A stretch of 64,000 nt of DNA from a virus. Its lineage: Duplodnaviria; Caudoviricetes. Position numbers and translations under genes: made by a program. The stretch is from IMG/VR virus record IMGVR_UViG_3300022666_000111. The stretch is one strand, 5' to 3'. Below, one piece after another: positions 1 through 64,000 of the stretch (positions are counted from its first letter, which is position 1; each line of letters begins with the position of its first letter). The notes beneath the pieces were generated by a model. That model was not told the origin of the DNA. It searched no databases and saw nothing but the letters and a program-made list of their open reading frames with translations.

Positions 1-6
1 CAGGGC

Positions 7-717
7 TCATTCTCTCTCCGGTTCTCCTTGGAAGCCCGACGTGAGCTTCACATCAATGGTGGCAGGTAGCTGCCAATCGATAGGGGCAAGCCCCCAACGC
101 TTGAGGGCCTCGTTGGTCTTTGAGAATGGCTTGCTTCCGAAGAAGCCAGCGTGTGCCGATAGTGGTGACGGGTGAGGTGCCGTGATGACGTAGTGCTTCT
201 CATCGTCAATCAAGGCCCGCTTCGATTGAGCATGGCGGCCCCATAGGATGAAGACCATGGGTTTCTCCCGAGCCGCCAACATGCGGATCACAGCGGTGGT
301 AAATACCCCCCATCCCAGGTTGCTATGGCTGGCGGGAACACCCTCGCGAACCGTGAGGCTCGTATTGAGAAGCATCACGCCCTGTTCCGCCCAATGCCCA
401 AGGTAGCCGTGCTTGACAGGCTTGGCGCCCACATCTGCCTCAGCCTCCTTGTAGATGTTTGCCAAGGACGGGGGGATGGGCACCCCGGGGAGCACCGAGA
501 AGGCTAGCCCGTGGGCTTGTCCACGCCCATGGTAAGGGTCCTGGCCAAGGATGACGACCTTGATCGCGTCGTAAGGCGTGTTGAATGCCTCGAAAACACG
601 CGCACTTGGCGGAAGGATCACGTGGGATGCCGCGTCTGCCTTGATGGCTTCGGCCAACTTCGTGAAGTAGTCTTGCTCAAATTGAGGTTTGAGAAGGGTC
701 TTCCAACTAGGGTCCAT
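7..717 (-). CDS. ung: Uracil-DNA glycosylase, family 1
   Basis: Catalytic motifs GQDPYH and HPSPLS, plus GLAFSV, VMLLN and LWG; full-length 236 aa. Confidence 0.97.
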   Translation of the reverse strand: MDPSWKTLLKPQFEQDYFTKLAEAIKADAASHVILPPSARVFEAFNTPYDAIKVVILGQDPYHGRGQAHGLAFSVLPGVPIPPSLANIYKEAEADVGAKPVKHGYLGHWAEQGVMLLNTSLTVREGVPASHSNLGWGVFTTAVIRMLAAREKPMVFILWGRHAQSKRALIDDEKHYVITAPHPSPLSAHAGFFGSKPFSKTNEALKRWGLAPIDWQLPATIDVKLTSGFQGEPERE

Positions 718-725
718 GCCGATTG

Positions 726-744
726 CTACACCGTTCCGGTGTAG
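726..744. promoter_or_regulatory. Back-to-back CGGTGTAG elements (candidate divergent leaderless promoter)
   Basis: CTACACCG-ttc-CGGTGTAG; each copy is exactly 8 nt from an ATG (717 on -, 753 on +). Confidence 0.6.
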
Positions 745-752
745 AGTGTAGC

Positions 753-1175
753 ATGCTCAACCAAGATCTGATCAGTACTTTGACCTCTGCCGCCGTGGCT
801 TTTGGGGCTGCATACTGCGCTGTTCCTCACGTTGATGTCAATGTGAGCACCACAGGCACCGATCTTCAAGGCGTCGGGACCCGATGGAGCGCCAGGATGA
901 CCCTCACGGATCGTGTCAAGACCACCGACGAGGCGTCCAGCCCCGCATACTCCCGCGAGTGGTCCGTTGAGGATCAAGAGGATGCCAACATAGCCCTTCA
1001 ATCGTTGTGCGACGTTGTGATGCGTGACTTCGAGGGCTTGGCTGACAGCGTGAGCAAGCAAATGACAGCCATCGGGGAAGCCTGTGGGATTCTCTTCCCG
1101 ACCCTCCCGCAGGGGGTTGCGCCTGAAAAGGGCAAGGTTGTCGAAATGGCCGCTGACCTTACCCCGGCACGTTGA
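753..1175 (+). CDS. Hypothetical protein
   Basis: ORF divergent from ung; ATG 753 follows the CGGTGTAG element. Confidence 0.7.
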   Translation: MLNQDLISTLTSAAVAFGAAYCAVPHVDVNVSTTGTDLQGVGTRWSARMTLTDRVKTTDEASSPAYSREWSVEDQEDANIALQSLCDVVMRDFEGLADSVSKQMTAIGEACGILFPTLPQGVAPEKGKVVEMAADLTPAR

Positions 1176-1252
1176 GAATCTGGTCATAATCCATTTGTCA
1201 GATCCCCTATGGTACGAGGAACCAAGTTCCTCGCCTATACGGAGGACATCAG

Positions 1253-2404
1253 ATGGATATCAGATTCAAGCCAGGCGAGCCCGTCAGACTCATCGTTACC
1301 CGCACCTTCACGATGGGTGACAGCAACATCCAATTCCGTCACGGACAAGAGGTTGAATTTGATGGGGTCACGGTGACCACGGATGGGGAAAGCTTCACCA
1401 TGCCGCGTCTTCGTGGGCCAATCAAGCAGGGCTGGCTTGTTCCTGAAGAGGGCTTTGAGCAGGATAACCCTGTCGAAGCCATTTCTGCGAACATTCAAGT
1501 ACGACACCCCACCAAGGGAGGCAACCCCTTCGCTCCCCCCGAGAAGAAGGCAATTGTCACGGTTGAGAACGATGAGCGTCAGGTCGGCAACACCCGCACC
1601 GCCGCTGAAGCCACTGCCAACCGCAATCGGAACTACCATCGATCGGGCGGCAAGGTCAAAGACCAGCACGGTCGCGTCATGGAGGTCGAGGCCCAGGATG
1701 GGACACACTTCCGTGACCTCCAGACCCCTGCCAAGTCCCGCCCTGTGTTGGATGGTGACAACGCTGGTGCCCTGATCAGCGCGGCCAAGCCCCCCACCAT
1801 TCAGCCCGTCAAGGGGCGTACTGAGGACGAGGCTTTGGCCTTGATGACCGAGGAAGAGCGCGCGAAGTACCTCGCAGAGAAGGAATCCCGCCGCGCTGTC
1901 TATGATGCGGAGATTGCCGCATCCGCAGCCAAGTCTGGCCGCCCTGTTGTTGCAGCCGTCAAGAAGCAGGCTCCTGTGACTCGTGAGGGCATGACGATCA
2001 CGACGACCACAGGTGGTGGTACAGAGATCGCGGATCCTACCACGGGCGCCATGCAGACCGAGACCACGGTGACTGAGCGTGAGGGTATCAAGTTCACCAA
2101 CACCAACGGCCCCAAGCGCCCCGAGGTCCAGCCCGCACGTCCTGTCCAAGCGGCAGCCCCACAGCCCAAGGCGGCACCGCTTCCGGCGCTCCCTGTGGCA
2201 ACACGTAAGATCATCGCCAAGTCCCTGTGCGCAGACTTCCCGGAGTCTTATGACTTCGAGGCGCCCCTCAAGAAGAGGCTTGCCCGGCTTTCGCTTGACT
2301 TCGAAGATCGACCTGACGTCATTCAGGCCGCCTTTGCAGCCGAGACGGACGATGGGAAGCAAGCCCTCGTCGCAGAGTTCCCTGCTGTCTTCCAGGCGGG
2401 CTGA
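1253..2404 (+). CDS. Hypothetical phage protein (383 aa)
   Basis: GGAGG RBS; codon usage like the structural genes. Confidence 0.8.
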   Translation: MDIRFKPGEPVRLIVTRTFTMGDSNIQFRHGQEVEFDGVTVTTDGESFTMPRLRGPIKQGWLVPEEGFEQDNPVEAISANIQVRHPTKGGNPFAPPEKKAIVTVENDERQVGNTRTAAEATANRNRNYHRSGGKVKDQHGRVMEVEAQDGTHFRDLQTPAKSRPVLDGDNAGALISAAKPPTIQPVKGRTEDEALALMTEEERAKYLAEKESRRAVYDAEIAASAAKSGRPVVAAVKKQAPVTREGMTITTTTGGGTEIADPTTGAMQTETTVTEREGIKFTNTNGPKRPEVQPARPVQAAAPQPKAAPLPALPVATRKIIAKSLCADFPESYDFEAPLKKRLARLSLDFEDRPDVIQAAFAAETDDGKQALVAEFPAVFQAG

Positions 2405-2450
2405 CGGTGTTTCCTTTGTTCGCCCCGGTCTTGACGGGAGAACAAATACC

Positions 2451-4412
2451 GTGACCGACTCCGCTTCCAAAACAGCCGCACAAGGCGTCACCATCTACTT
2501 GATGGAGGAGCTAACCGACGCGCGCTTGCGTTGCGAACAGCTCAAGAGGTACATCCAAGACGCCGTGCAGCTCGTTGAGAAATCCCCGCAACGAGACCAC
2601 ATCTTCGAGGTAGCTGGGCATCTTCTGCACGGCATCCCCGAGGCTCTATTCAAGCTGGACAAGGCGTTGGGGGCTACCGCCCTTGCTGCCACCAAGCTGG
2701 ACTACGATGAAATCAAGCAAACGCTCAAGCCCGAAAAGGTGGAGGAGCTTGAGCGCGCCCTTGAGGATTCGAGAATTCGCTACGTAACCCGCCGTTCAGG
2801 AGATACCCCTATGCAACCCAATGAGACCGCAAAGGCTCTTCGGGATGTTGCCGCAGGGCTAGCGGAGTCAGGCCGGTTTCCGGTTAAGGACGTCGCTTCC
2901 ATCGTGGCAATGCTGCGTGAGCAGGAGGTCCCAAACCTCCGGCTTGCAAGCATCCCAACGCGCCTTGATCCCAACATGATCCTTGCCGTAGCAGACGCCA
3001 TCACGGACGGAACCCTCCGGAATCGTGAGCGCCTTGCCGTGGTCCTCGAAACGGCTCTTCAGCAGGCCCTTGGGGGTCAGCAGATGCAAGCGCTTCTGCA
3101 AAGCGCCGGAAGCCGTGAAGAGGTCATGGATGGGTTCAAGAAGGAGAACCCCGCCCTCACGGATGCGCAGCTCAAGGAGATCGCCGACCAATGGGAGGCG
3201 AACAAGGACGTGGTCAAGAACAAGACGGCTCGCAAGGGAGACGGGGATCCCATTTGGGACGTCCGGGGCGGCGTACAGATCGCCCTTGACGATGCCTACA
3301 AGTTCGAGAAGATCGACAAGAGCAACTGGCCCCCGCGTGTGCTCAAGCTGCTTCAGCAAGCCTTCAAGCTGTTGAACCAGGCTAATGACGCCTTCATTCA
3401 GGCCGCCAAGGAAATGGACGGGTCCCCCGCCAAGTTCGCCAATGAAGAGGTGCTTGCGGGCGCCGGGGAGGAATTCCAGAAGGTCAACCCGGCGATCACG
3501 GATGAGCAAGTCGCCATCATCAACGACATGCATGAGAAGCACAAGGACGTCGTCAAGAACAAGCATGCTGGCGATATTCTGAGTGACTTCAGCACGGCCC
3601 TCATTGACCTTTCAACCTCCATGAAGGCGGCCTCCGAGGATATCGAGACCAAGGCTGCTCATGTGTGGAAGATCTGGCGCCAGGTTGAAGGCCCCCAAGG
3701 CGGCGGAGTCAAGAACGAGATGAAGCGGCTCGCGCCCTCCGTGCTTGACATCGTGTCGGACCTCCGGAAGCAGGTCAAGGTCATCAGCGGGCTTCACACC
3801 ATGGCGTGGCGGCACGTGACGGCCGCCGAGAGCGACCATGAGAGCAAGTTCGAGAAGGGGAAGCCAGCCGATCCCACAGAAAACATGACGGATGAACAGA
3901 AGGCCGAATGGGAGCGCCAGAACAAGGAGCACCGTGAGGACTTCAAGGCTGCATCCTCAAATTTTCCTGAATGGCCCACGCCTACCGGCGTCTCTCCCGA
4001 GGAGTGGGCCAATGCCCTTCGTGTCTACGTCGAGGTGACTGACTTTCTGAAGCCTGCCTGGAATGCAGGAACGGAAAACCCCGACCGACGCGGCGTCCCC
4101 CAGATGGACGTCAACATCTTCGTCGACTGGCTTCACGATATGCATGAACAAGGTGCGCCAGCCGCTGAATACGTCGCGCAAACCATCCGGATTGAGACAC
4201 TCCTCAAGAGCCTCATTGAGAGGCTCGACAAGGTGTACTTGAAGCACCGTGATGACATTCTCATGTACATCGACACCCACGGGTCGGCCGGAACGGACTC
4301 CTTTCGAGATCTCCTCTTCGGTCAAGACACGTATGGCGATGTCCTTCGACGGATGCGTCACGAACGGCTCATCACGCTTGACCCTGCGATTCAAGCCTAC
4401 GTGAGGGTGTGA
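2451..4412 (+). CDS. Putative head-internal polyprotein with repeated K-x-A-terminated modules
   Basis: GTG 2451 after GGGAG; three related helical modules ending KNKTA / KNKHA / DFKAA; second in-frame AGGAG-ATG at 2811. Confidence 0.7.
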   Translation: MTDSASKTAAQGVTIYLMEELTDARLRCEQLKRYIQDAVQLVEKSPQRDHIFEVAGHLLHGIPEALFKLDKALGATALAATKLDYDEIKQTLKPEKVEELERALEDSRIRYVTRRSGDTPMQPNETAKALRDVAAGLAESGRFPVKDVASIVAMLREQEVPNLRLASIPTRLDPNMILAVADAITDGTLRNRERLAVVLETALQQALGGQQMQALLQSAGSREEVMDGFKKENPALTDAQLKEIADQWEANKDVVKNKTARKGDGDPIWDVRGGVQIALDDAYKFEKIDKSNWPPRVLKLLQQAFKLLNQANDAFIQAAKEMDGSPAKFANEEVLAGAGEEFQKVNPAITDEQVAIINDMHEKHKDVVKNKHAGDILSDFSTALIDLSTSMKAASEDIETKAAHVWKIWRQVEGPQGGGVKNEMKRLAPSVLDIVSDLRKQVKVISGLHTMAWRHVTAAESDHESKFEKGKPADPTENMTDEQKAEWERQNKEHREDFKAASSNFPEWPTPTGVSPEEWANALRVYVEVTDFLKPAWNAGTENPDRRGVPQMDVNIFVDWLHDMHEQGAPAAEYVAQTIRIETLLKSLIERLDKVYLKHRDDILMYIDTHGSAGTDSFRDLLFGQDTYGDVLRRMRHERLITLDPAIQAYVRV

Positions 4413-5353
4413 TGACGAATCCGCTCGTATCCCGACCTCCTTATGGCACAGGACGCCCTGCAATGCCCGTGGGGGAGTCAAAGCTCCCCCAGGGTGGGCC
4501 TACCGACAAGGGTTTGCCCGTAGACCCAGGGATCCCCGGGGGCGCGACGTTTGCCAAACCTGTTGACGACAAACGGGAGGACCGAAAGGACGACGAGCCC
4601 ATCAAGCGGGTTGACGGTCCTGACGATCTCACCAAGGATCGTGACCGTGTGGACACCAGAGAAGATAATGCCGACCATCACGATGGGATCGGTTTTGGAG
4701 CCCCTGGTCCACAAGATACCTCCAAAACCAAGTACCCCTACCGTGACGGCATCCCCAATACACATAATGCTGTGTCCAAGTTAGGGTCTCTCATGATCAG
4801 TACACGCGTGGCTCTTCGGTTCCAAGCGGTTAAGGACCCCTCTATCGCGGGTAAGGTCAGGGAGATCCTTGAAGCCTTGAAGAGTCTTCAAGGTAAGCTG
4901 GACAAGGCTTGTGATGGGCTGAATGAAGACCTCCGTCAGATTGAAAGGTGGACCAAGGAGACCTCATCCTTTGCAGTACGGTCATCGCTAACGCCCCTAC
5001 GGAATGCCATCCAAGAGACCTTGGAGATGGCCTACCCCTTTGTAGGTAAGCTCAAGGGCGTGCAGAATATGGGGGTAATGGAATTCAAGACGGCGGCCCT
5101 GCGATTCGATGACGTCGCCAAGGATGAGCTGAAGCGGATCGGTGTTACGAAGGACGCCTTGTCCAGATTCGTGAAGCGTGCTGATGTCATCGCAGACATT
5201 TACCGTGAGGTTGAGAGCCTGGCACGCACAGAAAACCTTGGGGGAGGTAAGTTTGTTCGTGGGCTAAAGGCTCTCGCGAAGGCCATGAGTGTGGGCTACA
5301 CTCCCGGGGGGCACATCAAGCAAGCGGTTGTAACCCTTGAAAGGGCTCTCTGA
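4412..5353 (+). CDS. Hypothetical protein (Pro/Asp-rich N half, helical C half)
   Basis: TGATG coupling to the upstream gene; internal MISTRVALRFQA leader-like segment. Confidence 0.7.
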   Translation: MTNPLVSRPPYGTGRPAMPVGESKLPQGGPTDKGLPVDPGIPGGATFAKPVDDKREDRKDDEPIKRVDGPDDLTKDRDRVDTREDNADHHDGIGFGAPGPQDTSKTKYPYRDGIPNTHNAVSKLGSLMISTRVALRFQAVKDPSIAGKVREILEALKSLQGKLDKACDGLNEDLRQIERWTKETSSFAVRSSLTPLRNAIQETLEMAYPFVGKLKGVQNMGVMEFKTAALRFDDVAKDELKRIGVTKDALSRFVKRADVIADIYREVESLARTENLGGGKFVRGLKALAKAMSVGYTPGGHIKQAVVTLERAL

Positions 5354-5913
5354 TGGCAGACCCACGTATCGTTTTGGGGCTCTGGGTCACGCAACACGAG
5401 CCGTCGGTTGTTATCAGCCTGGACGCAAGGGTAGCTGCGACCCTTGACCAGATCGTTTCTGGCTTGTCCAAGACGATCGCGGATCGTGCTTCGACCTGCA
5501 AGGTCTTGCTCAAGAGGGCAGACATCAAGAACCTCCGCTGGATCTTTTCGGTGGACGCTGGTAATGGCCCCAAGGTGGTCCGAATGAAGGCGACGAAGAA
5601 GGGCAATGTGGTAGCCCTAACGAAGATGGACGTTGCCTTCTCGTGTTCTTGCCCAGCTTGGCAATGGCGTGGGCCGGAGCACAATGCGCAATCAGGCGGT
5701 TACTTGGACGGTAAGCCCGCAGGAACGGCTTCACCGCCCAACGTTCGTGACCCACACCGGACCCACAAGGTCTGCAAGCACGTAGCCGCCGTAGTGAGTT
5801 TGGTACGAGGGTGGAGCTTGTCTTCGAAGAAGGCGGGCGCTTATCCTTTCGTTCCAGGTGCATGTTGGGAGGTCTCGAGCGAGCCGGAGCCCCCTGATCA
5901 ATCAAGCTCGTAA
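5353..5913 (+). CDS. SWIM-type zinc finger protein
   Basis: CSCPAW...CKH (CxC...CxH); TGATG coupling. Confidence 0.75.
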   Translation: MADPRIVLGLWVTQHEPSVVISLDARVAATLDQIVSGLSKTIADRASTCKVLLKRADIKNLRWIFSVDAGNGPKVVRMKATKKGNVVALTKMDVAFSCSCPAWQWRGPEHNAQSGGYLDGKPAGTASPPNVRDPHRTHKVCKHVAAVVSLVRGWSLSSKKAGAYPFVPGACWEVSSEPEPPDQSSS

Positions 5914-5925
5914 GATGAGGATCGA

Positions 5926-6336
5926 ATGCCAACCTATTCCCTAGCGTGTCTCGAGTGCGGCAGGATTGAAGATCGCCGAATGTCCTTCACCGACTATGAT
6001 GCCCTCAAAGAGGGGACGTTGCACATTGCTTGTCCGTCTTGCACAGAGGCCATGTCCATCAACTTCCAGCCCGGAAAGGTCATGTTCGTTCTCAAGGACA
6101 GCGCCACGGGCGGGTGGGTGTCCAAGGCTGGCAAGGAGAACAAGTACAGGATGAAGCGTCGTGAGGAGATGGCCCGCCGAGAGAAGGACCATGTCTTCAA
6201 GTCCTCCTTGCAGCCCAACTACGGTGGCGAGGAGACGGGAACGTGGCGTGAGGCTCAAGAGGCCGCGCGGAAAGAGGGTGGTGACTCCGCTGCTGCTACG
6301 TACGCACCTCTTGTTGCCAAGGAGCAAGCCACATGA
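5926..6336 (+). CDS. FmdB-like zinc-ribbon protein
   Basis: MPTY..C..C ... CPSC N-terminal ribbon. Confidence 0.75.
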   Translation: MPTYSLACLECGRIEDRRMSFTDYDALKEGTLHIACPSCTEAMSINFQPGKVMFVLKDSATGGWVSKAGKENKYRMKRREEMARREKDHVFKSSLQPNYGGEETGTWREAQEAARKEGGDSAAATYAPLVAKEQAT

Positions 6337-6959
6337 TCCGGGAGTTTTCTGTCGTCCGGCGCCGCCCGAACCTTGTCGACGTGGTCACACCACGTCGCCC
6401 TGGGGTTGATGGTTATCGCCTTGAATGGGCTACCAATTTCGACGCGACTTACACCACGCTCTTCACAGCCTCCTTGAGTGGTCATGTCGATGACAGCCTT
6501 CGGGATGCTGGGCACACCATGATGGCTGGGGACAACGTTCGAATGATCTTCGACCCAGCCAATTATGCCATGGTAGACTCCAAGGCTTTCTGGCTTCGAT
6601 TTGTCCCCGTCACGGGGGGTGCCCCCGGAACGGCAACACCAGGCGTTCTGATTCTACCCGACCAGGGGGGCTTTGGAACCGTGATCATCGCAGGCAACGC
6701 CCCCAATGTGGCGGCCGTTGCCAATTCGACGATCATACATTTCCCGCGCCTTGTCGAAGACTTGCGCATCGTTAACAACTCGGACACCAACGCGCTCATG
6801 GTTGCTGCCTTGGATTCGGATGCGGAGTACACGGTCAAGGGTGGAGCGACCCAACAAATCCTTGCCAACCTGCGCGGAGCAACATCTGGGATTCGGGTAC
6901 GTGGCTCGGGCGCGATCGTAGCCTTCCAAGCAACCTTCACCCTAGCCTACGCCAGGTAG
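6333..6959 (+). CDS. Putative virion structural protein (beta-rich, FN3-like N domain)
   Basis: ATGA coupling; beta-strand-rich composition. Confidence 0.65.
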   Translation: MIREFSVVRRRPNLVDVVTPRRPGVDGYRLEWATNFDATYTTLFTASLSGHVDDSLRDAGHTMMAGDNVRMIFDPANYAMVDSKAFWLRFVPVTGGAPGTATPGVLILPDQGGFGTVIIAGNAPNVAAVANSTIIHFPRLVEDLRIVNNSDTNALMVAALDSDAEYTVKGGATQQILANLRGATSGIRVRGSGAIVAFQATFTLAYAR

Positions 6960-7000
6960 CCCCAACGTGCATCCCTGGGCTCACGGTTATTTTTCAAGAA

Positions 7001-7040
7001 CGGGGCGGGCAACCGCCTCTGGACGCCCCGCTTTCCTTTT
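7001..7040 (+). terminator. Possible intrinsic terminator / structured leader
   Basis: CGGGGCG...CGCCCCG stem followed by CTTTCCTTTT; internal GGCGG-GCAA-CCGCC alternative hairpin. Confidence 0.4.
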
Positions 7041-7090
7041 ATAGCGGGCACTGGTCGAAGGGATTTCCCTGCAACTCATTAGGAGCGCTC

Positions 7091-7690
7091 ATGCTGCGAC
7101 TCATCCACAAGCAAACAACCCTCGGTCCTCTTCTCGTCGATGACATTGACGACGGGCTCCCGAACAAGACGGTACACAGGATGGGCACGACAGCCGATCC
7201 GAAGGCGTACCCTCGGGATGGTTACGCAAACAAGCCCAAGCAATCCTGCTACATCCCCTATGCCCATCCTGCGGATACGACCATCGCGGGCTTCATCGAC
7301 GTCTACGAGACAGATCGTGTGACGCATTCGGCAGGCAAGGGGAAGATCTACGGGTTGCGTCGGGCGGGCCTCATCGACGTCACGGTCTTTGCCGAGGCGG
7401 ACGTTGCGACCCCAGTCATCACCAATGCACAGCTTGGCGTTCCAGGCGCAGGTGACTTGACCATCACCGGCACCGGGCTGCTGTCGCTTGCTCCCGTTAC
7501 CACGAAGGTGGAACTCACGGGGACCGGCGCGGTGACTTTGACCCAGGCGGAGATCTTGGCAGGTACCGGAACGATCTCCGATACCAGCATCTTCATCCCC
7601 GCTGCTCTGGTCCCTGGAATCGCTGCACCGGGAACGGCCGCGCTTGTTGTTTCGGACGAGAAGCGGTCCAACTCTTTCAGCGTTGTGTGA
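7091..7690 (+). CDS. Putative virion decoration protein with C-terminal IPT/Ig-like domain
   Basis: AGGAG RBS; P.IT....G.LTITGTG...SN motif; paralogue of 8061-9152. Confidence 0.7.
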   Translation: MLRLIHKQTTLGPLLVDDIDDGLPNKTVHRMGTTADPKAYPRDGYANKPKQSCYIPYAHPADTTIAGFIDVYETDRVTHSAGKGKIYGLRRAGLIDVTVFAEADVATPVITNAQLGVPGAGDLTITGTGLLSLAPVTTKVELTGTGAVTLTQAEILAGTGTISDTSIFIPAALVPGIAAPGTAALVVSDEKRSNSFSVV

Positions 7691-7693
7691 TGA

Positions 7694-8068
7694 ATGACTA
7701 CGAGGCTTCTACCATGGATTCTGGAGCAAGAAGCGGGTGCCTTCCAACGGCTCGATCGCCGTTGGCGGCCAACAGGGCTTTTACAAGAGCCCTACCGTCG
7801 ATCCTTGCTCAAGGATATCCAGGAGAAGTACTCCTATCTCGCGGCAGCCCTGGACGAGTTCGCATCGATGGATCGTGGGGACGTGTACGTGAAGCTGATT
7901 CACCGTATGCGTCTCTACGAGCAGCAGGCAAAACGGGCTTGGCGTTACGACGACCTGGCTTTCTTGCAGGCCGTCACGGGTTTTCTTTCGGACTACGGGA
8001 CAATCATGCGGCTCCTCGCCACAGACAAGGCCAGGGGGCGGCTGGACCCACAAGTAAAGGATGGTTGA
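7694..8068 (+). CDS. Hypothetical protein
   Basis: 124-aa helical ORF filling the gap between two paralogues. Confidence 0.6.
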   Translation: MTTRLLPWILEQEAGAFQRLDRRWRPTGLLQEPYRRSLLKDIQEKYSYLAAALDEFASMDRGDVYVKLIHRMRLYEQQAKRAWRYDDLAFLQAVTGFLSDYGTIMRLLATDKARGRLDPQVKDG

Positions 8069-9152
8069 TACTATGCGCGTAGCAGTCACTCGCGGAGACC
8101 TCCCTGGCCCGCTGTTCCTCGCGGACCTTGAAGTCATTTCTCAATACGATCCGGCAATCGAACCGGTCGGGCAGACGTTCTACATCAGCCGACCCATTCT
8201 CAGCGAGATGGCGACGGCTATGGCGGGTGCCCAGGCAGGATTGCTCGGCACGGTCAACATGACGTCCATCGGCTTGCCGATCACCATTGGTGCTGGCAAC
8301 CGAGCCCTCAAGGTGAGAACCTCTGTGGCACCCACAGCGTTCACGACCTGCAATATCGCCATGGCAGCCTACGCTACGGTTGCGGCCCTCATGGTTGCGG
8401 TCAATGCAGCCCTTGTTGCGGGCGGTGTGGCAGCCAGCGTCAGCCTTGACCGTACGGGGACCTTCATGGTTCTCAAGTCAACGGCGACCGGCCCTGGTGC
8501 CTACATCGAGGTTGACTCGGTGGCGGGTGGCTCGACCTTCAATTCGGTCCCTGGGATCGCGATTGCAGGCGGGGCATTCACCATGCCCACGGCGGCAGCG
8601 GTCATCACGGCCCTCAACCCCGTAGGCGGCCCCTTGGATGTGTCGAACGCGACCCTCTTGGCAACCCTTGGTGGCGGCTTGACTGACGCCCAGGCTCTTG
8701 CGGTAGCGGACGCTGTCTCCCTCAAGCTCGTCGAGACCCAGGTGGTTGTTCGAAGCTTCCAGGTAGGCAACCTCGCTGGCTACCGTTCGGCCAACTACAC
8801 CCCCGATGCCAACCGCCTCCCTGATGGAGCAGCTATCACGGTCGTCCAAGACGACGGGGTGTCGCTCTACACCGCACCGGTTCCGAACATCACGTCGGCC
8901 GTTATCGGCGGCGGTAACTTGACCATCACAGGGACGGGACTCGGTTCCAACGAGACCTTCATGTCCTCGATCAAGACCACCGGCGCTTGCGCCAAGACCC
9001 TTGACCAGCGTGCCATCAAGCATGCAGGCGGAACGATCTCCGCAACGAGCATCGTTGTCCCCCTCACCGCGCTCCCGGGCCTCGCTGCGGCGACCTGCTG
9101 GGTGCAAGTCAAGATGGACACCTTGCTCTCGAACGTGCGAGTGGTCGCCTGA
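8061..9152 (+). CDS. Putative virion decoration protein (flagellin-insert-like domain plus IPT/Ig-like domain)
   Basis: Ala/Gly/Thr-rich; C-terminal domain similar to 7091 protein; alternative start 8073. Confidence 0.7.
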   Translation: MVDTMRVAVTRGDLPGPLFLADLEVISQYDPAIEPVGQTFYISRPILSEMATAMAGAQAGLLGTVNMTSIGLPITIGAGNRALKVRTSVAPTAFTTCNIAMAAYATVAALMVAVNAALVAGGVAASVSLDRTGTFMVLKSTATGPGAYIEVDSVAGGSTFNSVPGIAIAGGAFTMPTAAAVITALNPVGGPLDVSNATLLATLGGGLTDAQALAVADAVSLKLVETQVVVRSFQVGNLAGYRSANYTPDANRLPDGAAITVVQDDGVSLYTAPVPNITSAVIGGGNLTITGTGLGSNETFMSSIKTTGACAKTLDQRAIKHAGGTISATSIVVPLTALPGLAAATCWVQVKMDTLLSNVRVVA

Positions 9153-9227
9153 TTGTTAGCAGGCAGATGTATATCTAGATTCAGAATTCGATGCGTTACG
9201 GCGCTCTGCGCCGAGATTGGATGAAAG

Positions 9228-9482
9228 ATGTCGGCCAAACCCGATCACGGAAAAGAAGTTCGAACCTGTGACCTTTACTTCGCGGCGTACCTTCAAGTAG
9301 CCGGAGCCCCCCTTGTGCGCCATGAGCGTGAGCAAGGGGGGAAGGTCTTCTTCATCTTCGATGGGTCGGTCGCGAACATCGAAGAGCTGAAAACCGCGTG
9401 GTTCAACCACACGGGTAAGGTCCCAGCACTTCCTTTCTCGAATGCCATCAAGAGCCTGAAGTCTGTTTGCCACATGACATAG
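9228..9482 (+). CDS. Small DUF5659-like protein
   Basis: T.DLYFAAYL...G ... VFF.F pattern recalled for this phage family. Confidence 0.55.
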   Translation: MSAKPDHGKEVRTCDLYFAAYLQVAGAPLVRHEREQGGKVFFIFDGSVANIEELKTAWFNHTGKVPALPFSNAIKSLKSVCHMT

Positions 9483-9495
9483 GTGGAGGTTCATC

Positions 9496-9882
9496 GTGAA
9501 CAACAAGTCGCACTACCTCGAGAACAGCGTCATCAACCACTTCCTGCGGAATAGCAGCGTGACCTCTCCCACGACGGTCTACGCAGCCCTTTTCACCGTG
9601 ACGCCTACCAAGGGCACGGCGGGGACGGAAGTCACGGGTGGTGCTTACGCCCGGACGGCCGTCACCATTGGTGCTCCGACCAACGGCGCCGCCTCGAATA
9701 GTGCGCCTTGCACGTTCCCCACGGCGACGGCCTCATGGGGCGTCGTTACGGGCGTGGCGATCTTCGATGATCCCACGGCGGGCAACATGCTCTACTTCGG
9801 TGACCTCGCGTCGACCAAGACGGTGGACAATGGGGACACGGCTTCCTTCGGGACGGGCACCCTGACGGTCAACGAGACCTGA
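9496..9882 (+). CDS. Small beta-rich fibre-associated protein (gp80-like family), copy 1
   Basis: GGAGG RBS; YLEN..INH...Y.ALFT..P....EV.GG.YAR...F.TAT..WG motif. Confidence 0.75.
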   Translation: MNNKSHYLENSVINHFLRNSSVTSPTTVYAALFTVTPTKGTAGTEVTGGAYARTAVTIGAPTNGAASNSAPCTFPTATASWGVVTGVAIFDDPTAGNMLYFGDLASTKTVDNGDTASFGTGTLTVNET

Positions 9883-9894
9883 TAAGGGGGATCC

Positions 9895-10383
9895 ATGGCT
9901 GACATCGCACTCGAAGCAGCACTAGCAGGGGAAGGCGACGTTTCCGCGACGTCCAACGTCCTCTGGGCGCTTGCCACCGATTTCTCGGGTGAGTCAGATC
10001 TGTCGGCTACGGAAAGCACCCAGAAGCCCCTGGACGCGGCGCTGGCCGGTGAGAGCAGCCTGGCTGCCACGGCCAGCGCCCAACGTTCCTTGGCTGCGGC
10101 CCTTGCTGGAGACAGCGCAATCTATGATGACCTCCACGCCAACGTGCCAATCTCTGCTAGTGTGAGCGGCCAAAGTGACGTCCAGGCATCCTTGAATGTG
10201 GCTAGCGCCTTCAGGGTGACTTTCAGCGGCAATTCAAACCTACAGATGGGTGTTCCGTACGTTTCACACCCTGTCGTAGCCCCCGCCCCAGAGGTCACAT
10301 CCGTGCTTGGGGTTGGTATGCGGATCACACCACCCTCGCCCGTGTTGACGCACCCGAGCATTTCCCCTCGCCGTCAGACCTGA
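9895..10383 (+). CDS. Repeat-containing fibre/shaft protein
   Basis: About six ~20-aa repeats (LxAALAGES.L.AT type). Confidence 0.65.
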   Translation: MADIALEAALAGEGDVSATSNVLWALATDFSGESDLSATESTQKPLDAALAGESSLAATASAQRSLAAALAGDSAIYDDLHANVPISASVSGQSDVQASLNVASAFRVTFSGNSNLQMGVPYVSHPVVAPAPEVTSVLGVGMRITPPSPVLTHPSISPRRQT

Positions 10384-10422
10384 ATTTCTCCCTATGCGGT
10401 CTTCGAATTGAGGAGATCGCTC

Positions 10423-10815
10423 ATGCCCAACACCCGTCTCATCCAAGCCAATCAAGTCGTCCTTGATCAGGTTGACTTCCTCGCTGTGGACGGCTTCACG
10501 CGCATCACGGGATTGACCATTGCCGATCTCACATGCCTGGTGTTCTTCAACAATAGCGCGCAGCCTTGGCCCCTCACCTCCGGTAGCAGCGTCCTTGACA
10601 ATCAGGTTGCGAGCGGCCGGATCTACTTCCATGAGATCCCCGGGTCCCCCGGATTCTACAGCCTCCGCTTCCGGCCCAATGCTGTGGGGTTCTGGCGTGT
10701 GCTTGTGTCATACCCTGTAGGGACACAGACATCGGCTCAAGACTACGACGTTTCCGCTCAAACCCAGACCGACGCTGCCTCGGGCGTCAAAAGTTCATTT
10801 ACACGGCCCACCTGA
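10423..10815 (+). CDS. Putative Ig-like virion protein
   Basis: GAGGAG RBS; G.Y...F.P...G.W.V motif. Confidence 0.65.
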   Translation: MPNTRLIQANQVVLDQVDFLAVDGFTRITGLTIADLTCLVFFNNSAQPWPLTSGSSVLDNQVASGRIYFHEIPGSPGFYSLRFRPNAVGFWRVLVSYPVGTQTSAQDYDVSAQTQTDAASGVKSSFTRPT

Positions 10816-10827
10816 TAGGAGACCCCG

Positions 10828-11211
10828 ATGCCCAAGACCGTCTATCTCAACACCGTTCTTCTCAACCACGTCCTTCGGGGCGTTGCCTATTCATCTCCAT
10901 CCACAATCTACGTGGCTCTTTTCACGACCGCGCCAACACCGACCCTTCCTGGGATTGAAGTGTCCGGTGGCGCTTATGCGCGGCAGCCCGCGACCTTCAC
11001 GGACCCTGTGGCGGGCACGACCGCCAATTCGGCTGACGTTGTCTTCCCCACGGCGACAGCCCCTTGGGGAACCGTTGAGGCTTACGCCCTCATGGACGCA
11101 GCCTCTGGGGGCAACATGCTCTACTTCGCCTCCTTTGCGGCACCCAGGCTTATCGACGTCAATGACGACGCACGCTTCCCGGCAGGGCAGCTTACGGTGA
11201 CAGAGAGCTAA
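10828..11211 (+). CDS. Small beta-rich fibre-associated protein (gp80-like family), copy 2
   Basis: Clear paralogue of 9496-9882 (YVALFT, EVSGGAYAR, FPTATAPWG, GNMLYF). Confidence 0.75.
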   Translation: MPKTVYLNTVLLNHVLRGVAYSSPSTIYVALFTTAPTPTLPGIEVSGGAYARQPATFTDPVAGTTANSADVVFPTATAPWGTVEAYALMDAASGGNMLYFASFAAPRLIDVNDDARFPAGQLTVTES

Positions 11212-12017
11212 TGGCTGACGTCCTCCTCTCAGGAGACATCCTTGGCGAGGCCAACCTCCCGCCGCCCTCGTGGAGTATCCTTCACCGATTGGTAGGATCC
11301 GCGAACGGACTAGCCTCCCTGCCAAGCACCGCGTACATTGGGCATCGCTTGCAAGGAGCTATCTTGGGGAGCGCCGACGTAGAAGGGGCGGCACCGTATC
11401 GAAGCGTCATCGTCTCCGGGAACATTCATGGGGTGGGCACGCTATCCTTGCGAGAGACCAATCTCTCGGGTGCCATCATCGGTGTAGGGTCTACTACGGC
11501 AGTTCTGCACCGATCGCGTATGCTGCACGGGCATATTTCTGGGACGTCCCTTGTAACGTACGCGCAGCCAATGCCCATCATTTGTGGCTGCAACCTCTCT
11601 GCCTACCTTGAGGTTGTTCGCGTTCCGGCCCCTCTGAGCTGCAAGTCTTCGATCCGAACCTTGCGCCTTGGGCAGATGCTGCAACGAGGTGACTTAGGGA
11701 TCTGGATCACGCAGATCGGTAAAGGCGCGATCTCCCCCTACCGTGTGACCTACACGCTCTATCAAGGGCTCCCTGGGTGTGTTCCGAAGCTAATCGGTCC
11801 TTCTGATCGCTACCCAGCTCAAGGCGACATTGGTGAGTACTACGCCACGGGTATCGCTGGGGACGGGGGTCAGCCGGGCCGGTGGCGGATTGTTTGGCGC
11901 TACCAGCTTACTTATGGTGGTCCTGTACTTGAAGAGGCTATGTGCTTCATGATACAAGATGCAATCGCAGCCGGGTCGCCCCCGCCGACCTGTACACGGC
12001 AACGAGGATGGTTCTAA
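11211..12017 (+). CDS. Repeat-containing shaft protein with C-terminal Ig-like domain related to the neck protein N-terminus
   Basis: L.G.I.G repeats; C-terminal GEYYA...G.WRIVW matches GEYYA...GTYRVRW in 12579 protein. Confidence 0.65.
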   Translation: MADVLLSGDILGEANLPPPSWSILHRLVGSANGLASLPSTAYIGHRLQGAILGSADVEGAAPYRSVIVSGNIHGVGTLSLRETNLSGAIIGVGSTTAVLHRSRMLHGHISGTSLVTYAQPMPIICGCNLSAYLEVVRVPAPLSCKSSIRTLRLGQMLQRGDLGIWITQIGKGAISPYRVTYTLYQGLPGCVPKLIGPSDRYPAQGDIGEYYATGIAGDGGQPGRWRIVWRYQLTYGGPVLEEAMCFMIQDAIAAGSPPPTCTRQRGWF

Positions 12018-12355
12018 TGGACAGATCAGCAGTGGCAAAACGCGTTGTAGCACGTTACCTTTCGGCGGCGACCACGAATAAGGGCTTGAAGAACACGGAT
12101 TTCTACTCGGAGGAGTCCGCGTATGCCCTCAAAAACTTCGATCGATCCGACGTGAAGGAAGCCGCACCGACCCTCCTTGGCGTGCTGGACAATCTCAAGG
12201 CCAAGAAGCCTGTCGAGAAGAAAGATGTCCAACAAGCTAGCAAGCAGGTAGCCGACTTGATCGACTACCTTGCGCTTGATTCCGACAAGGACGGCAAGCG
12301 TAAAGCCTTGCGTATTCGAGACTTTCTCGGGGACGTCCTCCGAGAGCTGCGTTGA
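12017..12355 (+). CDS. Putative head-internal protein with VxxRY leader
   Basis: TAATG coupling; MDRSAVAKRVVARYLSA. Confidence 0.7.
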   Translation: MDRSAVAKRVVARYLSAATTNKGLKNTDFYSEESAYALKNFDRSDVKEAAPTLLGVLDNLKAKKPVEKKDVQQASKQVADLIDYLALDSDKDGKRKALRIRDFLGDVLRELR

Positions 12356-12365
12356 GGAGCCCACG

Positions 12366-12572
12366 ATGTCTGCACGTGATGAGATGGCCCGAAGGATTGT
12401 TGCAAGGTACCTGAATGCCTCGGAGGACTACGAGATCCGCTACCGCATCCCTGGTAAGGGCGGGTGGAAGACGAAGTCTTTCAAGGACGAGAAAGCCGCC
12501 CTCAAGTGGGTGAACAAGCAGCAAGAGGGTGACGCTCCTGACATCGAGGTCACCTGGCCGAGCAAGCAATGA
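12366..12572 (+). CDS. Small putative head-internal protein (leader plus AP2/Arm-like domain)
   Basis: GAGGAG RBS; MARRIVARYLNA leader; domain shared with 20088 protein. Confidence 0.7.
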   Translation: MSARDEMARRIVARYLNASEDYEIRYRIPGKGGWKTKSFKDEKAALKWVNKQQEGDAPDIEVTWPSKQ

Positions 12573-12578
12573 GGTAGC

Positions 12579-13472
12579 ATGGGTGGCGTAGCATTCTACA
12601 GAGGGCAGCAGCTTGGACGAGAGGACCTTAACGTCTTCCTCGACAACGCCAATGGTAACCCCACCAACGTCGCCGAGATCAGCTACGCTATCTACGACGT
12701 CACTACGGGGCTCGAGGCTCTTGTCGGCCCGCCACGGCGCACGCCTGCCAACCCGTCGGTCGGCGAGTACTACGCCAACATCGTGATCCCCCTTGACGCC
12801 AACCTCGGAACCTACCGCGTCCGGTGGACGTTCAGGGAGACGGTTAGCGGCCCAATCCAGTCAGCCGTCCAAGAATTTGCCATCCTCGATCGCGCCATCG
12901 AAACGCCTCAACCGTACTCCCCCGTCACGGTTGACTTGGCCCGGCGTCTTCGGATCCTTCTTCGCGACAACAAGCCTGACCGCAACTACCACTTCCGCCC
13001 GCCAACCCACGAGGAGACGATTCGGCAGTACAACCGTGTCTTCGGTTTCATCTGGGAAGACGAGGAGCTGGTCGAGTATCTTGACCGGGGGCTCGATATG
13101 GTCATCGCCGCGCCGCCAAGGACGCCATTCAGCAGCCTTGACCACCTCGTTCAATCCATGCCTGAATGGAAGACACTCGTCCTCACTGGGGCTATGATCC
13201 ACGCCCTCCAAGCGCTCCGCATCAATTGGGTCGCTGACGAATTTGACTACAGCATCGGTGGCGTGAGCCTTGCGATCGACAAGGCCAGCAAGTACGAATC
13301 CGCCGCCCAAATGGCCATCGATCAATTCGATAAGCAGCTTGATCGGGCTAAGCAAACGGTCAAGTTCACGAAGGGCCTTCAGCAGCCGCGCTACGGGACG
13401 GGCATCCGGAGCGCCTTCGGCCCCTTCACAGGCCGTGGGGTTTTGACACCTGCGAAATTCGTGTCATTCTGA
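12579..13472 (+). CDS. Head-tail connector (neck/adaptor) protein
   Basis: LRILLRD...W.DEEL..YL...FDYSIGGVSL.ID resembles head-tail adaptor architecture; synteny. Confidence 0.6.
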   Translation: MGGVAFYRGQQLGREDLNVFLDNANGNPTNVAEISYAIYDVTTGLEALVGPPRRTPANPSVGEYYANIVIPLDANLGTYRVRWTFRETVSGPIQSAVQEFAILDRAIETPQPYSPVTVDLARRLRILLRDNKPDRNYHFRPPTHEETIRQYNRVFGFIWEDEELVEYLDRGLDMVIAAPPRTPFSSLDHLVQSMPEWKTLVLTGAMIHALQALRINWVADEFDYSIGGVSLAIDKASKYESAAQMAIDQFDKQLDRAKQTVKFTKGLQQPRYGTGIRSAFGPFTGRGVLTPAKFVSF

Positions 13473-13493
13473 CCATTTGGCGGGTGTGACGTC

Positions 13494-13521
13494 TTGACTC
13501 CAGGGTAAACATGGTTAGACT
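13494..13521 (+). promoter_or_regulatory. Sigma70-type promoter, probably leaderless
   Basis: TTGACT-N16-TAGACT, 6 nt before ATG 13528, no RBS. Confidence 0.6.
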
Positions 13522-13527
13522 ACGTGC

Positions 13528-14898
13528 ATGCCCGTCACCTGCCCCCACTGTAACCGGCACTTCCCCAATTCCGACACGATCAACTCCCGGCACAAGGCAA
13601 TCTGTCCTGGCTGGCAGACCAGCGAGAAGCCCCGTCCTTGCCTGTGTGGGCACGAAGCCACGAGCCTGACGCAGATGAAGCGTCACCGGCAGCAATGCCC
13701 TACATGGAAGGCCCGGCACCGGGGCACGGTGCAGATGGAGCGCCTGGCGGAGACCCTTCAGACCAGACATGGTGAAGGGGTCACACATCCCACAGGCATT
13801 CCCGAGGCCGAGACCAGGCGCAAGGCGACCTTGAAGGCTCGCTACGGAGCCACCAACGTGTTCAGCAGGGACTCCAGCATCTTCGACAAGGTGCAGGCGT
13901 CCCTTGAGGGCAAGCGTCCCATCCTGCGGGGTTCCGACAACCCCTTTGCGGACCCTGTCGTGCAGGCCAAGATCCGGCGGGTCAACCTGGAACGTCGTGG
14001 GGTCGAGAACCCCCAACAGAGTCCCGAGGTCCGTGCTAGGACCAAGGCGACCAATCTTGAACGTCATGGGGTCGAGGAAGTCCTGGCCTCACCAGTCATC
14101 AGGGACCGTATTGCGGAGACCAACCAGGAGCGGTACGGAGGGCCAGCCTCGGCGTGCAACCCGGACGTGGTCGAGAAGGCGCGGCAGACGAACCTTAAGA
14201 AGTGGGGCGTCGAATGGACGTCACAGCATCCTGACGTTCGGCAGCGCCAGATCGAGACGGAGTTCGAGCACTATGGGACGTGGTTTCTTGCCTCGGCTGA
14301 AGGCAAAGAAACCGTCAGACGATTACTGCTTGAGAGATATGGCGTTGAGCACCCCCTTCAAAGTACCATGATCTACCAGAAGCTTATTGAAACGTCTATT
14401 GCCCGTTATGGCTTTGATCATGCCATGAAGCATCCAGATGTAGCTCGGCGGGCTCTTGAAGCTGCTGCTCGCCCTGGTCCCAACCGTTTTGAACAGGCGT
14501 TTGCCAAGCTGTTCCCACAGCTTCTGTACACAGGCAACGGCACCTTCTGGCGATGGCTCCCCGCCCTCGGGCACCACAAGAACCCGGACTTCATCCTACC
14601 TGGTCCTGACTCGAGACAGCCGAAGAAGGGCGTCACGAAGGTGGTTGAGTTGTTCGGGGACTATTGGCACAGCAGGATGTTCACGGGCAAGGCCAACTTT
14701 GCTCACGAGTCCGACCTTGTGTCCGCTTGGAAGGGTGTAGGTGTCTCGTGTCTTATTGTGTGGGAGTCAACCTACAGGAAGGATCCAGAGGCGACCCGAT
14801 CATGCGTTGAAGCATTTCTTTCTATACCATCTGCACAGGTGCACCCTCTAGCGGGAGATACAGATGAGAACCACATTGGAGATCAGCATCAAGGTTGA
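13528..14898 (+). mobile_element. Free-standing homing-endonuclease-like gene (Zn finger, RYG repeats, C-terminal PD-(D/E)XK/Vsr-like domain)
   Basis: Repeated T.L.RYG...P motifs; PDFIL...VVELFGDYWH...LIVWE; own promoter. Confidence 0.7.
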
Positions 14899-15148
14899 AG
14901 TCGAAGACGGCAAAGTCACCGCACCCGCGAGGGTCCTTGTCAACGGTGAGCCGGTTGGCTTCATCTCCCGCCTTCGCGTTGACGCGCGCTCGGAGGAGGT
15001 CCTCCCGGCCATCGAGGTCGACATGCTCAAGGGCATCCAACTTGATAACCTCAGTGCTGATTCAAGGGCAAGGGCGCAACACGACTTTGATCTCCTGAAG
15101 CAGGTCCCTGGCGTCGTCGCCCGTATGCCCGCCCCACGAAATAGTTGA
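14864..15148 (+). CDS. Hypothetical protein
   Basis: GGGAG RBS; preceded by T-rich late-type motif. Confidence 0.65.
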   Translation: MRTTLEISIKVEVEDGKVTAPARVLVNGEPVGFISRLRVDARSEEVLPAIEVDMLKGIQLDNLSADSRARAQHDFDLLKQVPGVVARMPAPRNS

Positions 15149-15173
15149 TCCTCACGCCCTCGTGGCATATCCC

Positions 15174-15201
15174 TGTCAGACAACGCAACCCTTGTGCGTC
15201 A
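15174..15201 (+). promoter_or_regulatory. ECF-sigma-type promoter (ECF41-like)
   Basis: TGTCAGA-N16-CGTCA; same motif and spacing at 30238-30265. Confidence 0.6.
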
Positions 15202-15211
15202 GGCAGGTATC

Positions 15212-15745
15212 ATGAAGATCAAGATCAACGATTTCGTAACCCGTCAAACCGAAACCTCTCCCTACGCTCACTTCACCGGAACGTGGGAGGAGCTTGAGGC
15301 CCTCGTCACCAAGCACTTCGACAAGGCCCACCAAGGCTACCGTCCCGGCGTTCTTTTGGTCCCTGTGCCCGCAGACGGCTTCTTCTCAACGACCATTGAC
15401 GTTACCCCCGAGACCCGCCTCGAGGCCAGCTTCGTGGCACGTCGGCCCGATGAAGCCCCCTACGTCAAGGTCGTGGCAGACGGCAAAAAGCAGGCGGCCT
15501 TGTACGTGGACATCGTGCTCTATCACAAGGACGTCCTGGCGGAGGGCAATGAGGCTACGACCGATGCCGACTACGAGATCGTCAGCATCAATGCCCGCGT
15601 GACGGAGGCGCCCGAGCCGATGCACCCGCTCACCATGGCTCGCAACATGCTCGTCCTCAAGGGGGGTACGGCCGCCTCCTACACGGCCCAAGAATTCGCA
15701 GAGGCCATTGTGTACTGGTCGTCCCGGTGTATGGTTAAGGGGTGA
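15212..15745 (+). CDS. DUF3228-family protein
   Basis: GY.PG...VP, ARR..E.P, DIVLY, EIVSINA, EPM.P.TM.RN.L..GG motifs. Confidence 0.75.
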   Translation: MKIKINDFVTRQTETSPYAHFTGTWEELEALVTKHFDKAHQGYRPGVLLVPVPADGFFSTTIDVTPETRLEASFVARRPDEAPYVKVVADGKKQAALYVDIVLYHKDVLAEGNEATTDADYEIVSINARVTEAPEPMHPLTMARNMLVLKGGTAASYTAQEFAEAIVYWSSRCMVKG

Positions 15746-16044
15746 TACCCTTCACGACAGACCGTCCCTTGGGGCACGCATCCTTTCTCGAGTACTTCCG
15801 CGCGGTTCGCGAAGCCACACAGGCCGCTGACACCAGGGGAACACATGTAGCCCAGATGGCGATCCGGAGGGGGCGCCTCTTGGTTACATTTGGGGATGGT
15901 TCATCCATTGAATACCTCGTCCGGCCTTGTGAATGTTGTGGCATCGGGAGGCGTCTTACGTGCCCAGACTGCCCTGATTCCGGTGTAGATAAGGGTGATG
16001 AGAACCCAACGACCCTCGACGAAACCGGAGCAGGAGGCGCCTAG
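15742..16044 (+). CDS. Hypothetical protein with CxxC pairs
   Basis: GTG start overlapping the upstream gene end; CECC...CPDC. Confidence 0.5.
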   Translation: MIPFTTDRPLGHASFLEYFRAVREATQAADTRGTHVAQMAIRRGRLLVTFGDGSSIEYLVRPCECCGIGRRLTCPDCPDSGVDKGDENPTTLDETGAGGA

Positions 16045-16192
16045 CGTCCCGCCTAGCGTCCCGCCTGGCGTGGCCGAGGTCAGCCATGACCAAGAGGCAC
16101 AGGCTATGGTGGAACATGCGGGTCTTGACTATGATGAGTTCATGCGCTTCCTTCGAGTCATGGCACGCGCACGGTCTGCCAAGAAGCAGTGA
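15998..16192 (+). CDS. Small hypothetical protein
   Basis: ATG 9 nt after CGGTGTAG (15981-15988). Confidence 0.5.
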   Translation: MRTQRPSTKPEQEAPSVPPSVPPGVAEVSHDQEAQAMVEHAGLDYDEFMRFLRVMARARSAKKQ

Positions 16193-16251
16193 TGGTTTCT
16201 TTTATAGCCCGGATGTAGGCACGGAGAACGTAACCTTCGGAGCCTACCCCC

Positions 16252-17196
16252 ATGCGTGATACCATCGCCAAGAATGTCCTTCGTCGCTATCTGGCGGCCC
16301 ATCGCCCCATCGAAGCAGCCGACTCTCGCTACACCCCTCCAAAGGGGATCGTTCAAGGTGTCGACTCCGGCGAGTTGCCTGTTGAATGCCTGAACATCTG
16401 GAAGTACGTCGTTGAATACGAGGGAGAGCGATTCGACCCCAAGAACGGTAAGTCTTGGGCAGCGACCGTCCAGCATTGGCGAAACAAGTGCGCCAAGATG
16501 AACATCACCTTGCCTCCGAAGTACATTGAAGCTCTTGGTGGTGAGGGCGGCGCAGGCAAGTGGGCGGCGAAGACCGGCGAGCAGATCGAGGATTGGGTCA
16601 AGGAGACTCTCAAGAGCAAGCAGCTCCTCGACCAGGTCGGCCGATCGACGTACGATTGGAAGCTCTGGATTGCCCACTACGAGAAGAAGGTCGCCGAAGC
16701 CCAGGAGCTGATCGACAAGCACATCAAGGGACTTGCTGAAGCCAAGAGCGAAAAGGGCGTCGCTCAACGGCAGAAGTGGCTTGAAGGCGCCCGCCGCGAC
16801 TTCAATACCCACATTGACCAGCTCGAGAAGGCCCGCAAGAGCCTCGGTGAACTAGATGTCCAGGTTCGCCGCTACAACGAGAGCAAGGTCCCGACGATCG
16901 AATTCGAGAAGGAGTTCCAATTCATGCTCCTCCTCGCCCTCAAGGAATTCGACAAGAAGCAGGTGTTGGAAGCTGTCCAGGCTGCCATCAACCGCGTTGA
17001 AGAGGGCGTTCCCCTTCCCGAGGGTTACTTCAACCCCGAGGGCCTCTCTGGCTACAAGCAAGCGGGCCTCATGGACACCCTCACCAAGGCGTGGGACTAC
17101 CTCGCCGATCGGTTCAACCAATTCATCGACTGGGTCAAGGGCCTCGTTGGTTTGACCAACCGGATCGAGAAGATGATGAACGAAGCAGGCGCGTAA
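16252..17196 (+). CDS. Putative head-internal coiled-coil protein with VxxRY leader
   Basis: GGAG RBS; IAKNVLRRYLAA leader; YKQAG near C-terminus. Confidence 0.75.
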   Translation: MRDTIAKNVLRRYLAAHRPIEAADSRYTPPKGIVQGVDSGELPVECLNIWKYVVEYEGERFDPKNGKSWAATVQHWRNKCAKMNITLPPKYIEALGGEGGAGKWAAKTGEQIEDWVKETLKSKQLLDQVGRSTYDWKLWIAHYEKKVAEAQELIDKHIKGLAEAKSEKGVAQRQKWLEGARRDFNTHIDQLEKARKSLGELDVQVRRYNESKVPTIEFEKEFQFMLLLALKEFDKKQVLEAVQAAINRVEEGVPLPEGYFNPEGLSGYKQAGLMDTLTKAWDYLADRFNQFIDWVKGLVGLTNRIEKMMNEAGA

Positions 17197-17208
17197 GGCA
17201 CGCGTCGG

Positions 17209-17538
17209 ATGGAGATGAAGATGAGCGATCAGAATCAGAACCCCGCCCCCAAGACACCTCGGCTGTCCCCGGATGCCCCCGTGGACGCCGAGACTCTTGC
17301 CAAGTTCGAGACTCTCACCAATAGCCGTCTGGCTCTCGGTGATGAGCTTCTTGACCTTGAGATCCGCAAGGTCCGCCTTCTAGCAGCGGCCCAACGTATC
17401 GACAATGAGAAGAGCCGCCTCTGGGAGATCGTGTGCATGGAGCGAGGGTTGCCCCTTACCGGCGCCTGGGAGATCGATCCTCAGACCGGAGTCATCGAGG
17501 ACGTCCGGAAGAAGGCGCCCCCACCTCCCACCACCTAA
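17209..17538 (+). CDS. Small coiled-coil hypothetical protein
   Basis: ORF in operon; start 17209-17221. Confidence 0.65.
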   Translation: MEMKMSDQNQNPAPKTPRLSPDAPVDAETLAKFETLTNSRLALGDELLDLEIRKVRLLAAAQRIDNEKSRLWEIVCMERGLPLTGAWEIDPQTGVIEDVRKKAPPPPTT

Positions 17539-17571
17539 TCCTCCTTTCGTGGGGACCCTGTAGGAGTCCCC

Positions 17572-18909
17572 ATGCCCTACGCCTCACAGCGAGATCGCGA
17601 AGTACACCCTTTGGAGATGTCCGGGGCGGATTGGCCTGCGGCGCCCCTCAACGCCTTCCTCTTGACGGGAGGGAGCCCGGGGGTCTATGACATTTGGTGG
17701 GATGACCCCGCTCAGCTCGTCCACAACGCCAAGTTCGCCCTCGTAGGTGTCAACGTCTACCGAAGTTTCGATTCGGAGTACGGCCCGTATGACCTGATCA
17801 CGTCGATTCCGCTGGGGTCAAACTTCTGGCGTGACCAGACGGACAATGTCCTTGTTCCGGATGAGGACGTTTCCGCATCCTTCACGCTGCGTGGGGACGC
17901 ATCAACGGGCCAAGACCGTGCTCGATATGTTTTCCAGGTCCAGCACTTCCCCATTGTTAAGGCGGGATCGCAGAGCATTCCGGCCAATGACCCACGAGAT
18001 GTGCAGGTCTTTGTGGACGGCGTCCCCGCAAGGGTCAAGTACATCTACGGAACCGCAGGAGAGGTTGAGCTTGATCCGAAGAGCTACCCCGACGTGGTGA
18101 CCCAGAAGCTCATTGACCCCGTGCTACCAAAGCCCGGGAGTGTCGTGACTTGCACCTACCGCTACACTCGCAGCTTTCTGAAGACCGACCTCGTTCAACG
18201 GGTCTTCTATCGCGTGACCTCGGTAGGGTCCGCCGCCCAAGGCGCCCCCCTCACGGAGACCCCTCTTGAGAATGCTGCGGTGGTCAGCTCGTATGCGGTC
18301 GAAAAGCTTGACTACATCTGGCGAGAGGCTATCCGGCGCAACCGCTGGATCCTTGACCAAGGGGGCGAGCGTGTCAGGGTCTTCCTTCGCAAGAACGTTG
18401 GGCCACGGTGCCCTTGTGTCGCGCCAACCGAGCACACCCGACAACCAGTCAGCGACTGCACCGTGTGTTATGGGACGGGCATCGTGGGCGGCTACGAAGG
18501 CCCCTACGACCTCCTTGTGGCTCCTGATGATGCCGAGAAACGCATCACGCAGAAGGATACCGGCCGGACGGTTGAGCACAGCTATGAGGTCTGGACCGGT
18601 CCGGCCCCGTTGCTATCCCATCGAGACTTCATCGTGAAGGCTAATGGTGAACGTTACTCGATTGGTGCCGTGCGTGTCCCAAGCAATCGCGGCATGGTGT
18701 TGCAGCAACACTTCAATATCGGACACTTCGATGAGAAGGACATCCGTTACAGGGTGCCCCTCATCGATCCTACGCAACACGCCATCAACCAGGTCCAGAA
18801 GATCGGGCCTGAACGCCCCGAGGGTACCGCACCCACGGATAAGCCAAACATCCCCGAGGAGCGCCAGCTTCGGGGGCTAACCGGAACGTGGGAGAACATC
18901 GAGTACTAA
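17572..18909 (+). CDS. Neck / head-closure protein (FN3-like, sheath-like insert, Zn finger)
   Basis: AGGAG RBS; GE.V..F.RK..G..CPC...C..CYGTG..GGY..P motif typical of large-myophage head-closure proteins. Confidence 0.6.
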   Translation: MPYASQRDREVHPLEMSGADWPAAPLNAFLLTGGSPGVYDIWWDDPAQLVHNAKFALVGVNVYRSFDSEYGPYDLITSIPLGSNFWRDQTDNVLVPDEDVSASFTLRGDASTGQDRARYVFQVQHFPIVKAGSQSIPANDPRDVQVFVDGVPARVKYIYGTAGEVELDPKSYPDVVTQKLIDPVLPKPGSVVTCTYRYTRSFLKTDLVQRVFYRVTSVGSAAQGAPLTETPLENAAVVSSYAVEKLDYIWREAIRRNRWILDQGGERVRVFLRKNVGPRCPCVAPTEHTRQPVSDCTVCYGTGIVGGYEGPYDLLVAPDDAEKRITQKDTGRTVEHSYEVWTGPAPLLSHRDFIVKANGERYSIGAVRVPSNRGMVLQQHFNIGHFDEKDIRYRVPLIDPTQHAINQVQKIGPERPEGTAPTDKPNIPEERQLRGLTGTWENIEY

Positions 18910-18910
18910 G

Positions 18911-19486
18911 ATGCCAGGACACGTCAAACCTCTGAGCGGGCGCCCCCTTGTAGGGTCCAAGTCTAAGCAAGGGCTGCAATTCAAGATCATGGCTTTCTAC
19001 GGAAAGCCTCTGATCGACGAGAAGCGTGTACATCTCGTCGACCCTACGACCCTCACGGCGGATATTCAACAGGCCATGCAGATGCTCAACCGGAGCATCA
19101 TGCGAAGGCTACGCGCCGCGCTTCAGACCACGGACTATTCACCAAGTGCCAAGCGTATGCTGGCGTCGGCGGTACGAATCGAAATCAAGCAGAGCAGCCT
19201 GGCTGTAACGGTGAACCACCCAGCCTTCAAGCCTCTCATCATGGGGCAGAAGAGCCAACAGATGACCTGGCTAACGAAGGCGCGGGCGCCCATCCCGATT
19301 GTCACGGATGACGGGCAGTTGATCTTTCGAAGCGCAACCGCTAAGTCTATGGCAAACGGCAAGTGGGTGCATCCCGGCCGCCCTTCAACGGGCATCATTG
19401 AGAAGGTCCGGGAGGAGGCGCGTGAGGCCGTCAAGAAGCGCATCGCGGCGGACATACGCAAGCGACTGAGAGAGGCATCAAGATGA
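18911..19486 (+). CDS. Basic tail-completion/neck-associated protein (gp10-like)
   Basis: Very basic; W.HPG motif; position after the neck gene. Confidence 0.5.
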   Translation: MPGHVKPLSGRPLVGSKSKQGLQFKIMAFYGKPLIDEKRVHLVDPTTLTADIQQAMQMLNRSIMRRLRAALQTTDYSPSAKRMLASAVRIEIKQSSLAVTVNHPAFKPLIMGQKSQQMTWLTKARAPIPIVTDDGQLIFRSATAKSMANGKWVHPGRPSTGIIEKVREEAREAVKKRIAADIRKRLREASR

Positions 19487-20052
19487 GCACCGGAGACGTG
19501 ACTGTTCTGGGCGTGACCATGGGGGATCACGTCCTTGAAGATATCCAGATGAGTGTGCCACAAGGCATGATCGTCACCATTCCTGCCGAGCTTGCCTTGC
19601 GGTCAAAACACCTCTGGCAGGCCATAGCCCAGAAGTCCATCATGCGGATTCATTCAGGGGCGATCGGAGCACCAATTCAAGTGGCCCCCCATCAGTCAAA
19701 CCACGACGTGGTGATTGCAGCCTTGACGGATCAGAACAAGCAGCTCCATCAGACCCTTGAGGAGCAGCGGGCTATGAACGCCGCCATTCTCGAGCAGCTA
19801 CGCCTCCAAACGGAAGCTTTTAAGGTCATGATGGCCAAGGTTGAAGCCACGGGGGTTCAAGTTCGCGTTGTTTCGGCACAACCGGCCGTGGCGGGGATTC
19901 CCGCTGCGATCCTTCCGGACGACACGCCGACCTTCATACCGTCAAGCATCAAGCCTGTGGACGCCGAGGTTCGGATAGAATCCAAGACGGAGGAGTCCTC
20001 AGCGACCAACATCGCAAGCAATCGGAGCAAGCTCCGGTCGCTCCGCAAATAA
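19483..20052 (+). CDS. Hypothetical coiled-coil protein
   Basis: ATGA coupling; central coiled coil; C-terminal PTFIP...KLRSLRK. Confidence 0.7.
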   Translation: MSTGDVTVLGVTMGDHVLEDIQMSVPQGMIVTIPAELALRSKHLWQAIAQKSIMRIHSGAIGAPIQVAPHQSNHDVVIAALTDQNKQLHQTLEEQRAMNAAILEQLRLQTEAFKVMMAKVEATGVQVRVVSAQPAVAGIPAAILPDDTPTFIPSSIKPVDAEVRIESKTEESSATNIASNRSKLRSLRK

Positions 20053-20087
20053 ACCTCTTGAGTCTCGTCTTGAAGCAAGGAGAGATC

Positions 20088-20498
20088 ATGCACCCTCGTC
20101 AAGCTAGCCTCATCGCCCATGCCGAAGACCTCGTGACATCAACAGCCCCACGAACGGCAGCGGCGATCCTCTACAAGTACACGTGCCCTGAGACGGGTAA
20201 GGACTTCTGGACGGAGTCCAAGCAAACCTCGATCAAGAGCCCCTTCACTGGCAAGTCCTTCGCCGCCAAGCCTGAGAAGTCCTCCCTCGGTGACGTGGGT
20301 AAGGAAGTCAAGAAGGATCAAGAAGCCGCCAAGGCGAAGAAGAAGGCTGGCGAAGAGGGATCGCGCTTGGAGTATCGCCTCCCCGGTGAGGCAACCTTCA
20401 AGACCGCAACCTTCAGCGATTACAGCGCTGCCCTTGGTTGGGTGGACCACCTCATCCAGAAGGCTGGCAAGAATGTCGAAATCCGCTGGAACCCTTGA
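20088..20498 (+). CDS. Putative head-internal protein, two small domains
   Basis: AAGGAG RBS; RQAS, RTAA and KKAG motifs; C domain homologous to 12366 protein. Confidence 0.7.
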   Translation: MHPRQASLIAHAEDLVTSTAPRTAAAILYKYTCPETGKDFWTESKQTSIKSPFTGKSFAAKPEKSSLGDVGKEVKKDQEAAKAKKKAGEEGSRLEYRLPGEATFKTATFSDYSAALGWVDHLIQKAGKNVEIRWNP

Positions 20499-21171
20499 TC
20501 CGGTTTGGGATGATCCCACCGGCTACGATCCCCTTCAGCACGGGCCACCCTACTTGCCCGCGATGAGGCTAGCTATGCGAATCAAGAATGCAGCAGTGGC
20601 AAACATAGTGCGCAAGGCGTCCGAAGAGTCCCTTTCGGATGCGCAGGCGCTTTTCAATTCGATGCTCAATGGGTACGCGGGGGCTCCAGCCGCCGAGCTA
20701 GGCGTTCTGCTATCCGCCCTCAAGGCCCTTGCGGTCGTTCATCAATCACACCATTGGCAGACGCGTGGGGTGACCTACTACGGTGACCACCTCTTGTTCG
20801 AGCGCATCTATGGCAACGTTGACGGTGAGGTCGACGGGATCGCCGAGAAGGCCGTCGGGTTTGGACCCCACCTCTTGGTTCAGCCGATCGTCGTTTCGAC
20901 GCACCAGCTCATGGTGCTCAAGTGGCTCTACTCGGGAGCCCCTGTGGACCCCGACCCCCAGCAGTACGTCAATCTTAGCTTGCGAGCCGAATATGGCTTC
21001 ATGGTGCTCTTGCACCTCGCTTACGCCGGTCTGGAGAAGTCCGGTCTCTTGAGTCTCGGTGTAGACAACCGTTTGCAAGGCATCGCCGACAAGCACGAAG
21101 AGAACATCTATCTGCTACAACAGCGTGCAGGCCAACGTCAAGCGTCGGCCCTCTCTTGGAAGGCTACCTAA
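20473..21171 (+). CDS. dps: Dps/ferritin-like DNA-protection protein with N-terminal extension
   Basis: HWQTRG..YYGDHLLFE.IY....D.IAEK matches the Dps ferroxidase signature; start could be 20563/20575. Confidence 0.75.
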   Translation: MSKSAGTLDPVWDDPTGYDPLQHGPPYLPAMRLAMRIKNAAVANIVRKASEESLSDAQALFNSMLNGYAGAPAAELGVLLSALKALAVVHQSHHWQTRGVTYYGDHLLFERIYGNVDGEVDGIAEKAVGFGPHLLVQPIVVSTHQLMVLKWLYSGAPVDPDPQQYVNLSLRAEYGFMVLLHLAYAGLEKSGLLSLGVDNRLQGIADKHEENIYLLQQRAGQRQASALSWKAT

Positions 21172-21193
21172 CTACACCAGAAGGACTACAGAA

Positions 21194-21673
21194 ATGAAGA
21201 TCGCAACACTCCTCGGCCTCATCGCGGTTTTGGCTCTCACCGCTTGCAGCAGCTCGGATGACCCCAAGCCTACACCGCCCACGCCTGGCACCGACGCGAG
21301 CGCCCTCGACGGCTCTCCCGAAGCGTCTGCCCTCACTTGTGATGAAGACGCTGATTCCAAGCCCAACTGCGTTGGCCCCGTATGCGTCGATGGTAAGTGG
21401 ACCTGTCCACAAACCGAAGCCGGGGCGGACGCCGGGTGTGAAGGGAGTGCCCCGGAATGCTATTCCTCCAAGTGTGTCGACGGTAAGTGGGTGTGCCCCT
21501 GTGCCTCAGTCACCCCCGTACCCGCCTGCCCCACCTCCCCTCCCGTCTGTGTCAACGATACGGCGTGGGTTTGCGTCGAGGATTGCGACCTGAACGGTAT
21601 GCCGAATTGCGTCGGCGCTGTATGCACGGCAGGACAATGGACTTGCCCTATCTCCGACGGTGGGGCAGACTGA
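21194..21673 (+). CDS. Cys-rich repeat lipoprotein
   Basis: Signal peptide with LTAC lipobox; four C..C....C.xG.W.C repeats; DAG/DGG linkers. Confidence 0.85.
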   Translation: MKIATLLGLIAVLALTACSSSDDPKPTPPTPGTDASALDGSPEASALTCDEDADSKPNCVGPVCVDGKWTCPQTEAGADAGCEGSAPECYSSKCVDGKWVCPCASVTPVPACPTSPPVCVNDTAWVCVEDCDLNGMPNCVGAVCTAGQWTCPISDGGAD

Positions 21674-21710
21674 GGACGTAATGCCCAGAAAAGATGTGAA
21701 GGAGATGACA

Positions 21711-22727
21711 ATGACCAAGGATGTGGCTGAAGCCCCAGGGGTGGGTCTCGATATCGGGACCATGAACATCGTCAGCGCCAGGCAGCAAGGCGATAAGGTT
21801 GCGTTGGAACGCATCCGGGACGCATTCCTTGACCTTGACATCGCCGACAAGAAGACCTTGCGCCTTTCTCGGGTCAACTACGTAGAGAAGAACGGCCAGC
21901 TCATCGTCATTGGCGACTCCGCCTTGAACATGGCCAACTTGTTCAAGCGTGAAATCCGGCGACCCCTCTCCCGGGGGATCATCTCCGCTGGTGAGCTTGA
22001 CGCCCAACAGGTGTTGAGCTTGCTGGTTCACCACGTCTTGGGCGACCCTGTGACTCCAGGGGAGCACTGCTACTTCTCCGTTCCGGCCGCCCCGATCGAC
22101 GATCTCGATCAGGACATCACCTACCACACGGAGATCTTCCGAAAGATCGTCGCAGAGCATGGTTACACCCCTCACCCCATGAATGAAGCCATGGCGATCG
22201 TCTACAGCCAATGCGCCAATGAGAACTTCTCGGGGCTTTCGGTGAGCTTTGGTTCCGGCATGTGCAACGTTGCCCTTGCCTACCAGACGGTTCAAGGCAT
22301 GAGCTTCGCGGTCGCCCGGGGCGGGGATTGGATCGACCAACACGCCGCCAAAGCCATGGGCTCCACAGCGGCACGCATGTGCTCGATCAAGGAGAAGGGC
22401 ATCGACCTTGCCAAGCCCACCTGCCGCGAAGAAGAAGCCATTGCCCTCTACATCCGAGCGCTCATTCGCTATTGCCTCGAGGCTATCTCGCAGCAATTCC
22501 GCAAGGTACAAGCCTCCCTTGACTTGCCCGAAGCCGTCCCCTTTGTGGTCAGCGGTGGGACAAGTAAGGCAGGGGGCTTCCTTGACGTCTTCAAGCAAGA
22601 GTTTGAGGACGTTCGCAAGCGGGGCTTCCCCATCAAGGTCAGTGAGGTACGGGCTGCCCGCGACCCTCTGACAGCGGTAGCGGAGGGCCTCCTGGTCTTG
22701 GCCTCGGAAGAGCACGCCGACGACTAG
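21711..22727 (+). CDS. Actin-fold ATPase, volactin-like
   Basis: Phosphate-1 GLDIGTMN, connect-1 NEAMA, phosphate-2 SFGSGMCN, RGGDWID, adenosine VSGGTS, connect-2 AVAEG; AAGGAG RBS (alternative start 21681). Confidence 0.88.
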   Translation: MTKDVAEAPGVGLDIGTMNIVSARQQGDKVALERIRDAFLDLDIADKKTLRLSRVNYVEKNGQLIVIGDSALNMANLFKREIRRPLSRGIISAGELDAQQVLSLLVHHVLGDPVTPGEHCYFSVPAAPIDDLDQDITYHTEIFRKIVAEHGYTPHPMNEAMAIVYSQCANENFSGLSVSFGSGMCNVALAYQTVQGMSFAVARGGDWIDQHAAKAMGSTAARMCSIKEKGIDLAKPTCREEEAIALYIRALIRYCLEAISQQFRKVQASLDLPEAVPFVVSGGTSKAGGFLDVFKQEFEDVRKRGFPIKVSEVRAARDPLTAVAEGLLVLASEEHADD

Positions 22728-22750
22728 TCTTCCTGTCAAACACCTAGAGC

Positions 22751-23941
22751 GTGTACTACTACCTCGTATCGGCCCTCAAGCGGCGCCTCATCCTAGAGCT
22801 TCAAGATTCCTTCGCGCAGCATCCCGTCTACGAGAAGATCGTTCCCTTCATCCAGAGCAAATACTCCTTCAAGGAGCGCCCCCAATTTGGCATCGTCGTC
22901 AAGGGCAGCTCCGGCAACAAGGTAGCTCTCGCCGCCGATAACTACATCGGATCCATCGAGAGCTATGTGATGCTCGCCAACGTAGGCGCTCCGTGTTACC
23001 CGCTCGAGTGGATTCGTGAGGACATTGCGGCGACAAGGGCCAATAACGGCGTCTTTCCGCTCACCCCGGGGATTTACTACATCGAGATCCTCACGGCCCC
23101 TACAAACGCAAATGAGGCGGGGACCCTTGTTGTTGACCCCCTCATCACTGTCACGGATGAGCCTGTAGCCCAATTCGCTACGGGGCTTGAGCGGGAGCTA
23201 CAGCTTCAAGGTGAGCCCGCCCCTGGAACGCTACGCCTGTGGGACAACAACAAGTACCTGCTGCGTGAGGGCGTTGACTACATGATGGGAGAGACCCCTG
23301 GGTCAATCATCCTGCTTGCCAATCACGTCCCCGGAGGGACGATTGTTGCGGACTACCGCTACGCCGTCCCGTCCATAGGTCCCATTGACTTCTACTGGAA
23401 TACGGCGGACTTCACGACCCTCCCTGGGGTTGTCTTGGCCTTTGGTAAGCGCGCCCGCCCTGGGGATAAGGTGGCGGTCGTGGTGTACCCCGACCGCGTT
23501 CTCACCGCCAATGCCTTCGGCGGCAAGTTCGAGGTCTCCTTCGACTTCGACGTCATCGCCATGGACCCCCTTCAGATGGAGGAGATCGCCGACTTCGCCG
23601 TCATGAGCTTGTGGGGCATCAAGAAGCCGATTCTCGAGAATGAGGGGATCGAGATTCTCGATGTTTCAATGGGCGGGGAATCGGAGGAGATCTACGACGA
23701 GACCGCTGATCAGTACACCTACATGGCGTCCTTGTCGATACAATTCCGGGCGGATTGGGAGGTACATGTCCCGATGCCGCTCACGCTCAGCCGCGTCACG
23801 CCGACGTCTGCGTCGGGGGATGCCGCAGCGCCTCCTGGATCCTACGGCCCCTCGACGATTCAAGAGGTCTTCAGCGGACTCTTTTATCAAACGGCCCCTA
23901 TTGCGGTCGGACGGAACTACTCGTTCGAGAAGATTGGATGA
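22751..23941 (+). CDS. Putative tail terminator / tail-completion protein
   Basis: Upstream of sheath; C-terminal FDFDVIA.D....EEIAD...SLSIQF resembles terminator fold. Confidence 0.5.
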   Translation: MYYYLVSALKRRLILELQDSFAQHPVYEKIVPFIQSKYSFKERPQFGIVVKGSSGNKVALAADNYIGSIESYVMLANVGAPCYPLEWIREDIAATRANNGVFPLTPGIYYIEILTAPTNANEAGTLVVDPLITVTDEPVAQFATGLERELQLQGEPAPGTLRLWDNNKYLLREGVDYMMGETPGSIILLANHVPGGTIVADYRYAVPSIGPIDFYWNTADFTTLPGVVLAFGKRARPGDKVAVVVYPDRVLTANAFGGKFEVSFDFDVIAMDPLQMEEIADFAVMSLWGIKKPILENEGIEILDVSMGGESEEIYDETADQYTYMASLSIQFRADWEVHVPMPLTLSRVTPTSASGDAAAPPGSYGPSTIQEVFSGLFYQTAPIAVGRNYSFEKIG

Positions 23942-23947
23942 AGAGCG

Positions 23948-24370
23948 ATGCCTAAATACGAATTCGAATGTGCATACTGCAACCTCCGGTTTGAACGGGT
24001 CCTCAAGATGGGGGATCATGCCACGCACGAATGCCCGAAGTGTGAATGTGACGCTCCCCGCGTGTGGGACGGCTTCGCCTTTGGGTTCCAAGAGACTCCT
24101 GGGGCGGCGACGGCGAACACAGGGGTCCATGATAAGGACTACCCTACGGCCGATAAGGCGGTGGGACGTAGCGCCGAGGCCCGCTGGGGTGAGTATGACG
24201 CGAGGAACAAGGTCAAGAAGGCCGTTCGGGAGCAGGGCGGTACGCCTTCTCTTATGCGACGGAACGGTAAGGGCTTCGTGGAGTATGAGGCTATGAGTGA
24301 CGCTGGTGTCCAGGCCAATACGAAGATGCGTCAGAAGATTGTGGAGACCCGCAAAGCCGCCGAGCAATAA
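23948..24370 (+). CDS. FmdB-like zinc-ribbon protein
   Basis: MPKYEFECAYC...FE...CPKC. Confidence 0.8.
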   Translation: MPKYEFECAYCNLRFERVLKMGDHATHECPKCECDAPRVWDGFAFGFQETPGAATANTGVHDKDYPTADKAVGRSAEARWGEYDARNKVKKAVREQGGTPSLMRRNGKGFVEYEAMSDAGVQANTKMRQKIVETRKAAEQ

Positions 24371-24482
24371 TCTTCCTTTGTTCGTGTCGTTAGTGGGTCC
24401 AGCGCCCAAATCCAGATCAGATGCACATAGATGAAGCCTCTTCAGGACCTGCTCAACAGGGCAGCCACCACAGGAGATTCGG

Positions 24483-27400
24483 ATGGGCCTTGGACCGTTC
24501 GCGACCTTTGTATTCCCAGGTGTTTACACACGCAGTCTGACTGAAGCCAACGTCAGCAACCTCGTTGCTGGGCTTCGGATTCCGGTGTACATCGGGGTCG
24601 GGCAAGAAGAACTCGAGCAGCTTGACCTGGAGCTTGTGCGTGGCTCTAGCTCAACGCTTGACGAACAGATCGTCAACGAAGACGTCTCGGCGAGCTTCGT
24701 GGTTGACGAGACGAACCCCAACAATCCGGTGCTTGGAGTGACGGATGGGACCTACACCAAGGTCCGCGTTCGCAACTTCCCGATTGTTGATGGTCAGGGG
24801 TTCGGGCGCACCACCAATGACGTTCGCTCCGTGACCGCAACCGTCAACGGTTCGCCGGTCGCCGTGGGTGCCGTACAAGGCGCCAAGGGCTACGTCATCT
24901 TCCAGGTGCCGCCTCAGCCCACAGACATCGTCCGGATCACCTACTACTTCCATCGCGGTGACACCGTCTTCACCGACGACGTGAGCGACCAGGTGACAAC
25001 GACCACGGCTCAGCTCACAACGCCGGGCTTCGCGCCTTTCGAGATCACGACGGGCTCGACGGACAAGTTCATCCTCAAGGTCAACGGTTCGGAGTACACG
25101 ATCACCTTTGCAGGAGGCACCTTCACGGCGACCTCCATCAAGGGTCAAATCGACGTGGCTTCGATTTCGGGCCTCACCACCTCGGTCTTCACCGACGAGC
25201 AAGGTCGGGAGCACGTCCAGCTCAATTCCTCGGTATCCCTTGAGGTCGGAGCGGGATCGGCCAATGGCCCCCTCGGGTTCAGCCAGGGTGAGAAGTCAGC
25301 ACGCAACGTGGCCTTCCGCGTCTACAACATCCCGATCGTCGACGGCACCGGTGGCGGTGTTACCACGACAGACCCCACCAAGGTCGTTGTGCTCGTCAAC
25401 AGTGTCCAGGTAGTTGCAAGCGCGGTCGACGGACGCAACGGCATCGTGACCCTCCCGGCCCCTCCGGCCCCAGGGTCCACCGTCACGATCCGCTACTACG
25501 CGAATACATGGCAAGACACCTTTGACTACCTGCCCAACACGCTCGTCACGGGCGTCATTCGCTGCGGCATCAGCCCGCAGCGCAATGACTACATCGAGAG
25601 CCAGGACTTTGTCATCTCGAACCCCTCGACGGATACCTCGATCATCCATTGGGGAACGAGCTTCACAGTCACCTCGACGAACCGGACCGCTGGCGCAGAG
25701 CCCTTCGATAGCTCCCAAATCGTTCCGACCTTGGTGGACGACAAGCTCTTCCTCGCGGAATGCGAGCGCGTCACGAACACCTCAATGACCCCGGCAACGG
25801 TGTCCTCAACGGAGTTCTACCTCCCTGAAGTCCCGACCATGGGCAACGGTCGAGACACGCCGCTTGGCACGTCGCTCTACAATGACGTCGCCAACAGCCG
25901 CTACGGGCTTGCCTCCGCGCGCCCCGACCTGGTTCAGGTGTACGTCGGCCGGACCCTCCGCGACGCCCTACAGCGCGGGCGCGTGACGGTCACAGCGGTT
26001 GATCCTTCGACCAGCAAGATCGTCCTCAAGAACCCCGTCCCGCCTGACTACAAGGCATTCGCGACCTTCTGGTACAACCGCGTCTCGGATGACACCTTCG
26101 TTCTGACGAACAAGGTCGCCGGTCCGATCGGTGTGGGGCAGTACGAGGTCTACAGCTCGACCTACGCCACGAACCTCTACCAGGTTCGCTTCGGAACCAA
26201 GGGGTCCGGCCTCACCGCAGCCGTCCAATGGCCGCGCGGTGTTGAACAGATCCCGGACGCTTTCCACCACGGTGGTACCCCCGTATCGGAGCAGATCACG
26301 GTCACATTCGGAGTCGCTCCGGCTTGCAACGCAGCCTACACCAACAAGGGTGCATCCCCCTACTCGCTCTACTCGGGGACCTCCTCGAGCTGGACGACGG
26401 TGGTCAATGGCGCTAACCAAGTGACCAACCTGGCTCTTGCAGCCAAGGGCTTCCTGGTCGGCGCGCATGTCACCCCGATCCAAACCGGCATCAATGCCGG
26501 AACCATCGAGATCCCTGCTTCGCCCAGCAACGCCCTCAACCTCACGATTGACGGGACCGAGCTTGCGGTGGCGCTCACGGCGGGTTACAGGACGCCGACC
26601 CAGATCGTAGCGGACATCAACACCGCGATCGACGCGGACCCGGCCTTCTCTGGAACGGCGCCGAACACCCTCGCAGGGTTCAAGCAGATCGGCCCTTCGA
26701 CGGGCGACGTGCTCTTCTACATTCAGAGCTACTCGACCCCCGGCGCGCTGCCCAATGGCTTTGACCACACCTCTACGGTTCTTGTTCGCCAAGGGACGAT
26801 CGAGGCAACCCTCGGGTTCTCGACCTTCCAGACGGCTTCCGGGACCACAGGCGCGATCAACAAGCCCGCGACCTACCTCGGAACCTTGGCAGGCCCCTTC
26901 GCCATCACGGCGGGTCTCAATGACACCGTGAAGTTCCGCCTCAACGGTGTTGACTACGAAGTCACATTGCCAAGCGGCGCGGCGGTCGCAGCGAGCGCGA
27001 TTGTGACGGCGATCAACGCGGTCCCCGGCCTCACGGGTGTTGCCTCGACCAACATCGCGGGTTCGGCATTGGACAAGATCCGCCTCACCAGCCCGATCAA
27101 CACGGACACCTCGTCCATCAGCATCCTCACCGCGAGCGCCAACGAGATCCTCGGCTTCACGGCAGGGGACTATGCTGGTCAGACGCGCGTCACGGCCCAT
27201 GAGATTGCCAACCGGCTCAACAGCACGGCGGGATTCTTCACGGGTGCGATTGCCTACGCGGATACGATCGAAGGCCAGACCTACATCACGATCGAATCCA
27301 TCACGGTCGGCGCGACAGCCTCCAGCATCGCCTTCGCGTCAAGCGCAGGAACCGCCTTCAACCGGACCACGGGCCTCAATATCACCCCTGGAACGGATGG

Positions 27401-28769
27401 CGACGTCGGCGAGAACACCTACGACATGTACACGGTCACCTCGAACAACTCGCTTGGTTCCGCAGGAACCGGCGTCCCGGGGCAGACCTACACGGACGCC
27501 CGCACCGGCCTCCGCTTCACGATCCTCCCGGCAACCACGGGGTCTTACGGATCCGGCCCAACGGTTTACTTCACGATGGACGTCTCCCCGACCTTCGTTG
27601 TGAACCCCGCTGTACCGACCTACGCCCTCCCTGGGCTCGAGACGATCGTGACCAACACGGTCAACGTTGGCGTCAACGACACAGCGACGGTCCAGACCTT
27701 CAACCCCTCGGGCGTTGAGCCTGCGGTCGGTGACTTCTACTTCCTGAGCTACCGCTACATGAAGCAAGACTTCACGACTCGCATCTTCCGGACCTTCAAG
27801 ACCATTGAGTCCAACTTCGGGCGCATCTCGGCGGAGAACCGGGTCACCCTGGCGGCCTACCTTGCGATCTTGAACGGCGCGGTCTTGGTTGGGATCAAGC
27901 AGGTTCTCAAGGTGATCAACACCAACCAAGCCAGTGACTCGAGCTTTATCTCGGCGATCAAGGAGCTTGAGATTCCGCTACCTGGTGGCGTGAAGCCCGA
28001 CATTCTGGTGCCTTTGGCAACCAGCAGCGCGGTCTACGCCTACCTGACGCAGCATTGCGAAGTCATGAGCAATGAGCGCAACCAGAGTGAGCGTATGGGC
28101 ATGATCGGGTTCGCCTCCGGGACGATCCCCACCACGGCCCAGACGGTTGCCAAGTCGCTCAATTCGAACCGCATCATCGCCCTCTACCCGGATTCATCGG
28201 TCATCACCATGACCAACGAGCTGGGCGAGAGCTATGAAACCTTGGTCGACGGCACCTTCTTCGCGGCAGCGGTCGCGGGTGCAGCAGTCAGCCCAGCGGT
28301 TGACGTCGCGACGCCCTACACGCGGCGCCGGATTCAGGGCTTCACACGGATCCCTCGTATCCTCGACGCGGTTGAAGCCAGCCAGACGGCGGTCTCGGGC
28401 GTCACCCTCCTTGAGGACCTCGACCCGATCATCCGGATCCGTCAAGGCTTGACGACCAACATGGCGTCGATCCTCACGCGGCTCCCGACCGTGACGCAGA
28501 TCGCGGACTACGTGCAGCAGCAAAGCCGCATGATCCTCGACTCCTTCGTCGGAACCAAGTTCTTGCCTTCGCGCACGAACGAGGTTGAGGTCACGATGAC
28601 GGGGCTCTTCAAGAGCCTCATCCAGGCGGAAATCATCGCGGCCTTCACGGGAGTGGCCGCAGCGGTTGATGCCGATGACCCGACGATCCTCCGGTTCGAA
28701 GCCTTCTATCAGCCGGTCTTCCCGCTCCTCTACCTCGTCCTCACCTTCAACATCCGCGCACGGATTTGA
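24483..28769 (+). CDS. Contractile tail sheath protein with multiple inserted domains (1428 aa)
   Basis: N-terminal PGVYT; C-terminal sheath core (ER.G.IG, RIRQGLTT, DYV, FVG.K, YQPVFPL.Y..LTF). Confidence 0.9.
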   Translation: MGLGPFATFVFPGVYTRSLTEANVSNLVAGLRIPVYIGVGQEELEQLDLELVRGSSSTLDEQIVNEDVSASFVVDETNPNNPVLGVTDGTYTKVRVRNFPIVDGQGFGRTTNDVRSVTATVNGSPVAVGAVQGAKGYVIFQVPPQPTDIVRITYYFHRGDTVFTDDVSDQVTTTTAQLTTPGFAPFEITTGSTDKFILKVNGSEYTITFAGGTFTATSIKGQIDVASISGLTTSVFTDEQGREHVQLNSSVSLEVGAGSANGPLGFSQGEKSARNVAFRVYNIPIVDGTGGGVTTTDPTKVVVLVNSVQVVASAVDGRNGIVTLPAPPAPGSTVTIRYYANTWQDTFDYLPNTLVTGVIRCGISPQRNDYIESQDFVISNPSTDTSIIHWGTSFTVTSTNRTAGAEPFDSSQIVPTLVDDKLFLAECERVTNTSMTPATVSSTEFYLPEVPTMGNGRDTPLGTSLYNDVANSRYGLASARPDLVQVYVGRTLRDALQRGRVTVTAVDPSTSKIVLKNPVPPDYKAFATFWYNRVSDDTFVLTNKVAGPIGVGQYEVYSSTYATNLYQVRFGTKGSGLTAAVQWPRGVEQIPDAFHHGGTPVSEQITVTFGVAPACNAAYTNKGASPYSLYSGTSSSWTTVVNGANQVTNLALAAKGFLVGAHVTPIQTGINAGTIEIPASPSNALNLTIDGTELAVALTAGYRTPTQIVADINTAIDADPAFSGTAPNTLAGFKQIGPSTGDVLFYIQSYSTPGALPNGFDHTSTVLVRQGTIEATLGFSTFQTASGTTGAINKPATYLGTLAGPFAITAGLNDTVKFRLNGVDYEVTLPSGAAVAASAIVTAINAVPGLTGVASTNIAGSALDKIRLTSPINTDTSSISILTASANEILGFTAGDYAGQTRVTAHEIANRLNSTAGFFTGAIAYADTIEGQTYITIESITVGATASSIAFASSAGTAFNRTTGLNITPGTDGDVGENTYDMYTVTSNNSLGSAGTGVPGQTYTDARTGLRFTILPATTGSYGSGPTVYFTMDVSPTFVVNPAVPTYALPGLETIVTNTVNVGVNDTATVQTFNPSGVEPAVGDFYFLSYRYMKQDFTTRIFRTFKTIESNFGRISAENRVTLAAYLAILNGAVLVGIKQVLKVINTNQASDSSFISAIKELEIPLPGGVKPDILVPLATSSAVYAYLTQHCEVMSNERNQSERMGMIGFASGTIPTTAQTVAKSLNSNRIIALYPDSSVITMTNELGESYETLVDGTFFAAAVAGAAVSPAVDVATPYTRRRIQGFTRIPRILDAVEASQTAVSGVTLLEDLDPIIRIRQGLTTNMASILTRLPTVTQIADYVQQQSRMILDSFVGTKFLPSRTNEVEVTMTGLFKSLIQAEIIAAFTGVAAAVDADDPTILRFEAFYQPVFPLLYLVLTFNIRARI

Positions 28770-28791
28770 CCAGGCAAGGAAAGATTAACAT

Positions 28792-28826
28792 TAGCTCTTG
28801 ACACGCTGGTAGTCAAGAGCTAGCTT
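28792..28826 (+). promoter_or_regulatory. Sigma70-type leaderless promoter inside a perfect 11-bp inverted repeat
   Basis: TTGACA(28798)-N17-TAGCTT, 7 nt before ATG 28834; TAGCTCTTGAC-N9-GTCAAGAGCTA. Confidence 0.65.
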
Positions 28827-28833
28827 GCCTTGT

Positions 28834-30138
28834 ATGGACGACCTTGTCACCTGTCTCATCTGTGGGCATCAAGCCCAAACCCTAGCAAGACACCTTAAGG
28901 CAGCGCACGGCATCACGGCGGACGCCTACCGGGAACAACACCCTGGTGCGCGCATTCGTTCGGAGGCTTGTGAGGCTAACCGTAGGGCTGCCATAGCGCA
29001 GGCTCATACGGACAAGCCGCGCACGGGGCTCAAGAAGACGATCGTGTGTCCTTGTGGCGTTGCCCATGATGTTGGGCTGACCTTCGCCTCGAAAGACCTC
29101 CGTTGCCCGGCCTGCAAGGCGCGGGACGCGCTGGCGAAGGCCGCTCAGCCAAAGGTGCGAGGCCCGTCACCGCTCAAGGGGCGCAAGCTCTCGGATGAGG
29201 TTCGGGCCAAGATGTCCGAGAACGCCGGGCGTTGGAACAAGGGTCTCACCAAGGATACGGATGAACGTGTCAAGGCTGTTTCTGAGCACCGTATGGGGCA
29301 GCCCTCTTGGAGCAAGGGCTTGACCAAGGATGACCACCCGAGCCTTCGAAGCACCTCCGAGAAGCTTTCGGCGCTCAAGACAGGGCAGCCCTGCTCCAAT
29401 GGCCTCAAGGCTGACCTCTCGGAGGTCGACTTCACGCCTTACTTGGACGCCACGGGGGCGGTTGACCGCAAGGCGATGGCCGAGGAGCTTGGCCTTTCAG
29501 AGCGTACGGTCACGGCCTACATGGAGGGCCTGGGGCTACGCCTCTCGGACGAGCGGACGCAGGTGCGTGTAGAGCGCGACCTTGAGAGCGGACGCTTCTT
29601 CGAGATGAGCCGCAAGTCAGCGGAGCTTACGCGCGTCGTGCTCACAGCGGAGCAGCTTGAGCCCTACCGGCAGGTCAACGGTAAGGTCGTCCTGGCGCAT
29701 GCCATGCGGGGCTTGGGGCACACGGCGACGACGATCCGTAAGGAATGCGTTCGGCTTGGACTCCCCGTCAGGGTACACGCCACGCAGCAGATTCTATGTC
29801 TTGAGGCCATCAAGGACGTCCTCGGCGGCGCTCCTTACGAAATGGAGTGGCGTTCGATGCGGTTTGTAAACCCGCCCACGGGACATCAATTCCGCTTTGA
29901 CGGCTACTTCCCGAGCCACGCCCTCGTGGTTGAATTCCAGGGGTACCAGCACTGGGTCTTTCCGAGCGTCTTCATCAAGCAGCGAGAGATCTTCGATGCC
30001 CTGGTCGAGCGAGACCGGGTCAAGGCGCGGCTCATCCGGGAGTCCGGTGACCTTCACTATCTTGAGCTTCGTGAGGATGAGCCCTACACGGACGCGGTTT
30101 ACCTGCGGGAGCGTCTTTTGGATGTCCTTTCTGTGTGA
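28834..30138 (+). mobile_element. Free-standing homing-endonuclease-like gene (Zn finger, NUMOD3-like, HTH, PD-(D/E)XK/Vsr-like nuclease)
   Basis: CLICG...HL...HG; WNKGLTK/WSKGLTK repeats; RFDGYF....VVEFQG.QH. Confidence 0.72.
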
Positions 30139-30176
30139 TTCCACTTGTAACCCGTTACAACTGATCAGGCTTGGAT

Positions 30177-30230
30177 AGGGTGCCCCCGTAGCCCCTCCCC
30201 CTCGGCGGGGGCACCCTGTCTCTTTTCTTT
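30177..30230 (+). terminator. Intrinsic terminator
   Basis: 12-bp stem AGGGTGCCCCCG / CGGGGGCACCCT followed by GTCTCTTTTCTTT. Confidence 0.65.
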
Positions 30231-30237
30231 CAATCCT

Positions 30238-30265
30238 TGTCAGATCGATCGAACCCCCGACGTCA
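30238..30265 (+). promoter_or_regulatory. ECF-sigma-type promoter (ECF41-like)
   Basis: TGTCAGA-N16-CGTCA, 8 nt before ATG 30274. Confidence 0.6.
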
Positions 30266-30273
30266 TGGGGGTT

Positions 30274-30591
30274 ATGACAATCACAAACCTTACACCCCAC
30301 GCCCTCAACCTCATCACTGCCACTGGAACCGTGACCGTCGCCCCTAGCGGCGCCGTCGCCCGGTGTGCAACTACCAGCGCCCCTGCGGGGGAAGCTGAAG
30401 GCGTACCTCTTGTGCGCACCTCCTATGGGGAAGTCGTCGGTCTCCCCGACCCCAGCCCTGGGACCCTCTTCGTGGTGAGCGCCCTCGTCCGAGCCGCTGT
30501 ACCTCACCGCGCCGACGTCGCCTCCCCCGGTGACCTCGTCCGTGATGCCTCTGGCAACGTTGTCGGTTGCCGAAACCTTGTCATCAACTGA
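30274..30591 (+). CDS. Conserved viral hypothetical protein (NLTPH family)
   Basis: NLTPH...PSG..AR...GLP......VS....RD..G...GC pattern recurrent in phages. Confidence 0.8.
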   Translation: MTITNLTPHALNLITATGTVTVAPSGAVARCATTSAPAGEAEGVPLVRTSYGEVVGLPDPSPGTLFVVSALVRAAVPHRADVASPGDLVRDASGNVVGCRNLVIN

Positions 30592-30613
30592 TCCAACGGT
30601 GTAGGATCCAGGT

Positions 30614-30877
30614 ATGCCTGGATCCCTCATGCACGACGACCGTGAGTACGTGATCGTCGCCTCAACCCCTAACTGGGTACGCGCTTCACACCTTGCCGAC
30701 GAGGTCCGCAAGCAAATCTATGGCTACGAGATCAAGGATTGGGTTGACCACCTTGAAGACGTCCTGGCCTACAATGGGCACACGAACCTCGTCCTCGTTG
30801 ATAAGGACGCGTGGGCCGCGTATGACCACAAAGACCGGCTCCTAGCCTACAGTCAGGGTTACGTTGACGCGGAGTAA
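30614..30877 (+). CDS. Hypothetical protein
   Basis: ATG 9 nt after CGGTGTAG (30597-30604). Confidence 0.6.
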   Translation: MPGSLMHDDREYVIVASTPNWVRASHLADEVRKQIYGYEIKDWVDHLEDVLAYNGHTNLVLVDKDAWAAYDHKDRLLAYSQGYVDAE

Positions 30878-30880
30878 GCC

Positions 30881-31123
30881 ATGAGTCAGGACTGGCGACA
30901 CATCGATGCCTTTTTGCGTCTTCGGGCAGAGCAGATGACGGCCAACCCGGACAGCTACACCCAGGAAGAGGGCCGGGCGCTTGACCGGGCGCTACGCACC
31001 TGCCCGACAGTCATCGACATAGACGTCGTTTGGGTGCGTTGGCGTTATGTTGGAGAGCCTCGAGGTTGGATAACCACCGACGAGTTGGTGACCACCAAGA
31101 AGGGCTACTGCTATCCCAAGTAG
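30881..31123 (+). CDS. Hypothetical protein
   Basis: GGAG RBS. Confidence 0.6.
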   Translation: MSQDWRHIDAFLRLRAEQMTANPDSYTQEEGRALDRALRTCPTVIDIDVVWVRWRYVGEPRGWITTDELVTTKKGYCYPK

Positions 31124-31151
31124 ACACTTCTCCTTGTAAACAGGCGGGAGT

Positions 31152-31487
31152 ATGCCCCCGCGCACCTTACGAGATCTCATCCCGCCACAATACCACGCCC
31201 CAACGATGCAGGACTTCATTGAGGGTGGCGCCGAGACACCTGTCGAGGACATCTCGGACTTTGAGCGTGGGATGCTCGCAGCCCTTCCAGGGGATGACAT
31301 CTCCCAGCACCCTGCTTACCGTGAATTTGCCGCCAACCCCTTCCGAGGGCGCAACCCTCAAGTGGTCCTTCGAATGCTCAAAGAGGGGACCATCGAAAGT
31401 CAGGCGGAGCGCAAGCAAGCCATGGAGTGGATCAACCTTTGTGAACGGTGCGGTGAGAAAATTCGAGCATATCGCCCTGATGGTTGA
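31152..31487 (+). CDS. Hypothetical protein
   Basis: ORF filling the gap before the helicase. Confidence 0.55.
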   Translation: MPPRTLRDLIPPQYHAPTMQDFIEGGAETPVEDISDFERGMLAALPGDDISQHPAYREFAANPFRGRNPQVVLRMLKEGTIESQAERKQAMEWINLCERCGEKIRAYRPDG

Positions 31488-31522
31488 TCCTCAGCCAAGT
31501 TCGGTGTAGGAGCCCACACGCC

Positions 31523-34500
31523 ATGGAAAACATCCCCCACACGGCTACGGAATTGGATGACGAGCGGATCGGTGAGCTGAAGGTCGCCGAGTACCTCATC
31601 TTCCTTTTCGCCCTTGATACCTACATGCGTTACCTCGAGGAGATTCGCTCCCTCAAGGTCAACACTGACATCGATCCGGATGACGCCGTCCTCAAGCAGG
31701 GGTTGGCCTTGCTCCGCATGGCAGACCGTGAGCACCTGTCGATCGTCAAGAACGAGATCGCCGCAAGCGTCACGAACCCCGCAAGCCTCTCCATGCTGGA
31801 GATCGCTATCAACTTGCCTCCGACCCCCAAGGGGGCAGCCATACGGACCCTCAAGCTCCGGACGATCCTTTCCAGGGGCGGGACCGCTACCAGCAAGGCC
31901 ATCTTCGGCAAGTCCACCAAGGCCCGGACGGAGATCCGTGAGGCTATGGACGCCGCCATGCTGGAAGATTCCGACGCGGCTCTTGCTAAGCTGGCGATGA
32001 TCGATATCCGAAACACCCGGCTTGAGAGGTGGATCGACCTCGCTTCCGAAACAGCACGCCCCTTGCCCATAGCGGACATCAATCCGGTGGCAGCCGCTAC
32101 CAAGGTGGTGACTGACTCCACCCAGACCCTTCTCGAGGTAGGTCTTGCCCGTGACGGATCCACGGCGGCCTCCGAAGAATCCGCCCGGCATACGAAGGCG
32201 CAGGCCGATACCCTCCGCCAGATCGAGGCCGACGCACAACACGCCGCCGCCAAGGGAATCACCAAGTCGGGAGAGTCTGATGCTCCCGTGACGCGTTCCG
32301 AAGCCATCGCCATTGCGACGACGGTCGCCGCAGCCCAGAAGGCTGACACGTCGGACATCCGCAACATCCCTCCGGAATTCATCAACAGCGGCTACCCTCT
32401 TGACCCCGAGCAGATGGCTGCTGCCCTCACGGACGGGCGTGTTCTGGTCGCCGCAGGCGCCGGGGCAGGCAAGAGCACCACGCTGGTGTCCCGTATCGCC
32501 TACCTGGTCAAGACGAAGGGCGTCAAGCCCTCTCGGATCTTCGCTTGCTCCTTCAACACCAAGGCCGCCAACGAGGTAGGTTCGAAGGTCGCCGCCAAGG
32601 TCGGAGAGACCGCCCGTGACCAGATGAGCATTGGGACCATGAACGCCCTCTTCGCTCGGTTCATCCGGGGCGACGTTCGACGGGGAATCCCAGCATTTGG
32701 AACGGCAGAAGAGCGCGAGCTTTTCACCGACGCACGGCTCATTGCGGATCCTGAGCCCCCCAAGACTACGAAGCAAGGGCCTAAGCCCATCAACATGACC
32801 AAGGCGATCCAAGGGATCTTCAAGCAATGCGCCTCGGCGCTACCCGCCTACACAGGGTGGCCCGCGAGCTGGTTTGAAGACATCCCCAAGGCGAAGAAGT
32901 GCAACCTCTTCGTCGGCGTCTGGAAGGGCAACGACGTGGACTACAAGCAAGCCCGCGCCAATGCACGATCCAAGTCCGAGAAGATCGCCTCCCTTTGGTA
33001 CGAGTTCTACCTTGGCCTCAAGGGCGACCTGCCTGGGTGGCACCCTCCCTGCCGCGTGTGCAAGTCCTTCGACAATTGGATGAAGGACTACCGCCCCGGT
33101 GGTGAGCGTCTTGGGGACCTTGACGACCAGATCCGGATCCTTCGCGACATTCTTCGCCGTGACCCCGAGGCTCGCCGAAGAATCCAAGGGATGTTTGACC
33201 ACATCCTGGTCGACGAAGCCCAGGACCGCAACCTCCTCAACTCCGAAGTATTCGACCTCATGTCGGAGCATATCACGGATGGGTCCGATGGAAAGAGCCT
33301 TTGGATCGTCGGTGACGACAAGCAGGCGATCTATCAATTCCGAGGGGCTCGCCCGGAGATCTTCTCGGGGTTGCACAACAAGGAGGGTTGGACGACCCGC
33401 ATGATCCGGACGAACTATCGCTGCGCGCCCGAGATCGTGGAGGCTGCCAACCGCCTTGCGGCCAACAACACCAACCAGATCCCCATGGAGGCGCAAGCGA
33501 ACCCTGACAAGCCGCGTGGCCGGGCTAGCATTGAAGTGGACATTCCCGAGGATCATGCCACGGGCGCAGCTAGAACGATCAGCCGCATCATGAAGGACAC
33601 AACGGAGCCCCCGATTGGACACGGGAGCCGTCGTGACGAGTACGCGGTCCTCTCCCGAACCAACCGAGAGCTTGACGACTACGAGACGGCTTGCTGCATC
33701 GCTGAGATGCCCTATGCCCGAACGGGCGGTCGCGGCCTCTTCGACTCCCCTGAATCGAAGACGGTCCTGGGCTACGTCGACTTGGCCTACGGGGTGGACT
33801 TCGAGAAGACTGTCAAGAGCCTCTCCGATGCCCTCATGAAACCTGATCGCGGGCTCTTCCTCTCCGCCGCCAAGGTCGCCCAAATCGTCGAAGAGACCCT
33901 GGGTGACGTGGCTCGTATGGAGGGTCGCAGCGTCAAGGACGTCAACCCGCTCGACCTCATCTTGAAGGAGCGCTACGCCCGAGAGCTTGCCCTTGCCCTC
34001 AAGACACCCTATCGCGCCAAGATCCCGGCCTTCGTCTTCGATAAGACCGTCAACCAGCTCACCCGGTCCCTCCTTGAAATGGGCGGGCAGGTCGTCAAGA
34101 TCCGCGAGACCCTCAACGAGGGCAATGGCGCCAGCGACGTCATCAACACCATCCTCGACGGTGTCTCCTCCACGGTTACAATGTGGGACAAGGACCTCCG
34201 CCGTGAGGTGTCGACGACCAAGACCCTCCGTGAGCAGATCACGGAGGACCTCGCGGTATTCGGGGATGATGAAGAGGAGGAGCAGGAAGAGGTCGTAGCC
34301 GAGCCGGAGCGGACCCCTGAAGGCGACTTGGTTCCGGTCAAGCCCTCAACGCCCAACCCTGCCAAGGGGCTAGGCGCCGTGCAGTTCCTCTACCTCTTGA
34401 GCGAGCAGAACAACACGGACATCCAAGAGGGCACCGACCCCTCAACCTCGGCGGGTTTCCTCAAGAAGCTCACCCGGATCCGAAACAACTCCGACAAGCT

Positions 34501-34975
34501 CCGGGTTGACCTCGGCAAATGGGCGAAGGCTCAAGCCGCCTTGCCGCCTGATCAGCGTCAGAAGCGACCTGACTGCATCATCCTTTCCACGGTCCATTCG
34601 GTGAAGGGTGCTGAATGGAGGGACGTTACGGTGGTCATGGCGCCAGGCAAGTTCCCCATCGAGCTGAAGCCTAGCAAGGATGACGCTCCGCCTACGCCGG
34701 AGGAGATGGAAGCGCACCTCCAAGCGGAGCGCAATCTGGGCTACGTTGCCCTTACACGGGCGGCGGAGAGCCTCACGGTCCTTTGCCCGCCCCAGGGCAA
34801 ACACACCGGCCTGAGCCGCTTTGTGATCGAAGCAGGGCTAACGGTTGGGCAGAATGTCGAGAGCCCCGAGGGTACCGAGGGCGCCGCAAAGACGGCCTCT
34901 ACTTGGGTTGATCATGGGCTTGATGTGGAATACATCAGCAACCTGGCGGAAGTGCCCGCCAGCTATGCGAGGTAG
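31523..34975 (+). CDS. uvrD: UvrD/PcrA-like SF1A DNA helicase with ~290-aa N-terminal extension
   Basis: AGAGAGKS, LVDEAQD, VGDDKQAIYQFRGA, NYRC, STVHSVKGAEW, ERNLGYVALTRA. Confidence 0.92.
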   Translation: MENIPHTATELDDERIGELKVAEYLIFLFALDTYMRYLEEIRSLKVNTDIDPDDAVLKQGLALLRMADREHLSIVKNEIAASVTNPASLSMLEIAINLPPTPKGAAIRTLKLRTILSRGGTATSKAIFGKSTKARTEIREAMDAAMLEDSDAALAKLAMIDIRNTRLERWIDLASETARPLPIADINPVAAATKVVTDSTQTLLEVGLARDGSTAASEESARHTKAQADTLRQIEADAQHAAAKGITKSGESDAPVTRSEAIAIATTVAAAQKADTSDIRNIPPEFINSGYPLDPEQMAAALTDGRVLVAAGAGAGKSTTLVSRIAYLVKTKGVKPSRIFACSFNTKAANEVGSKVAAKVGETARDQMSIGTMNALFARFIRGDVRRGIPAFGTAEERELFTDARLIADPEPPKTTKQGPKPINMTKAIQGIFKQCASALPAYTGWPASWFEDIPKAKKCNLFVGVWKGNDVDYKQARANARSKSEKIASLWYEFYLGLKGDLPGWHPPCRVCKSFDNWMKDYRPGGERLGDLDDQIRILRDILRRDPEARRRIQGMFDHILVDEAQDRNLLNSEVFDLMSEHITDGSDGKSLWIVGDDKQAIYQFRGARPEIFSGLHNKEGWTTRMIRTNYRCAPEIVEAANRLAANNTNQIPMEAQANPDKPRGRASIEVDIPEDHATGAARTISRIMKDTTEPPIGHGSRRDEYAVLSRTNRELDDYETACCIAEMPYARTGGRGLFDSPESKTVLGYVDLAYGVDFEKTVKSLSDALMKPDRGLFLSAAKVAQIVEETLGDVARMEGRSVKDVNPLDLILKERYARELALALKTPYRAKIPAFVFDKTVNQLTRSLLEMGGQVVKIRETLNEGNGASDVINTILDGVSSTVTMWDKDLRREVSTTKTLREQITEDLAVFGDDEEEEQEEVVAEPERTPEGDLVPVKPSTPNPAKGLGAVQFLYLLSEQNNTDIQEGTDPSTSAGFLKKLTRIRNNSDKLRVDLGKWAKAQAALPPDQRQKRPDCIILSTVHSVKGAEWRDVTVVMAPGKFPIELKPSKDDAPPTPEEMEAHLQAERNLGYVALTRAAESLTVLCPPQGKHTGLSRFVIEAGLTVGQNVESPEGTEGAAKTASTWVDHGLDVEYISNLAEVPASYAR

Positions 34976-34977
34976 TC

Positions 34978-35340
34978 ATGGCCTTTGTTGCGGTCACTCT
35001 GAGCGATATCACGCTCTTCTTGAACCGGGCCTTTCGGGCCTTGGACCCTAAGCCCGGCCCCGTTCGTTACGGGGAGCTGACGTATGACCTCGAGCTGAGC
35101 CCCAAGACGTTCATTCGGGTTTACACGTCGGTCCACCAAGGGGCAGAGAGCGCAGCCGGTGTAGGTTCAGATGCTATCCGCGTCGGGCTCTTCGGCGGGG
35201 CCAATGGTCGACCCCTCAAGTCGGGCAAGATGCCAATCGTCAAGCGCACCAACTCCTGGAAGGACACTCTCCGGGAGACCATCGAGGATTTCATCATTGA
35301 GTACGACGAGAAGCGAGACTACTGGGATTCGAGGTACTGA
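34978..35340 (+). CDS. Conserved phage hypothetical protein
   Basis: GAGG RBS; IRVYTS...G.DAIRV...RT..W motif. Confidence 0.7.
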   Translation: MAFVAVTLSDITLFLNRAFRALDPKPGPVRYGELTYDLELSPKTFIRVYTSVHQGAESAAGVGSDAIRVGLFGGANGRPLKSGKMPIVKRTNSWKDTLRETIEDFIIEYDEKRDYWDSRY

Positions 35341-35353
35341 GCTACACTTCAAC

Positions 35354-36088
35354 GTGGTGGTGAACCCCTCCTTGACGGCTGCTCCGGAGGGGTCAATGCT
35401 CTTTGACGGTGACCTCCTCAAGTTCTACCTCTCGCTGATCTCCGGCACCCCCCTCCCCCTCACGCTTTGCGTCCTGTCTGTAGCGAACGTCTCCACGGTG
35501 ATGGCGCTTGCGCTATTCCTTCACAGGGACCTGGCTATCAATCCTGCCACGCTTGGGGTTGTATCTGCCGTCCGTCTCGTTGAAGAGGCCCCCTTTTGGG
35601 GGCCTGCGCACATCGATCGTGACCTTGCTCGGTTGATTCACCACACCCAGCGCTACTTGTCCCAGCCCAACCTTCAGGGCGAGAGTATCACGTCAGCCAT
35701 CGAGTGGTTTCGAGACTACCTTCGACAAGGGACGCTTCCACAAATGGGAGCCTCACCGTCGCCGCCAGCAGTACACCTCACGGGATCCGATGGGTTCGTC
35801 CTGGCAGAGACAGCCGGGGCTTTCCAGCTAGGGTGGATTGAGCTATTCAGGCAAGGGTTTCTTCGTGGCATACTCATCGGGCCGGTCCGGGGGGATAGGC
35901 GGCCGGTGATGCTGGCTCGGAAGAGCCCTGTGGTTGCGTTTGACTTGAACCTCGCGGCACAAACGCTCAATTCCATGGAGGATGCTATGGGGGAGGATGT
36001 GAAGTGGGAGCTGAAGGGGGACGCTCTCACTTGTTCGGGGACGCTCATCACGATCCAGCACATGCTTATGTTGGCGACGCGGGTCTAG
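35354..36088 (+). CDS. Hypothetical protein (start uncertain)
   Basis: Open frame 35171-36088; first non-overlapping start is GTG ~35354. Confidence 0.6.
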   Translation: MVVNPSLTAAPEGSMLFDGDLLKFYLSLISGTPLPLTLCVLSVANVSTVMALALFLHRDLAINPATLGVVSAVRLVEEAPFWGPAHIDRDLARLIHHTQRYLSQPNLQGESITSAIEWFRDYLRQGTLPQMGASPSPPAVHLTGSDGFVLAETAGAFQLGWIELFRQGFLRGILIGPVRGDRRPVMLARKSPVVAFDLNLAAQTLNSMEDAMGEDVKWELKGDALTCSGTLITIQHMLMLATRV

Positions 36089-36273
36089 AAGGGGATGTCG
36101 TCGAAGTCAGGCGGGGGGCAGGGGATCGTGTCTCTGTAGGACAGCGGAGGAGGGGCATCGCTTCCACCGGGGGCGTTGCAGGCTACCTGGGGGACCAAGG
36201 CCGCCATGAAGTCCTCAAATCCACAGGGTTGTAGCTCTTCCACGCTTACCTTCTCGAATAGTGCGTTGCTCAT
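36085..36273 (-). CDS. Small acidic protein ending in SSB C-terminal-like peptide DFDDIPF
   Basis: 62-aa ORF fills an intergenic gap; ends PPPDFDDIPF-stop; no OB fold. Confidence 0.6.
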   Translation of the reverse strand: MSNALFEKVSVEELQPCGFEDFMAALVPQVACNAPGGSDAPPPLSYRDTIPCPPPDFDDIPF

Positions 36274-36334
36274 GTCCCTGGTATGCTGAAGCCTGCCACG
36301 GATCAACGTTTCTTTTCTATGCCGTCATCAGGCG

Positions 36335-37120
36335 ATGGCCCTCAAGCTAGTCACCGTAGCGACGGACGGCGTAACCAACCACGTCATTACCCCTGATGGC
36401 AGCCGGTACAACCTCGGAAGCATGCCCGTGGTTCGGCTTGTCACCACGTTGGTGCGCGACACACGTAAGGCGCGTGACGTCTTGAACGAGTTCCTGGAGG
36501 GTGGGTCTGCGTCATTTGTAGCCGACCTTGACCTTGTAGCGGATCTCTTCATGCCCCGACGTACACGGTGGAGCGCAGAGGCGTTTCCTTTTATCCCCCG
36601 TCAGAATCGACTTCCCGCGATACCACGAGGCACTACCATGGCTGACACGTCCGAAAGATCACTGGATCAAGCAATCTCCCAGCAAATCGACGAGATCGAG
36701 AACATGATCTCGATCATCGAGCAGAAGGCGAAGGAAGCCGAGAAGGGCTCCTTGTCCTACACGATGATGTCCGATGACATCGCGAACCTCCACAAGCTCG
36801 TTAAGAGCCTTGGAAAGCCCCCAACAGGCCAGAGCACCAATCATGCGTTCGCTTCGGTTGACACGCTCGAGTCCAATGCGCGTTTGGCAGAGGACATCCT
36901 CAACAAGCTCGACGTGACTCGGACAACCGTAGATCGATTGGCTTCCGAGGGGCGCCGGTTCAATGCCTCGGCGGCACGCATGGACCTCCATGTCATCGCC
37001 ACAGGTGTTCACAACGTTCTGACCAACACAGACCTGGCGATGCCCTACGTCACGGCCGACCTCAAGACGTTGGCCGACCGTACGGATCACATTCATGGCC
37101 TTTTCGCAGAGGCCAAGTAA
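36335..37120 (+). CDS. Hypothetical late protein (possible second start 36638)
   Basis: Preceded by T-rich motif; internal motif plus GAGG-ATG at 36638. Confidence 0.7.
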   Translation: MALKLVTVATDGVTNHVITPDGSRYNLGSMPVVRLVTTLVRDTRKARDVLNEFLEGGSASFVADLDLVADLFMPRRTRWSAEAFPFIPRQNRLPAIPRGTTMADTSERSLDQAISQQIDEIENMISIIEQKAKEAEKGSLSYTMMSDDIANLHKLVKSLGKPPTGQSTNHAFASVDTLESNARLAEDILNKLDVTRTTVDRLASEGRRFNASAARMDLHVIATGVHNVLTNTDLAMPYVTADLKTLADRTDHIHGLFAEAK

Positions 37121-37130
37121 GGGGTAGCCG

Positions 37131-37850
37131 ATGAGCAAGCCTTCTGACACCACAAACTACATCTACCGTATGGGTACGGCGCCGAACACCCGTGCGGCTG
37201 TGACCCAGAAGAACAAAATCTACGGGTACATGGTCAATTCGTCTTCGCCTGGCTTCCAGCAGATTGGGGCCGTCAGCGAATTCGGGCACGACGAGTCACG
37301 GTCGGTAGAGCCCGTGCGTGGGGTTGGCTTCGGGGATCAGGTCGCCGAGCTGGTCCCTGGCGTCACGGAGCCCATGACCTTGACGCTCAACAAGACCCTC
37401 ATGTACGCCCTCAACCTCTTCCAGACGGTGGGCTACAAGGGCGGCGTTGAGGGGTTGGTCCGATCCCTCAAACACCACAGGTGGCCGTTTGACATCAAGC
37501 AGGAGCTGGTCTTCTCTGAGATCGCCTCCAAATACGACCTCGACGGCGCGGTCGTCAAGAACGCCTCCAACGCGAACCCGAGCGGCAACTTCATCGTTCC
37601 GATCCGGGCGCTCTTCACCTTCTTCGAGGGTTGCTGGTTCGAATCATACTCAGCCTCCTACACCTCGGACGCGGCAATCGTCGCCGAAAACTCCTCCGTC
37701 AAGGTTACCGACGTCATCGACGGCGTGAGCCAGTACGGGGAGTTCATCGACACGGGCTTGGCGCCTATCGGTGCCAATGGCTCCGCAGGCAAGGGCTTCT
37801 CGCTCCGCTTCGCAGGCGGCGCGCAGCCTCCTGTGGGTCAAGTAACCTGA
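37131..37850 (+). CDS. Tail tube protein
   Basis: IGAV.E....ESR.V....G.GD...ELVPG; PFDI; F.GCW..SYS pattern of large-myophage tubes; precedes chaperones and TMP. Confidence 0.82.
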   Translation: MSKPSDTTNYIYRMGTAPNTRAAVTQKNKIYGYMVNSSSPGFQQIGAVSEFGHDESRSVEPVRGVGFGDQVAELVPGVTEPMTLTLNKTLMYALNLFQTVGYKGGVEGLVRSLKHHRWPFDIKQELVFSEIASKYDLDGAVVKNASNANPSGNFIVPIRALFTFFEGCWFESYSASYTSDAAIVAENSSVKVTDVIDGVSQYGEFIDTGLAPIGANGSAGKGFSLRFAGGAQPPVGQVT

Positions 37851-37948
37851 GAATGAAGATTAGATGACGATGGGAATGTGTATCGGACGCGGAGGCTGTG
37901 TGGAAGTCTAGCCCATCGTCATCCCTAGATCAGATCGGACCAAACGGG

Positions 37949-39019
37949 ATGGCAACTCTAAGCGAAAATCGTATCCAAGACGCCCTCGACAAGGCTTGCA
38001 AAGTCGGCCTTGTCGAGGAGCGGTTCACTGTCATGGGCTGTGATGTGGTTATCCGCAACCTCACCCCTGACGAATACCGGGACGTGGCAGAGGAGACCCG
38101 TGAGCTGAAGGACGTGGATTTCGCCTACGCCTTCCAAATGGGACACATCTGCCGCGCGATCGTAGAGATCAACGGTGTCGATCTACGCGACGTGGACTAC
38201 ATCGAATCAACGGTCCCCGACCCCAAGAACCCCGGGGGAAAGAAAACCGTCAACCTCGAGCGACACACCTGGCTCCGCAACAAGGTCCTCGGCTCCTGGG
38301 GCAAGGAGGCGCTGACAACGGTCTACCGCAAATTCTCGGACGTCATTGACGTTGCGGAGAAGCAATCGGTGGACGGCGTCAAGTTCGTCCTTCCGGATGA
38401 GACTCCCGAGGACATCTTCCGACGCCTCGTGGGTGAGCTTAAGGCCCTTGAGGATAACCTCCCCGAGGACCTCGTGGTCAAGATTCTCGAGGAGAATGGC
38501 TACGGTCACGGGATCACCCCGGCTGAATTGGAAGCGGCCCAAAACGCCCTCGGTGGAACCTCCGGCTTCAAGAAGGAGCCCGAAGAGCCCACGCTTGACC
38601 CCGACGTCCGTGAGGCCCTTCGAACACCGGAAGGGCGTGACAACCTGGCCGAGGCGGTGCGCCCCGCGAGCCCGAACGTCCCTGGGAGTGAGGCCCCACG
38701 TCAAGACCCGAGGGAGATCATGCGTAGGCGACAGCCTTTGAACCAGGCAGCCGCACAGCAGCCCATTCCGACGCCACAGCAGCCCCCACAGCCTATCCAT
38801 GGGGCAATCCCCGTGGTAACGGCCAAGTCACGTGCCTACGCTGAACTAGAGGCGGAGGCGGCTTGCCTCAACAATGGAGTAGACGCCGTGCTTCCAGGGC
38901 GCCCAAATGAAGTCCCAGAGCTATCACGGCCCATGGATAGAACACCACAACAAGTCGTCATCGACTCACCCCCCATTGCTGGAATCAACCCAAGATTCCG
39001 CCCACCTCCGAGGCCGTGA
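37949..39019 (+). CDS. Tail assembly chaperone 1
   Basis: Between tube and TMP; V.IRNL..DE...AIVEING pattern; Pro/Gln-rich tail. Confidence 0.6.
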   Translation: MATLSENRIQDALDKACKVGLVEERFTVMGCDVVIRNLTPDEYRDVAEETRELKDVDFAYAFQMGHICRAIVEINGVDLRDVDYIESTVPDPKNPGGKKTVNLERHTWLRNKVLGSWGKEALTTVYRKFSDVIDVAEKQSVDGVKFVLPDETPEDIFRRLVGELKALEDNLPEDLVVKILEENGYGHGITPAELEAAQNALGGTSGFKKEPEEPTLDPDVREALRTPEGRDNLAEAVRPASPNVPGSEAPRQDPREIMRRRQPLNQAAAQQPIPTPQQPPQPIHGAIPVVTAKSRAYAELEAEAACLNNGVDAVLPGRPNEVPELSRPMDRTPQQVVIDSPPIAGINPRFRPPPRP

Positions 39020-39025
39020 TGCCGT

Positions 39026-40255
39026 ATGGACGCCGCAGAACGCGCCTACCAAGAGGAACAAGCCCGGCTACGCGGTGAGACCGACGATGAGGACAACCTC
39101 AAGATCGAGATACCAAAAGAGCCGGAAGTCGACCCCAGGATCTATCGTGACGTGACGTCGCTCCTTTACCGGGGCTTCATCCACATCTCGGTGGACATCA
39201 ATGGCGTCCCACTCGTCCTCAAGAGCTTGAACCAACACGAGTTCGACCTCTTGCAGATGTCAATGGGGCCAAACCGCACCCCCGCAAACGTCAACCAACG
39301 CTTCTACAGCATCTTCCTGGCTTACGGCGTGCTCATGGTGGATGGTAACAACATCCTCAGCGACCGTGACAGGTGGATTCCAGAGCTAGCGGATCGATTC
39401 GACCGCTTCAACGCAACCGTGCGGAAGAAGATGGTCTGGCAATTGAGCGAGATCAACCGCCGAGCCACGGTAGCCGTCATGCTCACAGAAGCCTACGCGA
39501 TGGAGGCCAACTCCCGGTTCCGGTGGGCGCAGCTTCGCGGTATGGACATCATGTCCCCTTCGGCGACGGGCATACGTGGAACGGAATACCTTGGGCTCAA
39601 TTGGGCGCAGCTCACATGGCGGGCGTTGAACCTCTATGAGGACGCCCGTGAGAGCATTGAGCGTGAGTGGGAGAATGCCAAGTTCATCGGGGCGTGCTTC
39701 GCGGGTAAGGGAATCTCCAAGGTCTACAACCAAGACATCCGTCGCCGACGTGACGACTTGAGCGCCAAGAGGACGAGGAAGGACCAGATCCTCCGGCACG
39801 TCGTTCTAGGCGCCCCCATGGATGACAATGTGCTCCACAAGGATGGTCAGGTTGTCATAGCCGCCCAAACGGTAGATCAGCTTGCGGATCAGCTCAGCAA
39901 GAGCCTCAAGGGTGAAAAGGACTGGCATGACGAGGTGGTTGCCGCCATCGAGGATCGTCAGCAACGTGAATACCTGGAGCAGCAAGCCAGGCTTCAGGCG
40001 CTTGCGGAGGAGAATGAGGCCCGTTACGGCGGACGTGGTTTGATCGGTGCGACCGAGCTTGGTGGCCTTTCCATCGAGGACGTTGCGAAGCGCATTGAGG
40101 CCCGGCAACGTGCAGCAGCGCGTCAGGTGCTGCCCGAGATGATGGACCCCAAGTCATCCGAATTCCTTAATAAATGGGGTCTGGCAGGCCAAGGCCAACC
40201 GCCCCCTGTGGTGGAGGCCCCGAACCGTGAGTCTGTGAAGCCCTTCAAGAGGTAA
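39026..40255 (+). CDS. Tail assembly chaperone 2
   Basis: Immediately before TMP; SR..W ... LN.AQ..W..LN motif. Confidence 0.55.
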   Translation: MDAAERAYQEEQARLRGETDDEDNLKIEIPKEPEVDPRIYRDVTSLLYRGFIHISVDINGVPLVLKSLNQHEFDLLQMSMGPNRTPANVNQRFYSIFLAYGVLMVDGNNILSDRDRWIPELADRFDRFNATVRKKMVWQLSEINRRATVAVMLTEAYAMEANSRFRWAQLRGMDIMSPSATGIRGTEYLGLNWAQLTWRALNLYEDARESIEREWENAKFIGACFAGKGISKVYNQDIRRRRDDLSAKRTRKDQILRHVVLGAPMDDNVLHKDGQVVIAAQTVDQLADQLSKSLKGEKDWHDEVVAAIEDRQQREYLEQQARLQALAEENEARYGGRGLIGATELGGLSIEDVAKRIEARQRAAARQVLPEMMDPKSSEFLNKWGLAGQGQPPPVVEAPNRESVKPFKR

Positions 40256-40257
40256 CC

Positions 40258-43200
40258 GTGCCGCTGATCAATGAGGATATCCTCAAGTTCGATATTCAGG
40301 TTGACCCCAAGAAGGGCATAACGAGCGTCCGTCAATTCGACCGGGAGTTCGTGCGCAGCATTCAAGACGTGCGTCGAAACATGAAGGCCCTCGACAAGGC
40401 TCAGAAGGGCTACTTCAATGAGGCGCGGTTTGCTTGGCGCGAGGTACAGGAAGAGGTCGAGGCTACCTCGGCCGCGATGGCTCAATGTGACAAGGATTCA
40501 GCCCTAGCAGAGAAAAGCATCGCAGCCATCACACGTAGCCTTTCTGCTTGGGAGGCTGGCACCAAGACCCTCTCACAGAAGCAGGTTGACCAGCACAGGA
40601 AGTATTTGGCGCAACTGAAGGAACGCGTCGCGGATACGAAGAAGGCCAAGGGCATCATTGAGGATCTCGGCAAGGAAACCGTGGTCATCAAGATGTCCGC
40701 TGCGGCCGACGCTATGAAGGAGAGCCTTTCGAAGGTAGCCGCACCCCTCACACGGCTGATGTCCAAGGACATCAGCGGGGCCTTCGAAGAGGGTGGTAAG
40801 CTCGCCGCCGCCGCCGTTTCACGGTCGGCTCTCAGCCTTGGCCGGGCCATGAAGAGCAAGGGGTCGTCGCTCAGTCAGCTCGGGGCTGGCTTGGCTACGA
40901 AGGGCGCTGCCGCAGGCCCTGGTATCAAAGGCAAGGGCTTGGAGATGCTTGGCGGTGCCATGAAGGGCATCGGAGGCATGATGGCCAAGGCCGGTCCAAT
41001 GATGCAAACCTTGGCTCAGTTAGGTCCCATTTTGAGCATGACAGCGGGGGCACTTGTTTCGGTCGTCAAGCTCATAGTCGATGCTGAGGCCAAGGCTAAG
41101 GAGTTCCAAAAAGAGCTGCTCGCCTCGGCCTCAACCGGCGAGTTCCTGACGAAAAACGCCCAGAACGCCAACATGGCCTACATGGACCTCGCCCAAACCG
41201 TGACGGACCTCCGTGACAGCGCGTTCAACCTGAAACAGAACCTCGCTTGGGGCACGACCTCGAAGGATCACTTGGCCTTCCGCAACGTCTTGACTCAAGA
41301 AGGCGTCTCCATCGCACGTATGGCAGACGAGTTCGAACGGGCTAAGAAAGAGGGTAAATTCACGGGGGACGCTGTTGAGTACTACGGATCACAAACGGCC
41401 GTAGCCGTAGCCTACGCCCGCAATTTCGGCGTAGCCCTCAACGAGATCACGTCGTTTCAGACGCACATGATGGTCGAGCTAGGCTCCTCCTTCTCGGACG
41501 TGCAGCATGAGTTTTCCAACATGGCGACAGCGGCTGGCGGCTCCGGGATGGCCATGAACAAGTTCTTCGCCATCATGCGCGGGGTTAGCTCGGACCTCTC
41601 TCTCTACAACATGCGCATGGAGGACGCGGTAGGGCTTCTCAACAAGCTCGGGAAGGTCATGAGCCCCCAAAATGCCCAGAAGTTCATGGGCACCCTGATG
41701 CAGGGCTTCAAGAACATGGGCCGCCTCGATCGCCTCCGTATGACCCTCCTTGCGGGCGAAGGGAAGACTCGACAGGTGTTCGAGAAAGACGCGAAGAGGC
41801 GTGAGACAGCACTTGCGGAGAAGCTCGCAAGTCAAGCCAAGATACCTCTGGATGCAGCCCAAAAGGCTGTCGATGCCTACGGGAAAGGTCAGAAGACAGA
41901 ATTCAACAACCTCGTCAAGGGGCTTGAGGGCGGAGGCGCCCTCAAAGAGGCCGCGATCGAGCTGAAGATCGATCGCAAGATGTCCAAGAAGGGCGTCTTC
42001 GGGCTATCCCAAGCCACGGGGAACCTCGGCGTCACCGGACAGATTGACATGATGAAGGCCGCCCTTGGACGGTTTGCTAAGCCGGGCGCGAAGCTTTCGG
42101 ATATGGCGGGCGAGCTAGGCCCCGAGATGATGGCCGAGAATCTTGGGATTGGGCGCGAGCAGCTCAACAACACGATCAAGCTTGAGGAGGCTATGGACGA
42201 GGCTCGCGAAGAGATGCGGGCGACGGGTAGCTTCACCAAGGAGCAGCTCGAGAATGACGACGAGGTCCTGAAGTATGCGGGCATCACACGAGAAGAGGCT
42301 AAGCAGGCGGCTTGGAGTCAGCTTGACTATGCCAAGCAACAGAGCAGCCTCACGAGCAGCCTCTTGGATAAGCTGGACGTCATCATCGACTTCCTGATGA
42401 ACCAATTCTACAACGTCATCATCGGCATCTGGGATACGATCCTCGATATCCCCGGGCTGGGTGGCGCTGAGAAGAAGATGCAGGTCGCCGCCATGCGTTC
42501 CAAGAACAAGGACGTCATCGACGCTGTTACGGCAGCGGGCGGGGACGTTTGGAAGGCAAAGGGCAACATCATTGAGAGCGCCATCGGCAAACGCCTCATG
42601 GGAGGGCTTGCGGGCGCGGGTGAAGTGCCGGGTAAGCGGTCCCGCCTTGAAGAGGTCGAGAAGAGCTTGTCGGACACGTCAGGTCTCTACGGTAAGCTAC
42701 GCTCCAGCGGTAAAACCGATGAAGAGGCTAATGCCGAGATCAAGGCGCTGCAAGAGGAGCGCGGACGGCTCAAGCAAGAGATTGCCACGACCGAGGCACG
42801 AACCACCGACGCCTTCAAAGCGGTAGACGCCCAGTGGAAGGCTATGGGGCCGAACGAGGGGATGGATAAGCTCTGGGACGCCATCAATATGACGAATCTG
42901 CGTCAAACAAGCCCCAGCGCAGGTGGTAACATGGTGCTCACGGAGAAATACCTCAAGGAGGGTATGAATCTGTCGGACGCCATGGAACGCGCAGGATTCA
43001 CGCCCGAAGAGATGGGGCAGATTATGAGTAAGGCCGTGTGGGCTATGGCTCCTCAGCAGGTGGCAGGCGCCGCAGGCATCTACGGCCGAACCGCCTCTGG
43101 GGCTGAGCCTACGGCACCTGGAGCACCTGGTGCCCCGGGGGCGCCTCCGGTCCCAGGCCAACCCACGCCAGCCGCTGCCGCTCCGGGCGCGGTTCCTGGC

Positions 43201-43914
43201 GTCACGACGCCCGCTCCCACGGCACCTGCGGCAGCCCCGGCCCCTACGACGGCGCCTACCGGCCCCTCCGCAGACGTGGCCAAGCCTATCCAAACGACGG
43301 CTGAATCTACGACAACCTTGGCGGCAACCTCCGCCAATATGCTCTCGACCAATGAGGCTATGCTTGATGCCCTTCGGCAGCAAGGTATCAAGATTGACAA
43401 ACCCTTCCTCAAGACCAACCTGGGCAAGCAGATCGAGGATTCAACCTACGACGCCATGTCAAAGGCCCTCTTTGAGTACTGGCTCTATTCGGGAGATGAC
43501 GCTAAGGTGAAATCCTGGCTCAAGTACGCCGCTGAACAAGGCGCTACGGATTTGAGCGCGACCTCCATGCGCACCGTCGCCTTGGATTGGGCGAGCAAGA
43601 CCGAAGAGGGTAAGGGGCTGGCGGCACACGCCGGGGGCGGAATTGTCACGGGCATCGCCGGGGGCGTAGCTATGACGAAGCCCCTCACGGCTGCCCCAGG
43701 GGAGGGACTCCTATCCGTAGGCCCCCATGAGGCGATCCTTCCCCTCAATAAGCTGGGTCCTGGAGCTGCTGCCCCAACCGGAGGCGGTGGTAAATCCTCC
43801 CTGGCCGTAGACGTCAACGTCAACGGCGTGAACGACAACGACTTCCAACGTGGGCTCAAGACAGCCGTCACGAACTACATCTACGAGTATGAGCGCCGGA
43901 AGAGGGTGACCTGA
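40258..43914 (+). CDS. Tape measure protein (1218 aa)
   Basis: Long helical Ala/Gly/Met/Lys-rich protein; synteny. Confidence 0.85.
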   Translation: MPLINEDILKFDIQVDPKKGITSVRQFDREFVRSIQDVRRNMKALDKAQKGYFNEARFAWREVQEEVEATSAAMAQCDKDSALAEKSIAAITRSLSAWEAGTKTLSQKQVDQHRKYLAQLKERVADTKKAKGIIEDLGKETVVIKMSAAADAMKESLSKVAAPLTRLMSKDISGAFEEGGKLAAAAVSRSALSLGRAMKSKGSSLSQLGAGLATKGAAAGPGIKGKGLEMLGGAMKGIGGMMAKAGPMMQTLAQLGPILSMTAGALVSVVKLIVDAEAKAKEFQKELLASASTGEFLTKNAQNANMAYMDLAQTVTDLRDSAFNLKQNLAWGTTSKDHLAFRNVLTQEGVSIARMADEFERAKKEGKFTGDAVEYYGSQTAVAVAYARNFGVALNEITSFQTHMMVELGSSFSDVQHEFSNMATAAGGSGMAMNKFFAIMRGVSSDLSLYNMRMEDAVGLLNKLGKVMSPQNAQKFMGTLMQGFKNMGRLDRLRMTLLAGEGKTRQVFEKDAKRRETALAEKLASQAKIPLDAAQKAVDAYGKGQKTEFNNLVKGLEGGGALKEAAIELKIDRKMSKKGVFGLSQATGNLGVTGQIDMMKAALGRFAKPGAKLSDMAGELGPEMMAENLGIGREQLNNTIKLEEAMDEAREEMRATGSFTKEQLENDDEVLKYAGITREEAKQAAWSQLDYAKQQSSLTSSLLDKLDVIIDFLMNQFYNVIIGIWDTILDIPGLGGAEKKMQVAAMRSKNKDVIDAVTAAGGDVWKAKGNIIESAIGKRLMGGLAGAGEVPGKRSRLEEVEKSLSDTSGLYGKLRSSGKTDEEANAEIKALQEERGRLKQEIATTEARTTDAFKAVDAQWKAMGPNEGMDKLWDAINMTNLRQTSPSAGGNMVLTEKYLKEGMNLSDAMERAGFTPEEMGQIMSKAVWAMAPQQVAGAAGIYGRTASGAEPTAPGAPGAPGAPPVPGQPTPAAAAPGAVPGVTTPAPTAPAAAPAPTTAPTGPSADVAKPIQTTAESTTTLAATSANMLSTNEAMLDALRQQGIKIDKPFLKTNLGKQIEDSTYDAMSKALFEYWLYSGDDAKVKSWLKYAAEQGATDLSATSMRTVALDWASKTEEGKGLAAHAGGGIVTGIAGGVAMTKPLTAAPGEGLLSVGPHEAILPLNKLGPGAAAPTGGGGKSSLAVDVNVNGVNDNDFQRGLKTAVTNYIYEYERRKRVT

Positions 43915-44891
43915 TGCCGCACATCCGCTCTGCCAACCCTGACTTCAAGCGGATCGACGCGCCTTCGTCGGATCTCAAGTACATCCACGGCGCCGACGTC
44001 AAGAAGACCGTCCTCCCGATGGCCTTTCAGGTGACCAGCCCTTTTGACTTCACCCGGGCGATCATGCCCCATGCTCTCGTGCTTCATGTCAACCCTGCGA
44101 GCTTCAACGAGACCTTCAACAAGAAGATCGAGCGAATCCAAACCAAGGGGGGCTGGGTTGAACAGCATTGGGGCGACGACCTCTCCGAGGTAAGCGCAGA
44201 CGGCTCTACCGGCGCCTTCATGAACATCTACACGGGGCTCTCGAGCGTCTTGCGCCGACGCACCATCGCCTACGATCGTTACCGTGACCTCCACGACCTC
44301 TTCCGGCACAACGGGAGCGTCTACGACCCTTACGGCAACATCGTTCTTCAAGGGCAAGTTCTGCTCATGTTCGATAGGGGTACCCTGGCGGGCACATTTC
44401 GGACGTTCGAATTCGAAGAGACCGCTGACAGCCCCTTCACCTTCAAGCTCAATTGGACCTTCAAGGTCGAGCACATTCTCTACTACATCCCCGGGGCAGG
44501 ATCCGGGAAGCCCCTCTACGGCCCCGCCGCGCGTGTTCCGTCATTCCAGATGCAGAACACCGAGAAGGCCCCCAATGCCGTAGCGCAAGCCGAGACCGAA
44601 GCGAAAGCCAAGGCGCAAGCCGAGGAGGACGCTAAGAAGGCGTACACTGAGCTTCGAGATGCCGCCGTGGGCGCTTGGAACCGGGGCAGCGAGGCTGTTC
44701 GAGGATTCCTTGAGACCGTAAGTAAGTCTCCTGAGCAACGAACGGCGGAGGAGCAAGCTCAAGTGGCTGCGGCCGAAAGCCAAGCCCTCACGGATTCACT
44801 GGCTCGGCAACGCCGGGAGCAATTCAACAACCGCACAACCGCCCCAACGCACACGGCTTCAAGCGCGACATCCGCCAAAGGTAAGAGGTAG
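43914..44891 (+). CDS. Baseplate tube-initiator protein 1
   Basis: L.VNP.SF......T.GG...HWG....I...G.TG ... G.F..F...E....PF...Y...F. Confidence 0.7.
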   Translation: MPHIRSANPDFKRIDAPSSDLKYIHGADVKKTVLPMAFQVTSPFDFTRAIMPHALVLHVNPASFNETFNKKIERIQTKGGWVEQHWGDDLSEVSADGSTGAFMNIYTGLSSVLRRRTIAYDRYRDLHDLFRHNGSVYDPYGNIVLQGQVLLMFDRGTLAGTFRTFEFEETADSPFTFKLNWTFKVEHILYYIPGAGSGKPLYGPAARVPSFQMQNTEKAPNAVAQAETEAKAKAQAEEDAKKAYTELRDAAVGAWNRGSEAVRGFLETVSKSPEQRTAEEQAQVAAAESQALTDSLARQRREQFNNRTTAPTHTASSATSAKGKR

Positions 44892-44894
44892 CAA

Positions 44895-46928
44895 ATGGCG
44901 AACTCTGGGATCAAGGGGCCTCGCATCTACAAGCAGATCGAGGAGGACGCCGATTACTACGAGCCATCGATCTATTCGGCGCTCAGCTTCACGAACCTCT
45001 TCGAAGCTCTTGACGACCCCGCCTCTGGATCATACGTCCCCGTCTGCTCCCCCTTGGCCTACAAGTTCGGTGAGGCCGGAGCTACGGGCCGCATGTTCGT
45101 CGTGGGGCTCCTGCCTCCGACTTGCAACGTCACCGGGCGTGCCTTGGACCGATCCGCCTCTGTCGCGAACCTCCAAGGGGGCGTTGGAGCAGCGGACCTT
45201 GGGGGCGATGAGCCTAGTGGGGGCGGTGTTAGTGCTGGCGTTCAGAAGTACGGTGGGATTGTGACAGCCCCTGGCTACAAGATCCCCAAGGGCACAGGCA
45301 CCGCCAATATCGGATCCGGAGTCCCTCCTGGCGTTCAAGGCTGCGGAGATAAGGTGGCGGTCGAATACCTCGGCAACGGGAAGTACAAGTACAACTGCGT
45401 TGCTAACGTGAGCGTCCGTGAGATGTACCAGGCGTTCCACGACGCCTACGTCGCCAAGTTCGGCAAAGAGCCGACGCCAACCGAAATCCAATTCATCACG
45501 GCCCACTGCTTCCGCGAGACGGGCGGGCACATGCCCGGTAACAACCCGGGCTACATCGGCAACCGCTCGGATAACCCTGGTGGGTGGGTTGGCTTTCAAG
45601 AGCCCGATCCGAAGAACCCAGGAGGGACCAGGGTTCGATGGTTCAAGGGGTATAGCTCCGTCACAGAGGGATGCGCAGCCTACCTCAACACGGTTGCACG
45701 TAACCCCAACGTTTTGGCGGCAGCAAGGGATGGTGACGTCCTCGGCTACCTCACAAGCCTAGCTCAGCAGGAGTATTTCGGGGAGCCCGTTCGGTGGTAC
45801 TACAACAACAACGGCCAAGGAGGTGGGTGGCCGGGTCTGCTGAACATGGTAGCCGCGCAGGTTCCTGAAGCCGGGCTTGGGCGGGCGAACAACCTCCCCA
45901 AGGACGCTCCCAACAATTGCGCCTTCAATGAGTCCTCCGCGCAATACCAGAAGCGCGCGAAGGCAGCGGGCTTGCGATCCGGCGCAGCCGCCATCTCCCG
46001 GTTCAACAAGGACTCCCCTTACGGTCCTGACTGCCCTCTCACGGGCAATGAGGGCAACTACAGCGAGGAGTACGTGACGCCGGATTGGGAGGGTAAGGGC
46101 GCTGCCAACGCACAGTCAGCCAAGGCCGAAGAGGCCAAGACAGCCGGGCAAGACCTCAACCGAACGGAGCTGGGCCGAGCGTTCCAGCTTGCGCAGCAAT
46201 TTCAGGTGGGGGAGACCCTCAAGCAACTTGAGATCATGCGCAACACTCCTCCCTTGAGGCTCTTGGTCAACCCGGAGTCGTTCAAGGTCTCTGCCGAGAA
46301 GATCGTCTCGGACGGCAATTGGACACGGTGCGGGCCTATCATTGAGCATTGGGGTGACGGTCAGGACAAGATCACAGGATCCGGCAAGATTGCGGGCTTC
46401 TATTCGATTGATGCCCAGGATGCTACCGGGCCAGGGCTTTCGAGAACGACTCGGAATTTCTCGATGTCCTACCAGAATTTCCTCTCGCTGTGGCTTCTCT
46501 ACCGGAACAACGGTGGGCTCATGATCCCTGACTACACGGCGGGAGAAAGCCCTCTCAAGAACATCTCCGTCACGGGATCGATCTACATCTACTATGACGG
46601 GATCATTTACATTGGGAGCTTCGATAGCTTCAACGTGAACGAGACGGACGCGGCCCCATTCACGCTTGAGTACGACTTCCAATTCACCGTGCGGGCTTGG
46701 TATGAGCTTGACCGTGAGGACCCCTCACAGTACCAGTACGGCAGCACCTCCGGCTTGTTCAAGCAAGGGGCCATCCCGGTGACCCCTGACACGCAGAAGA
46801 CCTATGAGGCGGCAACCGCTGCCGAGGCGTCACGCAAGGAGAAGGCTCAAGAGGTTTTGGCGGAGCAGCAGAAGCTGGATTCACTGTTCCAATCCCCTGA
46901 ACAGCTACTCAACCGAGGTGGTTCGTAA
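44895..46928 (+). CDS. Baseplate tube-initiator protein 2 with GH73/FlgJ-like muramidase domain
   Basis: C-terminal domain paralogous to 43914 protein; central AH..RETG....NNPG.I...F..Y.S..EG...Y...L....YF. Confidence 0.68.
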   Translation: MANSGIKGPRIYKQIEEDADYYEPSIYSALSFTNLFEALDDPASGSYVPVCSPLAYKFGEAGATGRMFVVGLLPPTCNVTGRALDRSASVANLQGGVGAADLGGDEPSGGGVSAGVQKYGGIVTAPGYKIPKGTGTANIGSGVPPGVQGCGDKVAVEYLGNGKYKYNCVANVSVREMYQAFHDAYVAKFGKEPTPTEIQFITAHCFRETGGHMPGNNPGYIGNRSDNPGGWVGFQEPDPKNPGGTRVRWFKGYSSVTEGCAAYLNTVARNPNVLAAARDGDVLGYLTSLAQQEYFGEPVRWYYNNNGQGGGWPGLLNMVAAQVPEAGLGRANNLPKDAPNNCAFNESSAQYQKRAKAAGLRSGAAAISRFNKDSPYGPDCPLTGNEGNYSEEYVTPDWEGKGAANAQSAKAEEAKTAGQDLNRTELGRAFQLAQQFQVGETLKQLEIMRNTPPLRLLVNPESFKVSAEKIVSDGNWTRCGPIIEHWGDGQDKITGSGKIAGFYSIDAQDATGPGLSRTTRNFSMSYQNFLSLWLLYRNNGGLMIPDYTAGESPLKNISVTGSIYIYYDGIIYIGSFDSFNVNETDAAPFTLEYDFQFTVRAWYELDREDPSQYQYGSTSGLFKQGAIPVTPDTQKTYEAATAAEASRKEKAQEVLAEQQKLDSLFQSPEQLLNRGGS

Positions 46929-49900
46929 TGGCGCGCGGTCCGTTCCAAGGCACTTTCCAGTCAGGCATCCGGCCCACGATCGTGACGGCGCCAGATGCGC
47001 TCGTCTACATCAACGGCGAGCTGGACGTCATGGGGTGCCCGAGCTGCCACCGCAAGTTCAATTTGAGCAAGTACATCACGAGCATCTCGGTTGACTTGTC
47101 CGTTGAAAGCGCCCCAGGATCTGCAAGCATCAACCTTTCAATCCCACACTACGCCCTCGATGACTTCTTCTTCGACGGCGTCCCCGTCATAACCGAGATG
47201 ATGGAGATCGAGATCTTCGGCAAGGGCTACTTCCTCATGGAGGGCTTGCCACAATACTATCCGATCTTCTGGGGGCTCATCACGGAGGTCAATGAGAGCT
47301 ATTCTGGGGGCGAGACGACCATCACGATCCAATGCGCGGACATTCTCAAGTGGTGGGAGCTTTGCCAGATGAACGTTAACGCGGCCTTCACCGTCGCGGC
47401 GGGGCAGATGGGACGTTCGATCTTCGGAAACGTGTTCTACGGCCTCAATCCCTACGACGTCATCTGGTCGCTTGCCCAACAGAGCTTCGGAGACGTCATC
47501 ATTGGTTCGGGGTCTCTTGTCAGCATCAACGTTGACGCCAAACAGAAGACGACCTTTACGAACGCCATGGGCGATATCATGCGGTACTGGAACGAGAGGT
47601 TCAGCCGCATCAGGTCCAACCTTCTGCTCTATGGGACCCAGGGCGTTGCCGTTCGTGGCGACAGCCTCTACGACACCTACCGTGCAAACAAGAACCACAC
47701 GGGACCCTTCGCATCACGCGCCGTGCGTACCGCCAACGGGGGCAACTCCGGGACGCAGATGGTCTTCGATCCGACGGACCCTAACGTCGTAGCGTTCCGC
47801 ACGCAGTTCTCCCAAGCCGGGCAAGTCAACTTCTGGCAGAGCGAATACCAAACCAAGCTCGAGCTTGCCAACGCTGCCAAAGAGGCGATCGGCTACGAAT
47901 TCTACATGGACGTCACGGGCGACATCGTTTTCAAGCCGCCCTTCTACAACCTTGACATCCTCTCCAACAAACCGGTCTCGTGGATTCAAGATATCGACGT
48001 CATCGACTACGACCTCTCCTCTTCCGAAGCCGAGGTCGTGACGCAGGTCGTTCTTCAAGGCAACTTCGGGGGCAACGTTGACTATGGGATGCCCGAGGAG
48101 TGTACGCCCTTCACGTCGGTGACGGACTACCACCTCCTGCGCAAGTATGGCTGGCGCTCCAAGCCCTACAACAGCGAATTCTTGGCCGACCCGATGCTCA
48201 TGTACTACACGGGCCTCGACCTGATCGACCGACTGAATTCGAAGCGGCATCGCGGAACCGTCACGATCCCCTTCCGCCCGGAGCTACGGCTTGGCTTCCC
48301 GGTCTACCTCGCAGGGAAAGACCAGATTTGGTACGTCAGCGGGATCAGCCACAACATCCAATTTGGTGGGCGGGCACAAACGACTCTGACCCTCACGGCC
48401 AAGCGGAGCAAGTTCATCTCTCCCAAGGGCATAGGGCAGCTCAAGATGACCTCCTACGGAAGCCCACAGGCGCAACAGGGCGCCTCCCAAGGGGCTCCCG
48501 ATAAGGGGAAGGGAAACCAGCCCGGGGGAACGGGAGGGGCGCAGCCTACGCCTAATGCAAGCGCTCCCTCAACGTTCGTCGGCTACACCTCCAAGCAGCT
48601 AGCTAAGAACGCCACGTTCAGCCTCAACGTCAGCAATGCTGTGACACTCCCGGCCGAGCCTTTGACCACGGACGCTGGTGCCAATACACCCTACGAGCCC
48701 ATCATCCTACGCCACCCAAAGACCGGGCGCATCATGGGCTACCCCAACGTTGTCATGGTCTACACACGACCCTTCTCGCCTACACCGGATCGTCTGGCAG
48801 AGATCCAGGGGCGCAAGAAGACCGGGACGGACAGGTGGGCTAAGCAGCGCAAGCAGATCTCGTCGGACGGTCCGGGTAACGTGGACGCCATCAACAAGGC
48901 ATCGTCCACGTCGACCGAATCGGACAGGATTCAAGACGAGCACATGACGAATCGCTACTCCTACGGCCTCAATTCAGCCGGGGTGTACATCTATGCCCGG
49001 GATCAAGGGAAAGATGGGGTAGGTGTCGTCAAGGAGATGCTCTTGATCGACAAAGCCCGGGTCAAGGTCACAGGAGAAACGGGGTTCACGGGTTCAACTG
49101 GAATGATCCGGCCCGTCTCTGACGAGCGTGGCTACGAGCTGATTGGGCACTTCCGTTACGGGCGCGGCGCGTCTCTTCGTGATGGGTCGCTCATTCTCAC
49201 GGGCGGCGTGAATGCTCGAGTAGACGTTGGGGTGCAGCTTGCCTTGGCAGGCGACCTTCAATCCTCGCTCATTGCCCAATCCCAGGGGCTTACGAGCGTG
49301 TTCTCGACCTATCCCAGCCCTGCGGACGCTGTAGCCAGGCTCCAACCTGATGACCTTGCCACGGCGGCCGTCATCAATCCAGACACGCTTCAGCCAGAGA
49401 TGGTCAAGACCGGCACCAACTTCGTGGACACTGCCCCATTGGGCTCCCCTGAGCAGAAGGGCGTCCAGGCAAGTGTTGAAGCGTCCCAGCTATCCCGGGC
49501 GCTCACGCTTGCGGAGATGTCGGTCCGGGACATGATGACCCCTGGGATCGATGACAGAAAGTGTAATTGCCTCACGGGGCGTGCCGAGCTGGCCTTCATG
49601 AACGTAGGCTACCAAGTCAAGACGCTCAATGGCGCCACGGCGGACACGTCAGCTCTTCCATCGAGCATCACGGCGGCGGACGAGGCTACCACCGAAGCCG
49701 TGAATTCCAACACACCAATCAGCTCTGCTGCGGTATCGGGGGCTGACCGTGAGGCCCTGATCACGAAGATCGACAGGTTCCTCTTCAATCTTTACTCGGC
49801 CCTCGACTCAACCCACACGGAATACGAGACTGCCATCCGGGGGGACAACCTACCAACCGGACGCGTGGAGGATACCGAGGCGTGGATGTTCGAGAAGCCG

Positions 49901-50275
49901 GTCCAAGAATATGGTAACCTTGAGCCACCCTTCAGCGCACCTAACCGTGACGCTCTAGGCGATCCAGAGGCTACCATGGCTCAATTCGATCAGGCGCGTA
50001 GCGATATCAAGAACCAGTGGAATAGCTTCGGTGAGAAGCTCAAGAGCAGCGCTAAGAAGGCCCAGCTTCAACAGGAGATCGCCAACCTTCAGAAGGAGCT
50101 TTCTTTGAAGGCGCAATCCCGCGCGCAGCTTATCGCTAAGATCGAAAGCGGGGGAGGTAGCGGTGACCTTCAAAAGCAGCTTGACGACCTAGACGCCGCC
50201 ATAGCAAAGCAGCAGCAAGAGCTGGCGCAGAAACAACAAGAGCTAGCCGTGTTGATGGCTGAAGGCGGTGCTTGA
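46928..50275 (+). CDS. Baseplate hub protein (gp27/gp44-like)
   Basis: EFY.DV.GDIVFKPPFYN and RPELRLGFPVY...WYV.GISH motifs. Confidence 0.75.
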   Translation: MARGPFQGTFQSGIRPTIVTAPDALVYINGELDVMGCPSCHRKFNLSKYITSISVDLSVESAPGSASINLSIPHYALDDFFFDGVPVITEMMEIEIFGKGYFLMEGLPQYYPIFWGLITEVNESYSGGETTITIQCADILKWWELCQMNVNAAFTVAAGQMGRSIFGNVFYGLNPYDVIWSLAQQSFGDVIIGSGSLVSINVDAKQKTTFTNAMGDIMRYWNERFSRIRSNLLLYGTQGVAVRGDSLYDTYRANKNHTGPFASRAVRTANGGNSGTQMVFDPTDPNVVAFRTQFSQAGQVNFWQSEYQTKLELANAAKEAIGYEFYMDVTGDIVFKPPFYNLDILSNKPVSWIQDIDVIDYDLSSSEAEVVTQVVLQGNFGGNVDYGMPEECTPFTSVTDYHLLRKYGWRSKPYNSEFLADPMLMYYTGLDLIDRLNSKRHRGTVTIPFRPELRLGFPVYLAGKDQIWYVSGISHNIQFGGRAQTTLTLTAKRSKFISPKGIGQLKMTSYGSPQAQQGASQGAPDKGKGNQPGGTGGAQPTPNASAPSTFVGYTSKQLAKNATFSLNVSNAVTLPAEPLTTDAGANTPYEPIILRHPKTGRIMGYPNVVMVYTRPFSPTPDRLAEIQGRKKTGTDRWAKQRKQISSDGPGNVDAINKASSTSTESDRIQDEHMTNRYSYGLNSAGVYIYARDQGKDGVGVVKEMLLIDKARVKVTGETGFTGSTGMIRPVSDERGYELIGHFRYGRGASLRDGSLILTGGVNARVDVGVQLALAGDLQSSLIAQSQGLTSVFSTYPSPADAVARLQPDDLATAAVINPDTLQPEMVKTGTNFVDTAPLGSPEQKGVQASVEASQLSRALTLAEMSVRDMMTPGIDDRKCNCLTGRAELAFMNVGYQVKTLNGATADTSALPSSITAADEATTEAVNSNTPISSAAVSGADREALITKIDRFLFNLYSALDSTHTEYETAIRGDNLPTGRVEDTEAWMFEKPVQEYGNLEPPFSAPNRDALGDPEATMAQFDQARSDIKNQWNSFGEKLKSSAKKAQLQQEIANLQKELSLKAQSRAQLIAKIESGGGSGDLQKQLDDLDAAIAKQQQELAQKQQELAVLMAEGGA

Positions 50276-52422
50276 TGCCTCCGAAGACCCCTGCCCACCC
50301 CGTAGGCGCCGTCCCCCTCGATGACTTCACGGATCCCCTGGGCATCAAGGTTGGGCAAATCACCCGTGTGGACGAGATCATGCTCAAGGCCGACGTCAAG
50401 GTCATCACGGGCGGTGGAGACCGCTTCGAGATCGATCTTACGCAAGCCATGGCAGGCCCCCGCAGCTTCTGGGGCGGTATCCCCGAAAAGGACTCCCTGG
50501 TCATCCTCGGCTACCGGAAGAAGCACCGCAAGGTCTACGAGGCAGTCATACTTGGCTACCTCCCCGTAGGAGCACGCTCCGGCATCCGATTCGATCCCTT
50601 CTCCCCTACGAGCCCCGCCGAGGTGACGGCTGACAGCGCCGCCGAGGTTCAAAGGGTCATGGGGAGCATCAAACGGATGAAGCGCCTCATGCTCCGGCCC
50701 GGGGACGCCGGGGGTATGTCTTCAAGAGGAGCCGAATTTGCCCTCACAGCAGACGTCCGGATGTGCAACCGCGCTGGAGACGCCATCGAGCTGCGTGATA
50801 CCGACCGCACCCTCATAACTCAATCCATCCACCGGGTCGATAGCGTCTCTGGCGTCCGCTCTATCACAGGCCCAATCCGGCGCGGCGACTACTGGCTCCC
50901 CCCTGACGTCTTCCAAACCGGGACGCGTGTGCTCCGGTCACCTACAGATGGTTACTACGGGAAAGACGAGATTCAAGCCTCTGGCCCTACCGATTCAAGG
51001 TTTGCGGATAGTACCGGAAAGGTCCTGGACGTCTTCAACAACGAGACGGAGTATCCGTCTTGCACGTACGGCAATGGCAAGCAGGTGCATTACCCTGGGA
51101 CGATGCCCTACACGTCTCCTGAAAGCGAAGAAGGCGCCGGGTCCAGGGTCTACGTGGAGCAGCGTCTCGAGCTATCCCACACCAGCGACTTGACGCAAGA
51201 GGTCCTGGGTGAGATCGACGGGTATGCGGTCGATCGCTTTGAGCCGTACATCGAGCACGTCTTGGGGACCGTCGTGGGCAACATGACCATGTCGTCCATG
51301 GGGCAGCGTCAGTACGGGCGCGTCTTGATGCCGATCCTCTTTGACGACTTCTGGCAGACCTCCCCCAGCATGTTTCGAATGGAAGAGGTTGACCGTTCGC
51401 CGACCAAGGCTGACCTCGAGGTAGATACCACGGCAGCCGCCCACTACTTGCGCATTCGAAGCCCTCGCGCCTTCGACAAGAACTACTATTCGATGGCGGT
51501 TTCGAAGCAAGGCAAGCTCTTCCTCAACCTTCCAGGGTCAACGGTTGAGCGCGGGGGCGTCAAGAATATCTCCGCCGAGATTCAGACGGCCGGTGCCATC
51601 AAGGCTATTCTTGGGGCAGCGGCTCCGAATAACGTCTCCCTCAACGTCGTAGGCTCCGGGGGAGCCGTCTTGCAGCTTGGGACGGACTCTGAGGGCAACA
51701 GCCTCACGATCATCCATTCCGGGGCGATCAAGTTCAAGCACGTAGGGGGATCGGCCAACGATGACAACGTCGCGATCTCCGAAGAGATTGACGGCAACAA
51801 GGAGACCGTCATCAACGGGACGCATACCGAGCAGGTTGAAGGCACCAAGACCTCCACGACATCCGGGCAGCACCAAATCAAGGCCGACCGCATAACGATG
51901 CAGGGCTTCAGCGGGTACACGCTCAACGCGGGGGAGATGAATACCCTCATCAGTGGGAAGAGCCAGTACAACTACGCGCTTGCCGTCCTCGAGAACATCG
52001 TAGCGGGCGGCAAGATCACGACGGTCTTGGCCGGTGGGCTCATTGAGAACATTGCCGCAGGCGGTAAGACGACGACCGTCCTCGGAGGTGCTATGGCGAC
52101 CACCGTGGCAGCCGGTGCCTACACCCTCCAAGTGGGGACCGGCGCTATCACAATCACGACGGGCGCAGGTGCTATCGCGATCTCGACCGCAGCGGGGGCT
52201 GTCAGCATCGCGGCTACCTTGGCTGTGAGCATCGCCGGGCTAGCTGTGTCCATCACGGCCGGGACCATGATTGCCCTCAACGCTCCTCAAGTCATGCTAG
52301 GCATGGCCGCAGCTCCCTATGGTGTTGCTCGGGGGCTCCCTATGATGTCCCCGGCGATGCCCTCGCTTTGCTGGATCACGGGACGCCCGCTCATGGGCTC
52401 ACTTCTCGTGAGGTCCATCTAA
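50275..52422 (+). CDS. Baseplate central spike (gp5/VgrG-like OB fold plus beta-helix)
   Basis: N-terminal G.ITRVD...GGIPE.DS.VILG; C-terminal G....T...G beta repeats. Confidence 0.75.
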   Translation: MPPKTPAHPVGAVPLDDFTDPLGIKVGQITRVDEIMLKADVKVITGGGDRFEIDLTQAMAGPRSFWGGIPEKDSLVILGYRKKHRKVYEAVILGYLPVGARSGIRFDPFSPTSPAEVTADSAAEVQRVMGSIKRMKRLMLRPGDAGGMSSRGAEFALTADVRMCNRAGDAIELRDTDRTLITQSIHRVDSVSGVRSITGPIRRGDYWLPPDVFQTGTRVLRSPTDGYYGKDEIQASGPTDSRFADSTGKVLDVFNNETEYPSCTYGNGKQVHYPGTMPYTSPESEEGAGSRVYVEQRLELSHTSDLTQEVLGEIDGYAVDRFEPYIEHVLGTVVGNMTMSSMGQRQYGRVLMPILFDDFWQTSPSMFRMEEVDRSPTKADLEVDTTAAAHYLRIRSPRAFDKNYYSMAVSKQGKLFLNLPGSTVERGGVKNISAEIQTAGAIKAILGAAAPNNVSLNVVGSGGAVLQLGTDSEGNSLTIIHSGAIKFKHVGGSANDDNVAISEEIDGNKETVINGTHTEQVEGTKTSTTSGQHQIKADRITMQGFSGYTLNAGEMNTLISGKSQYNYALAVLENIVAGGKITTVLAGGLIENIAAGGKTTTVLGGAMATTVAAGAYTLQVGTGAITITTGAGAIAISTAAGAVSIAATLAVSIAGLAVSITAGTMIALNAPQVMLGMAAAPYGVARGLPMMSPAMPSLCWITGRPLMGSLLVRSI

Positions 52423-52991
52423 TGCCCTTCACACCCGTTGGCGCCGCAGGGGTTGTGACACCAGCTCTTCTGGCTACGGGTATGCTGGGGCTGGGAACGC
52501 CGAACTTCGCCCTCGGCGTTTCGATCGGGACCTCGAAGTGGCTGCTATCCCTCACGGTCACGACCATTGACTCAGGATCCCTCGGGGTCGGGTCGGGGCA
52601 GCTCCCGCTCATTGTTCCACAGCCCCTCCTGCTGGCCAACATTGCGGCAGCCTTCGCGGCAACGGGGAACGTTGGAATCATGATGCCACTCAAGGCTCTC
52701 GGCCTTGCCACAGGGCTATCCACGGCCTTCTTGCAGGCCATCATCAAGACAACGCACCCCGGTATCGGATCCGGTGTAGGTGTAGCTCGGTTCAGTCCCG
52801 TTCCCGCCGCCCCTATGATCATCGCCGGACTTGCAGAGGTCGGTATGGTCGGGCAAGGTGTTACAACCATCGCTACCGCCATCGGGATGGGGCTCAACCA
52901 AACTTTCGCGACTCTAATGATACCGATCCCGATAGTCGGGTCGGCTTCACCTGCCGCTGGCGCAGGCACGGGATTTGGGAAGGTGATTTGA
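52422..52991 (+). CDS. Hydrophobic Gly-rich protein, putative spike-tip/baseplate component
   Basis: TAATG coupling to spike; very few charged residues; two internal repeats. Confidence 0.6.
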   Translation: MPFTPVGAAGVVTPALLATGMLGLGTPNFALGVSIGTSKWLLSLTVTTIDSGSLGVGSGQLPLIVPQPLLLANIAAAFAATGNVGIMMPLKALGLATGLSTAFLQAIIKTTHPGIGSGVGVARFSPVPAAPMIIAGLAEVGMVGQGVTTIATAIGMGLNQTFATLMIPIPIVGSASPAAGAGTGFGKVI

Positions 52992-52992
52992 C

Positions 52993-55900
52993 ATGGCATT
53001 CAGCATCAGCGGCTACATCCTCGAGAAGCCCCGTGTTGGGACCGCCAACAACACGTACACGGCGACCCCCGATAACCGCATCACTGATTGGACCGCCTGG
53101 AATGCCGCCTACCCCGCCACCGAGATCAATCCGAATGACGACTACCTCGTACTTGTGACCACCGAGGGAAATGTCACAACCTCACGGTTCGGTTGGACTA
53201 AGAACGAGACGGTTCGTCGCTTTGACTTCATGGGAAGGACGCAGCGCTACGATCTGCTCAAGGGGACCTCACCCGACGCCGTAGGAACCGTAGGGTTGGA
53301 TTCCAACACAAACCGCCTCAAGATCTCGCCGCCTGTTTCAGACGACCTCATCCACTATCCCCTGCGAGTGTCTGTCACGGCCCCTGGAGATAGCGGCATC
53401 ACTCTACGCCCAACAGTCGTCCCCGATGAGGCGCACTTCTCGGACCCGGGATCAGGCTACATTCAAATTGCCGAGGACACCGGGACGATCAACTGGCATC
53501 CAGCGGACCTTACCTACTACGCTGGGCGCAGCGTCGCGTGTCAGCGCCAAGGCTTCCAAACGAATAGCTCGGGCCTTTTGGGGGTACCCTCGGACGTTCT
53601 GCTGCTATCCCCTATCCCAGCATCAGGGCAGGTGCCGCAGATTCGCTTGGGGTTTGACCTACCTCTCACCGCCATCGAGCGCGCCAATGAGACGGCCTTC
53701 TCGAGTGACCCCGCCCCGGGGACCGTTGAATGGGCGGCCAACACAGGGCGCCTCAAGCTCAACTCTGCCGCAACGAAGGCGGTCTACTACGACGGCGTGC
53801 TCATGCAGACAGGGCTGGCTATCCCAACCCGCAGCCTTGGAACGGTCGCGACACCCTCTGCCCTATGGCCGCTCCCATCCGAAGGTGGCGACGTCGTCTT
53901 CGTTGCAACATCCGGAACGCAACGCAAGCAATTCGGAACGACCATCTTCGTTGACAGCTTCACCACGGTCGATCGTGGATCCGTCCAGATTCGCCGGTCC
54001 GATGGCGCCTTGGCCTTCTCCGTCGCAGACGCGGCGGTCTACGGCACATGGACTCTCACGGCGTATGTCTGCGATCTCCCCATCGAGCACGGTGTTTCCC
54101 TCCGGCTCTTTCGGTGCCCCGTCAACCCCGATGCCTCCAACCCTGATATCCCTGACTTCCGGCTCATCTATCCCGCCGAGAAGGAAACACTCACCGGATC
54201 CGTCGTAGGCGCCCCCTTCGTGTTCCTCCCAGCTACGCCTCTCGAAACCTACCCCATGCAGGTCTACGTCACGCAAGGGACCGGGAGCTACACAAGCGAT
54301 GACTTCCCCAACCTTGAGACCTACAGTGTCCTAGCTCCCCGCACTTACGGTTACATCCTGGACTACACTGAGGGGCAGCTCAAGTTCGCACAACGGCGGC
54401 TTCAGTACGTCATCGATCGTGCGTTGCCGGGTAGCTCGGCGCAGCTTCCGGACACGTACATCCAAACGACGGGGCTACTTCTCGAGCTTGAAACGCTCAT
54501 CCCGGGGACTTGGGCGACGCTTGACCTCACGTCGGACGCCTTCATTGAGCCGCTATCCGGGGTGGTCTTTTTCACAAGGACCACCGGGACCTTGAGGGCT
54601 TCCGGAACCAATGGCTCCATTACGGGCACGACCTTCACGGACCCCACCAAGGACTTCACGACCTTTGCGCAGCCGGGGGACCTCGTTGTCATCACCAGTG
54701 AGACAAGCCCTGGGACGGTCAAGGGGGTCTACACGATCTCGCTCATCATGAGTACGGTAAGCGTCCGGCTTGACGTTGAGGGGTTCGACTCCGGCCCGCT
54801 AACCTATGAGGTTCGGCGTGGCACTGAGATCCTCGCCGACCGTTACTTCCAAGAGGCTGTGCTTCAGGATCCCAATACCAAGGTGGAGCGCATCCTCCCC
54901 TTGGGCACCATCACGAACAGCCCACGGCTCACGGTCCCCACCGCATGGGTCTCCAAGTTTCGGATTCGTTATGGACGGTCTCCTTTCTCGACCACGCCGG
55001 TTTTGGTGACGACCTTCTCGTCGCCATCTGCCATCCCCGCAGGGTCATTGGAAGTCAATGCCGCTGGGGAGCTTAACTTCGCCCAAGATGACGTGGACAC
55101 TGGGGAGACGGTCTATTGGGCCAGGAGCCTCACACCCGGCGTCGACTACAAGCTCACGGCGCCTCTTGGGTTCTTTGAATTCACGGACCGCTTCATGTCG
55201 GATGAAGAAGGCCGCGTTGAGTACGTCTCCGTCAACACCGACACGGGGGAAACGACCTCCGTGGTCGAACCGATGACTTTTCTCATCCGCAAAGAGCTGG
55301 CGCAGCCCAGGACGGTCGTCACGGACACCGTCTTGTTCAACCCATCGGGGCGCAATATAGCCCCTGACCCGGCCCCGGCCGTTTTTCGGGGTGGGCGTCC
55401 CCAGACGACTTCGCAGTACAGCCTCGACTTGCTCACGTCAACCTGCACATTCCTCCCCGATCTTCACGTCGATGGGCTTCTGCCTCACGGCAACAAGGTA
55501 GCTCCAGACGAATCGATCTACATTGACTACTACGTCCTGGGGGCCGTTGGGGGTGAGAAGACCATCACAGTGCTTCAGCCCCCGATGTCGGTCGTCACCG
55601 TAGTCTTTGATGAGGACGCATCGTCCTTCCAGCTTGCGGGGGATTGGACCGCAACCTTCAAGCCGGACTACCTTCTCCTCATCGAGACCTCTGAGGTTCA
55701 CTTCATCGAATCCGTCACGTATTCGGGTGGGGTGACAACGGTCACGCTCAATCCAAACGACACGTTCCAAGCGAAGTGGACCTCACCGAAGCTCTTCATG
55801 CCTTCGGGGGCGACGCCGATTTCTACCTACTTCGTGCCGGAGATTCACACGTTCGAGGCTTCCCCCCGAGGCGTCAACAAGCTCAAGTTCACGGGGGACC

Positions 55901-58900
55901 TCCGAGACTTCTATCAAAAGGGCGTGGTCATTCGGTTTGACTACGCCACGGGTCAAGTGAGCTACGCGATCGTGCAGGGAGCGAAGTACGATGAGACCCT
56001 GGATGTGACCGAGCTGACCTTGGGGACGAACCTCCTTCGACAATGCACGGCGTCAAGCGTGACGCTTCGGCGTACTGTGCGCCCCATTCTTGAAGCTACC
56101 GCGACAACTGCCAAGACGAAGATGGACCCCGTGGCACCGATCGCGCCGCAGGCTGTGCAAAGCGTGCTTGTCTATTCGCGTGTTGAGGGTGAGCGCGGCA
56201 TCATCCTTTCAACGGACACCTCGCCACGCTACAGCATGGATACCACGGGACAAGTGACCTTTGAGAGCCCGCTCTCCCCCAAGCAGTCCTGGAACATCAT
56301 CTACACGGGCTACAATACCATTGAAGAGGGCCGCCGTCTTCGAGCGACCTACACGTCGATCATCACGCCGGACGACTCCAACGGGCTGCTCGGGCAAGGG
56401 GTCCTCATGGACTACAGCCTCGCCTCCCCCGACACGTTCTACTACCGCGTCGTCAAGATGACGGACTACCAGGCAGAGCTTGTTGCGGACTACACGAAAG
56501 AAGCCAAGAACAGCGTCCCCTCCAGTGGCCCTATGCTTTCCAACGTGGGCGCCACGCAGCTTCAAGACCAAGGGTCGCCATCGGTCTATTACCCAGAGGG
56601 GGACTACGCCAACCAGGACTTCGTTGGGCGGATCGTTCTCAAGTGGTACAACGACGCGGTCAATCTCCTCGAGGACGTCCTGCAAAACATGGACGGGCGT
56701 ATCGTGGGGTCTCAAGATGGACGCATCCGTTTTGACGGAAACGCGGACAATCCCAAACGGCCAACCAACCCCACGCTCCCCTTGGATTGGTCAACGGTCA
56801 CCAACCAGATCGACGACCTCATCAAGGTTTCGGATTCGCCTTACAGCATCTCGTTCGCCTTCCCCAACTTCAGCATGACGGCTCTGGGCACGTATCTCCA
56901 TGCTTACGAGGCGTCTACGTGGAGCCGCTTCTATCCGACCTGGCGTCGCCGTTATGGGGTGGTCGCCCCCGGCGTGGAAACAGGGGACCCTGTCATGGAC
57001 ACAGGCTCCAAGGGTATCACCGGGGTCTACAACCTTCGGACCCGCTTGGCTTGGGCTGTGACAACATACCCCACAGCAGCCGGGGCAGCCTCCCTCACAG
57101 TAGACAATGCCCAAGGCTCAGCCGATAACGTACGGCCGCCCTTCAAGGTCGGGATGGAGATCGTCGTTCAAGCCCGTGATGGCACCATCCTCATCGCCGA
57201 GAGCGATCACGTGTCCGTTGTAGGTGTTGCAGCCACATCTCTGACCTTGAGCGGAACACTGCCGACTGCTGCTGCCGTTGGGACGACGGTCTATCGTTCC
57301 ACGCAATGCCCGTTCGGTGCGGGCACAGCAGACGCCATCGCGACCTACTTGGCGGGGCGCGACTTTGCCTTCAATGGTGAGACGGGGCAGATTCTCTACG
57401 TCAAGCCCTTCCCACCGTTTGACGGGAGCCTCACGCCGCCCGTTCCGGCAGAGCTTCAAGCCAAGCCTCTCCCCGCAGGGGCTACGCTATCGTGTGAAGT
57501 CACCCTCAACAACCAGCTCACCGCACCCGAGAAGATCCCGGCCCTCTACGGAGGCACTACCGATGACGACGGTGAGATCCTCTTCCCCGTCTTGAGCCCC
57601 TCTCCCGGCTGTGAGCTTGGCGCGGGCTACCTCGGCAACGACCCCAACTACGTTCAAGATGTGCGTGATGTCACTACATCGGAAGTCACACGGACGGGGT
57701 CTTTGGATGTGACGCGCACGATCATCACGGTCACGGCGCCTCTTCCGGTGACGCCCAAGGTCTACGACCTCGTTCGCATTCTGGATGGGCTCAATGGTCC
57801 CTCGGACTTCTACGAGGTTGTGTCAGCGACGCCTACGACCATCACGGTGGGGCTGCCCTTCCTTCACGCCGACACGGGGTTCACCGTAGAGGTAGTCGCC
57901 CCAAGCTCGCTCGTGACGGGTTCGGGGACGATCACGTTGACGGACACCCTGACGGACTTGGCGGCGACCTTCCAGACGGCTGGGGTTCAACCGGGGCATA
58001 CCCTTGTGATCACGACGGGGGCCTCGGCAGGGCGGCGGCTTCAAGTCACGCAGGTTGTGAGCCAGACAGTCTTGCGGTTCTCGACGGCTGCAACCAATGG
58101 CGTTGTGACCTCCTACAGGGTCATCAACCCGCTGGCGTCATTCGGATCGCACGCAGGCTCGGGGACGGCCTTGGACACCCTTGTGGGGGCGAACACGGGG
58201 CTCCTCGGGGTCATCTTGACCAATACGACGCCGATGCTTTCCGAAAACGGCGCCCTGGAAGCCTTCATCGACCTGGTCTTCACCTACGTAGGGGCTGGGA
58301 CCGGAGGCATGTCGGGGACGACGCTGACGGATCCCGGGGCAACCTTTGAGACCTCGGGGGTTTCTTCTGGGGACGTGGTTTACATCCGCACGGGGGGCAA
58401 CGCGGGATTCTACGAGGTGGCCTCGGTGACAAGCGAGACCGTCTTGGAGGTTACGACCGCCTTCCCCGCTGCTTCCGGGGCCTATCAGGTGGGGTCGATC
58501 TTCGGGGTCCGGATTGAAACCTTGCAGCTTTTGATGGCTGTGCTGCTGGCCAACGACGCCTTCGTGGCAACCGCTCAAGCCTTCGAAGTACTTCTGACAA
58601 CGAGCGTCCCGGTGGTTACGACAGCCGGATTGATCGACCCTACGGCCTTCGCGAGGGCGACCTTGGCGGATGACCTTGACGCAAGGGATACGGCAACGCT
58701 TGCTCGGGTGGCAGCTTTGACGAATCCATCTGGGCCAATGGCTACTATCGTAAGCGTCCTCTCTTCAGGGGACCGCTTGTACGATCGGAGATACACATGG
58801 ATCGACTCGAGAATCAATCTGATGAACGGAACGAGGGTGCGGTGGGCTCGAGCGATCCTGGAGCGATCCCGGCTACTAGCGGAGAGCCTGAGCGCAATGA

Positions 58901-58923
58901 CGAAGCTCCTGGCGATCACGTAA
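52993..58923 (+). CDS. Giant baseplate/tail-tip structural protein (1976 aa)
   Basis: Thr/Gly/Pro beta-rich; repeated TD....F...V.PGD...I domains; synteny. Confidence 0.75.
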   Translation: MAFSISGYILEKPRVGTANNTYTATPDNRITDWTAWNAAYPATEINPNDDYLVLVTTEGNVTTSRFGWTKNETVRRFDFMGRTQRYDLLKGTSPDAVGTVGLDSNTNRLKISPPVSDDLIHYPLRVSVTAPGDSGITLRPTVVPDEAHFSDPGSGYIQIAEDTGTINWHPADLTYYAGRSVACQRQGFQTNSSGLLGVPSDVLLLSPIPASGQVPQIRLGFDLPLTAIERANETAFSSDPAPGTVEWAANTGRLKLNSAATKAVYYDGVLMQTGLAIPTRSLGTVATPSALWPLPSEGGDVVFVATSGTQRKQFGTTIFVDSFTTVDRGSVQIRRSDGALAFSVADAAVYGTWTLTAYVCDLPIEHGVSLRLFRCPVNPDASNPDIPDFRLIYPAEKETLTGSVVGAPFVFLPATPLETYPMQVYVTQGTGSYTSDDFPNLETYSVLAPRTYGYILDYTEGQLKFAQRRLQYVIDRALPGSSAQLPDTYIQTTGLLLELETLIPGTWATLDLTSDAFIEPLSGVVFFTRTTGTLRASGTNGSITGTTFTDPTKDFTTFAQPGDLVVITSETSPGTVKGVYTISLIMSTVSVRLDVEGFDSGPLTYEVRRGTEILADRYFQEAVLQDPNTKVERILPLGTITNSPRLTVPTAWVSKFRIRYGRSPFSTTPVLVTTFSSPSAIPAGSLEVNAAGELNFAQDDVDTGETVYWARSLTPGVDYKLTAPLGFFEFTDRFMSDEEGRVEYVSVNTDTGETTSVVEPMTFLIRKELAQPRTVVTDTVLFNPSGRNIAPDPAPAVFRGGRPQTTSQYSLDLLTSTCTFLPDLHVDGLLPHGNKVAPDESIYIDYYVLGAVGGEKTITVLQPPMSVVTVVFDEDASSFQLAGDWTATFKPDYLLLIETSEVHFIESVTYSGGVTTVTLNPNDTFQAKWTSPKLFMPSGATPISTYFVPEIHTFEASPRGVNKLKFTGDLRDFYQKGVVIRFDYATGQVSYAIVQGAKYDETLDVTELTLGTNLLRQCTASSVTLRRTVRPILEATATTAKTKMDPVAPIAPQAVQSVLVYSRVEGERGIILSTDTSPRYSMDTTGQVTFESPLSPKQSWNIIYTGYNTIEEGRRLRATYTSIITPDDSNGLLGQGVLMDYSLASPDTFYYRVVKMTDYQAELVADYTKEAKNSVPSSGPMLSNVGATQLQDQGSPSVYYPEGDYANQDFVGRIVLKWYNDAVNLLEDVLQNMDGRIVGSQDGRIRFDGNADNPKRPTNPTLPLDWSTVTNQIDDLIKVSDSPYSISFAFPNFSMTALGTYLHAYEASTWSRFYPTWRRRYGVVAPGVETGDPVMDTGSKGITGVYNLRTRLAWAVTTYPTAAGAASLTVDNAQGSADNVRPPFKVGMEIVVQARDGTILIAESDHVSVVGVAATSLTLSGTLPTAAAVGTTVYRSTQCPFGAGTADAIATYLAGRDFAFNGETGQILYVKPFPPFDGSLTPPVPAELQAKPLPAGATLSCEVTLNNQLTAPEKIPALYGGTTDDDGEILFPVLSPSPGCELGAGYLGNDPNYVQDVRDVTTSEVTRTGSLDVTRTIITVTAPLPVTPKVYDLVRILDGLNGPSDFYEVVSATPTTITVGLPFLHADTGFTVEVVAPSSLVTGSGTITLTDTLTDLAATFQTAGVQPGHTLVITTGASAGRRLQVTQVVSQTVLRFSTAATNGVVTSYRVINPLASFGSHAGSGTALDTLVGANTGLLGVILTNTTPMLSENGALEAFIDLVFTYVGAGTGGMSGTTLTDPGATFETSGVSSGDVVYIRTGGNAGFYEVASVTSETVLEVTTAFPAASGAYQVGSIFGVRIETLQLLMAVLLANDAFVATAQAFEVLLTTSVPVVTTAGLIDPTAFARATLADDLDARDTATLARVAALTNPSGPMATIVSVLSSGDRLYDRRYTWIDSRINLMNGTRVRWARAILERSRLLAESLSAMTKLLAIT

Positions 58924-59060
58924 AGGCGGAGTGGGAGACGCGCACGCGTTTCAAGATCAACGAGGAGATGCTCAAGGTCCTCGAGCTTGCCAAGAAGGCA
59001 AGCGAGGACCAGATCGCCGCATACCGTCGCAAGATCGACCGTTTGACCTACGGGAGCTGA
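58797..59060 (+). CDS. Small protein overlapping the upstream gene end
   Basis: GGAG-N6-ATG; helical C-half fills the gap to 59062. Confidence 0.5.
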   Translation: MDRLENQSDERNEGAVGSSDPGAIPATSGEPERNDEAPGDHVKAEWETRTRFKINEEMLKVLELAKKASEDQIAAYRRKIDRLTYGS

Positions 59061-59061
59061 C

Positions 59062-61290
59062 ATGTCGGATTGGCAGACCTTTTCCCTACAGATCCCGGGC
59101 AAGGACTACCTTGAGAAGGTCCGGAGCGTCCTTGAGACGCTCATGGTCTATCTTGAGGTCCTCAAGGCCATCTTGGAGACCATCAAGGCGTTCTTGATCG
59201 ACTTCGGCAACCCCATCAAGGCGTTGGTCGAGGCGCTCATCAAGCTCATCAAGCAGATGTTCGAAGCTCTCAAGCAGACGGGCATCTACGGATACTTCGA
59301 CGTCCCTGAGCCTACATTCGACCCCAACTTCGATCGCAATGCTGGGGGCTCACAAGCCTTCGTCAATCGATTCAAGGCGAGCCTCTACGACGATAAGGAC
59401 CCTAACCGCCCGCAACCTTTGCCCTTTTTCAACCAGGCGGGGTTCATCATTCTCATGGTCGATGCCTCCTCCGTCATGCGGATGGTCCGGCTCATCATGG
59501 TGCTCTTGCGGTTCTTTGGAAAGGAATTCACGGCGCCTCGGTATGCTGCTCCTGCCAATGCGCGGGTTCTCCCCGTTGGGGATAGCGGGGATCCCATCCT
59601 GGCCGTTGCTAAGGTCTTCAGCTCGGACATTGTAGCGGTCGCGGTTGAATGGTCCCTTCCTACCTCCCAAATGACGCCGGATCCTGGCTTCCAGGACGTG
59701 GTGGCGAACACGGCGGCAGAGTTCATCCCGCCTTGCTTCCTCGTAGAGAAGTCAGTGATCGACCCCATGTCGGCCGAGATCGATCTCGGTGACGCCGCAG
59801 GCGATGCTAACTCCGCAGGCATCGTCACCCATCAGCGTGAGACCGGTTTCGAATCCGGGGGTAAGCTGATCAAGCGCAAGGAGCGCGTTCGCGACATGTA
59901 TGGGGACGTCGTCGTGAAGTTCCAGAAGTACTACATGGTGAGCCCCACACAGACGCCAGAGACGTTTTGGACGGGGCAGCTCGGTAAGTTCCGATGGATT
60001 GACGGGGAGGTCGAGAAGGACAAGACCTACTACTACCGGGTGCGTGCCTTCAGCGGAACCCTCAATTGGGACGAAAATCAGCACATCTTGTACTTCCCTG
60101 CGACGTTGGACTACACACCAACGAACCCATCAGGCTTCACGTGGCCCGCAGGCGACAAGTCAGATCCCCCCGTCATGGGCAAGCCTACGGGCATCTACAG
60201 CGTACGCATCCCAAAGATCCCGGCCAACTTCGACGTCCTGGAGAACCTCAAGAGGCTCTTCCAGACGGCCTTCTCTCTCGACTTCCATCGTCCGCCTAAC
60301 ATCCAAAAGACAGGGCCAGATACCAGCCCAACGGTCATCCGCCCCGTCTTCGATAACAGCGGAAACCCGGTGTACCCCACGCTCCCCGAGGACATTGGGC
60401 GGGGGTCTCTTGAGAATTGGGCAGGGCCTCTTGCAGCCTTCGATGCTCTTCCCTTGGTAGGAATCGTCTCCAGCGCTACGACCATGGCGGAGCAGTACAA
60501 GCCAAGCGATGTCACAGGGCGCTACCCCGCTATGCCTTGGCAGAAGTTCCTCGTTCGCTACAACGCGACCCGTATGGCGAACCTCGTAGCCTCTGCCATG
60601 CTTCAAGCCGGGAGCTACGCGATCGATGGGTTCCGCGAGATCATGCAGGGGTCCTTGCCGGAAGGGCCGGTCGACATTGGTGTTATGAGTGGTAAGACCA
60701 CGCTGGAGCAATGCGTCTTCGCCCTTACGGACATCACCCCGGATGATCCTGAGCGTCCATCAAGAGGATCCACCATTGCGTTGGCCCAAGCATCGACCTA
60801 CGGAACGGCCTATTCGGATGCCGTGTTCCGGAAGAACGTCCTGGTGGCTATCAACCAGATCAAGAACTTCACGCTTGGGGGCGTGAAGCCGGATTGGCAA
60901 TCCTTGGCCCTCTTGAGGGACATCGTTCCTTGGGCGGGACAGATCCTTTACCAGATCCTGGCTGCCATCCAATCCCTCTTGGATGCCTTCAACGGCGTCA
61001 TTCAAGAGATCAAGGACTTCATCGACCTGCTTCTGCGCAAGATCAATGCCCTTGAGCGGTTCATCGAATTCCTCATCCGGCTCATGGAGTACGTCCTCTC
61101 CCTCGACGTTTCTTGCTACGTGCTCAACGTTTCCCCGATCACAAATGGCATCCCCGAGCTTATCGAGGCCATTGACAACGCGGGCAACGCCCCGCCTATG
61201 GATCCTGGCGGTTACTCCGCAGGGATCGCGCTAGCCTACGTCGCCCCCGACATCTCAGCGTTCCAGAAAGCTTTTGGATTGATCTTCTAG
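59062..61290 (+). CDS. Baseplate-region protein (amphipathic terminal helices, split FN3-like domain)
   Basis: GGGAG RBS; YYYRVRAF motif; hydrophobic helical termini. Confidence 0.7.
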   Translation: MSDWQTFSLQIPGKDYLEKVRSVLETLMVYLEVLKAILETIKAFLIDFGNPIKALVEALIKLIKQMFEALKQTGIYGYFDVPEPTFDPNFDRNAGGSQAFVNRFKASLYDDKDPNRPQPLPFFNQAGFIILMVDASSVMRMVRLIMVLLRFFGKEFTAPRYAAPANARVLPVGDSGDPILAVAKVFSSDIVAVAVEWSLPTSQMTPDPGFQDVVANTAAEFIPPCFLVEKSVIDPMSAEIDLGDAAGDANSAGIVTHQRETGFESGGKLIKRKERVRDMYGDVVVKFQKYYMVSPTQTPETFWTGQLGKFRWIDGEVEKDKTYYYRVRAFSGTLNWDENQHILYFPATLDYTPTNPSGFTWPAGDKSDPPVMGKPTGIYSVRIPKIPANFDVLENLKRLFQTAFSLDFHRPPNIQKTGPDTSPTVIRPVFDNSGNPVYPTLPEDIGRGSLENWAGPLAAFDALPLVGIVSSATTMAEQYKPSDVTGRYPAMPWQKFLVRYNATRMANLVASAMLQAGSYAIDGFREIMQGSLPEGPVDIGVMSGKTTLEQCVFALTDITPDDPERPSRGSTIALAQASTYGTAYSDAVFRKNVLVAINQIKNFTLGGVKPDWQSLALLRDIVPWAGQILYQILAAIQSLLDAFNGVIQEIKDFIDLLLRKINALERFIEFLIRLMEYVLSLDVSCYVLNVSPITNGIPELIEAIDNAGNAPPMDPGGYSAGIALAYVAPDISAFQKAFGLIF

Positions 61291-61300
61291 TAGAGGCCCT

Positions 61301-62041
61301 ATGCCATTCGACTGGAACGGTACCTTCAACAAGAGCCAATTCGACCGCTTCATGAAGTTCGCGCGGTCGCAGACGGCCCTCGTCTCTGCTCGGATCGACC
61401 ACCTCGAGGCCGAAAAGATCCGCATCGGAACGCCGATCTTCAAGTATGGCACAGACGGATCCCTTGTGGGCTACACGGCGGACCCCCCTACGTCCTACGT
61501 GGCGAAGCTCCTGGCCGCCTATGAAGCCCAAGGGGGCAACCCTTTCCTCGATCTAGTCATCCGGCTCAGGTCCGATCCCGTCTTCCGGCTACGTGGCGAT
61601 CAGCAGGGCATGAGTCAGCTCATGAGCAACGGGGAGGTCATCGGCCAACAAGGGCTGGCAGACGCCGCTTCTGCCCGGCTCATGCAAGAAGCCAAGGAGT
61701 GGTTGGTCGCCACGTTGGACTCTCGTATGGGGCATCTTGAGCGGAAGATCCGACGCTCTTTGGACTACTACGACCAGCTTGATTCCGAGGTCAAGCTCCT
61801 CACGGCTATCATCGGCAACACGGACGCCGAGGGATCGCTCGAGTATATCGCCAATGGGATCTCTGACCTCATTTCGGATGGGACCTACCGGGCGATCTAC
61901 AATGACAACGGATCGGATGAGCGTGGGGCTCTTACCTATGCTCCCTTCTCGGCATACGACACCGGGCCGGATTCCCCCGAGGACGTTTCCACCAACTACC
62001 GCCGTCAGGACGACGGAGCGAAGCGGAGCGGTGAGGTATGA
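61301..62041 (+). CDS. Baseplate-region coiled-coil protein
   Basis: GAGG RBS; operon continuity. Confidence 0.7.
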   Translation: MPFDWNGTFNKSQFDRFMKFARSQTALVSARIDHLEAEKIRIGTPIFKYGTDGSLVGYTADPPTSYVAKLLAAYEAQGGNPFLDLVIRLRSDPVFRLRGDQQGMSQLMSNGEVIGQQGLADAASARLMQEAKEWLVATLDSRMGHLERKIRRSLDYYDQLDSEVKLLTAIIGNTDAEGSLEYIANGISDLISDGTYRAIYNDNGSDERGALTYAPFSAYDTGPDSPEDVSTNYRRQDDGAKRSGEV

Positions 62042-63177
62042 GCTACGACCGTCAAATTGATCAGACCTGCCAGCACCGGGTTGTTGAAGAAGCCCTCTAC
62101 GTTGACGCGGATCGGCAAACGATCCGACCTATCCGGCCGATCGCGTCAATGGACTCGGTTATCGTTCGCGTCAACGGCGCCATCACGGTTCCCTCTCAAG
62201 GGCACTACGCTCCTGGGCGCGTTGTAGGATCTCGGGATGACACTTTCACGGTCACGGCTGGAAGCAATGACAAGCTCCTCCTTCAAGTGGGAGTGGCTGA
62301 CGTTCAGACGCTGACCCTTCCGGCAGGGACCTACCTCACGGCCAAGCAGATTGCGTACATCTTGAATCAGCAAGCGAGGGGGGTCCTCTTCGAGAGTCAT
62401 GGGCGTCGGTTGGCGGTCCGAACCGTGGATGAGGGGGCTGGGGCCACGATGGTCCTCAAGACGGGCAGTACGTTCGCCGCAACGGCCGGGCTAGGCGTCA
62501 ACCGGGTTTGGCGCGGGCGTACTATCAACCCTGGTTGGTCCTTGATAAACGACCCCAACACGCTCAACGATAGGCCCACCCGGTGGATCGTCTTTGACGA
62601 GCCTCTCAAGAGCACCACGGACTTCGCTGAAATCACCTACACGACCGTCCGTGAAGAGTGTCGCCGTTGTGGGGGCCTTGGGGTTGAGCACGATTGGCGC
62701 TACACCATCACGGGCGATGTGGTGGAGGTTCGGGACGAGGCGCTCCTGCTCCAGGAGATCCTCAAAATCATGTACACGATTTTGGGGAGCAACCCCTTCA
62801 ACCTCTGGTATGGAACCGACCTGGTCAATATGGTCGGCTCGAAGATCATTCTGGCGGAAATCGTGCAGAACACGATCGTAACGAACGTCCAGACGGCCTT
62901 CAACAGGTGGCAGAGCATCAAGCGTCGGCAAGAGCAGGACGTTGGGCAAGAGGTAAGCGATAGGGAGTACCCCTACAGGCTTGTCTCCGTCTCGGCGCAA
63001 CAAAGCTCACAAGATCAGACCGTCTTCTGGGTCTTCATCACGGTTCAAAACCGATCGGGCAACCCGATTGACATGACCCGGGGGATCCGGATCCCGCAAC
63101 CGCTCAGCCTTATGGACTCGACGGCTGCACAAGGTGTTATGAGGCAGTCTCTTAGCAACTACGTCCTCACGGGATAA
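62038..63177 (+). CDS. gp25-like sheath initiator with N-terminal inserted domain and CxxC
   Basis: LLQ...KI..T..GSNPF..WYGT.L..G.K resembles gp25/W family. Confidence 0.65.
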   Translation: MSYDRQIDQTCQHRVVEEALYVDADRQTIRPIRPIASMDSVIVRVNGAITVPSQGHYAPGRVVGSRDDTFTVTAGSNDKLLLQVGVADVQTLTLPAGTYLTAKQIAYILNQQARGVLFESHGRRLAVRTVDEGAGATMVLKTGSTFAATAGLGVNRVWRGRTINPGWSLINDPNTLNDRPTRWIVFDEPLKSTTDFAEITYTTVREECRRCGGLGVEHDWRYTITGDVVEVRDEALLLQEILKIMYTILGSNPFNLWYGTDLVNMVGSKIILAEIVQNTIVTNVQTAFNRWQSIKRRQEQDVGQEVSDREYPYRLVSVSAQQSSQDQTVFWVFITVQNRSGNPIDMTRGIRIPQPLSLMDSTAAQGVMRQSLSNYVLTG

Positions 63178-63182
63178 CCACG

Positions 63183-64000
63183 ATGGCAGTAACGCCCAAA
63201 TTCGTACTTCGTGACGGCAGCGGGACCTCGACGCAGCTCGTCTACACCACCAACAAGGACTACACGACCCTTGAGGGTGTCATTGATCAGACGGCGGTCG
63301 ACGTTCAGGTCTCTGTCAACGGGGCAGCATTCGTCTCGGACCCGACCCTTGTCCAGATCGATCTCCTCACCTTCGTGATCCCCAACCCTACGTCCAACCC
63401 TGACGGGCTATCCCTTGAGCCCGGGGAGAATACCATCGCGGTGCGCGTGGTGGACATCATTGGCGGAGTCAGCGCCCCGGCAACGGCGACGATCACACGG
63501 ATCAGCACCTATGCCAATTCCATCACCTACATCCCCACAGGGGTCAAGGTTCAACGCCGCCGAGATTCCGTTGACATCCTCACGGCCAAGCCGATCGTCG
63601 CAGCTATGGCCTCCTCGGGGTTCTACACCCCGCAGCCAGAGTTTCGGGGGTTCAACATCTACGCGTCAGCCTCTGCGGCGGGGGCCACAGGCTACTTCCG
63701 CGTCAATGAGAACCTGGTCACAACGCCGACGACGCTTGAAGAGGACACCTCCAACGTAGCCTCCACAAGCGTCCGGTGGGCCGGGACACAATCCCTCGTC
63801 AGGGTGCGCATCTCCGAAGAGGACGAATTCGGGCAAGAGGTCCAAGCCCTCCTTGATGAGCGCATGGACGCCACGACCTATATGGGAGACCTCAAGTTCT
63901 CGGGCTCCCTTGACGGGTTCAACCAGACCACCTACGTCAAGTTCAACCACCCCAGGGCGGGGGGATCCGGTGTCATCAACACGGACCAATTCTCCGACGT
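63183..64000 (+). CDS. Partial large baseplate (wedge-like) protein with N-terminal Ig/FN3-like domains
   Basis: Open frame from ATG 63183 (MAVTPKFVLRDG...) to the window end; follows the gp25-like gene. Confidence 0.65.
   Translation, partial: MAVTPKFVLRDGSGTSTQLVYTTNKDYTTLEGVIDQTAVDVQVSVNGAAFVSDPTLVQIDLLTFVIPNPTSNPDGLSLEPGENTIAVRVVDIIGGVSAPATATITRISTYANSITYIPTGVKVQRRRDSVDILTAKPIVAAMASSGFYTPQPEFRGFNIYASASAAGATGYFRVNENLVTTPTTLEEDTSNVASTSVRWAGTQSLVRVRISEEDEFGQEVQALLDERMDATTYMGDLKFSGSLDGFNQTTYVKFNHPRAGGSGVINTDQFSD

Follow-up and report, generated by a model that had tools for sequence, protein, structure and literature searches.

The neck-to-baseplate module of one uncultured megaphage raises a question about how its proteins are addressed. 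Related short leaders stand ahead of unrelated domains, and strings of the form [KR]-x-A-[ASG] recur along the module. Are these the two parts of a single system that tags a payload for the capsid, as the initial annotation proposed? The window, by which we mean the whole stretch analysed, comprises 64,000 nucleotides (IMGVR_UViG_3300022666_000111; the phage's contig is 341 kb), and the region studied within it runs from position 2,451 to 37,120. All coordinates given below are on the + strand.

Every string quoted in that annotation was found at its stated gene. Two separate things are present in the window: a portable peptide tag, and the [KR]-x-A-[ASG] strings. The observation was partly confirmed and its interpretation partly supported. 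The best explanation, a portable docking tag and a mostly-chance motif that are not coupled, has in our judgement an even chance of being correct when taken whole. For the window itself, the outcome is four tagged proteins, a motif that is not enriched, and nothing to suggest that the phage carries its Dps-like, SWIM or helicase proteins as cargo.

A leader tag shared by unrelated proteins

The tag has the consensus [LVMI]-A-x-R-[VI]-x-x-R-[YF]-L and is 10-12 residues long. A strict regular expression matched only three + strand ORFs in the window, each 8-11 residues after the ATG; a looser expression added one match, which lay in a minus frame and was spurious. The first 31 residues of 58 proteins were scored all-against-all using internal segments as the control. 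The pairs g12017/g12366 and g12017/g16252 scored 39 and 32, respectively, against an internal-control maximum of 31. Finally, a tag HMM was run on 1.06 million residues of six-frame ORFs, with reversed sequences as decoys. Four sites in the window scored 18.0, 17.1, 15.5 and 13.4 bits, everything else in the window scored 4 bits or less, and the decoy maximum was 7.7 bits. Exactly four copies therefore exceed decoy level, and three of these begin 3-10 residues from the protein start (g12017, g12366 and g16252). The 12-residue profile has a ceiling of ~18 bits, which is short of significance in a library of 1.84 billion proteins. The leader is thus confirmed and exceeds chance. It is not a feature of many proteins, as had been claimed: the Dps-like protein, g5353 (SWIM), g2451, the helicase and g36335 do not bear it.

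The four copies are only ~64% identical as DNA and specify the same residues with different codons, so they represent neither a recent duplication nor an RNA element. The tag is conserved and selected at the level of protein, not DNA. Likeness among the tagged proteins ends sharply after ~12 residues, and the tag moves between unrelated protein bodies. It forms an amphipathic helix that is basic in character, and its tether is short and flexible. In form it resembles a targeting peptide. As an "address label", the tag is real and apparently undescribed.

The tagged proteins

The tagged proteins of the window are 68-314 residues long, have no enzyme domain, and gave no Pfam or PHROG match in profile searches. 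The first, g12017 (12017-12355), is a 112-residue ORFan with its tag at ~12032-12079 (17.1 bits). It retrieved only itself among 5.8 billion proteins, and a scan of IMG/VR found no relative. The second, g12366 (12366-12572), has 68 residues and consists of an N-terminal tag (~12384-12431; 18.0 bits) and a small domain of 45 residues. Residues 20-64 are homologous to residues 90-134 of g20088 (E 3e-8), where the same domain occurs without the tag. A tblastn search with g12366 against Tunturi_5 and LR745208 gave no match. The two genes are adjacent, both small and variable, and fill the slot between the connector paralogues g11211 and g12579. In two relatives, L008 and G001, this slot likewise contains small tagged ORFs.

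The third protein, g16252 (16252-17196), is a conserved helical protein of 314 residues with 69 homologues, an N-terminal tag at ~16264-16311, and K-Q-A-G at 17056-17067. Among 65 aligned family members, 62 have their best tag match starting no later than residue 23, and 32 score at least 8 bits. By this alignment, the tag is almost universal in the family, and it is kept down to 32% identity. One homologue (P0069) has another leader in its place, of the LIRLAHxNPxLRPxLLPLL type, that is also present in at least six LR745208 ORFs. In the AlphaFold model, g16252 adopts an extended coiled coil with a helix at each end: a separate helix at residues 2-17 is followed by a low-confidence tether, and a low-confidence stretch at 258-275 precedes a C-terminal helix at 275-311. 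The K-x-A-G string lies at the end of a disordered linker in this model; K269 is conserved in five of five relatives, and A271 is at least 90% conserved across the family. The fold itself was uninformative, as Foldseek returned only generic coiled-coil and BAR-like matches in the PDB (E ≥0.07). The ESM Atlas gave no usable match, and tblastn against Tunturi_5 and LR745208 gave only a chance-level match (E 0.05).

The fourth copy is internal. It heads a 193-residue cassette (4772-5353; tag at ~4793-4840, 13.4 bits) inserted in frame within the g4412/g5353 gene, and it bears out the internal leader copy that had been noted near 4793. Upstream lies g4412 (4412-4771), the conserved N-terminal part of the split protein, which aligns with residues 1 to ~125 of fused homologues. 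Downstream lies g5353 (5353-5913), the SWIM-like zinc-finger half (weak SWIM match, E 0.0066), which has no tag and carries R-V-A-A at 5428-5439. The cassette's stop codon overlaps the ATG of g5353. The N-terminal part of g4412 and g5353 form a single ORF in G001 and G002, and alignment places the cassette exactly between '..H-x-A' and 'DP.IV'.

Relatives carry the tag in further settings. LR745208 (complete, 485 kb) has ~10 tagged ORFs, mostly with the tag at the N-terminus; their genes are spread across the genome, and those tested had almost no Pfam matches. Behind the Dps-like domain, a clear tag is present in two homologues of the Dps-like protein; in two others, the N-terminus is tag-like but below threshold. 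It is very improbable that the leader is a remnant of common ancestry among old paralogues, or a common helix-forming sequence of no shared function. The tag is indeed short, and the adjacent g12017 and g12366 could be tandem duplicates. Against both possibilities, the bodies are unrelated beyond the first ~12 residues, the tag occurs N-terminally, internally and after Dps-like domains, it persists in divergent g16252 homologues and is swapped for another leader in one of them, and its scores are far above those of the decoys.

A proposed role in docking

We infer that the tag may be a docking or address helix which, as the virion assembles, delivers its passenger to a shared partner. This partner would most likely be the prohead interior, with the neck as a serious alternative. 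Within the module, the tagged genes occupy the neck/tail part, a position that suits neck docking as well as head loading.

It is also possible, if on balance somewhat unlikely, that the tag docks a partner other than the capsid interior and that its passengers are not injected cargo. Such a partner might be the neck or collar (as for the N-terminal anchor of T4 fibritin), an assembly chaperone or ATPase, or a membrane. All four copies in the window fall in the neck/tail part, two of them exactly between g11211 and g12579 as in L008 and G001; the long coiled coil of g16252 with its terminal helices, the basic amphipathic character of the tag, and the lack of enrichment of the putative cut motif in tagged proteins are likewise consistent with this. 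A general address fits better than a single neck site with the presence of the tag on the LR745208 homologue of g2451, after Dps-like domains and on scattered genes. If the helix is an address label, the particle-borne proteins of huge uncultured phages could be read from sequence alone, and foreign proteins could be loaded into such capsids by means of it.

The [KR]-x-A-[ASG] motif in the window

The motif had been expected to be commoner than composition predicts. It is not: the studied region contains 37 sites against 29.0 expected, and the remainder contains 24 against 23.2. Nowhere in the window did patterns of the motif class rank high among those of the form a-x-b-c, and the best single protein reached p = 0.02 among 56. 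Conservation was evaluated at 57 sites, all in proteins for which the six relatives compared supply two or more homologues. Only two, K269 of g16252 and R4 of g20088, were well conserved. The motif strings in the window are mostly chance. Lys/Ala/Ser-rich linkers could yield K-x-A strings without any protease. The conserved sites, in which we include the Dps-like tail and R26 of g5353 (partly conserved, two of three relatives), may be true sites for the head-maturation protease of the clade. A few of the cited sites lie in linkers and are conserved; most are not conserved.

The untagged proteins that had been cited for the motif were considered individually. The protein g20088 (20088-20498) has the invariant N-terminus MHPRQA[SAT], K-x-A-[AS] ahead of the core domain, a Lys-rich linker, and the small domain shared with g12366 (20355-20489). 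All seven copies, from the window and relatives, start with MHPRQA, and the R4 site is conserved in four of five relatives.

The Dps-like ferritin-fold protein (20473-21171) has no tag in the window and carries R-Q-A-S at 21136-21147 in a semi-conserved C-terminal tail. It matched 30 Dps chains in the PDB (best E 8e-4, over residues 69-132) and phrog_3636 (3e-7), and scored under the cut-off of Pfam Ferritin. The match to the Dps four-helix bundle, with the ferroxidase-centre region, is weak but consistent. R47 and R222 are partly conserved (two of six relatives each). Among 89 homologues, [KR].A[ASG] occurs within 20 residues after YLL[QK]QR in 33 of 81. In three homologues (P0082, P0084 and the one in L004), [KR]-x-A-[SN] is followed 17-30 residues later by the tag and a further module. 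The N-terminal 'AVANIVRKAS' was considered as a degenerate tag and rejected, as it fell under the lowest listed match of 3.1 bits.

The 653-residue g2451 (2451-4412), a charged helical repeat protein, has five [KR].A[ASG] sites against 1.9 expected, none of them conserved in its two partial homologues, and no tag above threshold; its LR745208 homologue, a head-module protein, does bear the tag. The UvrD-type helicase (31523-34975; Pfam UvrD-helicase, 3e-40) is untagged, and the K-T-A-S near its C-terminus is conserved in none of three relatives. Similarly, g36335 (36335-37120), noted for D-R-L-A-S, has no tag and its site is not conserved. The view of the Dps-like, SWIM and helicase proteins as tagged payload was therefore not supported: none bears the tag in the window, and only a few Dps-like homologues elsewhere do.

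Tag and motif do not form a coupled system. In the 17 copies compared, the tag is not followed by a consistent [KR]-x-A site or by any other fixed site. Tagged LR745208 proteins are not motif-rich (12 sites against 9.2 expected), and Tunturi_5 has the motif and lacks the tag. It is accordingly improbable that leader and an Ala-P1 [KR]-x-A site jointly mark Dps, SWIM, small DNA-binding domains and the helicase to be packaged, cleaved and injected, as first proposed. The reality of the tag, the conservation of some linker sites, the three Dps-like homologues with a site followed by the tag, and the enrichment of the motif beside the protease in two relatives argue for that model; the chance-level motif in the window, the untagged state of its supposed cargo, the variable spacing between tag and motif, and their separate occurrence in Tunturi_5 and in the tagged proteins argue against it.

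The motif beside the head protease in relatives

The window genes that were searched yielded no portal, MuF or protease gene, and the window contains no protease, scaffold or capsid gene. The head protease, which belongs to phrog_18299, was located in two relatives. In LR745208, the genome-wide motif count is at expectation (333 against 328). Of 583 ORFs, the three strongest outliers are all found no more than ~15 kb from the protease gene, with 11 sites against 2.2 expected (p = 2e-5), 11 against 2.8, and 5 against 1.1. K-x-A-S was the top of 8000 a-x-b-c patterns in the protease module when the interval was picked after the outliers had been seen; in an interval set beforehand, the protease ±10 kb, it ranked only 18 (8 against 2.5). 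Using the same preset interval in Tunturi_5, a phage cultured on Tunturiibacter psychrotolerans, K-x-A-S ranked first (11 against 2.0, p = 7e-6). The top two motif ORFs of that genome, gp328, a 'DNA ejection protein', and gp332, adjoin the protease.

A clade-wide protease site is plausible because the motif is over-represented beside the head protease in both genomes, and we infer from this enrichment a preference of the protease for K-x-A-[SA]. A cut site in a capsid propeptide was rejected. The alignment between the clade's major capsid protein and gp27 of phage G starts at residue 2, and phage G does not conserve the N-terminal K-T-A-A and K-L-A-A of the clade's protein. Since the capsid protein has no propeptide, it yields no evidence of cleavage.

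A bolder and tentative proposal, which we consider unlikely, would make the tag and K-x-A-[SA] complementary parts of one code shared by a whole clade of soil and freshwater megaphages. The helix would load swappable passengers into the prohead, other leaders (LIRLAHxNPxLRPxLLPLL type) being interchangeable with it, and a Lys-P3/Ala-P1 head protease would trim scaffold, ejection proteins and some passengers. If true, these capsids would be loaded in a manner that differs from T4 and phiKZ. A K-x-A-[SA] preference would by itself represent a new head-maturation specificity, and the cultured Tunturi_5 allows the protease-site idea to be tested directly.

Comparison with known systems

Phage T4 carries a capsid targeting sequence (CTS) on its internal proteins IPI-III and Alt that is removed by the gp21 prohead protease (Mullaney and Black 1996, cited in PMC10052503; PMC9026906). 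Like the CTS, the tag is a short, portable N-terminal peptide common to unrelated proteins encoded by late genes. The CTS is hydrophobic and acidic and ends in L/I-x-E, whereas the tag is a basic helix with no sequence likeness to it and no consistent cut site after it. Unlike the CTS, the tag also occurs internally and C-terminal to domains, and its role in packaging is putative.

Phage polyvalent proteins and MuF/portal-fused effectors (Iyer et al. 2017, PMC5512222) are similar as an idea, in that swappable passenger modules are carried in the head. That study describes no such tag and does not use the word 'linker'. Unlike those effectors, the tagged proteins of the window are small, are not enzymes and carry no fusion to a head protein.

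The head and ejection proteins of phiKZ and SPN3US have N-terminal propeptides cut by gp175/gp245 (PMC10052503, PMC7411985). These are also giant phages in which a short protease motif is repeated in scaffold-like and ejection proteins, as is K-x-A-[SA] in LR745208 and Tunturi_5. The phiKZ/SPN3US cleavage motif ends in Glu (S/A/G-x-E). The candidate site here has Ala at P1 and Lys/Arg at P3, and the protease is of a different PHROG family (phrog_18299). Cleavage was measured in SPN3US, whereas here it is suggested by counts alone. The processing proposed for the present clade would thus be at most an analogue of the phiKZ/SPN3US system, not a member of it.

A leader peptide on four proteins of the window

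All four leader strings quoted in the initial annotation were found in the window. On the coding strand, a strict regular expression for the tag, a short basic helix of the form [LVMI]-A-x-R-[VI]-x-x-R-[YF]-L, returned only three N-terminal copies, 8-11 residues past the ATG; the sole addition from a looser expression was a spurious minus-frame match. In a motif-free comparison, the 58 proteins were matched pairwise over their N-terminal 31 residues, with internal segments as the control. The top pair among non-homologous proteins was g12017/g12366 (112 and 68 aa; score 39), and g12017/g16252 (the latter of 314 aa) ranked third with a score of 32, the internal-control maximum being 31.

A hidden Markov model (HMM) of the tag was built from 17 copies drawn from the data. 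The search space was every six-frame ORF, 1.06 million residues in total, from the window, three IMG/VR contigs, three loci, the uncultured phage LR745208 in full and the cultured jumbo phage Tunturi_5 in part. The window copies scored 18.0, 17.1, 15.5 and 13.4 bits, the rest of the window at most 4 bits and reversed decoys up to 7.7 bits; the tag therefore occurs on four window proteins. The Dps-like protein, g5353 (the SWIM-like half of a split gene), g2451 (653 aa), the helicase and g36335 of the window were without it. Thus, the leader proposed to precede many proteins is genuine and scores above decoys, but in the window is restricted to these four. The DNA of the four copies is approximately 64% identical and the same residues are spelled with different codons, placing the constraint on the peptide; neither a recent duplication nor an RNA element accounts for the similarity.

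The tag is found on different protein bodies. No homologue of g12017 beyond itself was detected in a search of a large protein database. An untagged version of the 45-residue g12366 body is located C-terminally in g20088 (E 3e-8). HMM matches from outside the seed included small ORFs of the IMG/VR contig L008 and the locus G001, lying between two connector paralogues, the slot of g12017 and g12366. The split gene g4412/g5353 is a single ORF in G001 and a further locus, G002. The window version of this gene carries an inserted cassette of 193 residues, placed exactly past ..H-N-A, which begins with the tag and terminates in a stop codon overlapping the g5353 ATG. The complete LR745208 genome contains about ten tagged ORFs, mostly N-terminal; in one case the tag lies within a protein of 1763 aa, and in another it is C-terminal, on a Peptidase_C39-like protein. 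The literature searched contained no description of such a tag. The leader is a genuine, portable and seemingly undescribed peptide tag. We reasonably infer that it would address proteins to the assembling virion, either to the head interior or to the neck.

The g16252 family and a second leader

The g16252 family comprised 69 homologues, the lowest identity being 32%. The best tag match started in the first 23 residues in 62 of the 65 aligned homologues, 32 of those at 8 bits or higher, and the Arg preceding the aromatic residue of the tag was at least 90% conserved. One family member, P0069, starts with another leader, ..LIRVAYENPDMRGDLLPLI.., in place of the tag. As this leader matches one common to at least six LR745208 ORFs, the two leaders may be interchangeable. 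The second leader, N-terminal and approximately 28 residues long (TLRSKLIRLAHxNPxLRPxLLPLLK), occurs in LR745208.1 (W02), for example at 398602-398174, 391035-389896 and in four further ORFs, as well as in P0069; none was found in the window.

In the AlphaFold model of g16252 (mean pLDDT 80), the tag is a helix of its own (residues 2-17), joined through a low-confidence tether to a helical head, after which comes a long coiled-coil hairpin. A low-confidence segment, residues 258-275, contains K269-Q-A-G and runs up to the last helix. A fold search returned no informative match.

Gene content and relatives of the window

The long genes of the window are all on the + strand, with a G+C content of approximately 59%. 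The 1428-aa tail sheath (24483-28769, +) has its nearest records in LR745208.1 (39% identity) and Tunturi_5. The genes 3' of the sheath encode the probable tail tube (a virion structural protein), a chaperone of tail assembly, a likely tape measure and baseplate proteins. On the 5' side are the two connector paralogues g11211 and g12579, a 'head protein' family in two copies (g9496 and g10828) and numerous genes of unknown function. The phage carrying the window is represented by its own 341-kb contig. Synteny with IMG/VR relatives L004-L010 extends from g7091 through the sheath. One of these contigs, of 79 kb, was rated by CheckV as 17% of a genome, implying roughly 460 kb and thus that these relatives are megaphages. 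No match to a head protease, scaffold or capsid protein was detected within the 64-kb window; in LR745208, these genes are 8-12 kb upstream of the g1253 and g2451 homologues.

Several other features were recorded. A Volactin-type actin-fold protein (21681-22727; PF25216, E 1.6e-78), approximately 70% identical across all syntenic relatives, lies within the tail-gene block, with Dps-like and lipoprotein genes on one side and a tail terminator on the other. An accessory block (28834-36088) between the sheath and probable tail-tube genes encodes a Ros/MucR-type zinc-finger protein, small ORFs and the 1150-aa UvrD-type helicase (31523-34975, +); LR745208 has nothing at this position. A DUF7487 protein (13528-14898; E 6e-37), whose N-terminus bears CxxC/H motifs resembling zinc fingers, is encoded directly after a connector gene, and short zinc-ribbon proteins (g5926, g23948) recur across the module. 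The g12579 connector homologue of L008 (1136-3232) is in two pieces separated by an insert of approximately 1.2 kb, a candidate intron, intein or homing element. Finally, a repeat of the pattern ..NPxxTDxQ...KDVVKNK[TH]A.. occurs three times within g2451 (2451-4412), and parts of this protein recur at two distant LR745208 sites (~388 kb and ~474 kb).

The proposed processing motif and payload in the window

The motif [KR]-x-A-[ASG], proposed as an Ala-P1 processing site, occurred 37 times versus 29.0 expected from composition in the span assigned to the system (2451-37120), and 24 times versus 23.2 outside it. When all 8000 a-x-b-c patterns were ranked for the pre-sheath, middle and tail sets, those of the motif class never came close to the top. 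Under a local-composition null, the best protein was the Dps-like one (p = 0.02 among 56 ORFs). Conservation was evaluated by aligning each window protein to its own homologues (57 sites). Only g16252 K269 (5/5) and g20088 R4 (4/5) were well conserved; g5353 R26 (2/3) and two Dps-like sites (2/6 each) were partly so. None of the sites in g2451, g4412, the helicase or g36335 was conserved. The motif is thus no commoner in the window than expected from composition, an outcome that the initial annotation had itself named as refuting its proposal, and an Ala-P1 processing code is not supported from this window.

The Dps-like protein (20473-21171, +), assigned on weak but consistent matches, is kept in the structural module of all relatives. 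Its homologues (n = 89) have a common tail, YLL[QK]QR..[KR]-x-A-S.., ending in WKA or YSYDRR. In two homologues and the L004 copy, this tail is followed by the tag and then another module; a further two homologues have tag-like N-terminal peptides scoring slightly below the decoy maximum. Outside the window, Dps-like proteins are therefore occasional passengers of the tag; within it, the protein is untagged. The helicase has neither tag nor conserved motif site.

The motif in LR745208 and Tunturi_5

The genome-wide motif count in LR745208 (485 kb) was 333 versus 328 expected, and the three most deviant of its 583 ORFs are all within approximately 15 kb of the protease gene. Counts were 11 versus 2.2 expected in a 614-aa protein (p = 2e-5), 11 versus 2.8 in an acidic scaffold-like protein adjoining the protease, and 5 versus 1.1 in a 211-aa neighbour. 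In the protease module, an interval chosen post hoc after the outliers had been seen, K-x-A-S was the most enriched of 8000 patterns (18 versus 4.3; 31 versus 33 in the rest of the genome); in an interval preset at ±10 kb of the protease, it was weaker (8 versus 2.5, rank 18). Tunturi_5 served as a replication with the interval set in advance, and K-x-A-S ranked first (11 versus 2.0, p = 7e-6). Genome-wide, the two ORFs deviating most were gp328, a 'DNA ejection protein' (14 versus 3.3), and gp332, adjoining the protease (9 versus 2.3); the tail fibres had zero copies. Separately, K-x-A-A was in excess throughout the Tunturi_5 proteome (PP885688.1; 82 versus 38 expected outside the protease neighbourhood), including a repeated SKAAA in the 1362-aa gp321. 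Such counts near the protease would be expected of a protease recognition motif, but could also be produced by linkers rich in Lys, Ala and Ser.

Tag and motif can occur separately. The motif is enriched in Tunturi_5 although no tag above decoy level was detected in its whole genome. The tagged proteins of LR745208 carry 12 motif sites versus 9.2 expected, and no fixed sequence follows the tag in the 17 copies. With the tag also absent from the Dps-like, SWIM-like and helicase proteins, the idea that leader and cut site form one system on these three finds no support. The capsid protein aligned from residue 2 with gp27 of phage G, with no propeptide, and is thus uninformative on cleavage. Based on the two relatives, LR745208 and Tunturi_5, an Ala-P1 processing code for the clade is plausible.

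Follow-up and report, generated by a model that had tools for sequence, protein, structure and literature searches.

A volactin-family actin gene within the neck and tail genes of huge phages, with a candidate adaptor protein

The window analysed here, a stretch of 64,000 nt of tailed-phage DNA (IMG/VR record IMGVR_UViG_3300022666_000111), encodes a genuine volactin-family actin at 21711-22727. The ATG at 21711 sits 7 nt past an AGGAG sequence, and other in-frame starts are present at 21705 and 21660. A minus-strand reading frame over the same bases (21648-22739) was rejected as a shadow frame of high-GC DNA. The sole Pfam match of the product is Volactin (PF25216), with an E-value of 1.4e-78 and a score of 265 bits against a family cut-off of 35 bits, covering profile positions 3-321 of 321. 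MreB, MreB_Mbl (PF06723), FtsA, ParM and the other Pfam families gave no match even at E<=1, and among 14 control genomes the Volactin cut-off was passed in Haloferax volcanii only. Compared with the chromosomal volactins of Haloferax, Halorubrum and Haloarcula, the phage protein is 40-41% identical over residues 12-337. No PHROGs family was found for the phage actin, and searches of PDB sequences with the actin, the terminator, the sheath and the 445-aa protein gave no useful match.

The original prediction, made from the letters of the sequence, had called the gene volactin-like as opposed to MreB, FtsA or ParM, and had quoted a set of motif strings. All of these are found in the translation (GLDIGTMNI, IGDSAL..RRPLSRG, FSVPAAPID, NEAMAIVYS, FSGLSVSFGSGMCNVALAY, FAVARGGDWID and GGTSKAGGF), and PF25216 being the only Pfam family at E<=1 bears the assignment out. 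The likeness to haloarchaeal volactin holds as well, at the identity given above, yet the prediction overlooked that the family is also widespread in bacteria.

The gene is embedded in a block of neck and tail genes (Table 1), which was surveyed by tblastn of the window's neighbour genes against 166 loci, 86 of them from phages. The order of the neighbours is fixed in the phage loci, and none of these neighbours adjoins cellular volactins.

Table 1. Genes of the neck and tail block around the phage volactin gene; counts out of 86 refer to the phage loci surveyed
Feature	Position	Strand	Basis and remarks
Head-tail connector homologue, 297 aa	12579..13472	+	Start of neck/tail module; Tunturi_5 gp319, E 9e-36
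Neck/minor-tail-type virion protein, 445 aa	17572..18909	+	Tunturi_5 gp322 'minor tail protein', E 7e-38; 64/86 loci
Conserved 191-aa protein	18911..19486	+	58/86 loci, same strand, upstream of adaptor
Candidate volactin adaptor, 189 aa	19483..20052	+	Coiled coil, C-terminal ...KLRSLRK; 46/86 loci (tblastn)
Small conserved protein, 136 aa	20088..20498	+	33/86 loci (tblastn)
Dps/ferritin-like protein, 198 aa	20575..21171	+	54/86 loci, just upstream of volactin
Cys-rich lipoprotein-like ORF, 159 aa	21194..21673	+	Signal/lipobox-like N-terminus in translation
Volactin-family actin-fold ATPase, 338 aa	21711..22727	+	PF25216, AlphaFold2 model, phylogeny
Tail terminator-like (tail-tube-fold neck) protein, 396 aa	22751..23941	+	Directly downstream of volactin in 82/86 loci, 56% identity
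Zn-ribbon protein, 140 aa	23948..24370	+	PF09723, E 9e-9; 73/86 loci, between terminator and sheath
Oversized tail sheath, 1428 aa	24483..28769	+	80/86 loci, 62% identity

The connector homologue and the 445-aa protein have weak matches to phrog_17327 'connector' and phrog_1004 'virion structural protein', respectively. No family was found for the 191-aa protein in PHROGs or Pfam, nor above cut-off for the 136-aa protein, while the Dps-like protein matches phrog_3636 'DNA binding protein' and phrog_858 'starvation-inducible regulator'. The lipoprotein-like gene occurs elsewhere only in the identical Logan contig L002 and in no other locus; since it is confined to this phage, its place between volactin and the Dps-like gene seems to reflect a recent insertion into the cassette. 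The protein encoded after the actin aligns with Tunturi_5 gp324 'tail terminator', and its AlphaFold2 model (pLDDT 79.6) has as top Foldseek match the neck chain of phage 812 (8qkh_G, E 2e-8). The model likewise matches the neck chains of E217 and Pa193 and tail-tube proteins, and DUF2460 is present in 19 of 38 orthologues. The Zn-ribbon protein weakly matches Tunturi_5 gp325. Both ends of the sheath match the gp326 tail sheath of the same phage (E 4e-58 and 3e-52), its C-terminal domain matches sheath genes in more than 200 mycobacteriophage, Gordonia and Bacillus phage records, and phrog_2839 'tail sheath' is found in 2 of 25 orthologues. With homologues of the Tunturi_5 connector, minor tail protein, terminator and sheath on its two sides, and the phage 812 neck fold next to it, the actin does lie between neck and tail-terminator genes, as the original prediction had placed it, and the survey of synteny finds the terminator directly downstream in 82 of the 86 phage loci. 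This part of the predicted context stands; the conserved adaptor gene at 19483-20052 had been overlooked.

Other features were noted in or near the block. A homing-endonuclease-like gene (13528-14898, plus strand; DUF7487, phrog_3339) is located inside the neck module and is probably mobile, since it is present in only 11 related loci. Upstream of the neck genes, two paralogous Gp80-type genes (9496-9882 and 10828-11211, plus strand) match PF23140 (podophage GP4 fiber I) and phrog_240 'head protein'. A scan for promoters and terminators returned fewer sites than were obtained in shuffled sequence, and an operon is therefore neither supported nor refuted by it. No plus-strand terminator-like hairpin was found between 18.2 and 30.2 kb. 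The only convincing one downstream, at 30204-30223, follows a ROS/MucR-domain gene (28825-30138) and may mark the end of the transcription unit.

Across loci, volactin identity is correlated with the identity of its neighbours, with rho values of 0.72 for the terminator, 0.77 for the sheath and 0.63 for the 445-aa protein. At the median, volactin is 64% identical, the sheath 62% and the terminator 56%. Base composition at the actin gene is unremarkable. As judged from these sequence identities, volactin is under strong constraint and evolves as slowly as the tail sheath, and it has been inherited vertically with the tail genes.

An AlphaFold2 model of the phage actin, for which an alignment of 60 diverse relatives served as input, reached a pLDDT of 96.4 and a pTM of 0.93. 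Foldseek returned the MamK filament as the top match (5ljv_A, E 6e-16), followed by MreB, BeeR, EutJ, crenactin and actin, and VIA-align gave Z-scores of 28.7 for MamK (2.9 A over 292 residues), 27.2 for BeeR, about 26 for MreB, about 25 for actin and 24.6 for DnaK (Hsp70). On these comparisons the phage protein has an actin-like fold, and MamK, BeeR and MreB, which match it best, are filament subunits. The nucleotide-binding motifs are intact: among 60 diverse members D14, G16 and T17 (phosphate 1), E159, G181 and G183 (phosphate 2), and G282 and G283 (adenosine) show little or no variation, and the connect motif is likewise present. The phosphate-2 loop reads S-F-G-S-G throughout the volactin family, without the usual Asp, and the ATPase chemistry may for this reason differ from that of actin and MreB. 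A complex prediction with two copies of the protein, run without controls, scored 0.00 and is not informative either way.

A gene of this fold among neck and tail genes could instead encode a non-polymerising ASKHA ATPase, a chaperone of the Hsp70 kind that assists neck or tail proteins in assembly. BFVD contains no close viral structure for the phage actin and the nearest predicted viral structures in it are Hsp70 homologues, while DnaK scores close to actin, so that in these model comparisons the margin of the filament formers (Z 25-29) over Hsp70 is small. However, the best solved structures are filament subunits, the sequence belongs to a family whose founding member forms filaments in vivo, the phage protein is without a substrate-binding domain, and the same pairing of actin and tail-bearing partner is found in cells where no tail genes accompany it (see below). 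We regard a chaperone as quite unlikely. A separate BFVD match, G3MAP7 (Gp506 of Bacillus phage G, 371 aa), has an actin fold with 12% identity to the phage actin and a TM-score of about 0.5, which suggests that an unrelated ASKHA protein may exist in phage G-like phages.

Many relatives, about 700 aa in length, align with the actin in two pieces, and Pfam identifies Hint/intein-splicing domains together with LAGLIDADG or HNH endonucleases within such long relatives. Of the 150 top clusters, 15 have inserts. These occupy at least five sites, each of them either between S179 and A188, in the phosphate-2 loop, or after R203, in the RGGDWID motif. In relatives P0122, P0123, P0125, P0129, P0134, P0135, P0150, P0162 and others the inserts are 330-450 aa long, and there is one mini-intein. 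Inteins typically home into active-site sequence that is invariant and that the protein cannot do without. By their pattern of insertion the phage volactin genes are an intein hot-spot, and this marks the nucleotide-binding loop as critical to function. Among other long relatives, P0159 (1160 aa) has its volactin domain fused to a Wzz/GNVR/ParA-like tyrosine-kinase-type module, and P0126 and P0142 (about 730-750 aa) are extended at the N-terminus by about 340 aa, a region that itself partly matches volactin.

Only two phage records matched the actin, LR745208.1 (485 kb, 56% identity) and LR756511.1 (595 kb, 29%), both from uncultured huge phages. Relatives are far more numerous in environmental data. 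A large protein collection yielded 2192 at E<1e-5, the best 120 of which all belong to PF25216 and are 71-86% identical, and many of them lie on contigs 250-430 kb long; an exhaustive search returned 1078 clusters at 50% identity. In IMG/VR at least 520 stretches encode relatives, and the best 80 of these are 55-78% identical, on contigs of up to 529 kb. In a search of one genome per prokaryote species, haloarchaea throughout were found to carry a chromosomal volactin at 40-41% identity to the phage actin. Cellular copies with 39-45% identity are also present in Planctomycetota, Omnitrophota, Anaerolineae, Acidobacteriota, Aerophobetes and Clostridia MAGs, and the family is thus not confined to haloarchaea.

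In an unrooted likelihood tree of 63 rows the phage volactins form one clade (SH-aLRT 100, stem 0.98). Haloarchaea and Thermoplasmata form a second clade (SH-aLRT 100), and the bacterial copies fall into two further clades. The copy of the 595-kb phage (locus L004, LR756511.1, 548798-549799) is a lone long branch; it is very divergent, at the 29% identity noted above, and still scores above the Pfam cut-off. Within 12 kb of this copy no gene of the window's tail module was detected, suggesting that the family has a second phage lineage, separate from the first. Five loci from GTDB species genomes (L007, L008, L009, L010 and L082) had been binned as Legionellales, Betaproteobacteria, Thermoplasmata and Lysinibacter MAGs. 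L007, L008, L010 and L082 branch within the phage clade, and L007, L009, L010 and L082 have phage tail-gene neighbours, indicating misbinned huge-phage contigs, whereas L008 is without such genes. Several contigs labelled 'bacterial' or 'archaeal' that carry a phage-clade actin are therefore really phage contigs.

It is most likely that a large clade of huge uncultured phages took up volactin once and has kept it as a core gene. A recent host-derived 'moron' was rejected as an explanation, given the lack of a composition anomaly, the single phage clade on a long stem and the co-divergence with tail genes. A haloarchaeal virus was rejected as well, because the relatives are tailed phages of huge size and the module's cultured relative has its host among the Acidobacteriota. 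Two further points of the original prediction agree with these data: the actin is phage-encoded, with relatives on huge-phage contigs, a single phage clade and tail-gene neighbours, and it groups with polymerising actins (the volactin family by sequence, with MamK, BeeR and MreB as top structural matches), where clustering with non-polymerising ASKHA enzymes would have counted against the prediction.

The gene at 19483-20052 encodes the candidate partner of the actin. Its product has a small N-terminal domain followed by a coiled coil, a P-x-F-I-P-S motif, an acidic and Ser-containing spacer and a basic tail. In an alignment of 24 orthologues, conservation is concentrated in the N-terminal domain, the P-x-F-I-P-S motif and the tail, and within the tail L184 is invariant and R188 is kept in at least 90%. 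As the tail patterns were defined from these same loci after inspection, the following counts are descriptive: in 59 of 68 loci a plus-strand ORF that ends in L-[RK]-x-[LMFIVA]-[RK] lies upstream of volactin at a distance of no more than 2.6 kb, the other 9 carry near-variants of the motif, and the motif ends just 77 of 3425 six-frame ORFs, 61 of which are at this place upstream of volactin. Bacterial volactins have neighbours with like tails in 7 of 11 loci (...AVAALRKLK, ...AIRALKSLR, ...SLERLRKMR). In 52 haloarchaeal loci a DUF7139 protein is encoded upstream of volactin on the same strand, and it ends in an acidic stretch and then a ...VDRIRGLF-type helix. A tail-bearing partner is conserved ahead of volactin at practically every phage locus, and its tail motif is shared with neighbours of the cellular volactins.

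No Pfam family and no recognisable DNA-binding family was found for the phage adaptor, and a search of the Atlas with it returned viral clusters only. The adaptor body is phage-specific, and the combination of a variable body and a constant tail fits the design of a docking adaptor. The P-x-F-I-P-S motif belongs to a longer second motif, (D/E)-x-P-x-F-I-P-S, about 30 residues before the basic tail (alignment columns about 245-255). We take it to be loosely like the FtsZ C-terminal peptide that binds FtsA, as a lead only. Where the phage adaptor has P-x-F-I-P-S, the bacterial partners have N-F-E-R-L-G-K.

An actin paired with a small adaptor-like protein brings to mind ParM/AlpC-like systems, in which the filament would move or anchor phage DNA through the adaptor, whether in replication foci or in a plasmid-like carrier state, and the place of the gene in the tail block would be incidental. 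The characterised phage actin AlpC acts in this manner with its adaptor AlpA (PMC4446434, PMC5539076), and the Dps-like DNA-binding gene lies just upstream of volactin in 54 of 86 loci. However, the adaptor is without a recognisable DNA-binding family, the actin has no Pfam match to ParM or related families, and no iteron or centromere-like repeats were found at 18.8-22.8 kb or 15-31 kb; the repeats near the actin are short, in two copies and within coding sequence only, with no tandem array. The actin-adaptor pair is moreover fixed inside virion genes and co-diverges with them. DNA positioning is accordingly judged unlikely.

The partner also bears on whether the phage protein could be a host-takeover factor, a mimic of MreB or volactin that reshapes or enlarges the host cell for very large virions. 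Volactin does affect cell shape in H. volcanii and MreB is among the closest structures. Yet the actin has no MreB_Mbl match in Pfam, its partner is phage-specific and not a host shape protein, and a place among late-type structural genes would be odd for a takeover factor, all of which makes host takeover distinctly improbable.

We favour, with somewhat more confidence than doubt, a phage volactin filament that is made late and, together with its adaptor, organises virion assembly. Most likely the protein is an ATP binder that assembles into dynamic filaments in the cytoplasm, like volactin of H. volcanii. It would probably work with the coiled-coil protein of 19483-20052, whose basic C-terminal tail would dock on the actin while the N-terminal domain would hold a cargo or an anchor. 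The tight placing of the actin-adaptor pair among the genes for neck, tail terminator and sheath makes it probable that the filament is produced late and organises virion assembly or the positioning of virion parts. From the position of the gene we infer, in line with the original prediction, that such a filament may transport, position or join heads and tails as an actin counterpart of PhuZ.

A broader reading, which we put forward tentatively and hold to be rather doubtful as a whole, is that volactin and a partner with a C-terminal docking peptide constitute an ancient two-part module. The module would be common to haloarchaea, several bacterial phyla and the huge-phage clade, the docking peptide would consist of an acidic spacer and an L-R/K-x-L-R/K helix, and the phages would have rewired it, by way of a phage-only adaptor body, to move or position virion parts.

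The cytoskeletons known from phages comprise the PhuZ/TubZ tubulins and a few actins of ParM/Alp type in temperate elements. Phage volactin belongs to a different actin family and is a core gene of hundreds of huge-phage genomes, lodged in their virion-assembly block, with a candidate adaptor of its own. If the filaments are real, they would represent a second, actin-based route by which phages organise the interior of the cell, and the little-studied volactin family would gain a binding partner open to testing, whether in phages, bacteria or archaea. Should the ancient-module reading be true as well, the phage system would rank as the first actin cytoskeleton devoted to phage morphogenesis.

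The closest known system is volactin itself (VolA, HVO_2015) of Haloferax volcanii, which forms dynamic filaments in vivo and takes part in the change of cell shape from rod to disk (Schiller et al. 2024, PMC10869688). The founding paper makes no mention of phages or viruses, the jumbo-phage reviews searched do not mention phage actins, and no description of a phage volactin system was found in the literature searched. The phage protein matches the same Pfam family over its full length and shares the motif set of VolA, including the Asp-less phosphate-2 loop, and in both haloarchaea and phages the same-strand upstream neighbour has an acidic spacer and a short basic amphipathic tail. Unlike VolA, the phage gene falls in a separate, well-supported clade and is embedded in neck and tail genes, and the body of its partner is a phage-only coiled-coil protein and not DUF7139. 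A cell-shape role for the phage protein is unlikely. MamK, BeeR and MreB (5ljv, 8r2n, 1jcf, 4cze) superpose on the model with Z-scores of 26-29 and an rmsd of 2.9-3.6 A over 280-303 residues. All three are filament formers, but their identity to phage volactin is only 17-23%, and the phage gene lies in neither a magnetosome nor a cell-wall context.

For the surrounding module the nearest cultured relative is Tunturi_5, a 308-kb phage of an acidobacterium (PP885688.1; PMC11924767). Its head-tail connector, minor tail, tail terminator, small protein and tail sheath homologues are collinear with those of the window. However, Tunturi_5 has no volactin and no adaptor, and a single 159-aa gene lies between gp322 and the terminator. 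The actin cassette has consequently been inserted into an older neck and tail module, and since Tunturi_5 builds the same module without it, the actin system is not required for this virion type.

Two characterised phage cytoskeletons invite comparison. AlpC and AlpA of prophage CGP3 of Corynebacterium glutamicum are a phage actin and a DNA-binding adaptor with alpS sites (PMC4446434, PMC5539076). The window likewise has a phage-encoded actin-like protein paired with a predicted adaptor, but the actin is of another family and no DNA-binding domain or repeats were found; AlpC is a gene of a temperate prophage, whereas phage volactin belongs to a virion module of huge phages. The other is the PhuZ tubulin spindle of the nucleus-forming jumbo phages (reviewed in PMC8314001 and PMC7950403). 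No member of the tubulin family was detected in two complete relatives of the phage, although a divergent PhuZ could escape such a search. PhuZ has a tubulin fold and lies outside the tail genes, whereas phage volactin has an actin fold and is not a tubulin/FtsZ GTPase. What the two would share is a cytoskeletal polymer, predicted in our case, in very large phages, and with it a possible analogy of function.
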